Below are positions 1-64,000 of a stretch of DNA of 64,000 bases, piece by piece. The notes under the pieces were generated by a model that saw only the letters and a program-made list of their open reading frames with translations, made no database searches and was not told where the DNA came from. The stretch is from Antedon mediterranea. Taxonomy: Eukaryota; Animalia; Echinodermata. The first letter of the stretch is position 1. Each line of letters starts with the position of its first letter. The stretch spans positions 25,922,437 to 25,986,436 of the forward strand of contig NC_092672.1 of assembly GCF_964355755.1 (NCBI RefSeq), in the 5' to 3' direction. The translations under genes and the position numbers were made by a program.

Positions 1-329
1 CGTTCAAATAATGTAACGATAACATTCAACTAATAATTTGATATTAACATTCTTAACGTTGTGTGAACATTGTTTGAACGTTAAACTAACGTTATAAAAG
101 GTCTACATTTGAATGTTATTTGAACGTTCTTTCAAACATTAAAAAAACGTAGCAGTAATATTCAACTAACGTTATTTGAACTGTTTGCATTGTTTTCTGG
201 GATATTATTTCCAATGACAACTACTACAAGACCTATTATCTAATTATGACACAAACTGTGAACTTAAAACTTACCAAAATGGTTCATCATTTCAATGGTG
301 AAGATACAATGCTCTATAGTATTTTTGAA

Positions 330-890
330 ACAGCCTCGCGGTTTGAGAGTTCGGAAAAAAGTTTGGAAAATTCGCGTTTTTTGGAAAACTTTGCCTTCAA
401 GTTGGAAGGTATGTCGGAAAACTTTCTTATTATAGAACATTAATAGTGGCCTCAAGTTGAAGTACTTTGGAACAAGTGCCCCATAAATAGACGTAGTTTG
501 GAGAAATTGCGTATTTAGGGAAATAAATATCGCCCTCAAGTTGACGTATTTTTTTAAAGACTCGCGTATTTTTAATTAGTATAGCGCCCTCAAGTTGACG
601 TATTTTGGAAAAATTCTGCGTATTTTGTACTGATAGCGCCACAAACAAATTGGTTTTATTTATTTGTTATTGGATGTATCATCAAGTTTTTTTTTAAATT
701 TTGTATTTTCGAAAATTACTAGTGGTCCCAAATTGACGTATTTTGGAAAATGAATAGCGCCCACGATTTGACGTATTTTGGACAATTCACGTATTTTGGA
801 TAATTTATAGCGTCCTCAAGTTGACGTATTTTGGAAAGACTCACGTTTTTTGGATTAGTAGAACGCCCTCAAGTTGATGTATTTTTGAAA
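330..890. repeat. Degenerate minisatellite, about 37-54 bp units with core GCGCCCTCAAGTTGACGTATTTT
   Basis: Core recurs at about 531, 585, 811 and 864 (53-54 bp spacing), with shorter variants in between. Confidence 0.85.
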
Positions 891-1951
891 AAATGATTTC
901 TACCCATTGAAATATACCCGATCGGACTTTTTTTTGGTGAAATGTTCACCCATCCATAATCCAAGTTCCATTCACTTTACGTTTTGTTTCTAAAATTTAA
1001 AATAACTGATCAATTTGCAGTCAACCTATTATACAGCACCTTTTATAAAGGCTATTACAACAATAACGCAAATTTAACAATTTATAAAGAGGGCCGGGAA
1101 TGCGAATTAACGACTTTAAACTTGATTACAACTCGTCGTTTGAACAATGGTGATTTACATATAGTCTTGGGATGGAAACAATAATAGGAAAAGTATTGCC
1201 TTGATTGAATTCCTACTACTCGAACATCTTTCCCTAGTTTTACTATACTGTACTAAATTAATAAGACAGTAACACCTTTTCAAAAATCCTAATGCAAGTC
1301 TTCAATTGATAATATTTTAGCATAGATGTGGCCCAGGAACCTTCTATTCCTGGTACGCATCTTTATCCTTTTTTTTTGCCTGTTTTGCAAATTTAATGTA
1401 AAAATACTGATGAAATATTAGTATTCAAATAAATTTAAGTTTTCATATCATATGAATCATTTTTCAAACGTGTCGAGTTTACAGTAGGCTGTTATTAACA
1501 ATAAAAAAACGTGTGTGTCTTCATAAGTTCACCTCCATCTCCCAATTCTTCATTGGAATGCTTGTTCATTGTAATAATAATATTATTCTAATAAACATTT
1601 CTCAATTTGTATAGTCCTAGGCATAGGTTTCCTTTGTTGTTTATGTTAGTTTCAATTGTGTATACTTTGTAGACCGGTAAAATATCATTTGCGATTAGTT
1701 TCACAATAATGCAATTAATTACAGCTCAACTAATACTGTAGCTCAGCAATCATCATATTTCGTCATTGGGAATAGTACATGCTGTACTTAACGATACGAT
1801 ATTACTCAAGCCATTCTTCTTTCGATTTTCGTTCGTTACAATACTTGTAATTTACATTTGCATTTTGAACCATCCAGAATACCACGATGAGCATGCGTTA
1901 TCAAAATGTAAAAGGAAGAGGTCTTTATTCTTGTTCTCAAGCTTAATATAT

Positions 1952-2897
1952 GAATATGAATTCCATATAAGGAAACACCAACACTTGGGAAATAGGTTTT
2001 ATACCGGTACTGTATGTGGGTGGATGGAATGCACAGACGATTAAAAAAAACATACAATATGAAAATATTTATACAATTGAGTTTTAAACTTGACATATTA
2101 TTATTTATATTATTATTATTGAAATCATACAAAAGAAAATATTTTTAGGCCTAAAATAAGTAGAATAACAGAAGAGAAATAATTAGTTACCGGTATTGGA
2201 CAGGGCCTATATGTGTATGTTAGTTAGTTAGTGTTAGTTAGTTAACATACACATTGTGTATGTGTTATACTATTCTAAATTACAGTAAAGTTAACGAAAG
2301 AATTTGATTGTGTTAGCGAAAGCATTGTTACCAAGTTGTATTTACACGAATGCATAGAAAATGAGGAAATTCGGATCAGGTCAGCAGTGTAGCGCCTACC
2401 AGATCAGCACACCAGGAGACGATATCCAACTTTTTGACCATGTTCTTTAGCGTGCAATATGTACACAGAACCAATGACTTTACGTCCCATCCGAAGGACG
2501 AGGGAATGACAGTGGTATTATATTAAAGAAGTTTGTTTTGTAAAACAATACAGCTATACACAAGGAAGTGATCCATTCCGAATATGAATTCCATATAAGG
2601 AAACACCAACACTTGGGAAATAGGTTTTATACCGGTACTGTATGTGGGTGGATGGAATGCACAGACGATTAAAAAAAAACATACAATATGAAAATATTTT
2701 TAGGCCTAAAAAAAGTAGAATAACAGAAGAGAAATAAGTAGTTATTGGGCAGGGCCTATATGTGTATTAGTTAGTTAACATACACATTGTGTATGTGTTA
2801 TACTATTCTAAATTACAGTAAAGTTAACGAAAGAATTTTGATTGTGTTAGCGAAAGCATTGTTACCAAGTTGTATTTACACGAATGCATAGAAAATG
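1952..2897. repeat. Local direct duplication: 1952-2363 repeated at 2580-2897 with an internal deletion in copy 2
   Basis: Both copies run from GAATATGAATTCCATATAAGGAAACACC to ACACGAATGCATAGAAAATG. Confidence 0.9.
2440..2510 (+). mobile_element. Deu/Nin-domain SINE fragment
   Basis: GTTCTTTAGCGTGC...TACACAGAACCAATGACTTTACGTCCCATCCGAAGGACG resembles the conserved DeuSINE/Nin core; recognised from memory, not by search. Confidence 0.55.
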
Positions 2898-3485
2898 TTG
2901 TGTTTTCACACACTTTTGTTAATAGTGCATTGAAGGAAGTTATTATACAAGTCATATCACCGGTGATCAGAGATACAACTGAAGCGATTGTTTTATACCT
3001 ATGTGTCGTTAACTCCTATCTATAACTCCATTGTACCCCCGATATAACTTCGATGTAATAATTGAAAGATTGGGATCGGAAACCTTTCGATTTGTCGTAA
3101 AAGAAAATTAGGGACTTTACGAAACACGATGGTTAGGGAAGGACGACGAATATCCGGTCTTCGTAGAGTGTAAACTCTTCATTATCTTTCAAAATTGTCA
3201 TCTTCGAGTTTATTTTGATAATTCCATCATACCAAAAAATTAGAACATGATGTGTGTCCCGTAATTTCACCTATGCTACACTGTATATAGATATACAGTA
3301 TATACTGTACATATTGTATATGGCATATAATAGGCACAACTCAGCACTATGAGTATATAATAGGATGGCATCATCAACATTTTCCGATCGTATGTTAACG
3401 TATATTCATTTCGGTAAAATGATAAAAATGATCACCTATAATTCGTCAAAGTGACGAATTAAATTCTATTTATTAAATTAATATT

Positions 3486-3998
3486 GTGTGTGTGTGTGTC
3501 TGTCTGTAAACAGCCGGGAAGCCACATTTTTTATCCGATTCTCACCAAATTTGGCCACAATGATCTATGCCCCAAAACCTCGGACGAGTTTGCAATTGAA
3601 GGAAAAAGGTCATAGGTCAAGGTCACAACTAACAAAAAAAACTATTTTACTGCCTAGAGACCACAGTTTGTATCCGATTCTCACCAAACTTAGCCAAAAA
3701 GACCAATGACATATAATCGTGGTTAAATTTTGAAGGGTCAGGGTCAAAGATCAAGGTCCACAAAAAAAAATAAGCGGCACTCAGCGGGACTTGAACCAGC
3801 GATCTCAACTGTGAGAGGCTGGATACATAACCATTACACCAAACTCTCATCCACAACTTTGTAGTGTGCAGTTAGCCTATTTACACTTACATCTAATAAT
3901 ACAAAAATTGTTTTAAATATATATATTTCCCGGGGACAATTTATGTAAGGGATTTTTAAAGTAGGCGGAGGTTTGTACTCTCGGAGTACCCTCTAGTT
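3486..3998 (+). mobile_element. Non-autonomous Helentron/DINE-1-like element
   Basis: (TG)n-TCTG microsatellite start, internal AGGTCA-rich repeats, end GGCGGAGGTTTGTACTCTCGGAGTACCCTCTAGTT with a short stem-loop. Confidence 0.55.
3774..3846 (-). mobile_element. tRNA-derived (SINE-head-like) sequence nested in the element above
   Basis: Reverse complement has A box TGGTGTAATGG and B box GGTTCAAGTCC, followed by a T-run; acceptor stem imperfect. Confidence 0.6.
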
Positions 3999-5670
3999 AT
4001 TATATACATTAAATGCACAAAACAAATTCTAAACCGCCCGATGATATACTGAAAAGGATGATTAATTTGAAACGATAAAGATGAGAAAATCTGAGAGGAT
4101 GAAAAACGCCTCTAAGTCCAGATTCGAACCCAGAAGCTTAAAACAGCAAGTATCTAAAAGCTGAATAATATATCTATTGGTAGGCTATATATAAATTCAC
4201 CTATGATGGAAATCTATGTATCGCCTATTTTAAAACCAATGCATTGGAATTTGTCTGATTTGCCTGTTAATAAAGTTTAGAAGTTACATAATAAGTTACT
4301 ATAAGATTTTATCGGTAGTACACTTAGTATTCACGCACTCAGTTTGTTGAAGGTTAGAAATACAATTACAGGTTTCCAATTTGACCCTTCAGCCATTTTA
4401 ATAGTAACTCTGCCTCTGGAAGAAGTTTTTAGTCGTTATTTCTTAATGTACATGGGTGGACAAATATGCCGAGGGAACGAAAAAAAAAATTGAACGAATA
4501 CAATTCCCTCAAAATATAATTATTCTTTCATATCATGTCCATTTACAGGCTCCCTATATCATTTTAAGGAAATTATACAGTGGACCACAGACCTTGCTTC
4601 ATCGTTGTCCTTTTTTCTTGGAAGAATAATGACGTAGTAATAATCAACAGTCATTTGGTGTCAGTAGATAGGTTCCAATGGAAACATAAGAAAATTATAT
4701 TCAAGGAAACGATGATAAAGATGGTGACTTGCACTATGTTGAACACAATGACTCATTCTATGTCATAAACGATTTCCAAGGAAGGCCATTGTAAATGTAA
4801 CTTTGCATTGTACAGTTAGATAAGCAATAACGCATAATTATGTTTCCGGTAATAAGAAACAATTGTTTAAAATACCTAGTTACTGTGTTCTTAAAAAACA
4901 TATTAACTATTTATAATATAATAATAAATACAACAGTTATACATGATACAAATAGGGTTGCTAATTTAACAAAATAAACAGTATTTCTTCATCTCCAGAT
5001 GTTTAAAGATAAACGATTTATCTCCTTTTTGAAACAGTCTGTTACGTGCAATTATACTTTTATTTGGTTTCGTAAACGACAGTCAATACTGAGCTAATTA
5101 CTTTCAATTTAATGTTACATTTTATTTCATTTTATTTCATTTATATTTGTATCCATAAAAATACAATATAAAAAAACGTGGACAAAGAAAAAGAAAACAT
5201 CAAACAAAACCGCTGGACAGTATTCCTAGAAAGCAAACTTAACTACTATCTAGTAGGTCTTCTATTGCACTGATTGTATAAAAACATTTATAATCAAATT
5301 AGTATAAACATTAAAAATGCATATAAATACTATATCAGAATAAATTAAAATATATTGCATTATTATTAACAATCTTACAATCAATTTTAAGCTTATTTAT
5401 ATATTTAAAAAAAAATTTATATATAAGCTTTATATATTATTTTATAAAAAAAAAAAAATGCATGTCATGAGATATGAGTATAATTTACTTGACTAATCAA
5501 ACCCACAGACATGATCGTCATATCACTTGTTACTTTAATGACTTCTATAAAACCGCTATATAATTTGCTTACAGTATCACCCATTATTCTTAGCGGTTAC
5601 GTAACTAAATAGTTATTGGATATCCTACAGAGTAAGAACAACCTGCACAGTTAAGTGACGCCACCCTATC

Positions 5671-5700
5671 ACTTCCTTGTAAATATGTACAGGTATATAT
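5671..5700 (+). promoter_or_regulatory. Putative MMP-A core promoter: ETS-like ACTTCCT plus TATA (CAGGTATATAT)
   Basis: ACTTCC at 5671 and TATATAT at 5694-5700, about 70 bp upstream of ATG 5768; same arrangement upstream of 60418. Confidence 0.45.
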
Positions 5701-5767
5701 ACAGACCGTAAGTATACATTTAACACATTATTTGCAGAATTGCAGACGATCTGTTAGCAGTTTCATA

Positions 5768-8700
5768 ATGAAGGTGGTACTACACATATCGATATTTTTA
5801 ACTTGTGGGTTAATCACACAAGTTTTCACTCAGCCGCGAATGAAAGATTCAGATGTTGTAAGTAAACAAAAAAACTATTATTTTTTCATTATTTTGCCAA
5901 ATATTGCATTCAATTGACGCAGTATCCTATTAGCCGTACAATTATTGTAGGCTCTAAATATCTGTAGATGCTAGGCTTAAATGGTCTTTCACACCTGTTC
6001 CAGCACGGATCCGGTCCGGCGAATCGAATGCCAATGTTTCGTTTTCACGAAGCTCCACGCGGCTATGCGACGAAACATTGACGTTCGATTGGACTTGCCG
6101 ACGCCGGACCGGAACCGTGCCGGAACAGGTGCGAAAGACCCTTAAGACCTGCACATCCGTACTGTCTATCTAATCTCAACATAATAAGTCTTTTATTGTC
6201 TCACCCAAAGACATCACTAAGGCAAGTCAAACTAACTTATGAAAAACTTAAGTTAACTAATTTAATTGCAGAGTACGAAATACAATAAGCCTATGTTAAA
6301 TGTTTTAAAGTGTTATTGAACATAATTTCGTTACGCCTGACAAAATTCCAGTACTATACTTGAAATAAACAAGAGAAGATTCGACAGGGTGTGACTGTGT
6401 GGATTGTGTAAAAAAAGCAAAAACCATTCTAATTAAAATAGATTCTATTTATTCGATTTATTTCTTGTTGCACTCACAATGACTAAAAGAAGAAAAGAAG
6501 AGAGAGAGAGAGTATTAGAAGAAGAGAACCAGAGAACTTATACTGCGTCCCGAAGCGTTAAGCAAAATTTACATTGAAATATGTTCTGAAGTTTGCAATG
6601 TGTTAATCAGCAGCTTTAAAAACTCCACGTACTTCTACGGGTCCGAAAATCCCTTATATCATTCAAATATTAACTTTGTTTAGAATGATGCATGAGAAAT
6701 ATAGTTAGTTCTTAGCTGTGATAATGTTTCTGGCACATCTGTCATATCTCGTTCAGTTTCGTCACTAAACGAAAGCGTTTTCCTTAGTGTGACAAGCTTG
6801 TGATGACAATAGTACCATCTTGTCGCTTGTAAACGATAACATAACTTTTTTTAAAACGTTATGTTATCGTTTAAATTATTAAAATAATTTTGGAAGTATT
6901 CTCCATAAGTTCTTTTGATACGTTCTCTTCATCACCTACATTATGTACACGTAATTCACGTAAACAATATACATCGCACGTTTGTTCGATGTTCGAATTA
7001 ACCGGCCGAATAGACAGATTTACAAAGTTGTATATTTCATATATGGGGGCCATGTTAACTGTAGCTTATTGAATGAAATATTAATATCATGTGGTTGTAG
7101 CATCCTCTTTTCCAATACAGGTGCGTTGGAAAGTCCTTCGCAATCTTCGTGCGTTTGCGGTACATCAATGTGCGCAACCAAACGTAATGCATTATAAATT
7201 TATTTTATTATTTAAATCGCTTGCTATGTGCAATGTCGTGGATTGTCGGAGCCAAATTTGGTATTAACGTAAAACTCAAGCTTTGTTTAAAATACTAATG
7301 TCAAAATTAGCGCGTGAATCGACAGGAATCTAAACTATTTAGGCCTAATGATTTTATTTTAAAAATATGCTTTTTGGCCTATTATTTGGTGACCTTTAAC
7401 CTTAAAATAAAGCAATAATGGAAATTTTGTTTTTACTACCTAATATGGTTAATAACTGATACAAATTTTATGCAATATCAAATCCATTGCTTTTTTCTAG
7501 AAAAAATAACAGTGAAAGACCCCTTCCCTGCAATTTTGGACGTTTTTTGGAAAATAATACATATATATCACTTTAAAAACATTAAACCATGTCATTCCTT
7601 GTCTTAAATGTACGTTTTATGGTAAATTATGATAAAAAGTGAGAAACAATGCACTACCTAAGTAGCTCGCGGCGATCGACCTCTCGTGGACGGTCTTAGG
7701 CCTAGCCTAGCTAGGCTTAGTTTTGTAGGCCTAGCTGGTAAACATCGGTAGCGTACGAACATCGTACGCTACCTATATACCTAGCCTGACGTTGTATAGT
7801 TGCTGTATTAATTGTCTTTCTATTTTTGCCAGACTCCGTTGATACAAATTAGGGAAAACCCAGTATTTTCGCTGAAAATTTAGGAGTCTTCCATTTGTTT
7901 TGGCCTCACGATCGATCGAAAAGTGGGCGAATTACAGGTGAAAAACAAAAATATCAATCCGCGCGCAATGCATTTTGGGATTTATAGCGGGCCGCTATAA
8001 TTATTAGAATCAAATTGTTTTTCACATTTTTAACCGTTTAAAGACGAAAAAAGTTATCGCAATAGGATCATATAGTATTATTTTTACATTAAATATAGTT
8101 TGCGATCTTAAATTAGATCTAAAAAACGTAGGGAATGGGGCTTGAATTTATGAAAACTGTTATTTTTGCTCATTTTAATTGAAATTTAATGGTTTCTCCC
8201 AGTTTTCATGGTTACAAGACACTATTAAAATTTACTAAATATAACATTATTTGGGGATTTATATAATTTAAGTTTTCTTCTTCCTAATAAAATATTAAAA
8301 AGTTAGGATTGCCACATTTACCATTTTGGACTTTTGGCACACTTTGAATTGATTCTGGCCCGATGTGCGTCTATAAATGTTCTGTCTCTGGAACACTGCC
8401 TTTTTGATTGGCCTAGCATTCGTCAATGATTTACTATGGATAAATAATAAAACTAGTTTTTTTTTTAAGTAATGAATGTGTTGTATCTGTAGAATGGAGA
8501 GAATATTTTAAGATGAAAAAATCGAATCTTCTCTTGTTTATTTCAAATACTGACAGTTGTGTACTATTTGTCAAATATCATTATTATTATTTTTAGAATA
8601 GTACAAATGTTCTATTTTGTTTAATCTAGATGTTTGAGAAAAGTTGTTTTGGTTATATATGTTGTTGATGATAAAGTTAATATTGTTATAAGTCTGGTTA

Positions 8701-11700
8701 ATTTTAGTTTTGCAAATGTAAATTACGTTTTTATGAAATACCTAAGGTCACTTTGAGAAAGGCTAGAGTGGCCAATGAGGTATGTGTGATTGGCTAACAA
8801 TATCCGGTGAATAAGAAATTAATAATCGTGGGAATAATACAAAAAAGTTCAATGATATTCCCAATATGTAAGCTAGTTAAGCGGGATTTTGCTAGGACTG
8901 CTTTACCTTTCGGTATTTCTGCTGCACTGGCACGTTTATGCCTATGAACATATCTGCTTTCTGCAAACAGTGCTTAAGCAGCATACAACAGTGTTTATGC
9001 TATATAGCTGCATAACGTGTTTCCGTTAACTGCATAACGTTTTATACCGTTTGAATTTTCTTCTAGCCGTAAACAATGTTTCTTTTAGCTGCATACCCTA
9101 TTACAATATATACTTTCTGATAACGTGTTTATTCTTGTTAGATACACCACGAGTTTTCGTTAGCTGCATATAGTTTCTGTTAGCTACATAACGTGTTTCT
9201 AGCTGCTAGCTGCATAACACCTGATTTCTACAATTGTATAAAAACAGTTACATTCGATTCGAGGTAAACACTATTATATCCATACTTCTTGGATAACATG
9301 TTTTCCATTATGATTTTTTTAGAACTATATGGTAAAATATGGTTATATGGAAGCTGCAGAAAAGGGTAAAAAACATACCGATGAGGAGATGCGGCTAGGT
9401 CTTATGCGTTTCCAGGAGTTTAATGGAATGGACATGACAGGTAAAATGTCTGAGGCCATGACCAGTAAGATGGAGAAACAAAGATGTGGTATGAAAGATA
9501 TGAACTTAGATGTACCATCAGACCATCCCCGAGCTAAACGTTATACAACTGTGGGCACCCGCTGGTACAAGAACGATTTAACATACAAGTACGTTTTATT
9601 TTCACAATGTTCATTACTGCCTGTAGGCCTTCATAAGTAGGTCTACCTGATCAAAAAACATTTAATACTATTCCACAAGAAAAATGTTATACTATTCCGC
9701 TTGTAGAACAGTCGCAGTAAATTAGCAACCGAAGTGCAGGCAGGCCTACGTGTTGATTGGCTGCCTAGGCATGGCGTAAATCTGACCGAGAACAATAAAA
9801 CTGCTAACTATCCAAATTTACTTCGCATTTTTAGTAAATTATAAATTAAATCATTCTTAACTCAATACAAAAAAGTGATAAAATAGATCTAAAAACATTT
9901 TTGTTCGAAAAATGTTACGAATATGAAATGGGGATCAGCTCAAAAAGTTTGGCTCAAAGGCTCAAAACAATGTTTTCGTTATTGTGTGTTCGTAAAGGCC
10001 AAGTCAGACAACGTCGTACGACAAGGCCAGACGAAACGTCTTAAATCGTCGGTGCTGTCTGAGTTGAATCCCGACGAGACGAGTTGCCATGACTTAGCGT
10101 CGGGCTTTGTATTAGGTCGACGCGAGAACTGTAAAAATGTTTAATTTTTTCCCAGCGAGACGACTCATCGGGCCTCTTCGTACGACGCTGTCTGAGTTGG
10201 CCTCTAGGTTGTGAAACGTCTCTAATGTTTTACTCTGATTTAATAGCATACTATTGGAGAACCAAGCTCCACAAATAACAAAAAAGAATAGTATATCTTT
10301 TACATCTTGATTTCTAATATTGTTTAAAAGTTGAATGAAGAGAATAATATTCAAATGAGATAAAATATTGACTTTGACGTCGAAATTTATAAATTCTTTA
10401 AAAAAAAAATTAAAATACTCCCCCCATTTAAAAAATATAAACATTCTTTTGTTTTATAACACACCTACTGTTCTAGAGGAAACGTATTAAGTGTTGAAGG
10501 TAAGCCATGTAAAAACGTGGCACTCTAATTTTAACCGCAGGGGTAGATCAGTTATAGATGGTCCACTTTACCTCTTCTCCGTGGCGTTATTAACAACAGC
10601 TACATACCTCATCTTAACTAACTTCACGGAGCCAAGTCCAGTTACGCTTGAATGATTTTGCCCTTATTTCAAGATATTTACCAATTATTTCTTGTTTTTT
10701 ATGTAAATTGTATTGCTAATATAAAAACAAGCTATTTAGCTACTCTCTGCTCTTTGACTAAAAGCGCATGAATTATTTAGGGTGAAATAAACGTAAAAAA
10801 TAGCCAAAAGTAGAGTGTTTTTCGGAAATGAATTGATTTAGAAATCAAGTGCTGACTTTATTTCAAGAAATGGTTTAAAAATCAAAAGATTGTCATCAAA
10901 CAGTTTAAAATCTAAAAAGGACCCAAGGGTTTAACTTTTAAAACGTAAACGGTACTTGGACATCTCTTTTTAACTCCATTCATTAATATAACGAACGCCG
11001 TACGTGTGAACATCTGAGCATTTTAATCCGTGGATTACCTTACCGCTTGCGTAAGCCACGCCATTCTTACGCCGTATGTGTGAACCGGTACAGCTGTTTA
11101 AACATTAAGGCGTTATTTCCACTCGTAACCATTTTGTTTACCTCACGAGTGGGGCATTTTTTAATCTACGAAGATCATTGTTTTTTTATCGCGATTCTAC
11201 GAGAAGTACGGTATTGTTTTTTGATCGTGAACACAGTGCTCCCATGCGCTCCCACGAGCTCCCGCGAAAGTATTGCTTTTTTGATCACACTCTGACGAAG
11301 GTGTTTTTTTTGGTGAAAATTCTATTAATCGTGTCATGGTACGGTGTAGATAGTAGTTTAGGAATACAAAGCACAGCCACATTCGATATCGAATTTGGTC
11401 GTTAACACGGGCTAGGTCCTATGTTCCTTTTTGGATCTTATTAATTACTAAATAATCTTCTTTTCTCTAGGTATAAAAATTTCACACCAGATCTGAGCAG
11501 AGAAGACGTAAGAAAGGCTTTACAAGATGCATTTGGAGTTTGGAGTAAAGCATCACCTTTGACATTTACAGAAGTTGACCCTAGCATGCCAGCAGACATT
11601 ATAATATTGTTTCAGGCCGGTGAACATGGTGACGGGAGTAGTTTTGATGGACCAAATAACGTTTTGGCGCATGCGTACTTTCCAGGGCCTGGTATAGGCG

Positions 11701-14700
11701 GTGATGCTCACTTCGATGAAGCTGAGTACTTTACAAAGGACGGCAAAAGTAAGACTTATGGTTAATAATATGCTATTATTATTATTATTATTATTGTTAT
11801 TGTTATTATTATTATTATGAGAAAGAATATCCCGCTTAATGTATAATAATAGAGTGAGCCCACATATTAATTCTTCTCCGGCACGCTGAAAGCTCTCTCT
11901 ACTTAGTCAAATAAAATACAACACGCCACTTACTGTATTCTAACGCCTTGACTGTTCACTGCTGTTGAGGTTCTTTATGTATAATTATGTTGAGTCGCAT
12001 TTTACTTATTTACCCTGATTGCTAATTTACTGTGTTTTTTTTTAGGAGGAATCGATTTATTCCAGGTGGCTGCGCATGAGTTTGGTCATTCCGTGGGTCT
12101 CGGTCATTCCAATGACAACCAGGCATTAATGGCGCCCTACTATGATGGCTATGTTTCAAATTTCGTACTACATTCTGATGACGTTGCGGGAATACAGTCT
12201 ATATATGGTAAATGACTTTTTTAAACTCCTACCCTCGTCGCCGTTCGCTAATTTACTTGCTATAGGCCTACTTACTTAAATTGTGAGTGCACGTTTTATG
12301 TTTGATTAGGCCTACTGTATGTCTAATCTACGATGTTTTCTTCTTTTTTTTAAATTTGATTTCCGCCTAAATTCAAATTATAAATACATTAAAAGAAGAT
12401 TTTGTTTTATAATAAACAATGTAAAATCTGAATTAAACATTTAATCATTAATTTTTGTTTTCACTCCTGAATAATAAACAATATAAAGAAAACATAAGTC
12501 TGATCATATGGGCTTCTTATTTTAAGATATAGTTTGTATTAGGGTAGTTGACTATAGTTATAAATATAACTTTGGATAGACTACACATTATTACAAATAT
12601 GTCTTACAATACAGTACACAGGGTCATGATTATAAAACCTACCCTCAACTTGAAAGACTAAACCGTTTATAGATATATAATAATGACTTTAAAAATTTCT
12701 CTTGTAATGACTGATAAAAATACACATGCGTAATAACGGGTGTCGTTTCGAAACATTTGTAATTATTTGTAAATTTTATCTTCAAGGTACCCCTGAAACC
12801 CCCGATCCTCAGGAGCCTGTTTACCCACCAGTTGACCCTGACTTTTGCACATCTAACATCGATGTAGCATTATACGATGGAACTGGAGCTTATTTGTTTC
12901 AAGTGAGTAATTATGTTTTATAAACTTTTTCTATGCTATACTTAATGTCTGACTTATATGACTCAACAAAAGACTGAACTTTAGTTGTAGGGTAAAAATT
13001 TGCCTTTTGATGACAATTAAATATCAAGAAAATGTTTTTTCTTTGTAAATGGTTATGATTCCAAGTACACTATTTTTTAGCGAGTGATTTATCTCTTATT
13101 GAGAACTGAACCACAACTAAACTTTAGATCTTCTAAAAAACTGCACTGATGAGTTTCGAACGCGGTCGTAATGCCTAAAACTAAACATTTACCTAACCAG
13201 TCTAGGTTTGAGACGGAAAGTCGGCTACAGTCTAGTACCTGTACAATTATACATGGGTTGTAATGTCGCATTGTCTTTATTAGTATTTCTCTACAAAATG
13301 TCGGTATTTTTGTCCGTAAATAGTGTATATATGTAGGGCACGCCATGTGTGCCAAAATCTTGTTTTCGATATTAAGCCGAATTGCCACCTTGAACTAATG
13401 AATCAAACGTACGCTGGTGGCACTCACAAAGTTATACTAATAGCATAAAAAGAAACATCGTTAGGAAATCAATAAGAAGACATAAGCTAGTTCTTTATAA
13501 TTCTAGGGTAAACAAGTTACTTTTATTACGATGCTTGGAACTGTACCCCCTGAAACTGAATACCCAAAATTAATATCAGAAGAATTTCAAGGCTTACCGG
13601 ACGATCTAGATGCAGCGTATTACAATTTTCGACGAAATACTTATGTATTTTTCAAAGGTAATTTTACCTATTTTTGACTATATTTTATTTCCAAATTATT
13701 TTATTATGAGTGTTAAATTTGTTCTGTGTTTTATCATAACTTAAATCTTAACGTTCTTTTTTATCTTGATGATTTTGAATGAGAGACGTACGTTTAATAT
13801 AACTAATAGAAAAAAAATAGCTTTTGATTTCATTTTTCTTTTATTTCTTTCAGGCAACTTGTATTGGCAATACGACCAAAATAAGGTTCTTCAATCCGGG
13901 TTTCCAAAAAACATTGGAGAATTTGACGTAAATCTCCCAAGAGATTTAGATGCAGCTGTATCGTGGAACTCGGGGTATACATTTTTCTTCAAGGGAGATC
14001 GGTATTGGCTATATAACGAATATTATGAAAGTTTTTTTGAGGTCCAACAAAACATCAATAGATGGGGTGGCATCCCAGGTAATCTGAACGCAGCATTACG
14101 ATGGAGAGATGGTAAGAATTCTTTTAAGATATTGAAAACACCAAAAGAACGTTTACATTTATAAAAATAGTTTATAAAAGACGTTTGCTAATAACTCATG
14201 CCAACCTTATTCGATCCGAAACTGACCGTGGTAATACTATGTACAGCGCTTAGAACTTAGAACTCACACAATAAGCCGCTGTATAAATCTAAAATATTAT
14301 TATTATTATTAGTATATTCGATGAGAAGGTTTGTAGAAAAATATAATCTTGTGATCTCAATAATCCATATGTACTTTTAAAATATTTCTTGATGCTATAT
14401 TTGGAATTTTGACTGATCACTGATATGCAAATGGAGATCTATATCTTTTACTTGAAGAGAAATAAAATTATCTAATTTCATAATTGTGTTTGTTATCAAA
14501 ATCGACCATCGCTATGTTATTGCCGTTTTATTATGTATCCCATTCTGTATGGAATGGGCTAAATGATTTAACTCACATTATGCACTACCTCATTATATAC
14601 GATTCGTCTATCTTGAAACAGTCGGTTCTTAAAACCCATTTTTGTATTGCAAGCGTTGTGAGAGATTTTGCTACTCAAAATATTAAGATTATTATTATAT

Positions 14701-14963
14701 TATTATAAATAAAAATATAATATTTGATAATTGTTTTTAATTTTCTTGCAGGTCAATTATACTTTTTTAAAGACGGTCAGTACTATATGTACTCCACGCT
14801 TACTTACAGTGTAGATTTGGATGTATATCCACTGCCTTCTGGAGAAGCATGGTTCAGCTGCCGTCCCGGTTCATACCAGTATTATCCCAGTTCAGCACAC
14901 GTTCCGGCACTTAATATAGCTGTTCTGATTGTCGCCGTGCTGTCATGCGTTCTACACTTTTAA
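5768..14963 (+). CDS. MMP-A: matrix metalloproteinase (M10A) with hemopexin domain and GPI-type C-terminus (MMP17/MMP25-like architecture), about 510 aa, 8 exons
   Basis: Exons 5768-5857, 9323-9588, 11471-11748, 12046-12207, 12787-12902, 13507-13657, 13854-14111, 14752-14963; all GT-AG and phase-compatible (1533 nt). Signal peptide [21 protein letters not shown]; cysteine switch QRCGMKD; furin site RAKR; [11 protein letters not shown] zinc motif; Met-turn ALMAP; Pro-rich hinge; hemopexin DAA/FFKG repeats; ends [24 protein letters not shown]. Confidence 0.93.
5977..6145. mobile_element. Palindromic MITE flanked by TTAA (Kolobok/piggyBac-type target)
   Basis: GGTCTTTCACACCTGTTCCAGCACGGATCCGGTCCGGCG / CGCCGGACCGGAACCGTGCCGGAACAGGTGCGAAAGACC inverted repeats, TTAA on both sides. 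Confidence 0.8.
6360..8546. mobile_element. About 2.2-kb TIR-bounded DNA-transposon relic in MMP-A intron 1 (unclassified)
   Basis: Perfect 25-bp inverted repeat TTGAAATAAACAAGAGAAGATTCGA (6360-6384) and TCGAATCTTCTCTTGTTTATTTCAA (8522-8546); no recognisable transposase ORF. Confidence 0.6.
9000..9220. repeat. Short degenerate tandem repeat (TAGCTGCATAACGTGTTT core)
   Basis: Core or close variants at about 9005, 9146, 9160, 9181 and 9207. Confidence 0.6.
9996..10203. mobile_element. MITE (PIF/Harbinger-like GGCC ends) nested in the right TIR of an older element related to 33744-34237
   Basis: AGGCCAAGTCAGACAACGTCGTACGA / TCGTACGACGCTGTCTGAGTTGGCCT TIRs; flanks rejoin to ...TTCGTAA|GGTTGTGAAAC..., matching the 34200-34237 TIR. 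Confidence 0.75.
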
Positions 14964-16311
14964 AACAATGAATAAATATTGTAAATTTGTTTACATCATC
15001 ATTAGTGTGTGTGCTCCAGATCATGGAGGAAATATACTGTATATTTCCTCCATGGTCAGATCCAGATGTTCTTTGATCCAGACGTTATTTGAGCCAGACG
15101 TTGTTTGAGTCAGACGTTTCCGAGTGATATAAAACATTTTTGGCTTCTATCTCTCTCATACGTGATATATTATAATGTTGTGTATTACAGTATTTTGTAG
15201 GCCTATAGACTGTCAATTAAAAGAGACCCAATCAACGTTTGAGTTTGATTCAATGGTTTAATAACATGATAATAATATATTCCCTTTTTTCTATTTATCA
15301 TTTCTTGTTATTTCGCAATACTTTTTTGTTAGATTTTGTAATTTTGTCATAACTCATTTGATTCTACGTAAACTTAGACTAAAAAACATTAGTAATACCG
15401 CACAGTTTGTACTTTATATTTATTTATGTGTTAAAACTGAAAAATAAACACAACAAAATATAAAGAAATAAAAAACAGTACATTCCACTACATCGTTTGT
15501 ACTCAATGTAGTAAACAATGCTTAAGTCTATGTCGAATGTGATGTATATAATATGTTTAAAAAATGTAGTCTCATCCTAATCGCAGTCATGAATGATCGC
15601 AGTGGGCCTATACTTTACACATTATTTACGCTAACATGAATAACAAAATTCAGTTTGTACAATTTAACTAATGTTTTGCATACAATAGAGTAATACCTTT
15701 TATATTTTAAAATATAGTATTTCCGATCCTTTTCATTAAAAAAATGGTTAATGAATGAATGAATATCTGTCGGTATATTAATTATTATATCGTGGTTTAT
15801 ACAGTAGACCTAATTAATTGGTTTTGCTATTCTATATTTCTTTTATTGGTTTACTGTGTGAATTAGAGTTAAACGTATTAAAAGTATGTGTAAATAAACT
15901 TTAAAAAATTAAGAACGTATGTACGTTGTTTTTTGTAGTTTCAATCGCATAATATTAAAAAACGTGAAATGGGATGTGCGCATGCGTGAGTTACAGAAGT
16001 AATGGTAGTAGTTTACTCTGTAATATTATTATTATTTATGTAGAGAGCAACAGAGGGCGTGCTATTTATTATTTTGGCCCATATTGAAGATAGATAACTA
16101 GAGATTATGGAATTTGTGAATATACCTGGTACACCAGCCTGTCCCTGCATTAGACATGCATGCGTCTCCCACAAAAAGGCTGTATACACCAGTCTCGAAA
16201 TATTCATAAAGATTTCATTGCTATCAAACATGTCAGTGGTCTCTTTTACAACAAGGCCATAAACATGCAGTTGCGTGCTCACATTTGAGTTAGTGTTTAC
16301 CGACTCAACGA

Positions 16312-16370
16312 ACATCCGACCAACCGACCGACATAGTGAGATGTAGAGTCGCGTTGCACGCGACTAAAAA
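16312..16370 (+). mobile_element. Helentron/DINE-like terminal fragment ((CCGA)n plus hairpin end)
   Basis: CCGACCAACCGACCGACATAGTGAG..TAGAGTCGCGTTGCACGCGACTAAAAA; same family at 53554-53635 and, inverted, at 63303. Confidence 0.65.
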
Positions 16371-17355
16371 TGTTGTCTACCTAATACTGTATGTGTCACC
16401 TTTACCGAAAACCATATTTTGACAACGCATTAGGGATGTAGGCCTACATATGATTTTAGAATAATTGCGAGATTTACGATATCGCCACGCGCGCTCGCCA
16501 TACAAATGTCGCCGTAAATGTCTGTGACGTCAAGTGTGCTTAACAAAATCTACCTCATTATTTTTCACTGTCGTTAACATACAATTCAATTGTTACTTTG
16601 GATAGCGCGAATTGGATTTACACTCTTTGCAGATCAAGGGCAAGAGCGGCACTTGACTCCCGGTACTGTATCTAAATATCTTCAGTATCCTAGGAATATT
16701 TGGTAATCACACGTGTTTCATATACTTAACCAGGGAAGAGTGAAATTATGTAAATTTAATTTCTTTGACCTAACCTTACATGGTACAGGAACCACATGTA
16801 ATACAAATGACATACTGTATTACCAAATATTTATGATATTGGCCAAACATTGTGTGAGATACAGCACATTAGCTTAGCAGCATAATTATGAAAAAAATAT
16901 ACCTTAAAAATACGGTAACAATTTGGCAGTAGAAACATGAACAGGCCCATATAGTGCATCACCGAGGAAAAGAATTACTTTCCGCACGTGGCAATTAAAT
17001 GGGTAGTAGGTAACTATCTCAAGTGTGGCCAAGGTAAAGTATAGGCTTTATTTTGCTATTATATAAAATTGTGTTTTGTTGGGTATTAAGATTCTTTTAA
17101 TAACGACTGAACCGTAGTGGTCAAAATGATACAGAGACACTATAACCAATATCTATTGTCTAAATGCATACCAAAAGCACTTCAAGTGAATAATACCTTA
17201 ATACACCCGTGTGTGCAATTGTTAATTGTAGCATATTGTTATAGATTTTATCAAATAGAGGGCCATAAAAGGTATACTCCAAGGTCTTTAGCCTATCAGT
17301 TTTTAAGTCTAGGCATAGGCCTACTGTAGTTTCGATTATTACAGGGAGTAGTAAC

Positions 17356-20300
17356 ATGGCAAAGCTAATTGTATACCTGATTCAGGCTTTTATTTGCCTT
17401 ACAGTTATTTCTAGTACAAGCAGATTATTGTCTAAACGTGAAGAGGTAAGTAGCCTTCAGCACCTTATTTTATATAGGCTTAAGAAAACCCTTTTTTTTC
17501 AATCGAATTTTGAACAAAATATGAAAGACTGCAATAGAACAAAAAGTAGAGTAAAGTAGTATACAAATAATGAATGTTTATGAGTGCAATGGTACAAATA
17601 ATGGCACGAGGTGAATGATTAAAGGTTATATCAACGAGGCAAAGCCGAGTTGATATAACCTTTCATCATTCACCAAGTGCCATTATTTGTACCATTACAC
17701 GAATACAAAACATTCATTATTTGTTTTATATAACATCTAGACGTTTTTTTTTCGTACACAAAAATGTTTCAAAAAGTACTATTTAACGATCGTTGAATAG
17801 TGCGTACTATTGCACGCCATGTGACCCACATTCGTCCAATCAAATGACAGGAATTTATATAGGTGTTATATAATATATAATATATATACTATTTCCGAAT
17901 CAATTTCTACTGCCTACTAATTCCTTCATATAACCGCAAATATCCCGTTAGTATCTTTTACTTCTATGTTATTTAAATTGTATCTATTAAAGGATATAGG
18001 CCTGTAACCATGTAATTCTAAACAATTCGAACCTTTAGTCAATAAACTCCTCTCAAAGGAAAAGAAACAATGTTTCTTATTGGAGAATTTAACCTAGATA
18101 TTTAAAAATTTGAATCTGATAATAACATTAGAGATTTTGTCCATTGTCTTTTTAATAATTCTAATTAATGTCTCTTATTCATAGACCCACTAGAATAACA
18201 CCTGATTCTGCTACTCTCTTAGATAATATATTTAATGACATTGAATCATCCTTTAACTGCGGTATACTTTTTAACGATTCAACTGATCATCTCCCAATTT
18301 TTAATATTAGTTCTATAGCCAAATCGTATTGTCAAGAATAATTATAATAAATGCAAATATAGGAAAATTAATGAATTAATATTCATAATTTTTCGAAATG
18401 TTCTATCCAACTGTACATGGAATGATGTCATCATGCCACGGGTCCTAATAGTGCTTACAATACAACAGCTCAAATTAATTATAAACAAAAAAAAAACATG
18501 GATGACTGACTATATAAACATCAATACTTACAAACAAAAACTTTATTCTAAAAGTCTTCGTGTATTTTCGTTTTTGAACATGTCACCAACAAACTTCTTT
18601 CTTATTTTTCTTAACTCAGAAATCCACTCTTACAATACTAGGGCCTCACACGCCCTTCATCTTCTTTTGACTAAACTTACTTTAATTCAACACAATGTCC
18701 GATATAGTTGCAGTAATTATTTAATGCACTTCCTAATGATATTACATCTACCCCGATTTCAAGGCATTGTTTTTCTGTAAATTTAAAAAACTACCTTTTA
18801 TCAAATTATTAGTATATTTTAAATGACTAGATGGTCGTGTCCACAGATGGTTCTCGAATACACAGTAATTTCAGCGTCAAAAAACTGGCGATTTCAAATG
18901 TACGTACCACAGGACTATAAATACATTGTCGTTTTCAGAAACGAATAAATAGACACGATGATTAATGTAGTCAACTAAAATTAGCACACTGGGAATTAGG
19001 CCTACTTCGGAAGGAGAAACATGTCTTAAAATGAGTCCCAAAAACTAAAACTGTCCCTGTTATAGTCGATTGAAATAGTAAAGTACATGTAACGATACAC
19101 CACTACGACGTTTATATTTTTTATAATGACTAATTAATACAATAAACAGTAACCACATTCACAGTAAGAAAGTTTTGATTCAAATGGCGACCATAAATGG
19201 TTATTACGTACAGTATTTACAATATTGTCAAAGTATTGCAATGCTATATCTCAGTTTTAAGTTTATTCTCAAAGGGCCCATAAATTTACCTACTTGTGTT
19301 AAACCATGGAGGGCTCATACATTTACCTACAAACTTGGAGTCTGAGAGATTGGAATGTTCCATTCATTGCAAATCAATACATTTGTATAAACGTATATTA
19401 AATCTATCAAAATAGTATTTTTTAAGAAAACCGGCCTGTCTTCAACATTATGATACTGTACTCGAGCTGTTCAACCGGTTTTCAGCTATTAAAAACAATT
19501 ATCGTAGGAGGAGATAGGAAAATGCGAAGTATCCTCGTATTATTGTGTGCAGGTATTTTTCATGAGGACATCCATTAGACAGTGTATACCACGATCGGAA
19601 AACACCCCTATTTGGGGCAAATCGTTGAACCTAAATTCGTTTTAATTGTCAATAACTAATTATCTAAATAAATTTAATTAGTAAACAGGGTTACATCAGA
19701 TGGTTAAAATCAGAATTTTGCCCTTACGTAAATTTATATATAGATTATTATTGTCAGCCGTTTTTCGTCTCCTCTGTCCCATATGGCTACCAAATTCCAA
19801 TAATTACCATTTGTATCGTTAATTGTCTTTATGCTTCCTGTTTGTTTGTTTTGTGGGTGTGTGTTTGTTCTGGCTTTATGTTGTTTTTTCATTTCTTTAT
19901 TTTTTCTTTTATTGTACATGGCTTGCCCGCCACAAGTGTCCATTGGAGTATTCCAATTGATGTATAACTTCTAGGGCTCTTGCCTCTTCTTTTTTTTGTA
20001 TTAAAAAAAATGTTTATTTTGAAGCAAAAGAATATTAATTATTTAATTTCGATACTGTTTTTGTCAAATTTTTACGTTTTATTTGAAAGAAGAAATGAAT
20101 GTTACTTAAAATGAAATGAAATTTTCAATTTCATTCATTTAAAAAACTAATACAAAAAAATATCTCACATCCATTTAAGCTTCAGTATCAAGAATTCATA
20201 ATCAGAATGTGCTCAATAATTGCTTAAATTGTTCAATTGCAGCCAAATACTTTTGTCAGGTGTGGGTGTACGATCTAATGTCAGTAAACTGTTGTTAATA

Positions 20301-21869
20301 TCTTGTAAACGTACTGTATAGTTCAGTTATAGTTGTATTATATACATATATATGTACATGTGCATATCTAAAATCAATTGAAAAGATGTCAACAAAATGT
20401 CTTATTTTAATAATAATTTTAGGACTTTCTAGAACAATTTGGTTATTTGAGTCCAAAAAAAGATGGAGAAGAACGTTCAAACGAAGAGTTGCGTCAAGGC
20501 CTTCTTTCTTTTCAAAAATACTTTTATTTGGAGGAAACTGGTAATATGACAGACGAAACATCTGCTTTGATGGCGAAACCAAGATGTGGCTCTCCGGATA
20601 AAGAAATTAACAAGCTGTCAAGATATTTATCGACTGGTTATAAATGGACAGGCACCTCTTTGACCTACAAGTATGTTTTAATTATTATAAGTTATGCAGC
20701 CACTACATATCGTATGGCAAACTACAAACGATAGTTACCTTCAACTACATTAATTTCTTTTTCTTCAGATTACAATTAAGTCTTATAAAAAGTACAGTTC
20801 ACTTATGTAGGCCTTCTAAAATATCCCCCTTTCTACGAAAATCTCACTCTTCTATGAACATATTTGTTTTTTCTTGTGACAATCTCTTTCTTTTCGTGAA
20901 AATCTCATTTTTCTTTCATGCAAGTATCTTACTTTTAATTCGAACATACAATTCTTTTCTAAGCCTGTCAGTTAAGTTTTAAACAGTAACATTTGAGAAA
21001 TAAGAACAAAGAAGGTGATCCATCCGGATCGCCAACATTTTCGCTTGTCAAATAATTATGTTACTTATAAACACTTAGTGTATAAAATACTTAGTGGAGT
21101 TATTTTAAATGTTGTTACATTTTTTTCTTCAATGTTTTAAGTTATTTAAACTATTCATCCGACCTGACTGAAAATGAAACGAGACAAACCATTGAAAATG
21201 CTTTAAAAATATGGAGTGACGTCACACCTTTAGAATTCACTGAAGTTTCCGAAGATGGTGATATCAAAATTCTGTTTCAAGGTGGCGATCATGGAGATGA
21301 TTATCCATTTGATGGCCCTTTTGGTGTACTTGCGCATGCATTTTACCCCACAGGAAGTGTTTTAGCTGGAGATGCCCACTTTGATGAAGATGAAGATTTT
21401 ACAATTAATGGAGAAATAGGTAAAGTGGAATGAACTTTTAAACAGTGTTAAACAAACATGTTCTTCCAAAACATTTTTATTCAACACTTGTATGTCGTAC
21501 TGTCTGCATAATAACCAGTTTATCCTATTTTATTATGTGATTGATATTGTTTGTGTTTTTTTTATATTTATACGTGACAAGACACCTTTCGATGTAGAGT
21601 GCTTGACGAAATAAAAAATTGATTGTAAAAATAGAATTTAAAGAATGAACGCAATCTGGCAAGACATTTGGGACACAAAACAACTAACTCAAACACATTT
21701 TTTGTCGTAGGCATTGATTTGTTTCAAGTAGCTGCACATGAATTTGGACACAGTTTAGGTCTTGACCACTCTACAAATGAGACTGCATTAATGTATCCAT
21801 ATTACACTGGGTACATAGCTGACTTCGAACTATCACAAGATGACATTGACGGAATACAATCTATTTACG
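17356..21869 (+). CDS. MMP-B module (exons 1-4): signal peptide, propeptide and intact M10A catalytic domain, no hemopexin
   Basis: [20 protein letters not shown]; cysteine switch PRCGSPD; [20 protein letters not shown]; [11 protein letters not shown]; Met-turn ALMYP; ends GIQSIYG|gtatgt (phase 1). Confidence 0.93.
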
Positions 21870-24800
21870 GTATGTTTAGTTAGTAGGTATTCTATAAAGC
21901 TCTGTCCACATTAAAACTTTAAGGTACAAAAAAATGCAATGTACCCATATACAGTATGGACATGATGACGTCATATAACTACCATTTGGACACATCATAC
22001 TTTTGTTTGTCAAACTAGTTATTACTATTATAGACAGAGCTTTAGTATACAATAAGAATTTTGTTATAAGTGACATGGAAAGAATATTGTTCATGAGTTG
22101 ATATGAACGGTCCTTGGGCAATATTTTAATATTTTAATATGTTAATGCTTAAAAGCATTATATTCGAAAATGTTTACTAAATAGGCTTAATAATAGAATC
22201 TGCTAACCGTATTTGAATTGATGTTATTATTATTACATTTCTTTACACGAGGTAGCTAAAGAGTTATATCTGGTTTTCATTGGGGCACTGTATGTATAAC
22301 GATTGTTACAAACACAGTAGAGACTTAAATACGTCAAACAATTTCGATTTTTAAACGTTATCAGAAGAATCACTTCTCAAATCAACGAGCAATTGTTTCC
22401 ATATTATATTTGTTCCACTAACAAAAAAACTCGAGAGGTAACTCTCCTTTATCGCAAAAGGAACCCTAAGTTTCGAAACAATGGACTGTCTGGTTTTGAA
22501 AGTGGTGCGAAGCGAATAGGTTTATCGTGCTTATGAGTGTTAACTTGTTGATCAATTTGAAGAGAGTGCCATTTTTTTTATCGCCACTCTTTCAGAAAAC
22601 GGAAGACAAGATTACCCTTAGGAATTTATAGCGTATAATTATAACAAATATAGTATTGGCAATAACAACATTAAATTCCACATTGAACATTTTCTTTTTG
22701 GATCAAATGAGCTATAGCTTCCATACAATGAGCATAGATTACGATGTGTATTTTTGGTCGTCGCCTGGATATAGGGACAATCAAATTTGTGTTGTTGAGG
22801 GGAGCGTGAAACACATCCCAACAGTGATTAACATGACGTACTTCGGTCATCGGTCATCACAAATTGAAAGCTATTAATAATTTGTAGCAACCTACCTTAG
22901 AAATTATAAATGAGGAATGTATTAAACTGATTTCTTTTTTAATAATGAAAGTATTAGTGTATAATGAAAAATTGTCAATTTTATGTCATGTATATTTACT
23001 TTTGTAAATGCTAGAGCCCTATATCAAAGGCCTAATAATATTGTCATGTAAAGAAAATAAAAGAATCCATAAAAGCAGGTAAATCTCAAGAGTAAAATCC
23101 TGATTTAAAGAAAACTATTGTGATAAATGTACTATTAATAAAGTTAAGTTCGCATTGTTCACTTTTGGGCGTACCGTGAACAAGATTAAAGAGTGTAAAA
23201 GAAAGCTTCATGCTTTGTATAAGTTAAATAATAGTGCTATTATTTTTCTATCTAATGAGGCATTTATCCGTGCACGTTGTTGAATAGAAAGTGCGGTCAG
23301 CTTAGTTAATACTAATTCTTCCATGGTTTATAAAACTCTCGTTCACTATGCTTAATACGCCGTGCATTTGTATTACTAAATCCTGGATTATGGGTGAGCA
23401 GTTATTATTACGATTACGATTTACAAAACAAACAAGAAGGAATAAATCCTTTCAATAGCAGCCAGAAAATTAAAAGTATTGGACCATATAAGCCACTGTC
23501 ACTAAATATATAAGTAGGTACCTTCAACATTATTTCTACAAACCAGAAAACAAAGGTACTTTTGAGAAAAACCACAATAAATCAAATTATTAAGTTGAGA
23601 TTAATTTTATTGAGCCTAAAAATATAGAATATACAGAGTTCAATGTTTATGATTCACTTATTATTTAACTTGATCCGCCTCGTTTAATAGAACTTTCAAC
23701 ATTCAATTAAATATTCTCACCATTCAGCAACTCTATACATTCATTATTTATTTTATAACACATTTGTCATAATTATGAATTACTAGATGGTACGCGAGCG
23801 AAGCTAGCGTACCATCTAGGGCGTGTCCACATATGGTTCTCGATTAAAATTTCAACGTAAAAAACTGGCGATTTCAAATGTACGTACTGTAGGACTATAA
23901 TACATTGTCGTTTTCAGAAACGAATAAATAGACACGGTGATTTATGTAGTCAACTAAAATTAACACCCTGGAAATTAGGCCTACTTCCGAATAAGAAACT
24001 TGTCATAAAATGAGTTCAAAATTTTGATTTGGACTCATTTAAACAAACCACATTTGTGTTGTGTATGTGAGGGTTGAAGGATGGGGAAGAGGATGGATAC
24101 AAAGAAGCACAATTTTTAAATATTCTTTATCCATTCTTTAACGAAATATTGTTTCATGTTTTATAGGACTATAAATAATAATACCACTAAATACAGTAAA
24201 ACATTTGCGATTTAATACTTTGTTAAAACTGTCCCTGTTATAATCGATTGAAATAGTAAAGTATGTAACGATACACCACTACGACATTTATATTTTTTAT
24301 AATTATTAATTAATACAAACGTTGAGAAGCAACTGTCAGAAATAAAGTTTATTTGTATAATTATTATGTGTTTATATATCTAACAGTAGAGCCTATCCAC
24401 AATCACAGTAATAAATTTTATTTGTATATACGTTGACAATATTATATCTAACAGTACAGTAAGAATCTTTCGATTCAAATAGGTATTTACAGTATTGTCA
24501 AAGTATTGCAAGTTTATTCTCCAAGGGCTTATAAATTTACCTATGTGTTAAACAAAGGGCTCATAAATTTACCTACTTGTGTTAAACCAAACTTAAAGAC
24601 TGAGAGATTGAAATTCATCGCAAATCAATACATTTGTATAAACGTACATTAAATCTATCAAAATAGTACTTTAAAAAAAAATCGGCCTGTCTTCAACATT
24701 GTGATGCTGTACTCGAGCTGTTCAGCCGGTTTTTACCTATTAAAAACAATTATCGTAGGAGGAGATAGGAAAATGCGAAGCATCCTCGTATTATTGTGTG

Positions 24801-27800
24801 CGGGTACAGTATTTTTCAAAATGGACATCCATTAGACAGTGTATACCACGATCGGAAAACACCCATATTTGGGGCAAATCGTTGAACGTGAATTAGGTAT
24901 ATGTATCACTTTTATGTAGAACTAAAATAGAACGGCACGTGATACGTAATTAACCAATTAAATAATTAAAAAAATATACGCATGTGTGTTATAAAAGTGA
25001 ATGTTTTTAAATCTTCTTTCAATAATTGATTGTTTAATTCAAGGCGATTACCAACGAAAACAATTGACTTGACCTAGCTTTTTAAGGCAATGACCAATGA
25101 CAAACAATGACCTAGCTTGTTCCTAGTTTTCTGTCGTCGCAAATCAAAATCTTCCTAATAATAATGTATTGGACAAAATAGAATAAAATGTTACAATTCA
25201 TATTGATACATACATACGGACATTACAATTGATATATGGTGCATTAAAGGCCCAATTTTAAATATCACTTGTTTGGTTAACACTTAATGGAAAAAATACA
25301 AATATGAGTTTAAACGATTAATTTGATAATACCATAGATATTAAATCTAGTAGCTTACATGTTTTTTTTTGGCAGCCTTAAATGTATTTTAGCTAATGTT
25401 ACTATACCGATGATTCGACAGGAGAGAGTTGTTAATCCAATAGTTTACAATTTTTTTTACAGGGGCTGTAACAACAGCAAAGGAAATGACAACACCAAAA
25501 GATGTTACAACCGCAGAAGAAATTACAACAATAGAAACAACACCAGAGGAAGAAGAAATGACAACAACAGAAGATGCAACAACACCAAAGCAAATGACAA
25601 CAGCAGGAGACGTGACAACAGCAGATGATTTGACAACGGACGATACAATCACAACAGTAGAAGATGAAACAACAGAAATTACAACATCTCAAGTATTGAC
25701 AACAGCAATAGAAATAACAATAAATGATGAGTTTACAACCGCTGGAGTAGTGACAACAGCAATAGAAGTAATAACGGAAGAAGACATTAAAACGTCAAGA
25801 GTTGTAACAACAGCAGAAGAAATAACAACAGCAGCAGTAACAACACCTGCAGAATATACAACAAGTGGAGTAGTGACAACACCTGCAGAATTTACAACAG
25901 CAGGAGTAGTAACAACACCTGCAGAATTTACAACAGGTGGAGTAGTGACAACACCTGCAGAATTTACAACAGCTGGAGTAGTTACCACACCTGCAGAATT
26001 TACAACAGCTGGAGTAGTGACAACACCTGAAGAATTTACAACGGGTAGAGTAGTGGTGACAACAGCAATAGAAGTAACAACGGAAAAAGAAATAACAACA
26101 TCACACGTTTTAACAACAGCAGAAGAGATGACAACAGCTGGTTTAACAACACCTGCAGAATTTACTACAGGTGGTGTAGTTACAACATCAATAGAAGTAA
26201 CAACGCCAGAAGAAATTACAACATCACAAGTTTTAACAGCAGAAGAGATAACGACAGCTGTAGTAACAACACCAGCAGCATTTACAACTGCTGGAGTAGT
26301 GACAACACCTGCAGAATTTACAACAGCAGGAGTAGTAACAACACCTGCAGAATTTACAACAGCAGGAGTAGTGACAACATCAATAGAAGTAACAACGCCA
26401 GAAGAAATTACAACATCACAAGTTTTAACAGCAGAAGAGATGACGACAGCTGTAGTAACAACACCAGCAGGATTTACAACAGCTGGAGTAGTGACAACAC
26501 CTGCAGAATTTACAACAGCAGGAGTAGTAACAACACCTGCAGAATTTACAACAGCTGGAGTAGTAACAACATCAATAGAAGTAACAACGGAAGAAGAAAC
26601 TACAACATCACATGTTGTAACCACTGCAGAAGTAGCAACACCAGCAGCATTTACAACAGCTGGAGTAGTAACAACACCTCAAGTATTTACAACAGGTGGA
26701 TTACTTACAACAGCAATAGAAGTAACAACGGAAGAAGAGATAACAACAGCAGGAGTAACAACACCTTCAGAATTTACAACAGCTGGAGTAGGGACAACAT
26801 CAATAGAAGTAACAACGGAAGAAGACATTACAACATCACAGGATGTGACAACAGCAGAAGCGATGACAACATCAGGAGTAACAACGCCAATAGAATTTAC
26901 AACAGCAGGAATAGTGACAACACCTGCACAATTTACAACAGGTGGAGTAGTGACAACATCAATAGAAGTAACAACGGAAGAAGAAATTACAACATCACAG
27001 GTTGTAACAACTGCAGAAGAGATAACAACAGCTGGTTTAACAACACCTGTAGAATTTACAACAGCAGGAGTAGTAGCAACACCTGCAGAATTTACAACAG
27101 CTGGAGTAGTAACAACACCTGAAGAATTTACAACAGGTGGAGTAGTAACAACACCTGAAAAATTTACAACAGGTGGAGTAGTAACAACACCTGAAGAATT
27201 TACAACAGGTGGAGTAGTAACAACACCTCAAAAATTTACAACAGGTGGATTACTTACAACAGCAATAGAAGTAACAACGGAAGAAGAGATAACAACAGCA
27301 GGAGTAGTGACAACACCTGCAGAATTTACAACAGCTGGAGTAGTTACAGCACCTGAAGAATTTACAACAGGTGGAGTAGTAACAACACCTCAAGAATTTA
27401 CAACAGGTGGATTACTTACAACAGCAATAGAAGTAACAACGGAAGAAGAGATAACAACAGCAGGAGCAGTGACAACACCTGCAGAATTGACAACAGCTGG
27501 AGTAGTGACAACATCAATAGAAGTAACAACGGGAGAAGAAATTACAACATCACAGGTTGTAACAACTGCAGAAGAGATAACAGCAGCTGGAGTAACAACA
27601 CCAGTAGCATTTACAACAGCTGGAGTAGCAACACCAGTAGCATTTACAACAGCTGGAGTAGTGACAACAGCAATAGAAGTAACAACGGAAGAAGAAATTA
27701 CAACATCACAGGTGGTAACAACTGCAGATGTAACAACACCTGCAGAATTTACAACAGGTGGAGTACTTACAACATCAATAGAAGTAACAACGGAAAAAGA

Positions 27801-30800
27801 AATTACAACATCACAGGTTGTAACCACAGCAGAAGAGATAACAACAGCTGGAGTAACAATACCTGCTGAATTTACAACAGGTGGAGTAGTGACAACATCA
27901 ATAGAAGTAACAACGGAAGAAGAAATTACAACATCACAGGTTGTAACAACTGCAGAAGAGATAACAACAGCTGGTTTAACAACACCTGCCCAATTTACAA
28001 CAGATGGAGTAGTAACAACACCTGAAGAATTTACAACAGGTGGAGTAGTAACAACACCTCAAGAATTTACAACAGCAGGAGTAGTAACAACGCCTGCAGA
28101 ATTTACAACAGGTGGAGTAGTAACAACACCTGAAGAATTTACAACAGGTGGAGTAGTAACAACACCTGAAGAATTTACAACAGCAGGAGTAGTGACAACA
28201 CCTCAAGAATTTACAACTGGTGGAGTAGTAACAACATCAATAGAAGTAACAACGGAAGAAGAAATTACAACATCACAGGTTGTAACAACTGCAGAAGAGA
28301 TAACAACAGCTGGTTTAACAACACCTGCCCAATTTACAACAGATGGAGTAGTAACAACACCTGAAGAATTTACAACAGGTGGAGTAGTAACAACACCCCA
28401 AGAATTTACAACAGCAGGAGTAGTAACAACACCTCAAGAATTTACAACAGCTGGAGTAGTTACAACACCTGCAGAAGTTACAACAGCTGGAGTAGTAACA
28501 ACACCTGAAGAATTTACAACAGCTGGAGTAGTTACAACACCTGAAGAATTTACAACAGGTGGAGTAGTAACAACACCTCAAGTATTTACAACGGGTGGAT
28601 TACTTACAACAGCAATAGAAGTAACAACGGAAGAAGAGATAACAACAGCAGGAGTAACAACACCTTCAGAATTTACAACAGCTGGAGTAGTGACAACATC
28701 AATAGAAATAACAACGGAAGAAGAAATTACAACATCACAGGATGTGACAACAGCAGAAGAGATGACAACAGGAAGAGTAACAACACCAGTAGCATTTACA
28801 ACAGCTGGAGTAACAACACCAGTAGCATTTACAACAGCTGGAGTAGTGACAACAGCAATAGAAGTAACAACGGCAGAAGAAATTACAACATCTCAGGTGG
28901 TAACAACTGCAGATGTAACAACACCAGCAGCATTTACAACAGCTGGAGTAGTTACAACACCTGCAGAATTTACAACAGGTGGAGTACTTACAACATCAAT
29001 AGAAGTAACAACGGAAGAAGAAATTACAACATCACAGGTTGTAACAACTGCAGAAGAGATAACAACAGCTGGTTTAACAACACCTGCCCAATTTACAACA
29101 GATGGAGTAGTAACAACACCTGAAGAATTTACAACAGGTGGAGTAGTAACAACACCTCAAGAATTTACAACAGCAGGATTAGTAACAACACCTCAAGAAT
29201 TTACAACAGCTGGAGTAGTAACAACACCTCAAGAATTTACAACAGCTGGAGTAGTTACAACACCTGCAGAAGTTACAACAGCTGGAGTAGTAACAACACC
29301 TGAAGAATTTACAACAGCTGGAGTAGTTACAACACCTGAAAAATTTACAACAGGTGGAGTAGTAACAACACCTCAAGTATTTACAACGGGTGGATTACTT
29401 ACAACAGCAATAGAAGTAACAACGGAAGAAGAGATAACAACAGCAGGAGTGACAACACCTTCAGAATTTACAACAGCTGGAGTAGTGACAACATCAATAG
29501 AAGTAACAACGGAAGAAGAAATTACAACATCACAGGATGTGACAACAGCAGAAGAGATGACAACAGGAGGAGTAACAACACCAGTAGCATTTACAACAGC
29601 TGGAGTAACAACACCAGTAGCATTTACAACAGCTGGAGTAGTGACAACAGCAATAGAAGTAACAACGGCAGAAAAAATTACAACATCTCAGGTGGTAACA
29701 ACTGCAGATGTAACAACACCAGCAGCATTTACAACAGCTGGAGTAGTTACAACACCTGCAGAATTTACAACAGGTGGAGTACTTACAACATCAATAGAAG
29801 TAACAACGGAAGAAGAAATTACAACATCACAGGTTGTAACAACTGCAGAAGAGATAACAACAGCTGGTTTAACAACACCTGTCCAATTTACAACAGATGG
29901 AGTAGTAACAACACCTGAAGAATTTACAACAGGTGGAGTAGCAACAACACCTCAAGAATTTACAACAGCAGGATTAGTAACAACACCTCAAGAATTTACA
30001 ACAGCAGGAGTAGTAACAACACCTCAAGAATTTACAACAGCTGGAGTAGTTACAACACTTGCAGAAGTTACAACAGCTGGAGTAGTAACAACACCTGAAG
30101 AATTTACAACAGGTGGAGTAGTAACAACACCTCAAGTATTTACAACAGGTGGATTACTTACAACAGCAATAGAAGTAACAACGGAAGAAGAGATAACAAC
30201 AGCAGGAGTAACAACACCTTCAGAATTTACAACAGCTGGAGTAGTGACAACATCAATAGAAGTAACAACGGAAGAAGAAATTACAACATCACAGGATGTG
30301 ACAACAGCAGAAGAGATGACAACAGCAGGAGTAACAACACCAGTAGCATTTACAACAGCTGGAGTAACAACACCAGTAGCATTTACAACAACTGGAGTAG
30401 TGACAACAGCAATAGAAGTAACAACGGCAGAAGAAATTACAACATCTCAGGTGGTAACAACTGCAGATGTAACAACACCAGCAGCATTTACAACAGCTGG
30501 AGTAGTTACAATACCTGCAGAATTTACAACAGGTGGAGTACTTACAACATCAATAGAAGTAACAACGGAAGAAAAAATTACAACATCACAGGTTGTAACA
30601 ACTGCAGAAGAGATAACAACAGCTGGTTTAACAACACCTGCCCAATTTACAACAGATGGAGTAGTAACAACACCTGAAGAATTTACAACAGGTGGAGTAG
30701 TAACAACACCTCAAGAATTTACAACAGCAGGATTAGTAAAAACACCTCAAGAATTTACAACAGCAGGAGTAGTAACAACACCTCAAGAATTTACAACAGC

Positions 30801-33800
30801 TGGAGTAGTTACAATACCTGCGGAAGTTACAACAGCTGGAGTAGTAACAACACCTGAAGAATTTACAACAGCTGGAGTAGTTACAACACCTGAAGAATTT
30901 ACAACAGGTGGAGTAGTAACAACACCTCAAGTATTTACAACAGGTGGATTAATTACAACAGCAATAGAAGTAACAACGGAAGAAGAGATAACAACAGCCG
31001 GAGTAACAACACCTTCAGAATTTACAACAGCTGGAGTAGTGACAACATCAATAGAAGTAACAACGGAAGAAGAAATTACAACATCACAGGATGTGACAAC
31101 AGCAGAAGAGATGACAACAGCAGGAGTAACAACACCAGTAGCATTTACAACAGCTGGAGTAACAACACCAGTAGCATTTACAACAGCTGGAGTAGTGACA
31201 ACAGCAATAGAAGTAACAACGGCAGAAGAAATTACGACATCTCAGGTGGTAACAACTGCAGATGTAACAACACCAGCAGCATTTACAACAGCTGGAGTAG
31301 TTACAACACCTGTAGAATTTACAACAAGTGAAGTACTTACAACATCAATAGAAGTAACAACGGAAGAAGAAATTACAACATCACAGGATGTGACAACAGC
31401 AGGAGTAACAACGCCAATAGAATTTACAACAGCAGGAATAGTGACAACACCTTCAGATTTTACAACAGGTGGAGTAGTGACAACACCAATAGAATTAACA
31501 ACGGAAGAAGGAATTACATCACAGATTGTAACCACTGCAAAAGAGATGACAACAGATGGAGTAACAACACCTGCCGAATTTACAACAGCAGGAGTAGTTA
31601 CAACACCAATAGAAGTAACAATGGAAGAAGAAATTACATCACAGGTTGTAATCACAGCAGAAGAGATAACAACAACAGAAGTAGTAACAACACCAATAGA
31701 AGTAACAACGGAAGAAGAAATTACAACATCACAAGTTTTAACAACAGCAGAAGAGATGTCAACAATAGGAGTAGTGACAACACCTGCAGAATTTACAACG
31801 GGTGGAGTAGTGACAACACCAATAGAAGTAACAACGGAAGAAGGAATTACATCACAGATTGTAACCACAGCAGAAGAGATGACAACAGCTGGAGTAACAA
31901 CACCTGCAGAATTTACAACAGCAGGAGTACTAACAACACCTGCAGAAGTTACAACAGCAAGAGTAGTAACAACACCTGTAGCATTCACATCAGCTGGAGT
32001 AGTGACAACATCAATAGAAGTAACAACGGAAGAAGAAATTACATCACAAGTTTTAACTACAGCAAAAAAGATGACAACAGCAGGAGTAACAACAGCTGGG
32101 GTAATGACAACAGCAAAAGAGATTACAACAGTAGAAGAGATGACACCACCAAATGAAAGAACAACAGCGAACGACATGACAACACGAGTTATAACAACAG
32201 CAGGAGGTAATGTTGTAACAACAGCTGAAGAAATTACAACAACCGGTATGTATTATATATGTTGCAACTGTTTAGCTTTTTAATTGATTCAAATTCTATT
32301 CGCGCCTATCGAATGAAGTGGGTATTTCAATTATGGAATTAAGTTACAATATGTAAACTGCAAACAATCTAACGGCAATAATAGGCAAACAATATTGTTT
32401 TGTTTAGACATGTTTAAATATTAATTCAGGCAACACTAGCCCTTAATCAATCTTTATACATTTGTGGCTAAAAGATCTAAAACCATCGATTGATATTATA
32501 ATTGGTAAAATTAGAATGATTGTACTGTACAGACTAATTCAGCTTTCCACACATTGATATTTTGATTTTGATAACAGGAATTGTAACAACAAGTGGGTTA
32601 ACAACAGCTGCTCAAATAACAACAGCTAAAGTGGTAACAACAGCTGCTGAAATGACAACATCAGATATGGTAACTACAGCTGATGTGATGACCTCAGCAG
32701 GTGCGGTAACAACGGCTGCTGAGATGACAACATCAAGTATGGTAACAACAGCTGCTGAGATGACAACATCAGGTATGGTAACAACAGCTGCTGAAATGAC
32801 AACATCAGGTCTGGTAACAACAGCTGCTGAAATGACAACATCAGGTCTGGTAACAACAGCTGCTGAAATGGCAACATCAGGAGCAGTAACAACAGCTGCT
32901 GAAATGACAACATCAGGTATGGTAACAACAGCTGTTGAGATGACAACAGCCAGTGTGGTAACAACCGCTGCTGAGATGACAACAGCAGGTATGGTAACAA
33001 CAGCTGCTGAGATGACAACAGCTGGTGTGGTAACAACAGCTTCTGAAATGACAACAGATGTGGTAACAACAGTTGCTGACATTACTTCAACAGTTGCTGA
33101 AATGACAAGAAATATGGCAACTGCTGCTGAAATGACAACATCAGGAGTTTTGACAACTGCTGCTGCTGAAATAACAACAGAAGACGGCCTAACAACAGTT
33201 AATGTTGAATTGGAAATTACAACAGCTGGAAATGCAGGTTTGATTTAACCAATAATAAAAACTACCTACATTTACCTCTAACATACACCCACTCTACACG
33301 TACACGTTTTTCAATAATTCAAGTTGTTGTTATAGAAAGTCATTAGGCCTACAAAGATTTATGATGCGTATTCAAGAAATTGTATTGGTTCACTTAAAAT
33401 GGAAATTCATTTTTCTTGACATAATTTAGACAATAAAAGAAATTAAAACTACAAAAAAAAATAAGCCTACATCAAGTTGCACTAACGCTATAGGCCAATG
33501 TTAAAATACTGTTAATAGGCAATGGTTAAAATACTGTTTAAACGATTAAAAATGATTAACATTCAAACAAAATATTACAGTATAGAGTTATCAACTATGA
33601 ACTTCAATATCGGTAAAATCGCTTGAATCGAAGAATAGTCAACTTTATACTTTATAATATAAGAAACAGAAACTGTTTACAACTTGAGATAAAAGAATAA
33701 TACAAAATATTTCAACTATTGATTTCGTCGTTTCTCAAATAATAGGGAGTTTTCGCAACCTTACGAATACGATAACGAAAACGGATACGTCACGCAAACG

Positions 33801-36800
33801 TATTCGTTTTTCGTAAGCCAGTAAAAATATGTTTCGCATGGCAAAAAATTTAGGGCGCCGTCCAAAACTTGACTGCGGTAAATTTGAGCGAAGCGCAGGT
33901 ACGTGTTGCTTGGTGCTTGGCTGCCTAGGCCTAGCGTCACATTAAAGCGAGTGAGGACTTTAAAAACTGCTATTTATGAAAATTGACCTGGCATTTTAGT
34001 AAATTACTTTAGTAAATTACTTTCAATAAAAGTATAATTATATTATAATCATGAATCATTCCTGATTCAAATGCAAAATGTGCAACTATACTCGTTTTGT
34101 AGTTACGAATATGACTGGTGATATTCGTCAACACGAATACGCTTTACGAATATGAAATGGGGATCAGCTCAAAAGTTTCACAAATTTGTGACGTATCCGT
34201 TTTCGTTATCGTATTCGTAAGGTTGCGAAACCTCCCTATTAGCGTTATTTACGCCATGAAATGACATTCATTGCGTAATGGTTAATTGATGCAAAAGAGA
34301 GTTAGTCAAAGAACATGTAATTTCAGATTCAACATTTTTTCATTATTTGCACGCCTGTAAACTTAGAAAATTCAAATGTAGAAGTGAAGTTTTATTGCAA
34401 TCTTGTTAATTACATAGTGGGCATAATGATAAACCAAAGGTCATTTTCACGTATCACATTTAGTGTAGATTTTTTGCATCAACTGTCTTTGTGTGAAATG
34501 TGTATAATGTGTACAATATAATGAAGTGGATAAAATTATGTTTTAATAAAGTATATTGATCAAAACGTCGAGAAATTCAACAGGTTTTTTTTTCAGAACT
34601 ATATACACGTGGTTTACCGCAAATTATTAAATCAACACTTTTTTCCTCTTTCAAACAGAATGTTTATCTGACGAATTCAGATGTCCAAGCAATTATTGTA
34701 TTGGTGAATGTATGGTTTGTGACAATTTTGCTCTTGACTGCCCAGACAATGCTGATGAAGATCCTAAATTATGTGATGGTATGTATCAAATAGTGCCTCC
34801 GGTCCACAACGATGAACCCCAATTGACCACGTACATGAGTGCAATACTATAACGAATTTAAAAATTCGTGTTCATTCGTTGGTAAAAATTCATGAATTTT
34901 GGAAAATTAAATAGACTCGGTCGATGCAATTAGTATTTGAAGCCCATGAAAATAAAAACCTAGCATGCACTGACATCAAACCATAGGCATACTATCTTCT
35001 ATACTGACTTTAACCATTGGTCAAGCTAATTTTGTCATGTGTCATAACCTTAACCTACTTATCTCAAAGCATGTTCTGCTACTATTTAGTAAAATAATGT
35101 CTTATATTAATACATCTACTGATTTTGTTTCAGAATTATGTACAGTTAGCTCATTAGATATTCCTGATGAGTTAATAATTATTAATGTTGGCGGAAAGTG
35201 TAATTATGAATCTGGAGAGACCATAGGATTTGAATGTAAACAAGGATATTCATTGGTTGGTTCATCTTCTAGCACATGCGCAAATGGAACAGTTATATTA
35301 CCTGTATGTTACGGTAGGTGGACATTTTCTATTGTCTTCTTTATCAATCAGGCATAATTACAATGTTATTATTATAAATACATAATCTAGAATAATATTA
35401 TTAGGCCTCCTGCACAATAATATTGTTTTTAAACAGAGTTTATTAATGAAATTTATATATGTTTAATAGAGTATTTTTTATTCATAAATCAATTTTAATT
35501 GGTTCATAATTTTTTAGCCAATTGTGAAAGAAACATGATTGAAGGTGTAATTGAAAATGGAAGTTTCCTGCATAATACCGTTGTTGGGTTTTCTTGTGAA
35601 AATAGTGGTTTTGATCTAATTCCAAGAACGCCTTCAGAAGTAACCTGCTTTAATGGCGGGTTTACTGAAGGCATCCCAAGAGGCTGTGAAGGTAAGACAG
35701 TCATTTGGGCCTAAACAATAAAGGCGTAATTACAGTACAATGTAAGGAAAAGAGTTCTATACCCACACCCATAGAAGCAGTACATGCACCTGTAACTAGC
35801 GTCACTAGATAGATACTAACTGACTCTCGTAAGTCATCAAATAGAAACGAGTCTAGCTGTGTTACACACGTTTAATATTGTTATATTCATTGTCAGTAGA
35901 ATCATATCTAAAGACATGAAATAAATGTTGATGAAGAAATACATTTTTCAGATATTGATGAATGCACACGTGGTACAGATGAATGTGATTCCATTGCAAA
36001 TTGTGAAAACACCGAAGGTGCATACAACTGCTTATGTCCCAGTGGATACACATTGGATGCATTTGATTGCAATGGTAACTGAAATCATTATAATTAAACT
36101 ATAGCCCGGATGGAAGATTTATATTATCCGAAAGCTTGGCAATTTCGTTCTGACTTCTACTTTATCGTTTTATCGCTAAAAATACATATCTAAACTGGCA
36201 CACTAAATAAATATGATGTTTTGTTGTGTTTAAAGATATAAATGAATGCTTAATAAATCCATGTGCTGATGTCGGATCCAATTGCACGAACATTGACGGA
36301 GGTTATACTTGCACGTGTGTGGACGGTTTTTATGGTGACGGCTACACATGCAAAGGTTGGTATAAAATGTCATTCTATAATTTTCAAGTAAGACTACACT
36401 AATTAAACATTTGGAAACATCATTTATAACATAATGTGCGCAGTAGTTATTTTCAATTCAATAATAAATTTGTCTGGAATTATTTACAAGGTCAGTGATA
36501 TGTCAGTCCTGTATGACACGGACAATTATGTGACTCACAATTCAACCTACTATACTCTTAAAACATCCGGTGATGCAGATTTGACGCACATACTGTCATA
36601 TAATTGCGATGGCGCTATGCATGATTGAAATATATAATGACGTAATACATAACGGTAAATACGTGTGTAAACATCGTGCATTGCAAATACTGGTAGACCC
36701 GAATAATTATGTTTTGCTGTTGTAACAGGCCATTTGTTGTAAATACAATTTGAATGTATTTTAACGGATTGTCGTTACTTTGTACTTGTCGTACGCGAGA

Positions 36801-39800
36801 ACACTGGACGACATAACGTAATTAATAAAAAATGCTGTATTTGTACCGAGCATATTGCTTTTGATTTAAAAATTGGTACTGTATTAATTTTACCCTTAAA
36901 TACACAACTACAATAAAAGAAGGTCATTGGAAGTTTCGAACAGCATTAAATATAGATCAAGATTAAAAAAGATGGTTTACATTATATTGTGTGATCCTCC
37001 ATTTGTTGCATTTGTATTTCATTTGAGGTTTTACGCCTCCTAGATTTTGATTATGAGAATAGTAGGGTTTTTCGTAACTGTATATTACACAAAATAATTT
37101 CTTTAAATCTCGTTATTTTCAGCTGATTTCTTCTTTCAATGGGGACCTGAAAATGGGGATATCAACCTCAGATCTGTGGCAACTAATATTCTAACAGAAA
37201 TTATCTCGCCAATAATACAGATACCTAACGGGTTTCCATACTTCGGAGAATTCTTCTATAACCTTTATGTAAGCAAGTACATTATTTGATTTTAATTACT
37301 GTAGATTTCAATCGCCATGTTAAGACAGTACTATTCAGTAAGGCTTATGAGTCCTCAATACTAAGTGTGAGATCACACGTTTCTGTGTGTTGCCTCAATA
37401 TTTGAAACCACAGTATCCAGTATGATACCACACTATAAGTATATTAACTCATTATTCAGTGTTAGATCTCAGTATCCAGCGTGAGGCCACATTACAGTGT
37501 GTTAACTCAGTATTTTAAGTGTAAACCAACACTATCCCGTAAGGCTTATGAGTCCTCAATTTTAAGTGTGAGATCATTACAGTGTGTTAACTCAGTATTC
37601 TGTGTTAGTCCATAGTATTAAATGTGAAGCCACATTGTTCAGTGTGTTAGTTTGTTAACTTAAGCTAACTTAAGTACTACTATTATTATCTATGTAATTG
37701 TATCAAATATAGTTAACTGAGAATGGTGTGATCGTTTTGACAAGAGACAATGAGGAGCAATATGGATTTGCTAATGCTCCTGATGGCGGCTTTAATGAGG
37801 GTTATGAAAATAAAATAATTTGTCCATTCTGGGCGGATTCAGATTTGTCAGATGACCAAGTGGGTAATGTCTACTATCAGGTATGTATTCGGCAACATTC
37901 CTTCACATTTTAGAGACAGTTTAGATTTGAATTAAATTTTAAAATTACATTGAATTGCTTTCTTGATAAACTTAATCTAAAACCAGAAACATGTGAAATG
38001 AATGGCAACAACAAACTAGTTAATCCTATACTTATATTTCCTTTACAGGTTTATGATACTGAAAATTCAGATATGCTAAGATCAGCATCAAATCGCACCA
38101 GATCATTTATAAACGACGACAGTCTCTTGACAGATTTTGAAGCTAAATGGTTGTTATTGGTCACTTGGGATCACGTGCCGCAATTTCCCGTAGAAAGCAA
38201 TATAGACAATGTAAGGTGATGAGACGATTGGAACTTGTGGCTGTTATTCACTATTCATACTACCTTACCGCTTCAAACAATTTCATAATATTTTAGATAC
38301 CTTAATCATTAACTGCATATTGAGGCGAAATATCTTTGGATGATACGATTCTTCACATCGTGATTGTCAAATTCATTAAATGCGTCACAAGCTTTTATGA
38401 TTGGTGAATATGGTCACATATTTATAATGAGGTTCCTTTAATTTACTACCATAAATTAATACCAGAAGTATCATACGCTTTCTTTTAAAGCGAATAAGTC
38501 TATATGGCTACAGTAACAACGATTATAACGGATTCAAATGTAAGTTTTATGCCTACAAAGCTCATTATAACTCTTGGTCTCGTTCAATCAGAAGATGAAA
38601 ATAGAATAATCAGAAAATAATGGTGCATAGACGTAGTATAACTCAAACAATTTACCAACATAAAGGGCCGTTGGAGAAAATTCAGCTTTTACGCCATTTA
38701 CCGTAGGCCTAATCTTCATTTCAGACGGCAACATTTCAAGCTGCACTTATGACAGATGGCATTTACAGTTTTGTCATTTTCAACTACGAAATTGGTGGAA
38801 TGCAATGGAATCCAAGAATTCTTTCTGAAAAGAATCTGGTAATCGGTTATGGTGTTGGCAAAAGCGGAGAAATGAACAACGTCCAGCTAAATTCAAATTT
38901 CTTTCCCACTGAAGATTCTAGGTATTACCCTGATATAATCGGTAACACAGGCCTAGAAGGTCAATGGTTCTACAGGCTAGAGGATAACAATGACCTCACT
39001 ATTAACTACCGACAGTACTGCACAGATTGGCGAAAGAGTGAATATGAAGATTTGAACCGTATACAAACGTGTCCCTGTAGTATATTTCAGGCGTTTTTTG
39101 ACTTTAGATATGGCTTTTCACAACGTGGATTGCCTGGAAGATTGGAAGCTGCAAACAATGTAGGAGGTCAGACGTTTTCAGACGATCTTATCAATGATAT
39201 TGAGAATGCCGTTGGTATGTGTACCTAGTTTAGAGTTATCTAAATATTACATTGATTTCAGAAAACCATCCAACATGAATGTTTACGTACGATGGACATT
39301 ACAGTATAATAATAATAATAATAGTTTCGATGCGGTATGAGGCGGCGTCCGTGTAAGATATTCGTGTTTGGTAGGGAAAATTTACAAGTTTAATTTTTGT
39401 TTGTTATATTAGGTACACCATTTTGCTTTCAACCAAGATTTGCCTGGTTTGGTAGTACTGTCCGATGTTGTTATCGCAATGATGGGTCGCTTATTGAAGG
39501 CTACGGAACTGATGTATTTGCTAGTAGCTTTGTACAAAAATACCAATATATCGAGGGTTTTTTCTTTGACTCTACGGCCTATTATAATTGGTTTTGTAAG
39601 TTGTTAGTGTATATTTTATATAAAAGAAAACATTTTTGTAATTTTAACACAAATGTTCAAATTTGCTGGTAATTAGTCAATTGATGTAACAACCTTTAAA
39701 TTGTATTTCAGATTCAGATTTGATTCCGCGATATACCTGCTGTGAGAAATCAAATGATCCATATTATTGTGATCTTTATACAGAAGTCAGGCCAAAAGCC

Positions 39801-42800
39801 ACATGTACTAACTATCGGCCGCCATTTTTCGGTATGTATACAGTACTATATTATTAGATAACATTAACCGTTATAAAACACGGCAACAATGTTAATGTAT
39901 GTCTTTAGAATATTGGACGAAAAGAAGGCTACCTGGCAGTCTCGATCGGGGCAAATGACCGAATTATTATACCTTCATGAATACAGTATTTATAGTTCAT
40001 TAGTATAGGAATAGATAGATAGATATATAATTGAAACATATTTGTATAAACATGAAATAAAACGGCCCACATTGTTACAACAAAATAAACAAACCTCTTA
40101 TAATGTGCATGCACTGTTAGGCTGTTGTCTGCGTCTACTTTGAAAAAGAATCAAATAATTAAAATGAACTAACCACAAAGTGTAAAATTTTAGGATGGAT
40201 GTTTGGAGATCCCCACATGCGTACGTTGGATGAGTTTGAGTATACTTTCAATGGACTTGGTGAGTTTATTTTAGCGACGATCGATGACGATTTCTTTGTG
40301 TTGCAAGGCAGAATGGAGATTCCAAAAAGCGATGATGAATCTGTACAGGCAACAGCATTTACCGCTTTTGCAGCTCAGGAAAATGGCACTTCAAAGGTAA
40401 CTCACAAGTGTTTTAACTTATTCAGCTTTCATTAAAACTGGTTTTGATCAAAACGTTCTGTTGTCAACGATCAATATAGGTTGATCATACATAAAATGAT
40501 ATAGGGTAGGGCCAATATTGATTCTACTATTATCTTTCTATTTGGTTACATTTTCCCAAAAATTCCAAATCATTCAGCACTTGAATCTGTTGCTTCTTGT
40601 CCCGAAGTTTATTTATTTTCTGATTCCTACTAAGTTTAAACGTGGTATTCATTATATGTTTCTCGTTAGTCAGTTAGTATATATGTTGGTGGTGGGTTCT
40701 CAATTTTGGATATTTGATATTGAATATATGTTTTTGTCAAAAATCGTCTGTAAATGGGAACTTTGCAAAAATGTTTCATAATTATCAATGCTTAGTTTTA
40801 ATCTGTTCTTGCATCATCTTTTATTGAGTATAAAACATACAAATAAGTTGTGTCTTCCTATAGTCTTATGTCATTATGTCCTCCTACACTATTCTCTCTT
40901 TTAAACTTCTTATTATATTTTTTTATTATATTAAAGGTTCAAATGACACTGAACGATAATGCAACAGATTTTGACATACTGATTAACGGAAGTTTTTATT
41001 TGAATAAAACCATACTGAATTCTGGTAAAGTACTGTTTGAATTATTTTCATTGTTGCCTATAAGTTTACCTTAAGACTTAATCCACAATCCAACCTGGAT
41101 CAGCATTGTTGAAAATTGATATTTTAGGATATTTTAGGTTGTTTTTGTGGAAGATGCTATTGTTTATTTCCTGGTGAAGTTTGTTCTTATTGTGTTTGTA
41201 TATGGATGTACAGTACTATCTGAAATAAAGGAAATGAATACATGAAGCAACTTTGTTCTTTGTCAAACAAACGCTTTAAAGTTACGCGTTGCAGTCTTTT
41301 TTATTTGGGTGTTTAATCAAAGAACATATAACACAAGAATCTCCTGTTCGTCCGAAGCGCGTAACAATTTCGAAAGGCATTGTGGGATAGAATAAAGCTA
41401 TGGGTGGAGCCATTGTGAGCCATGGAGTAGGGCGCCCGCATCAAATTAGAAAGTCAAAATCATAGAGGGGATCTGCTAATGTTCTAGGGGGAATAGAGTA
41501 ATTGACTGAGGAGTAGGGCGCCCGCATCAAATTAGAAAGTCAAAATCATAGAGGGGTTCTGCTAATACTCTAGGCGGGGGGGGGGGGGGGGGGGTAGAGT
41601 AATTGACTTCCTAGTTTGGAGGGGGCGCTGCTCCATGCTGTGAAATGGCGTTGCCCAGTTTGACCTTTTAACCCTGTACTTCCGATACTGTGTTTTGAAT
41701 GCAAATTGAAGAACAGGAGATTCTTGTGTTATAATTTCTTTGGTTTTAATGTAGACACACTGTTACATACTAGAAATATTAAATTAATTTAAAAAAAGGT
41801 TATTTTTAATAATAGGTGCATATATGCCACCAAACGATCCGGAAATAATCATAAGCCTCCCAAACACTAATTCTACTGGATACCGTGTTCAGGTGACCTG
41901 GAGTTCTGGACTTTCTATATCTGTTGGTCTAACATCATCTGTCTTGGATGTAGTGCTCTCAGTACCTGAGGAATATAAGGGGAAAACCAAAGGATTATAT
42001 GGTAGGTAGAATTTACACACTGTTTTTGATATATTTTTATTGTTTGTTTTCTTACTTTACATGAAGTAAACCTATTTGATGTTTTTTTTGCCCGAACGTC
42101 TGTGGTAAACACTAATAATTCAAGAGATTAATTATGTTATTACTGTTAAACAGTTACAAGATATTTTCCGAATATAACTGAACATGACTATCTAAATATT
42201 TATTTTGAACTAAACAATGCCGATGGAATTCGAAACCAGGGCTTCAGGTTCACAACCTGAAATCATACCACCATTTTCATACATAACTGTTCATCCATAA
42301 AGTCATGCACATTTGTGTTTATGCCTAATACGTTCGAAGAAAAATAATATAGCCAGAAAACATTCATAGTTACGTCAATTGCAGATATTATTTCTATAAC
42401 AGTTTAAGCAAAAAAACAGGTATAAATATTTTTTCTTTAAGGTGTTTGGAACGATGATATAAGTGATGACCTTACGTTTCCAAATGGATCTATACTGGAA
42501 ATACCTAACAACAGTTCGTTGGCAGAAATTTCTGCTTATGAGTTTGGTCTCACATGTAAGTAGCAAAATAATAGAGTTCTCGTATTGAAATTATAATTAA
42601 TTTCTAGAAATTGTATCAATAACATGACAATGTTTTTAATTTGTGTACGTTGCGTCTACGTCACTGTGTTGCGTCTTTTTTCGAAACGCTTAAAGATGTT
42701 TTGTCCTGTCCTCCTGACAATTTGTTTTGTTTAATATGCAATTTTAATGTTAAAATATTACAAAATATACTTACCTTAAAAAATTGCAATTTAAATCAAA

Positions 42801-45800
42801 GGAATAGTCAAATTGGCTGCCAACAAATTGGTTTTTAATTGAACCTATTCTGTCATTTTATAAGTGAAAACTTTTTTTTAACTTGTTTTCTAAGTAATAA
42901 TTGATTACTATATTAAAGATGAGAAATTAACTATTATTCAGTCTTATTTTATTAAGCTACATTTTATATGCCTTTAGGTGAAAATACATCTTTAAATTAC
43001 CAGTACACAAAAGTGTATACCAAATTATTTAAACAATTCTATTTTTCAAAAAAACTGCCGCATGATATAAATAGAACGGTTATAGGCCTAAGTATAATTC
43101 TTATCTTTGTCCTGTTGTATTTTCAGGGAGAACAACAAACGAATCAACGTTGTTTGAATACACTGCTGATGAATCATGGGAAACGATCAATAACCGAACA
43201 TTCAAGCCACTCTTTCTTGATGAGCTGATAGAAAAATACCAAAACACGACAATATATACAGAAGCGTTGGCAGCGTGTGGTGATAATAGGGAGTGTCTAT
43301 TTGATTCGCTAGTAACACGTGACCTTTCGTTTGGACTTAATACATTAGAAACCAGCGACAAAAACAACGAGGATGCTGGAGAATTAGGTAAATTAAAATT
43401 AAACAACCTTTATCAATAGAAGAGTGAACATCTTCATTGCTTTGCCGTGTAACAACTCGTTACCAATGTATTGGTAGACCTGTATTGATGATTTAGTATA
43501 CAGATAGTAGCAGGGTTGATACACTAACAATGTGATGATTCTTTACCCCGTAATCAGAAGTGATATATATTTATATATATATATATATATATATAACCAT
43601 ATCAGGCAAAGAACATTAATTCTAAACCGCCCGGTGATATACTGAAATTTAATTAATTAATTTGAAACGATAAAGATGAGGAAATCTGTGAGAATGAGAA
43701 AAAGTCGCTCCAACCGAGACTCGAACTCGGACCGCCTGCTTGATATGCAGATGTCCTAACCATTAGACCACTGGGGCTTTTATGGTATTGTTCAAACTCG
43801 ATTGGATAGCGACTCTTTAACATTCTCGGAGTGGTACGGCGGAACAGCACTAGTCCTCAGTTGTACGCACGCGCACCAGAGATCAAATTGATACGCCCTC
43901 ATCTTTCAATATTTTTATTCACGAGGCGGGATCTCCGAAGATCGACACCATATATATATTTCAATATTAATTGAGGCCACAGCAAACTTTCTACCAAACA
44001 TAGCCGAATTTATAGCAATTACCCCATTCAGTTCTGTAGTTAAGTTCAGATTGGTAATCATAAGTGAAAAGTTATACCTGAAAATCTCAGGAAATAAGTC
44101 TTTATTTCGACATTAATTCACAGCAAACTTTCCACCAAACATAACAGAAGTTGTAGCAATTAACCCATCCAGCGCTGTAGTTAACTCAAACCAGCTTCAT
44201 GCTACAGTAGGTACATCACATATCATTCGAATCAATGCATTTGATCCAAACGGAGATGATATCCAATATGGATTACAGGATACAGTTCCAGGAGCTGGTG
44301 TCGATCAAGGTAATGAAAATATAATTCTAAATAAAAGTCTAATTTAAACTGTTCTTTATAATCATAATAGGCCTACGCTAGGTACCAAAAGTTCTTCATT
44401 AACCTCAAGTAACGCGCTTAGTTGACGTGGAATGTTAGTGAGACACGCAATGACCGCATGGTACCGTCAAGGCGTTTATCGAAAATTTACCTCAGGTGTG
44501 ATGGGTTTGCATTGAGATTATGTTTGATATGTTCTTTTGATTTAGATGGAATTTTTACATGGATACCTGAGAACACAAATGCCGTCACTCTCACTTTCAT
44601 TGTTACTGACAGCAAAGGTTCTGTAGCCGCCTTTCCAATCGAAGTTATCCTGTGTGAATGTCTTAATGATGGTGTTTGTGATTTTGAAAGGCTTGTTGAT
44701 GGTTCGGACATTCTCAATAATCAATATGCCGTAAGTTCGTTGCTACTTTGGCCGTATTTTGAATTAATATCAGCAAAAAGACAAATATTTTGGCACATAT
44801 ATCATTTCAATACTTCAAAAATCACAAATACATAATATTATACCTGTATATAATATTTTCGAAACAAAAAATGGAAATGCCGACAATTCATAACAAGAAA
44901 GATAATAATTATAATACTGACTTTGTTAGAGAAGTCTAGTTTGTTGTCTGTGTGCAAAAAATGAGGTTTGTGTGCAATAACCATTACTGGTCGAAACTCT
45001 ATACATTTTAGAAGTTCGGGTTCATGGTAGAAGAGGGTTATTAACCACAATCAAGTACCACTACTTACCAAATACTTATTTTAAATGTTGAAGCATTCGT
45101 TGTCTTTTCGAAAAATTAATGTAATGTAGGCCAAACAATATTACATTTAAATCATATATACAGGTTGCTGAGTGTGACTGTCTACCGGCTTGGTCTGGTA
45201 CGAATTGCAGTGAAGACTTTGATGCTTGCTCAGGTGAACCATGTTACCCTGGTGTCGTCTGCACCGACGAAGAAGCACCTTCAGCAAATGGCACATGTGG
45301 TGACTGCCCGGATGGTTTGATTGGAACTGGTTTTAAGTGTTTTGGTAACTTAAATGAATATTAAATGTCTTCAAAGTACATGCATTCCAAAAAAGTCTGA
45401 ATTATGAGGCTTGAGCTATGTCTACAGTCAAACTGTATGTGACAAAATGTGTGTCAATTAGTTTGATAGTGTAGACAGAGCTACAGTATTTGATCTCAAG
45501 AAGACATGCAAGGCATGTATAGAGATGGAGTAGTTGAAGCTGAGGTTTTGTTCAACGTCTGTCATATGTTAGGATCGTTTCCATGTCATTTGTGTTGCGT
45601 CATAGTTGAAACTTGACTGTAGTCGTTACACAAATTTCAAAGATATAAACTAAGCTGGAGACACGTAGCAGCACCTAAGCTCAAACCAGCTCTATATTAT
45701 ACTTGTATGTAATATGTGGACATTATTACTGTACAATAACTACACAATATTGGATTATAAATGAAATTGTTACTCCTTTAAACATAAATATATTAATTTG

Positions 45801-48800
45801 TTTTTATTTAAGATGACAACGAATGCCTATCGGGCGCTGCAAATTGTCAACAAGATTGCACCAACACGTTGTTTTCATATAACTGTAGCTGTTACGAAGG
45901 CTTTGAATTGGACGCTGATGACAGCTCCTGTAATGGTAAGAAAAAATAAAAAGTAGTTAAGATTTGATAGAGCATGGTAAGTTTACTAAAACCATTTTCT
46001 ACATCATAAGAAATAAGAGATATAGTACTGGTGATGAATAGTGGCGATACATTGGGATAGCTAATATCGTAGTGAGTTTGTTGAAAAGGATTATATATGT
46101 ATTATAACTTTATGGGTATGTATTGTATGCTAGTAACATAATAAAATATACACTTGTTTACGATTTGACTTAAACATAACATCTTTTAACTACTGGCTCG
46201 TTGTCCTAAATCACCGGACCATAAATGAGTTTCAGTCGATATGTAGATTTTCATAACCGGTACATTCGTGTCGTATTTAACAGTTGCTAAATTAACAGTG
46301 TTTGGTTTACAGATATAAATGAATGTACTCTGATGCTAGACAACTGTAGCCCCAACGCTACGTGTCTAAATACAAACGGATCGTACGTATGTTCTTGCGT
46401 CACTGGGTTTAATGGGGATGGAGTAACGTGCACTGGTAAGTACTATTGCATAAGCAATATCGATTTTAATCAGATAATTGTGTCTCCGTTAAATATTGTG
46501 GCGTGGGATCATAAACTTTACAGGTGTTATCGAAAAGTAATTTTGCATGGATGAAGAGGAGAAAAAATGTACGTGATGGATACGATTGGACGAAACCAGA
46601 GGCTTTGGAATTCGATCGCACTGGACTGGTCAAATAAACAGAGTCGTCGGCTAACGTGACGAAGAAAAGTCCAATCCGAACACTGGTTGTAAATCACTAA
46701 GGGTTAAATTACCAAGTCCAATGGTTACTTTTATGTGAATCATGGATACATCTTTGTAAAACTATATTAAAAAATGCGTAAAAATATCGAAGTGGTAACA
46801 ATGGACAAAGTATCCAAAGAAAGTTGATAAAGTTATCGTATTCAAAAGTTTTAAAGATAGTCCAGTGCAAACAAGACTTAATGCTAATATGTATTTTACT
46901 TTAATTTCAGACACCAATGAATGTGGTTTAATTGACTACCCATGTGATACAAATGCAGTCTGCACCAACACATTTGGGTCATTTACGTGTCAGTGTATCG
47001 ATGGCTTTAACGGCAACGGCACGTTCTGTGAAGGTAAAACGCAATGCCATAGGCCTAATACTATGCTTAGGCTACATTAGTATTATTCGCCAAATCAAGC
47101 AAAAATATTTGCTTTGCCAATATAGATCAGATATCAAACTGCTGCTATTTTACACAAATTAGATTAGTAATTATGTAATACTACCGATTGACAAAATGAT
47201 GCTAGATAACTAGTTTCGACAGGAACCAGTCCTCCAAACAGTGGAAAACTGGGATTTTACAATTAAAGCAACATGTGCTAGGGGTAGAAAAAGTTTTGTG
47301 TGGATTTTATCATGATTTGAATGCAAATTAAGTGATCCTTGCGTGGCAATGGAAGACCAACTTATTTATTTCTATAATTAAACATATTATATATTAGATA
47401 TAAATGAATGCTCCACTTTGCTTAATAACTGCGATGAAAATGCTGATTGTGAAAACGCTGGAGGAACTTTTACGTGCACTTGCTTGCCTGGGTGGACCGG
47501 AAATGGAACCACTTGTGTGGACGTGAACGAATGCCAGACTGGAAGCCCATGTGGTGTACGTTCGATATGTACCAACACTATTGGAGGCTATAATTGTACA
47601 TGTCCAAGTGGCTACACAGGAGATGGCATAAACTGTATAGGTTAGTTGTTAATTTGTAAAATAAGCTTACTCATTACCCACAATACCTATAAAAGACGAA
47701 TTCGACGTCCACATGTTTCTTTAATAGTATAGAAAACACTATATCTAGATGCTAGTTACTAAATAACAAGTTATTGCATAACAAGTTACAAAATGCTAAA
47801 TAAACAACCAAGGGTATATCTTCCACATAAAAGCAAATAAACCACGTTCGTTTTTTTAAATAAAACATCTGGTTTTTAGTTGAATTAATTAATTATTTGT
47901 TTGACTTATATCATATTCAATCAATTTATTTCTAATTTACAGATATTAATGAGTGCATAAATGGAACCCATAACTGCACTGGAAATTCAGAGTGTCTAAA
48001 TAGTAATGGTGGTTTTACGTGTCCCTGTATAGAAGGTTACATTCTTGAGGAAGAAATGTGTGTAGGTACGTAAGTAAGATAATGGAGGCATATATAAAAC
48101 AGCAAATCAGTTTTTTGTGGTGTTAAAGTAAGAGAACCAAAATAGAGAACTTGCCAGCACCTGAAATTAGATACAAAAATAAATTGCAAAACAACTGAAA
48201 ATCATTCCTAATATATTAATGTGTGAGGAGATTTTAAAATAAACACTAATGTTTTTGAAGAGTTTTTTTTTTCAATAATCTATAATTACTGTGGATTGTT
48301 CTTTTCGTAGAAATTGAAGCAACTACAAGGATGACGACAGTAGCAGAATCGCCAATTACTAATGCAGTAACAACTGAAAAACGTTCAACAGCTGGCGCAG
48401 TGACATCAACAGAAAACGAGGCACCCATCACTACTCCAGTATCTACGACTGAAAAACCGGTAACTGTCGCAGTTCCATCATCGACGACAAAACAGATAAC
48501 CACTGCCGCCGGTCCATCAACAACAGAACAGACAACCACCGCCGCCGTTCCATCAACAACAGAACAGACAACCACCGCCGCTATTCCATCAACACCGCAA
48601 CAGGTAACCACCGCCGCCGGTCCATCAACACCGCAACAGGCAACTACTGCCGCCGGTCCATCAACAACAAAACAGACAACCAGTGCCGCAGTTCCATCAA
48701 CGGAAAAACAGGCTACAACTGTCACAACGGCAAGAACAGAAACAGAGGCGATCACTACAACAGTAGGAGGTACACTCATAATGTTTGGAAATATTTTCTT

Positions 48801-51598
48801 TTAGTTAATGTATTAAATTGAAGATTGTTGACAGATACATAATTAAGACCCAAGACTTAAGACAACTTAACTTACAGGTTTCGATTTAGCTTCATATATT
48901 TTGTTTGTTGTTATGATTTCGTTATGGAATCTTTAAAAAACAATGTTAATGTTTCATTATTTGGCAGAAACAATACGTTTGCATGATTGTATTTATGTAT
49001 TTCAGGTGATACATTTAATGTTCAGATAACAATAACTGACTTTGGAAGTGTGGAAGCGGTATTCACTGATTCACTGAGAGACACGACAAGTACCTTAAGT
49101 GTGACGTATAGAAATACTATCTGTACATCGGTATGTAAACTTTACTATGATAAATATTGAGTGTTTATACTATAATAGTATACACTAGAATGTATAACCT
49201 AATTAACATTAATTATGTACTTTACAGATCACAAGCATCACAAGTCAAAGTGGAGAAATCAACAGTCCCCCGTCGACATGTACCGTGGAGCGGTATTCTA
49301 GTGGCAGTATCATTGCGGACATGCTGCTAACCTTTCCAGACTCTTTTACTACTGCTCAAACTCTACAAACAGAACTAACTAGTGCTATTGACACAAACGA
49401 TGGTGTTCTACCGGGTACAAATTTTGCAGTTAATGTAGATGATCTATCTGTTGAACGTAAGTTTCAAGATCAGTTCAGAAATTGACGAGTTAATATCTAG
49501 ATCTTTACTAATTTACTCATGGTTATTATCATTATTATAATTATAACATACACATACATAAAATATAATTTCAATAATAGATGAAAAAGTTTATTTAGTA
49601 CAACATAAGTACAATGTGACATTCCAAAGTACAGTAAACATGTTGTCTGTTCCTTTTTTCTGTGATTATATTATTAACTGTTTTATGTGCAACTAAATCA
49701 TAAATAAACGTGTGATTTTCTCTTCCCTGTGTCTGCTTTGAATACAATTTCATTTCATAATGAACCAACCATTTCCGGGCTGTCCTGAAATATAATGCAA
49801 TGCGTCTTATTTTGTTCACAGTTCAGCTAACTTGCGATGGATTTTGCAAAAATAACGGAGCCTGTGATGACAGCGGCCAATCACTTGTATGCAAATGCGA
49901 AAATGGTTACGATGGAGAAACGTGTCAAAATGAAACCGATAGTAAGTTGATGACGTTGAAACTAGGGAAAGATTGATAGACATATAATCAGTAGGGTAAA
50001 AATAACGGTGTGCAATTAGAGATATCTCTCTATTATTTTAGTATTAAAATAGCAATTGAAACCAACGTGGAACTGATTACATTCTTCTAGTTTAGTGAGT
50101 GTTCATGGCTATGTCAACAACTGACATGGTTCATTTAGCAGGCTGATTGCATGTCAGTATTCCACAGATGATGCGTGAACCCACAGCTAGTTGCTTAGAA
50201 AAAACCAGAGATTAATGTGCGCATGCGTATCAGCCCAATACACATTTATATTAATTAATGGAAAATGTGTGTGGATTTTGCTAGCGACTGATTTTTTAAA
50301 TTTGGAAATGAGTTTGATAACATATCCCCAATATATTTTTGTTTTAATTTCAGACTATTTAGCTGTATACATAATAATTGGTCTTGCTACCTTAATTGGA
50401 CTTGTTGTGGTTTTTGCACTTGTGGTGTTGTTCATTATTATCACAAAACGCCGTCAAATTAAAGACATCGATTATTTTAGGTCGGGAATGTCACCTATTT
50501 ACGATAACGATTCCATTTCATCGACTTCTGAACAGCTTCATCTTTACAAGAACAGACTGGCTTATACAGCACGTGTAAGTAGGCTTAGGCCTATTGACTT
50601 ACAGTCAAAGTATGATGACGCTAATTACTCTTTTCCATGCATGATTATAAGAGAGACCTAATGTATAATATTTAATCAGGCATGAAGGAAAATAACTACC
50701 GCCATCACAAAAGATTTAAGAATCTTTGATTAACCCAAATAAAATCTGGTCATATCTTCACGTTTGAAGTAGGCAGAGACTGCTTTAAATCCATTCAGGG
50801 CTGTTTGATGGTTCAATAAAATTGTATATTAAACATCGATATAATAATCCAAAATATATTTTTCTTAAATATAGGACTATACTAATTACAGAAGAGGCGA
50901 CGACGAGGTGATGCGACCGTATGTTGTTACTGGTAATGAACTGGTGAGTTACTAGATAACATACGAATGTAATATAGATTGGGCCTAACAAACTAGCAAA
51001 CATACTGTTGCAGTAGCACTGGGAATAGTACTAAACTATTCTGAGCATACATAAGCAATAATACAATTAGACACTTTCACACTCCATGCCTCCACATAAA
51101 AGGTAAAAGCATTATTTAATTGTTCATTAGTGTTCTAAATATTCAATTCAATTCAATTTCTTTATTTCTGCAAATGCCATCAAGGGCTAATATCATACAA
51201 ACATAATTATACATACATTTAAAATTTAAACACATACACATTTTAGTCATTACTACTGTAGTAGTTATTGTTTTTAATTATTGTAATTATTGTTATAATG
51301 ATTATTGTATAGTTATTATAATAATTAATAAAAGTGTAATAAATTATATGACAACTATATCAGTGTTACCATGTAACAATTCTAAAACGCTAGAGAAACA
51401 TTCTCAATGATTCACTCAGAGGAGATTGAGAATAATCTTCAAGGTCCTAAGTTTAGATTTTCTAATCTCATTACTATATGTGCACCTCCTCCTTCCAAAT
51501 ACCTTTGTAGACGGCAATTGCTTAACGATTTTGTTTTTGTAATTTTGTTTTAGGAATATGACAGGCGCCGATGGTTAGCGGAAGAAGATCTTTTTTAA
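17356..51598 (+). CDS. Predicted MMP-transmembrane mucin chimera, 37 exons, about 4,536 aa: SP-propeptide-M10A catalytic-PTS mucin-LDLa-2xSushi-2xcbEGF-NIDO-AMOP-VWD-Ig/cadherin-like-EGF array-PTS-SEA-EGF-TM-cytoplasmic tail
   Basis: Exons 17356-17445, 20423-20670, 21142-21419, 21711-21869, 25463-32245, 32578-33237, 34659-34778, 35134-35313, 35518-35691, 35952-36074, 36236-36355, 37123-37268, 37713-37880, 38049-38210, 38725-39214, 39413-39595, 39712-39831, 40194-40396, 40937-41024, 41816-42001, 42442-42555, 43127-43387, 44124-44309, 44546-44730, 45164-45344, 45813-45935, 46313-46435, 46911-47033, 47398-47640, 47943-48065, 48311-48769, 49006-49130, 49228-49456, 49822-49941, 50354-50574, 50875-50943, 51554-51598. 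All GT-AG and phase-consistent, total 13,611 nt. The 21869-25463 junction is inferred, not transcript-proven. Confidence 0.75.
17563..17873. mobile_element. Crypton-like non-autonomous element with about 160-bp hairpin
   Basis: 17563-17724 is a long inverted repeat centred on CGAGGCAAAGCCGAG; ends CGTCCAATCAAATGACAGGAATTTATATAGGTGTTATATAA; inverted fragment at about 61845-61920. Family assignment from memory. Confidence 0.55.
17900..18810 (+). mobile_element. Decayed CR1/L2-clade LINE fragments (APE endonuclease and 3' end)
   Basis: Frameshifted peptides [39 protein letters not shown] and [10 protein letters not shown], typical of CR1/L2 ORF2. Confidence 0.7.
18826..19630 (+). repeat. Interspersed repeat, copy 1 (copy 2 at 23782-24887)
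   Basis: Collinear from ACTAGATGGT..GTGTCCACA to CCACGATCGGAAAACACCC..GGGGCAAATCGTTGAAC. Confidence 0.85.
21896..22043. mobile_element. MITE with AAGCTCTGTCTACAC-type TIRs (also 61093-61251 and truncated 45413-45482)
   Basis: AAAGCTCTGTCCACA...TAGACAGAGCTTT, with internal ATGGACATGATGA..CTACCAT..GGCACATCA shared among copies. Confidence 0.75.
23782..24887 (+). repeat. Interspersed repeat, copy 2, with terminal hairpin, in the MMP-B/mucin intron
   Basis: Begins CTAGATGGTACGC-GAGCGAAGCTA-GCGTACCATCTAG (hairpin); homologous to 18826-19630. Confidence 0.85.
25463..32245 (+). CDS. Giant 6,783-bp mucin (Thr/Glu-rich PTS) exon, phase 1-1
   Basis: Acceptor ttttttttacag|GG GCT GTA, donor ACC G|gtatgt; 2,261 uninterrupted codons of TT-x4 repeats ([24 protein letters not shown]). 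Confidence 0.92.
32578..33237 (+). CDS. Second mucin exon ([12 protein letters not shown] 12-aa repeats)
   Basis: ataacag|GA ATT..GCA G|gtttga, phase 1-1, 220 codons. Confidence 0.88.
33744..34237. mobile_element. About 490-bp MITE with about 50-bp TIRs (inverted copy at 62461-62946, decayed copy at about 9700-10224)
   Basis: AGGGAGTTTTCGCAACCTTACGAATACGATAACGAAAACGGATACGTCAC / GTGACGTATCCGTTTTCGTTATCGTATTCGTAAGGTTGCGAAACCTCCCT. Confidence 0.88.
34659..36355 (+). CDS. LDLa, Sushi x2 and calcium-binding EGF x2 exons
   Basis: [25 protein letters not shown]; [17 protein letters not shown]; [15 protein letters not shown]; [21 protein letters not shown]; [21 protein letters not shown]. All phase 1-1. 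Confidence 0.88.
37123..43387 (+). CDS. NIDO-AMOP-VWD cassette (MUC4/SUSD2/Mesh-like) with GDPH site
   Basis: [43 protein letters not shown] (NIDO); CTDW..TCPCS..CCY..CCEKS..YRPP (AMOP); [31 protein letters not shown] (VWD). Confidence 0.9.
37330..37650. repeat. Degenerate intronic minisatellite (CAGTGTGTTAACTCAGTATT / AAGTGTGAG cores)
   Basis: Repeated CAGTGTGTTAACTCAGTATT and GTAAGGCTTATGAGTCCTCAAT blocks. Confidence 0.65.
41313..41748. mobile_element. TIR element containing an 86-bp tandem duplication and a G-run
   Basis: TATAACACAAGAATCTCCTGTTC / GAACAGGAGATTCTTGTGTTATA; GGAGTAGGGCGCCCGCATC at 41424 and 41510; poly-G at about 41576-41594. Confidence 0.7.
43596..43950 (-). mobile_element. 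(TA)n-flanked element carrying a tRNA-like cloverleaf (43706-43777); truncated relative at about 4020-4135
   Basis: Reverse complement GCCCCAG-TGGTCTAATGGTTAGGAC-A-TCTGC ATATCAA GCAGG-CGGT-CCGAG TTCGAGT CTCGG-TTGGAGC; flank TTCTAAACCGCCCG..GAAACGATAAAGATGAG shared with 4027-4085. Confidence 0.65.
43983..44053 (+). pseudogene. Decayed duplicate of the 5' part of exon 44124-44309 (pseudo-exon)
   Basis: cacag|CAAACTTTCTACCAAACATAGCCGAATTTATAGCAATT vs cacag|CAAACTTTCCACCAAACATAACAGAAGTTGTAGCAATT; read-through hits TAA at about 44114. Confidence 0.7.
44124..48065 (+). CDS. Ig/cadherin-like domain followed by an EGF / cbEGF array
   Basis: [37 protein letters not shown]; then [34 protein letters not shown] and six D(I/T/D/V)NEC cbEGF repeats. 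Confidence 0.88.
48311..51598 (+). CDS. Membrane-proximal PTS, SEA domain, EGF, transmembrane helix and 80-aa cytoplasmic tail
   Basis: TTAAGPSTT repeats; [28 protein letters not shown] (SEA); [23 protein letters not shown]; [33 protein letters not shown]; ends WLAEEDLF* with AATAAA at 51610. Confidence 0.85.
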
Positions 51599-51866
51599 AG
51601 GCATGTATTAATAAAGAATATCGTGTGGTGTAAACCTGCCTTATACTCTTATACTGATGGTGTTACGTTTATTAATTTGTATATGGTAATAGATATTACA
51701 AAACAATTATCAAGAAGCACAATCTTATAATGCAATATACCATTTTATATTATTATTATACCGAATCCCAATTTTTAATACTGAATATCAATCTTTATAT
51801 CGTTATAGCGCTGTAATATAAATTTTCTCTGTATAAATATTTAAATTGATATTCATTGATATACAG

Positions 51867-51899
<33 letters not shown>

Positions 51900-53387
51900 T
51901 ATAGATAGATTTTGTCGCAACCAGACATAAAATCAATGGATTGTTACGAAGTTCCTATCTTGGCAACGCCAGCTCAGTGCCATGTTGTTAGATTGATTGC
52001 CTTGCTAGAACTAACAATTCGGACAACTGAAATATTATTCAATAATTGTGTTCCTTCATATCGAAACTAAATACGAGACATTGTATCACCAAATCGGGTT
52101 ATGAAAATGTTTAACTGAGTTTAGTAGGCCCAGTAGTAGGCCATATGGAAAGTTTGTTTACAATAAAGGTTATACATACATTTAAATGTAATTTTAAGCA
52201 GTATTAATTAATATAGTCCGAATGAAATACATTAGCTATGTACAGTTTATAAATAATAATAATGAAATATATTATATATTATATCTATGTATTTAAATAT
52301 TTATAAGATGCTATATATATTTTTGTATGAACTAAATATTATCCATTTATATTTTGTTAACAATTTGCTTTAAATTGTTTTTTTCTTATTGACTTTGTAA
52401 ATATAAACAAAATAAATAAATCATTAGCAATTATATTTTACCTATGTTTTATTCTTAAATGCCCAATTTAAGTTCAAGTTTCCTTATTGTGTTTTCAACA
52501 ACATGGTTTAAAATCAAAGTTTATTGCTGGTTAACGACATAGAGCTTGATGTATTGAAAACCATTCCCATTTACGGAACCAACAACTAGAATAGTACAGT
52601 AGTGTTTTTTTCGAATCGTTTGCTAACTTATAAACTTTTCGAGATTAATTTTAAATGAATATTTTCAAAATCTTCAAATTGTTAATCGTCACTTTATTGG
52701 CATACTTTCAAATTTGTTAAATTACAAATACAATGTAACATAACATTTGCATATCAATTATACGTTATCTAATTCTAATTGTTTTGTTTTGTTGACTGGA
52801 ACAACTCTGGTGCCAACAATTTGTAGTACGGATTAATGTGGTTCAAAGGACAGTACCATACTAAACACATCGCAGGTTAATCGAAGCAGACATCGAAAAA
52901 AAGAATTAATACCTCCTGTGCTTATCTCTCGATTTAAATCTAAGTTTAAAACGCACCCAGAAAACGGGTAGTAATAATTCGACTGAGCTATTTTGCTTAT
53001 TTAGACCATTACAGAGGGTATAAAGGCGAATGAGCACAACGATTGGAGACGAAGTCCAGTGTTTTCAAGGTTAAGTACAGACATTTTTTTGATAGCAACA
53101 CGGCCGTGGCTATTAAACAAATTGGTGAATACAGAGCGGAAAAATAATTATACAAAGTATATTGACTTAATACATACCAACGCTTCAATTGCATGATACC
53201 TTTATAGTTGCATAACTAGGCAGTTGTGTGTGCAATTGAGTGTAAACAATTAGTCAAAATATTGGGCCTGATTGATTTTATGTTTATTATTTTCTAACTA
53301 GATACCCATAAAACAGCCATATTTTTGTCTATCCATGTTGTATTTTTTCATAAGTCTGAGTGACAGTAGGCATACTGGTTTGACATC

Positions 53388-56300
53388 ATGGTAAAACTAA
53401 TTGTATATTTGACGCAGGCTTTTGTTTACATTACAGTAGTCTCTAGCAGACGATTGTCAAAGTCTGAAGAGGTAAGAAACGTTTTGTACAATTTCTTAAA
53501 CAATAGTATTAGAAACATCATAAAACAAGGCCAACAGCCATAAGTCGCGTACTAAAACGCATAGTGATACCGGACCGACAGACAGACCGACAGACCGACC
53601 GACCGACATAGTGGAACCGTCCACGCGACTAAAAAGGAAGCAATGCTGTAGTTCTATCATTATTTACTTGTTCAAAGTAAAAATACAAGAAATAAAATAT
53701 GCAAGTATGGAATAAGCAAGAACAACAATTTACGACATTTAAGCATTGAATCTAAATTGTGCAGTTTCATTCATTGCCAATCATTATGTTGTTAACAGGT
53801 TGTTAACTGTTTTTACGTAATGATTTTTTTATTATTGTTGGATTGAAATAAGAAGTATAAGCATTGTTCTCATTCTGAATTAAGTTATTTGACCAATCTA
53901 AGTTGTGACTGGTTTTCTGTTTTGGCCGAATTGGGAACAGTTCATACAGTAGAGCGGATTTTTAATGGGCTTATCCTATTTAAAAGAAAGACACTAACTT
54001 GTCTGATCGACAAAGTTTGACCATGGCATTCTATTTTTTGGTATAATGATAATCTTAGGCATATTTGGAACGATTTGGCTATCTAAGCCCAATAACAGAC
54101 GGGAAAGAACGTTCGGACGGTGACTTGCGTGAAGGCATTCTGTTGTTTCAAACTACATTAGATCTAGGACGAACTGGTACTATGACAGAGGAAACATCTG
54201 CTATGATGGTAAAACGAAGATGTGGCTTAAAGGACATAGAAGAACCGAAGTCGTACATGCAGTTAAAATATTCATGGAGTGAGAAAAGGTGGTTAAGCAC
54301 ATCCTTAACCTACAGGTATGTCCATCATTTTAGATTGTTTTTTTTTAAATTAAAGCTTTTATTCTTATCCATCGTACGGACACTCATTAAAGCTTGGTTT
54401 CACTCAGACAAACGATGTAGACCAATCACGACGCGACAGTTCGGATGATCCATCGTGTCACAATTGGTAACATTATTTGCGTGGCGCTTACGGATTTGCG
54501 TTGTGTGCTTATGATAAAGCGAGCTTAACTTTTTTTTCTTACTTAGTTAATTACATGTTAAAATAAATCACGGTGGCCCTGTTTGTATTGATTTCGTTCA
54601 AATTTAAATTTAAATAAATCGACTACATTTTAAACATTAAACGTATTGAAATATATCAATTCATTTTATTATTAGAATAAATATTTTAGGCTATATATAC
54701 ATTAAATTCAAATTCGTACAAGTAAACATGATAAATGGAATATATGCTATAAATCGTATGCGCAGTTTGATCGCTCAATTGACGTGTATGTGTTGAGGAT
54801 TTATTAAAGATGCATTGTCCCCCAAAATCATGAAAAATAAAGATTTATAAAATCAGACTTTGAATGTGTAAGCACAAAATCAATTTAATTAGGTAATCCG
54901 CACCAAAAAAAAAAATCCCCTTGTATAAAGTTTTATTTTTAAACTGTTATATTTAACCCAAACCAATTTCTCTGGTTTTTTTTTGCTTTAAATTACAATT
55001 TTTCTGGTAAATACTTAACTATGTGACATAAAAATGGCATATTCTTCAACAACAAAAATTTTTTTTTTAAATTCAAGGGAACAATATATCTTTCTATATA
55101 TATCTATCTATATATGTCTATCTATATATATTGCTGAAAATCAGAATCTGACTCAAGAAAGTTACTGAAAAAAACGTTATTTAAAAATTTGAATTATTAT
55201 ATCGTTGTTGAAATGTGTTTTATCGTGTATGTCTTTGTCGTATGTAGGGCAATAATTTAGTTTTAATAATAATATATGATTTTAGAATAGTCAGCTTAAC
55301 GGCGCATGCGCAGCTATGAAGACGCTTATTTATTTTCCAGGATTGTGGGATGTAGCTTACATGAGGTGGCAGCAAGTCATATTCTTTCTCATTTTTATCA
55401 ACTATTAATATATATTAATACTTTTTTTATTAATGTATTGAACCTCATATTTTCAATTCTAGATCAGTACTCGTCAGTGTCATATTTCATTTTCCTTTCA
55501 AACGAACAAAATTGTTGTAAATTGTAGGCCTAGTATGTATTCGTAATTTGTCTTCATATTTTAACATTTCCGATTTTTAAAGTTTCTTGAATTATTCATC
55601 CGACCTGACTGAGAATCAAACGAGGGAAACTGTTGAGAGTGCTCTTAAACTCTGGAGTGATGTCACACCTTTAGTATTTACAGAAGTTTCAGAAAATGGT
55701 GATATTGAAATTCTGTTTCAAGCTGGGGAGCATGGAGATGATTTTCCATTTGATGGCCCTTCTGGTGTACTTGCGCATGCGTTTTACCCCGGACCTGGTT
55801 TAGGTGGAGATGCACACTTTGATGAAGACGAGGATTTTACACTTAATGGAGCACCAGGTAGGATTTGTAAATTCGTGTGTACTTTATCAAGTGTAGGCTT
55901 AATTTAATGGTTTCTTAACAAACGATAATTGGAGTTAATTACTTTTGTCGTAGGAATTGATTTGTTTTATGTAGCTGTACACGAGTTTGGACACAGCTTG
56001 GGCCTTAACCATTCCACAGACGCAACGGCAGTAATGTATCCATATTACCCAGTGTACAGCCCTAACTTGCAACTATCACAAGATGACATTGATGGCATAC
56101 AATATGTTTACGGTAGGTGGTTTGGAGGATGAGATAAACTCGTCAATATATTATTTATCATCATCATAATTATAAACTCATATAATTTACGTATATAATT
56201 GAATACAAGCTGAAAGGACGTACACATTTGCCAATTTTGTTGTAGGCCCTAAAGTCTGTTTTCCAGTAGGCGAATCATTTTATTCGTGCGAATCGACAAG

Positions 56301-56937
56301 GCCAGCTTATCGTATGCATATTCATATTTGATTCTTTTATTTTGCTTTTCGCTACAGCGAAATTAGTAGTATTCTTAGATTATTTTCCTACCTTTCCAAA
56401 GCGAAAATTGCGCAAAACAATCAAAACGTAGGAAAAACTAAGCAGATGCAATTGAAATTGTATTTACTTTAATAGTCGTGATTTTTTTTTTCTCTCGACT
56501 ACCTTATAGGTTATTTTTTCTATTTGATCCAACTGATCATTTTTTGACGCAAACATTTCTTACATTTCCAAATCTCGAAAGCTAAAAACCACGACCATTA
56601 CCATTGGTAAACCATTACTTTCAAAACCGCGTATTATAAATCATTGACGTAAGTGTAACTAACAATTGTATAACGAAGTAAATCAACATCACAAAACAGT
56701 GTCTGTAAGTTCTGATGTTAGTTCCATTCCATGTGATATTTTAGAATCATTAGCCTATTTCATTAAGAATACAACTAATGGCCCATAATCATTAACGTTT
56801 TTATAGGATCAAATCCGGATGCTGTTGCAGATTCCACGACACCAACAGTTCCAGATTCTACAACAATAATTTCTACCGATTCAAACGAAAACGAAAAAGA
56901 ATGTCTCTGTCGTCGGAAGAAAATAATAATAGATTAG
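53388..56937 (+). CDS. MMP-C: hemopexin-less MMP, close paralog of MMP-B, about 301 aa, 5 exons (3' end uncertain)
   Basis: Exons 53388-53471, 54059-54315, 55583-55857, 55954-56112, 56807-56937; [20 protein letters not shown]; RRCGLKD; [11 protein letters not shown]; AVMYP; tail [43 protein letters not shown]. Confidence 0.85.
53554..53635 (+). mobile_element. Helentron/DINE-like fragment ((GACC/GACA)n plus CGCGACTAAAAA end)
   Basis: Reverse-complement match to 63303-63421. Confidence 0.65.
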
Positions 56938-56955
56938 TCTACAGTTACGTAACTA

Positions 56956-57093
56956 CGGTGGCTGATTTCCGCCAAAGAAAACAATATTTTATAATAATAC
57001 GGCGTTATAACGCCGTATTAGGGCGTTATAACGCCTTATTAGGGCGTTATAGTGCCCTACGGCGTTTTTCATTGGCGGAAATCAGTCCCCGTT
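56956..57093. mobile_element. Small hairpin/MITE with internal 21-bp repeats
   Basis: GGCTGATTTCCGCCAA..GAAAA / TTTTCATTGGCGGAAATCAGTCC; GGCGTTATAACGCC repeated. Confidence 0.6.
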
Positions 57094-57735
57094 ATAGCTA
57101 ACGTTTTAACTGACTTTTATCTTAATGGCATTAGTACGTAAATCTATAACAAGCTTAAACTATGTTACAATAGTCATACCTAGAATAGTGACGTCATATC
57201 ATCCACATCTATATTATTCAAGTCATTATTAGTCAAGTTAAATTATATAACTATGATTTATAGAATTTAATTTTGTATTACAATATTTTTGGTGATAGGC
57301 TAGCTCTTTATTATGAGTGTATTGTATAGGAATTGCAAATGAAAGAAGTACCATAGGTGTTCGACACCTTCATTGTATTCTTTTCATATTTCTTTCCATT
57401 TACATGTTTCTATTCTTGCAAAGGTACCGTAGGGACCGACGGGGTAACGTCTCAGATGAATGGCAAGGAAGCAGAGTAGCATGTTTTTTTAATATTTATT
57501 TTACACAGAATAGCCTATATTGCAATATTTAAAAATAATTATAATAAAAATGATAATTTAAACAAATATATGTTTTAAATAATATTTACGCTGGATGTAT
57601 CAATAATACAATTACGTTATGAAAACAAAATCCGTTTGAAATAATTTTTACAAAACAAATAGATGCACTAATTATGTTTAAATAACAAAAACTGACGACA
57701 AATTCATGATTCGATGTTTATCTGAACATGATCAG

Positions 57736-57925
57736 GAATGATGATCATACTGATGATGTTCATACTGATGATGATCATACTGATGATGTTCATACTGATG
57801 ATGTTCATACTGATGATGATCAAATAGGATCGAAACGTCGAATCATGGCTTCCCTCTCGTTATTTTTAGTCAGTTTTATACTTATGGTAATGTTTACAAA
57901 TACTATTACCACGATCATAAAATAG
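57736..57925 (+). CDS. Possible alternative terminal exon: (HTDD[V/D])n His/Asp repeat plus hydrophobic anchor
   Basis: atcag|G AAT GAT GAT CAT ACT..; NDDHTDDVHTDDDHTDDVHTDDVHTDDDQIGSKRRIMASLSLFLVSFILMVMFTNTITTIIK*. No strong phase-2 donor found upstream. Confidence 0.35.
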
Positions 57926-57964
57926 AGCATAGCAAAATTGTTATAAGTTCATGGTACAGTATAA

Positions 57965-58730
57965 TAATCAGTATAGAAAGCGGTTCAATCGGTATAAAGG
58001 GCGGTTTAATCCGTAATGACGGTCAAATCAGTATAAAGTGCGGTCCAAACAGTATAAAGGGTGGTCCAATCAGTATAAATAAAAGGGCGGTCCAATCAGT
58101 ATAAAGAGCGATCCAGTCTGTATAAAGGGCGGCCTAATCAGTATAAAGGGCAATCCAATCTGTATAAAGGGCGGTCCAATAAGGAAGTATAAAGAGTGGT
58201 TCAAACTGTATAAAGGGCGATCCAATCTGTATAAAGGGCGATCCAATCAGAATAAAGGGCGGTCCAATCAGTGTAAAGGGTGGTCCAATCAGTATAAAGG
58301 GTGATTCAATCTTTGTAAAGGGTGGTTCAAACTGTATTAAGAGCGATCAAATCTGTATATAGGGCGGTCCAATCACTATAAAGGGCGGTCCAATCAGTAT
58401 AAATGATGGTTCAAACTGTATTCAAGGCGATCCAATCAGTATAAAAGGCGATCCAATCTGTATAAAGGGTGGTTCAAACTGTATTAAGAGCGATCAAATC
58501 TGTATATAGGGCGGTCCAATCAGTATAAAGGGCGGTCCAATCAGTATAAAGGGGGGTTCAAACTGTATTAAGGTTGATCTAATCTGTATATAGGGCGGTC
58601 CAATCAGTATAAAGGGCGGTCCAATCAGTATAAAGGGTGGTTCAAACTATATTAAGTAAGATCCAATCTGTATAAAGGGCGATTCAATCAGTATAAAGGG
58701 CGGTGCAATAAATATAAGAGACGGTTCAAT
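57965..58730. repeat. 21-bp minisatellite (AATCAGTATAAAGGGCGGTCC)n
   Basis: Roughly 35 head-to-tail degenerate copies. Confidence 0.93.
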
Positions 58731-60298
58731 CAGCAAACAACTGTCTTGTTGTCGCTTCGATTCATTTTGTGATAGCGACGCAGTATTTTTGTTGTTATTA
58801 TAAAGCGTGATGGAATGTTTGGTATTAAGAAATTGTGCTTTGTCGGCTTTAATCGGTCTATATTTAGAGTTATATTTATTTATATTTGTATAGGCCATAG
58901 GGCCTATTGTATCAATAAGTTGTTTGTGTTTTAAAAATGTTAACTTATTCAGGCTTATAAATAAACATAAGTTAGTTAATCTGTTTTGCTTAAAAAATAA
59001 AACAAAAGTTTCAGTTTGACCTTAATGTATAAACGACTGGAAAATACCAAAGAATCGTATGCTTAATTATAAATGAGTAAATAAGCTTACTGTACATTTA
59101 ATAGCCGGATTTCTTTCGAACTATTAATCCGATATTCTCCAATACTGCTTATGTTCTTTATCTGTACCTGCTTTTTTTAAACAATTTAGCGTATAATGTA
59201 CTAATCCATGACCTAAAAGATAGAAATAGAAAAGTTTACTGCATTTATCATGGAAAGTGATAATTTTATAAACATAAGAGGGGTTTTCCGGATTTGTAGA
59301 CGACCTTATTATATGAACGATCGAACTATTATCAATCAATATTAGTTTGGATCCGTACATTTATTGGATTTAGGCATATATTGTGGTTTTGTGGGTGTTT
59401 TCGATAGGTATCCCATAGCCTGATACAATAAAACAAAGGAACTTGTTTTAAAATTGTTATCTAATATCTTATCTTATATATATATATATATAAATATATT
59501 TATTACAGTATTTTAACATGTTCTGTTTACAGAGAAGAGCCTGTCGTGAATAGTCGGCAGTCGTGAATATTGCGCGAATGAAACCCACACCTCTCCATGT
59601 AGCCCTTTATCGCCGTTGCGCATTACATAGTATTTTAATATTCGTTAGAAGATGGAAAAAGCGGTGAATTATTGAAGTGTCTTTTTATTATACCTCATCA
59701 TTATAAACATTACATTAATTATGATAGCATACCAGTTATACAAGATAATATAATATTTGACTGATCATTTCTCCCTATAGAGTATTTAGATTTTCCCATT
59801 TTGCACTCCAATCAAAATCGGACGGACGCTATTTATAACTTTCTGAAAAAACAATTCAAGAATTTCATCAAATACATATGTGAAATGTAATGTTCGTCAC
59901 TATAATGTAAAAACATCCTTTAATTTCTTCTTATTTCCTAATTAGCCTATATTCATTGTTCTATTGTGATATTTTTTTAACAAGCGTTATAAGAAGGCTT
60001 TAATGTTGTATTTAAAAATAGAAATACATTTAAAAATATCGACATTTTAAACTTCCAGAAAAAAAGTAGGTCCGTTTTATATATATCGATGATTCAATAG
60101 CATAATTAAGATTTAGCAAACTCATCCGATCCGATGTCACTCGACTAATCCAGTGATTGTATTCACAGCTGATGACGTAATAATAGTCATAGGACCTTCA
60201 CTTAACGCTAGTTGGTATAGTTTCTGTTGGTAAAGTAACAACAAATCATTGGCTACTATATTTCCTATCAGAAGACCAACCTTAGACCAGGTTGATAT

Positions 60299-60323
60299 AA
60301 CTTCCGTTTACACAGGTATAAAT
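60299..60323 (+). promoter_or_regulatory. Putative promoter: ETS-like AACTTCCG plus TATA (CAGGTATAAAT)
   Basis: About 95 bp upstream of ATG 60418; mirrors 5671-5700; TGACGTAA CRE-like site at about 60173. Confidence 0.45.
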
Positions 60324-60417
60324 TGTTGCTTTATGCCTATTAAAGGAACCCGTGCATTTCTACATAATGTGTAGTCTGTAATTAGTACTCTAAGGTGTGT
60401 AAGCTAGAGGAAATACA

Positions 60418-60489
60418 ATGCAGAGAATTATAATTTTACTAGCGTTCCTGGTATATGCTTCCAGTCAACGAATGAATGAAACACAAATA
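60418..60489 (+). CDS. Probable exon 1 (signal peptide) of a fourth MMP continuing beyond the window
   Basis: MQRIIILLAFLVYASSQRMNETQI|gtaagt, phase 0 like the first exons of MMP-A/B/C; end resembles [13 protein letters not shown]|gtaagt. Confidence 0.6.
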
Positions 60490-61092
60490 GTAAGTATGCC
60501 TACCCGTATATTATTTATACAGTATAGACAAACTATAAACATTTAAACAGATTGTCATGTCGCTTTTGCATAATAGAAAAAAGCTATTTCAGCATATGTA
60601 GGCCTATACATTTTACAATCTGTGTCTTATTTTCTTTACAATTGTGACGAGTAATCTCTTCATTAATTAGTATGTTAAGCTACACTCCAACCAACACAAG
60701 CTTTCTTTTAAAACGCTGGGTTAGTCATTAGAATACGTTTTTGTGAAGTGAAAGTGGGTTTAATTGGTATTGTTATGACTATGATGTAGCGTAAACATAA
60801 ATAGACTGAAGTTAAGACTAATGTAAATGTAAAAGCCATGGAGTTTCACACTTCACAGTCACTAGACGATGATTCGGGATAGTTGGGATAAATATGACTG
60901 TTGCTGTAGTGGTCACCAATATAAGCATGGATAACGGTATCATAACTAAAACAAGGAGTAACAAAAAAAGGAATGCGTTGTTCACCTGTTACAGGTGTTC
61001 GGTTCGGTGGCACCACACAATTGAGCAGAAGAAATACGGCTTGATGTGAACGTTAGATACGGATATCGAGAATGATAATTGTCGTTGTTCTT

Positions 61093-61251
61093 AAGCTCTG
61101 TCTACACTATTAAATATGTGACAAAAACATGTGATGTGCCCATAAATGGACATGATGATGTTGTATCACTACCATATTTAAGCATATCACTACCATATTT
61201 GGGCACATCACACTTTTTTGTCAAACTAGTTTGGTAGTGTAGAAAGAGCTT
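61093..61251. mobile_element. MITE, same family as 21896-22043
   Basis: AAGCTCTGTCTACACTA...TAGTGTAGAAAGAGCTT. Confidence 0.75.
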
Positions 61252-61270
61252 TATTTTGTATTTGCTTGCG

Positions 61271-61627
61271 CGTATTTTGAAGTTTCGTGCGTGTGAAATA
61301 ATAATAAGCTATGTTCAAACTTTCTACTGTGCCGTATTGAAATATTTCTATTTACATCAACAAAATTACGCAAACAATAATCTTTAAACACGATAACAGA
61401 AATAAATGTAAGAGCGTAAACTGTTTCTATAATTACAATGTGTATATTATAATGTTTAACGTATTTTGAAATGTACGTGCGTGTGAAATAATAAACCATG
61501 TTCAAACTTTCTGCCATATTGAAATACTTCTATTTACATCAACAAAATTACGCAAACAATAGGCCTAATCTTTCAACACGATAACAGAAATAAAGGTAAG
61601 AGCATAAACTGTTTCTATAATTACAAC
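61271..61627. repeat. Tandem duplication, about 190-bp period
   Basis: CGTATTTTGAA..GTGCGTGTGAAATAATAA..CTGTTTCTATAATTACAA starting at 61271 and 61460. Confidence 0.85.
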
Positions 61628-62460
61628 GTATGGTAGGATTATAGAGCTCCATAATGTGAACAAGGAGGAACTACAGTACTTAGCATAAATTTACATCATT
61701 GCCAGTCCATAAGCGAAGTCATTTACTTCCTTATTGCGGCGACGTGTAGGCCTAAGTATTCAGGATGTTAAAGCGAAGGACAAAATGAGGATATAGAAAC
61801 CAACAAATGTTGTCTTGTTATTTGTAGATTTGTGCTTGTATATTATGTTTTATATAACACCTAAATAAATTCCTGTCATTTGATTGGACGATTGTGAGTC
61901 ACATGTCGTGCAATATTGTATGTCTTTCAGCCCTGTTAATGGTGACATTGTAGGGAGATGATGAAATAAAAAATATTAAAGCCGAGACAAAATCCTCATA
62001 TATTAATATATAAATTTAATTAAAAGCAAAAGAAATCTGGCAGTAATCAAATTGAATACTGACCTAGCTGGACGTGTACAAACTAATGTTTTTATTTGGG
62101 GAATTAATCACTTATGCGAAAATATATACACTTAAGTTTTATTTATTTATCTTATTGATAGTTAACAATCTGTGAAATCTTGCTATAACCGAAAATAATT
62201 AGATACTTTTGTAACACTGGTTACTTTATGGCTCATTTAAATTCAACCTTTAAAGAATTCTTGAAATAATTTCAAGTGGATCTAAATAATGATTGAACTG
62301 TTATGTTCTTTAGTTCTTCTTCAAAAAGGAACGCTAATATCGTTTTCTTTTCATTTTAAAATAATTGAATATTTCTTATACTTCACTGGTGTTACTAGGA
62401 CTATGGTTTGGACAAACTGAAAATGTAGATTACATTTTTACCCGTATTTCTTTTAATATA

Positions 62461-62946
62461 AGGGAGGTTTCGCAACCTTACGAATACGATAACGAAAACA
62501 GATACGTCACACATTTGTGAAACTTTTGAGCTGATCCCCATTTCATATTCGTAAAGCGTTTTCGTGTTTCGTAACTACAAAACGAGTATAGTTTTTAATC
62601 TATTTTACACATTTTGCATTTGAATCAGGAATGATTCATGATTATAATATAATTATAGATTTATTGAAAGTAATTTACTAAAGTAATTTACTAAAATGCC
62701 TCGTCAATTTTGATAAATAGCAGTTTATAAAGTCTTCACTCGCTTTGATGTTACGCTAGGCTTTGGTAGCCAAGCACCAAGCAACACGTACCTGCGCTTC
62801 GCTCAAATTTACCGCAGTCATATTTTGGACGCGCCTCAATATTTCGTTGCCATGCGAAACAGATTTTGTTATGGCTTACGAAAACGAATACGTGTGCGTG
62901 ACGTATCCGTTGTCGTTATCGTATTCGTAAGATTGCGAAACCTCCA
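62461..62946. mobile_element. MITE, inverted copy of 33744-34237
   Basis: Same TIRs and internal sequence in reverse orientation. Confidence 0.88.
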
Positions 62947-63050
62947 TATAGTCTATTATTGATCTAAAAGTTACATAACATTATTACATTTTCAGGACTC
63001 CATTTTTTTTCGTTTTTGTGAGCTTGATTAATTAATGGGAACAACTAAAT

Positions 63051-63257
63051 AAAGCCTGTTTTCCTGTCGACGTTATTCGACGCTATCGTTAACAATAATC
63101 GGCGATCTTCTACGTAAAAATTAAAATGTTAACGATTTACAGGAAAGGGTACTCGCTATCGTTATCATTTCAACTTGATCGTTTTCAAACGATCGTAGTT
63201 GAACTGTTAACTATCAACGACGATAGCGTCTATTAACGTCAACAGGAAAACGGGTTT
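63051..63257. mobile_element. MITE with about 35-bp TIRs
   Basis: AAAGCCTGTTTTCCTGTCGACGTTATTCGACGCTATCGT / ACGATAGCGTCTATTAACGTCAACAGGAAAACGGGTTT. Confidence 0.75.
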
Positions 63258-63302
63258 AAGACGTGGAATTTTTGAAAAAAAAAACAGTATTCGCCTGATC
63301 AG

Positions 63303-64000
63303 TTTTTAGTCGCGTGGAAGCGACTCTATAGTTCACTATGTCGGTCGGTCGGTCGGTCTGTCGGTCTGTCGGTCTGTTGGTCTGTCGGTCTGTCTGTCGG
63401 TCCGGTATCACTATGCGTTTTATCGCTTTCTGACCTTATCTTGATATCAGTTTAATCTAGCTAAGTCAATTTTTCACAGTATATTCCTTATGGCCAGGAA
63501 TCGATGTGGTTATGTTTTCACGGTGCGCAATACAAAATTACGCGGTCTACGCACGATTTAACGAAATCACGTTTGTAATCATATCTTCACAACCATGAAT
63601 CACAATTAAATAAAATTTGGTACTCATAAATTTCAGGGCATAAATCATCATATGGCAATACAATTACGTGCGTAGCGCATGTAACGCATGCGTACGCGCG
63701 CTTAAAATTTTCAAAATTTGAAATAAGAGTAGGCCTACGTTTCAGGTAATTTTAAGCGTTTACAAAATTGCCATGAGTGCGCAGATTTTTGCACGCGCAC
63801 TGCACGTTAAATGTTATTGCGCACTCTTTTTGCCCGATTTCTGTTTTCTTGACTTACTTTTCAACTCGAAATTACGTTATACGAGCACATCAAAAGTGAC
63901 AGGCTACGTACGTGTAAATTAAGAAAATATAACTGTTTTTAAACATTTCAACATTTTTAAACATGTTCAGTAATTTCGGTCAGTTGGTAGGTTGGTTGGT
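63303..64000 (-). mobile_element. Helentron/DINE-1-like element (partial)
   Basis: TTTTTAGTCGCGTGGAAGCGACTCTATAG followed by (GTCG/GTCT)n; related fragments at 16312 and 53554. Confidence 0.6.

Follow-up and report, generated by a model that had tools for sequence, protein, structure and literature searches.

A candidate fusion of an MMP to a MUC4-like membrane mucin in the feather star Antedon mediterranea

Results

Gene content and gene model

The window, by which is meant the whole 64,000-nt stretch of A. mediterranea contig NC_092672.1 analysed here, carries on its + strand, in order, MMP-A (of the hemopexin type), MMP-B, the body of a MUC4-like mucin and MMP-C (Table 1). The unfused MMP-C starts 1.8 kb downstream of the mucin. 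The exons of MMP-B and the mucin were rebuilt by script as a single model, in which 37 exons (13,611 nt) form one frame that encodes 4,536 aa up to its only stop, and every intron is GT..AG; the donor of the transmembrane exon was placed at 50574, which keeps the frame open. An initial annotation of the sequence had arrived at about 4,536 aa for the 37 joined exons, and the scripted rebuild gave the same length. The genomic anatomy and the frame compatibility of the two halves are thereby confirmed; splicing of 21869^25463, the junction that would unite them, is a prediction.

Table 1. Features of the MMP and mucin cluster, in positions of the window
Feature	Position	Strand	Basis or remark
MMP-A, conventional hemopexin MMP, hydrophobic C-terminus	5768..14963	+	Cluster context; last junction left unclosed in script
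MMP-B exon 1, predicted signal peptide, phase-0 donor	17356..17445	+	KD19 peak 2.02; signal-exon scan; start of RefSeq XP_071944791.1
MMP-B exon 2, propeptide, cysteine switch PRCGSPD	20423..20670	+	PG_binding_1 23.9 bits vs cut-off 23
MMP-B exon 3, catalytic domain, structural Zn/Ca region	21142..21419	+	Peptidase_M10; spliced to exon 4 in run X1
MMP-B exon 4, zinc motif and Met-turn, strong phase-1 donor	21711..21869	+	Motif reading and donor scores
Predicted intron 4, 3,593 nt (candidate junction)	21870..25462	+	High-copy repeat inside
Thr-rich stalk exon, 6,783 nt, phase-1 acceptor	25463..32245	+	18-nt basic repeat, 759/795-nt higher-order copies
Second stalk exon, 36-nt repeat	32578..33237	+	Repeat analysis
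5 exons: LDLa, two Sushi-like, two EGF-like	34659..36355	+	Pfam; EGF by cysteine pattern; colinear with Anneissia XP_033114121.1 (P0092)
6 exons: NIDO, AMOP-like	37123..39831	+	Pfam; Atlas structure neighbours SUSD2, Mesh
5 exons: VWD with GDPH (aa 3406), C8-3_MUC4	40194..43387	+	Pfam
8 exons: linker and Ca-binding EGF array	44124..48065	+	EGF_CA tested on exon 47398-47640 alone; remainder assigned from cysteine pattern and BLASTP matches in relatives
4 exons: second Thr-rich segment, SEA-like region (GSII), EGF	48311..49941	+	EGF above Pfam cut-off
3 exons: transmembrane helix, Tyr-containing cytoplasmic tail	50354..51598	+	KD19 peak 3.28 at aa 4437; AATAAA at 51610
MMP-C, sister paralogue of MMP-B, hemopexin-less, short Thr-rich hinge exon	53388..56937	+	Identity, tree

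The MMP-B half

The signal peptide, PRCGSPD switch, zinc motif and Met-turn that had been read in MMP-B (17356-21869) were all found again by motif reading and Pfam: the N-terminus is hydrophobic (as judged by a heuristic), the HExxHxxGxxH zinc motif and the Met-turn (ALMYP) are present, and Peptidase_M10 was matched at 189.7 bits against a cut-off of 24. The best PDB matches were MMP-1, MMP-3, MMP-10 and MMP-7. MMP-B is an M10A matrixin with complete catalytic motifs and a predicted zinc protease. No furin motif (R-x-K/R-R) was found in the whole 4,536-aa model.

MMP-B is 68% identical to MMP-C (dN 0.19, dS 0.63, both pairwise rather than branch-specific), and the two were placed as sisters with Anneissia XP_033108513 (P0090) outside them, at a support of 93/91 that is below the tree's starred level. 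A short hinge exon ends both MMP-C and Anneissia XP_033108513/514, and hemopexin is absent from them. RefSeq MMP-D and both Anneissia MMP genes likewise run on into a hinge from the equivalent donor. Because MMP-C and the Anneissia orthologue are already without hemopexin, its loss likely predates MMP-B. Read-through past MMP-B exon 4 halts after 5 residues (TAG 21882-21884); the hexamer ATTAAA lies at 21910, 26 nt past this stop, and is one of 21 A[AT]TAAA hexamers within intron 4.

The mucin half

The mucin frame of 4,278 aa is intact across 33 exons. Its stalk, earlier put at about 2,480 aa, was measured at 2,481 aa, of which 819 are Thr and 36% Ser+Thr, with 0 Cys and 330 acidic vs 24 basic residues; it consists of tandem repeats of the unit lengths given in Table 1 (the higher-order copies were located by an offset scan) and qualifies as a PTS tandem-repeat region, predicted to be O-glycosylated.

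Pfam was searched with 16 of the 37 exons, taken singly, and with two RefSeq proteins. Matches above cut-off were obtained for LDLa and the first Sushi, for NIDO (68.7 bits vs 25), for VWD (27.8 vs 22.9) and for C8-3_MUC4 (54.1 vs 25); the second Sushi-like exon gave no Pfam match. The AMOP-like region scored 15.3 bits, below the cut-off of 25, and an Atlas structure row to the AMOP of SUSD2 reached the bar for naming. EGF domains, one transmembrane helix and a cytoplasmic tail are all present on the C-terminal side. The series NIDO-AMOP-VWD(GDPH)-EGF-TM of the initial annotation stands for NIDO, VWD/GDPH, EGF and TM, and its AMOP is lowered to AMOP-like. LDLa, Sushi, C8, the SEA-like parts and the second Thr-rich segment are additions to that series. 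The SEA-like region has a GSII motif and weak phmmer matches to 4 of 154 relatives, with no Pfam SEA match when its two exons were taken singly. The top 10 matches looked up for the mucin comprised 7 crinoid proteins, 2 hemichordate proteins and 1 from shark (a shark cluster).

Splice sites and content of the interval 21870-25462

Donor 21869 is in phase 1, as is the donor of the equivalent exon in MMP-A (12207) and MMP-C (56112), from which a hinge exon is reached; the correspondence of position and phase among the three genes had been pointed out before and holds. The acceptor at 25463, also described as phase 1 and in frame, proved so in the rebuilt frame. By leave-one-out PWM scoring within the model, the donor ranked 5th and the acceptor 3rd of 36, and none of the 203 other GT or 177 other AG in the interval scored as high as its counterpart. 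A hinge or hemopexin exon was sought in intron 4 by tblastn, the queries being the tail of MMP-C and three hinge/hemopexin regions from crinoids, and no match was obtained at E up to 10, in agreement with the earlier statement that none follows the MMP-B donor; hemopexin queries matched neither intron 4 nor the mucin, landing on MMP-A.

The initial annotation had reported no signal-peptide exon in this interval. A scan for ATG, hydrophobic core and donor agreed, returning 0 candidates in intron 4 and recovering the true MMP signal exons used as controls (3/3); 15 further low-grade candidates were returned outside intron 4, of which the two in MMP-B intron 1 have weak donors. The best of 7 hydrophobic stretches running from ATG to a phase-1 donor in intron 4 (24704-24803) was rejected as a leader, because it lies inside a high-copy repeat that recurs at 19450 and its hydrophobic part contains charged residues. 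This repeat occupies approximately 23770-24900 of intron 4, with a copy also in intron 1. At the mucin exon an in-frame stop (25441-25443) lies just upstream of the acceptor and the first in-frame Met is followed by no hydrophobic stretch, so a transcript begun in the intron would encode no leader. A type I membrane protein that is intact and has many disulfide modules depends on a signal peptide, and the sole strong predicted source of one near the mucin is MMP-B exon 1. The anatomy is real, and the strength of the splice sites together with the absent leader is well beyond chance.

Transcript, assembly and annotation evidence

Run X1 contains a 171-nt contig that is spliced 21419^21711 (GT..AG, one differing letter) and ends near 21747, and which shows that MMP-B is transcribed and its exons 3 and 4 are spliced. 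The junction for which a check in reads had been proposed, 21869^25463, is crossed by no contig, and as X1 covers neither exon 2 nor 21750-21869 this absence is no evidence either way. An unspliced 214-nt contig of X1 lies over the acceptor (25370-25589) at a depth of 7.35, vs 4.7 for the spliced contig, and could stem from DNA, from pre-mRNA or from a transcript with an intronic start; the unique intron sequence 22036-23751 is nearly bare in the same run. The X1 allele has a frame-keeping 6-nt deletion at 25521. Runs X2, X3 and X5, which behave as DNA, cover 20300-23812 and approximately 24850-25770, and 23812-24858 is left unbridged by short-read contigs.

The RefSeq models at the locus are visibly fragmentary. 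XP_071944791.1 presents MMP-B as a separate 262-aa protein ended by read-through into intron 4; XP_071944792.1, a NIDO-VWD fragment apart from MMP-B, has an out-of-frame start and a read-through end at a clearly internal exon; and XP_071944794.1 fuses MMP-C to a fourth MMP (MMP-D) beyond the window. Read-through at the 32 internal mucin donors meets a stop within 1-39 codons. Since these donors and XP_071944792.1 end by the same read-through, the RefSeq stop after YG in MMP-B is uninformative.

Relatives and other genomes

An MMP domain was found in none of 149 NIDO/AMOP/VWD relatives, as searched with a local MMP profile and the zinc motif; a hydrophobic N-terminus is present in just 37 of them, which indicates that many of the models are without their 5' end. 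In the converse search (fish MMP query, 151 candidates of 2126-5000 aa), none of 6 MMP-containing proteins had NIDO or VWD, which is weak evidence; these 6 long proteins look like concatenations of neighbouring genes and show how easily such fusions arise on paper. In a literature search, mainly of open-access texts, no described MMP-MUC4-like fusion was found. Neither this search nor the 149 relatives gave an exception to the earlier remark that no characterised protein of such architecture was known.

The closest relative of the mucin is Anneissia XP_033114121.1 (P0092), which is 47% identical over 1,419 residues and its sister in a quick tree (support 100). In Anneissia this mucin is on a 174-kb scaffold and the MMP pair on a different scaffold of 808 kb; no MMP was found on the 174-kb scaffold among 88 matches, a weak negative. 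In 43 of the 149 relatives, the closest one included, a PTS window precedes the NIDO core and there is no MMP.

Discussion

Readings of the junction

Both halves of the model are members of known families; their predicted combination is new and apparently confined to one lineage. The best reading of the locus, and a probable one, is a fused and catalytically complete MMP-mucin. The fusion proposed in the initial annotation is upheld as regards frame, splice sites and the missing leader, and the join itself is an extrapolation from these, uncrossed by contigs.

That the locus holds two genes, a secreted, matrilysin-like MMP-B of 262 aa with the read-through end and a mucin whose own first exon was missed by the scan, is the foremost alternative and rather unlikely. 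Such a first exon would have to be short, split, weakly hydrophobic or far upstream, for example among the ATG stretches of MMP-B intron 1, where hydrophobic ones at 19831 and 20010 have weak donors (score 2.9). Relatives with intact N-termini, such as P0097, do begin with a signal peptide followed by PTS, hemopexin-less MMPs of the matrilysin type are on record in echinoderms (PMC8467561), and the ATTAAA at 21910 could end a stand-alone MMP-B. RefSeq models MMP-B alone, and the unspliced X1 contig over the acceptor would suit a separate mucin transcript. Against two genes, intron 4 yielded no signal-exon candidate, the MMP-B donor is kept, ranks 5th of 36 and has no other strong acceptor to pair with, and the RefSeq models that separate the genes are themselves fragmentary, one having an out-of-frame start and read-through end and another joining MMP-C to MMP-D.

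A single unit with alternative processing is improbable. Intronic polyadenylation would give a soluble MMP-B, as the ATTAAA after the read-through stop would allow, and the membrane form would be made without active protease, the mucin borrowing either exon 1 (phase 0, through an AG at 25444) or exons 1-3 (phase 1, without zinc ligands). The phases permit both, AG 25444 being in frame for the phase-0 donor and exon 3 ending in phase 1; but 25444 is a weak acceptor outside the six best of the interval, and in the sole spliced contig exon 4 follows exon 3 without being skipped. That the mucin is an orphaned, leaderless relic, has a non-coding first exon (for example with the strong donor at 23078, which no signal peptide precedes) or was misjoined at a repeat, with a frame match by chance, is very improbable: 23812-24858 is unbridged, a phase match alone is expected about 1 time in 3 and most junctions in the gene are phase 1, but the 4,278-aa frame is unbroken over 33 exons, the X1 deletion at 25521 keeps the frame, and MMP paralogues lie on both sides of the mucin in one 39-Mb contig.

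Origin and proposed working

The fused gene is, in our judgement, probably a young, lineage-specific chimera in which phase-1 exon shuffling set an MMP zymogen on a mucin stalk over a NIDO-AMOP-VWD-EGF anchor. A hemopexin-less MMP would have been duplicated into B and C after the split of Antedon and Anneissia, and copy B would have come to lie before the mucin body, whose leader exon was replaced through a phase-1 intron; MMP exons 1-4 thus likely took the place of the signal-peptide exon of the mucin. The sister relation of B and C, with Anneissia outside, would explain the absence of fused relatives.

The stalk had been regarded as an expanded MMP hinge and the mucin as a substitute for hemopexin. 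This derivation was rejected: PTS sequence is already upstream of NIDO in the 43 MMP-free relatives, including the closest, and hemopexin is already absent from MMP-C and the Anneissia orthologue. On the comparison with these relatives, the stalk is most likely a PTS region that belongs to the mucin itself.

In the fusion as proposed, the four MMP exons would be spliced to the 33-exon mucin body, and the resulting cell-surface protein of 4,536 residues would carry a zinc protease at its tip. The MMP signal peptide would direct this protein to the secretory route and the transmembrane helix would serve as anchor. Mucin stalks extend 0.2-0.25 nm per residue, and at this value the O-glycosylated stalk may reach roughly 0.5-0.6 micrometre. 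Autocleavage at GDPH (perhaps also in the SEA-like region) could leave the protease on an alpha subunit that is tethered non-covalently and can be shed; MUC4 is putatively cleaved at GDPH (PMC8660890). As the cysteine-switch zymogen has no furin site, its activation would be extracellular; at the outer glycocalyx the protease might then trim the matrix, the mucus or microbes attached there, these substrates being guesses. The mucin would then do the localising job that hemopexin and a TM/GPI anchor do in MT-MMPs.

If the junction is real, it represents a new way to localise an MMP, in which a whole membrane mucin replaces hemopexin plus TM/GPI, and a datable new gene produced by exon shuffling in an MMP cluster, with MMP-C as natural control. 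MMPs have been proposed to act in the mutable collagenous tissue of echinoderms (PMC10381214), and a tethered, sheddable protease would be a concrete candidate for this tissue in feather stars. Should the junction prove false, what remains is an MMP and a neighbouring MUC4-like mucin, both ordinary, the mucin having its first exon elsewhere.

Comparison with known systems

With MUC4 and the MUC4-like invertebrate mucins (SUSD2, Mesh, Actinia mucin4-like) the predicted protein has in common PTS, NIDO, AMOP-like, VWD-GDPH, C8-3_MUC4, EGF, TM and tail. Additional modules at the N-terminus (CUB, ZP, FN3) or a SEA at the C-terminus are described for the Actinia mucin4-like proteins (PMC9080433). 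The difference lies in the predicted N-terminus, which here is a complete MMP zymogen, whereas no protease domain is mentioned for those mucins in the available portions of PMC4948705 and PMC9080433. Anneissia XP_033114121.1 is colinear from LDLa to the EGF array, and an acidic low-complexity stalk is upstream in both; the Anneissia model differs in having no MMP and no signal peptide (its 5' end is probably missing), a Ser/Glu-rich stalk, and HYR domains.

Echinoderm MMPs of the matrilysin type without hemopexin are described in section 2.1.2 of PMC8467561, and none of the classes listed in section 2.1 of that survey includes a mucin. MMP-B is like the matrilysin-type MMPs examined here (MMP-C and Anneissia XP_033108513/514) in its signal peptide, cysteine switch and catalytic domain and in the absence of hemopexin, at 61-68% identity, and its intron positions and phases are those of MMP-C. 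In the matrilysin-type proteins the last exon is a hinge of about 30-45 aa, whereas MMP-B lacks such an exon and is predicted to run on into the mucin.

The OG domain of MMP-9 carries 14 O-glycans, and the linker of MMP14 is also O-glycosylated (PMC6627178). Unlike MT-MMPs and MMP-9, the fusion would have neither hemopexin nor a furin site, its linker would measure 2,481 aa (819 Thr) and its anchor would be supplied by a whole MUC4-like ectodomain; it would work alike in that a protease is held on an O-glycosylated linker, which in MT-MMPs is likewise joined to a membrane anchor.

Repeats and sequence variation
Within the Thr-rich stalk exon of the MUC4-like mucin, the copies of the higher-order repeats were 98.6–99.2% identical. 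This high identity points to recent expansion, and the length of the stalk may therefore vary among alleles or assemblies. Over positions 25370–25589, the sequencing run X1 differed from the window by two substitutions, one of them at 25453 in the acceptor pyrimidine tract, and by a 6-nt in-frame deletion at 25521. The repeat pieces in introns 1 and 4 of MMP-B were 82–94% identical, and depth over this repeat was thousands-fold across all runs compared. Open frames in the satellite and 15-nt repeat region past MMP-C are probably due to chance.

Features of the MMP and mucin region (window positions)
Feature	Position	Description
MMP-A	5768–14963	RAKR furin site, hemopexin exons, hydrophobic C-terminus
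High-copy repeat	18833–19637; 23819–24894	MMP-B introns 1 and 4, respectively
Higher-order repeats	28547–31300	795 and 759 nt; within stalk exon
XP_071944792.1 (RefSeq)	37760–42006	492-aa piece of mucin
MMP-C	53388–56937	Hemopexin-less MMP, short Thr-rich tail
Tandem satellite (~21 nt, ATAAAGGGCGGTCCAATCAGT-like) and short 15-nt repeat	57980–58730 and 57735–57820	3' of MMP-C

RefSeq gene models
The mucin locus is mis-annotated in RefSeq whether it is read as fused to MMP-B or as a separate gene: XP_071944792.1 starts out of frame and ends by intron read-through. XP_071944794.1 skips the MMP-C stop and joins MMP-C to the next MMP in one model; this fusion is probably an annotation artefact.

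Related proteins
The LDLa-Sushi-EGF-NIDO-AMOP-VWD-EGF family (P0092–P0109) is expanded in crinoids, with six loci of the crinoid Anneissia among the best 10 relatives looked up and one further Anneissia locus present as a cluster member; most of the models have no signal peptide. In P0237 (1,068 aa), a distant NIDO/AMOP/VWD match, residue 152 marks a GDSGGP motif of the trypsin type, and judging from this motif a serine protease may elsewhere be joined to a related ectodomain.

The MMP-C tail, which has a Cys-x-Cys motif together with basic residues at its end, is conserved in Anneissia XP_033108513/514. The hydrophobic C-terminus of MMP-A resembles a GPI signal, a feature that has been reported in some echinoderm MMPs (PMC8467561).
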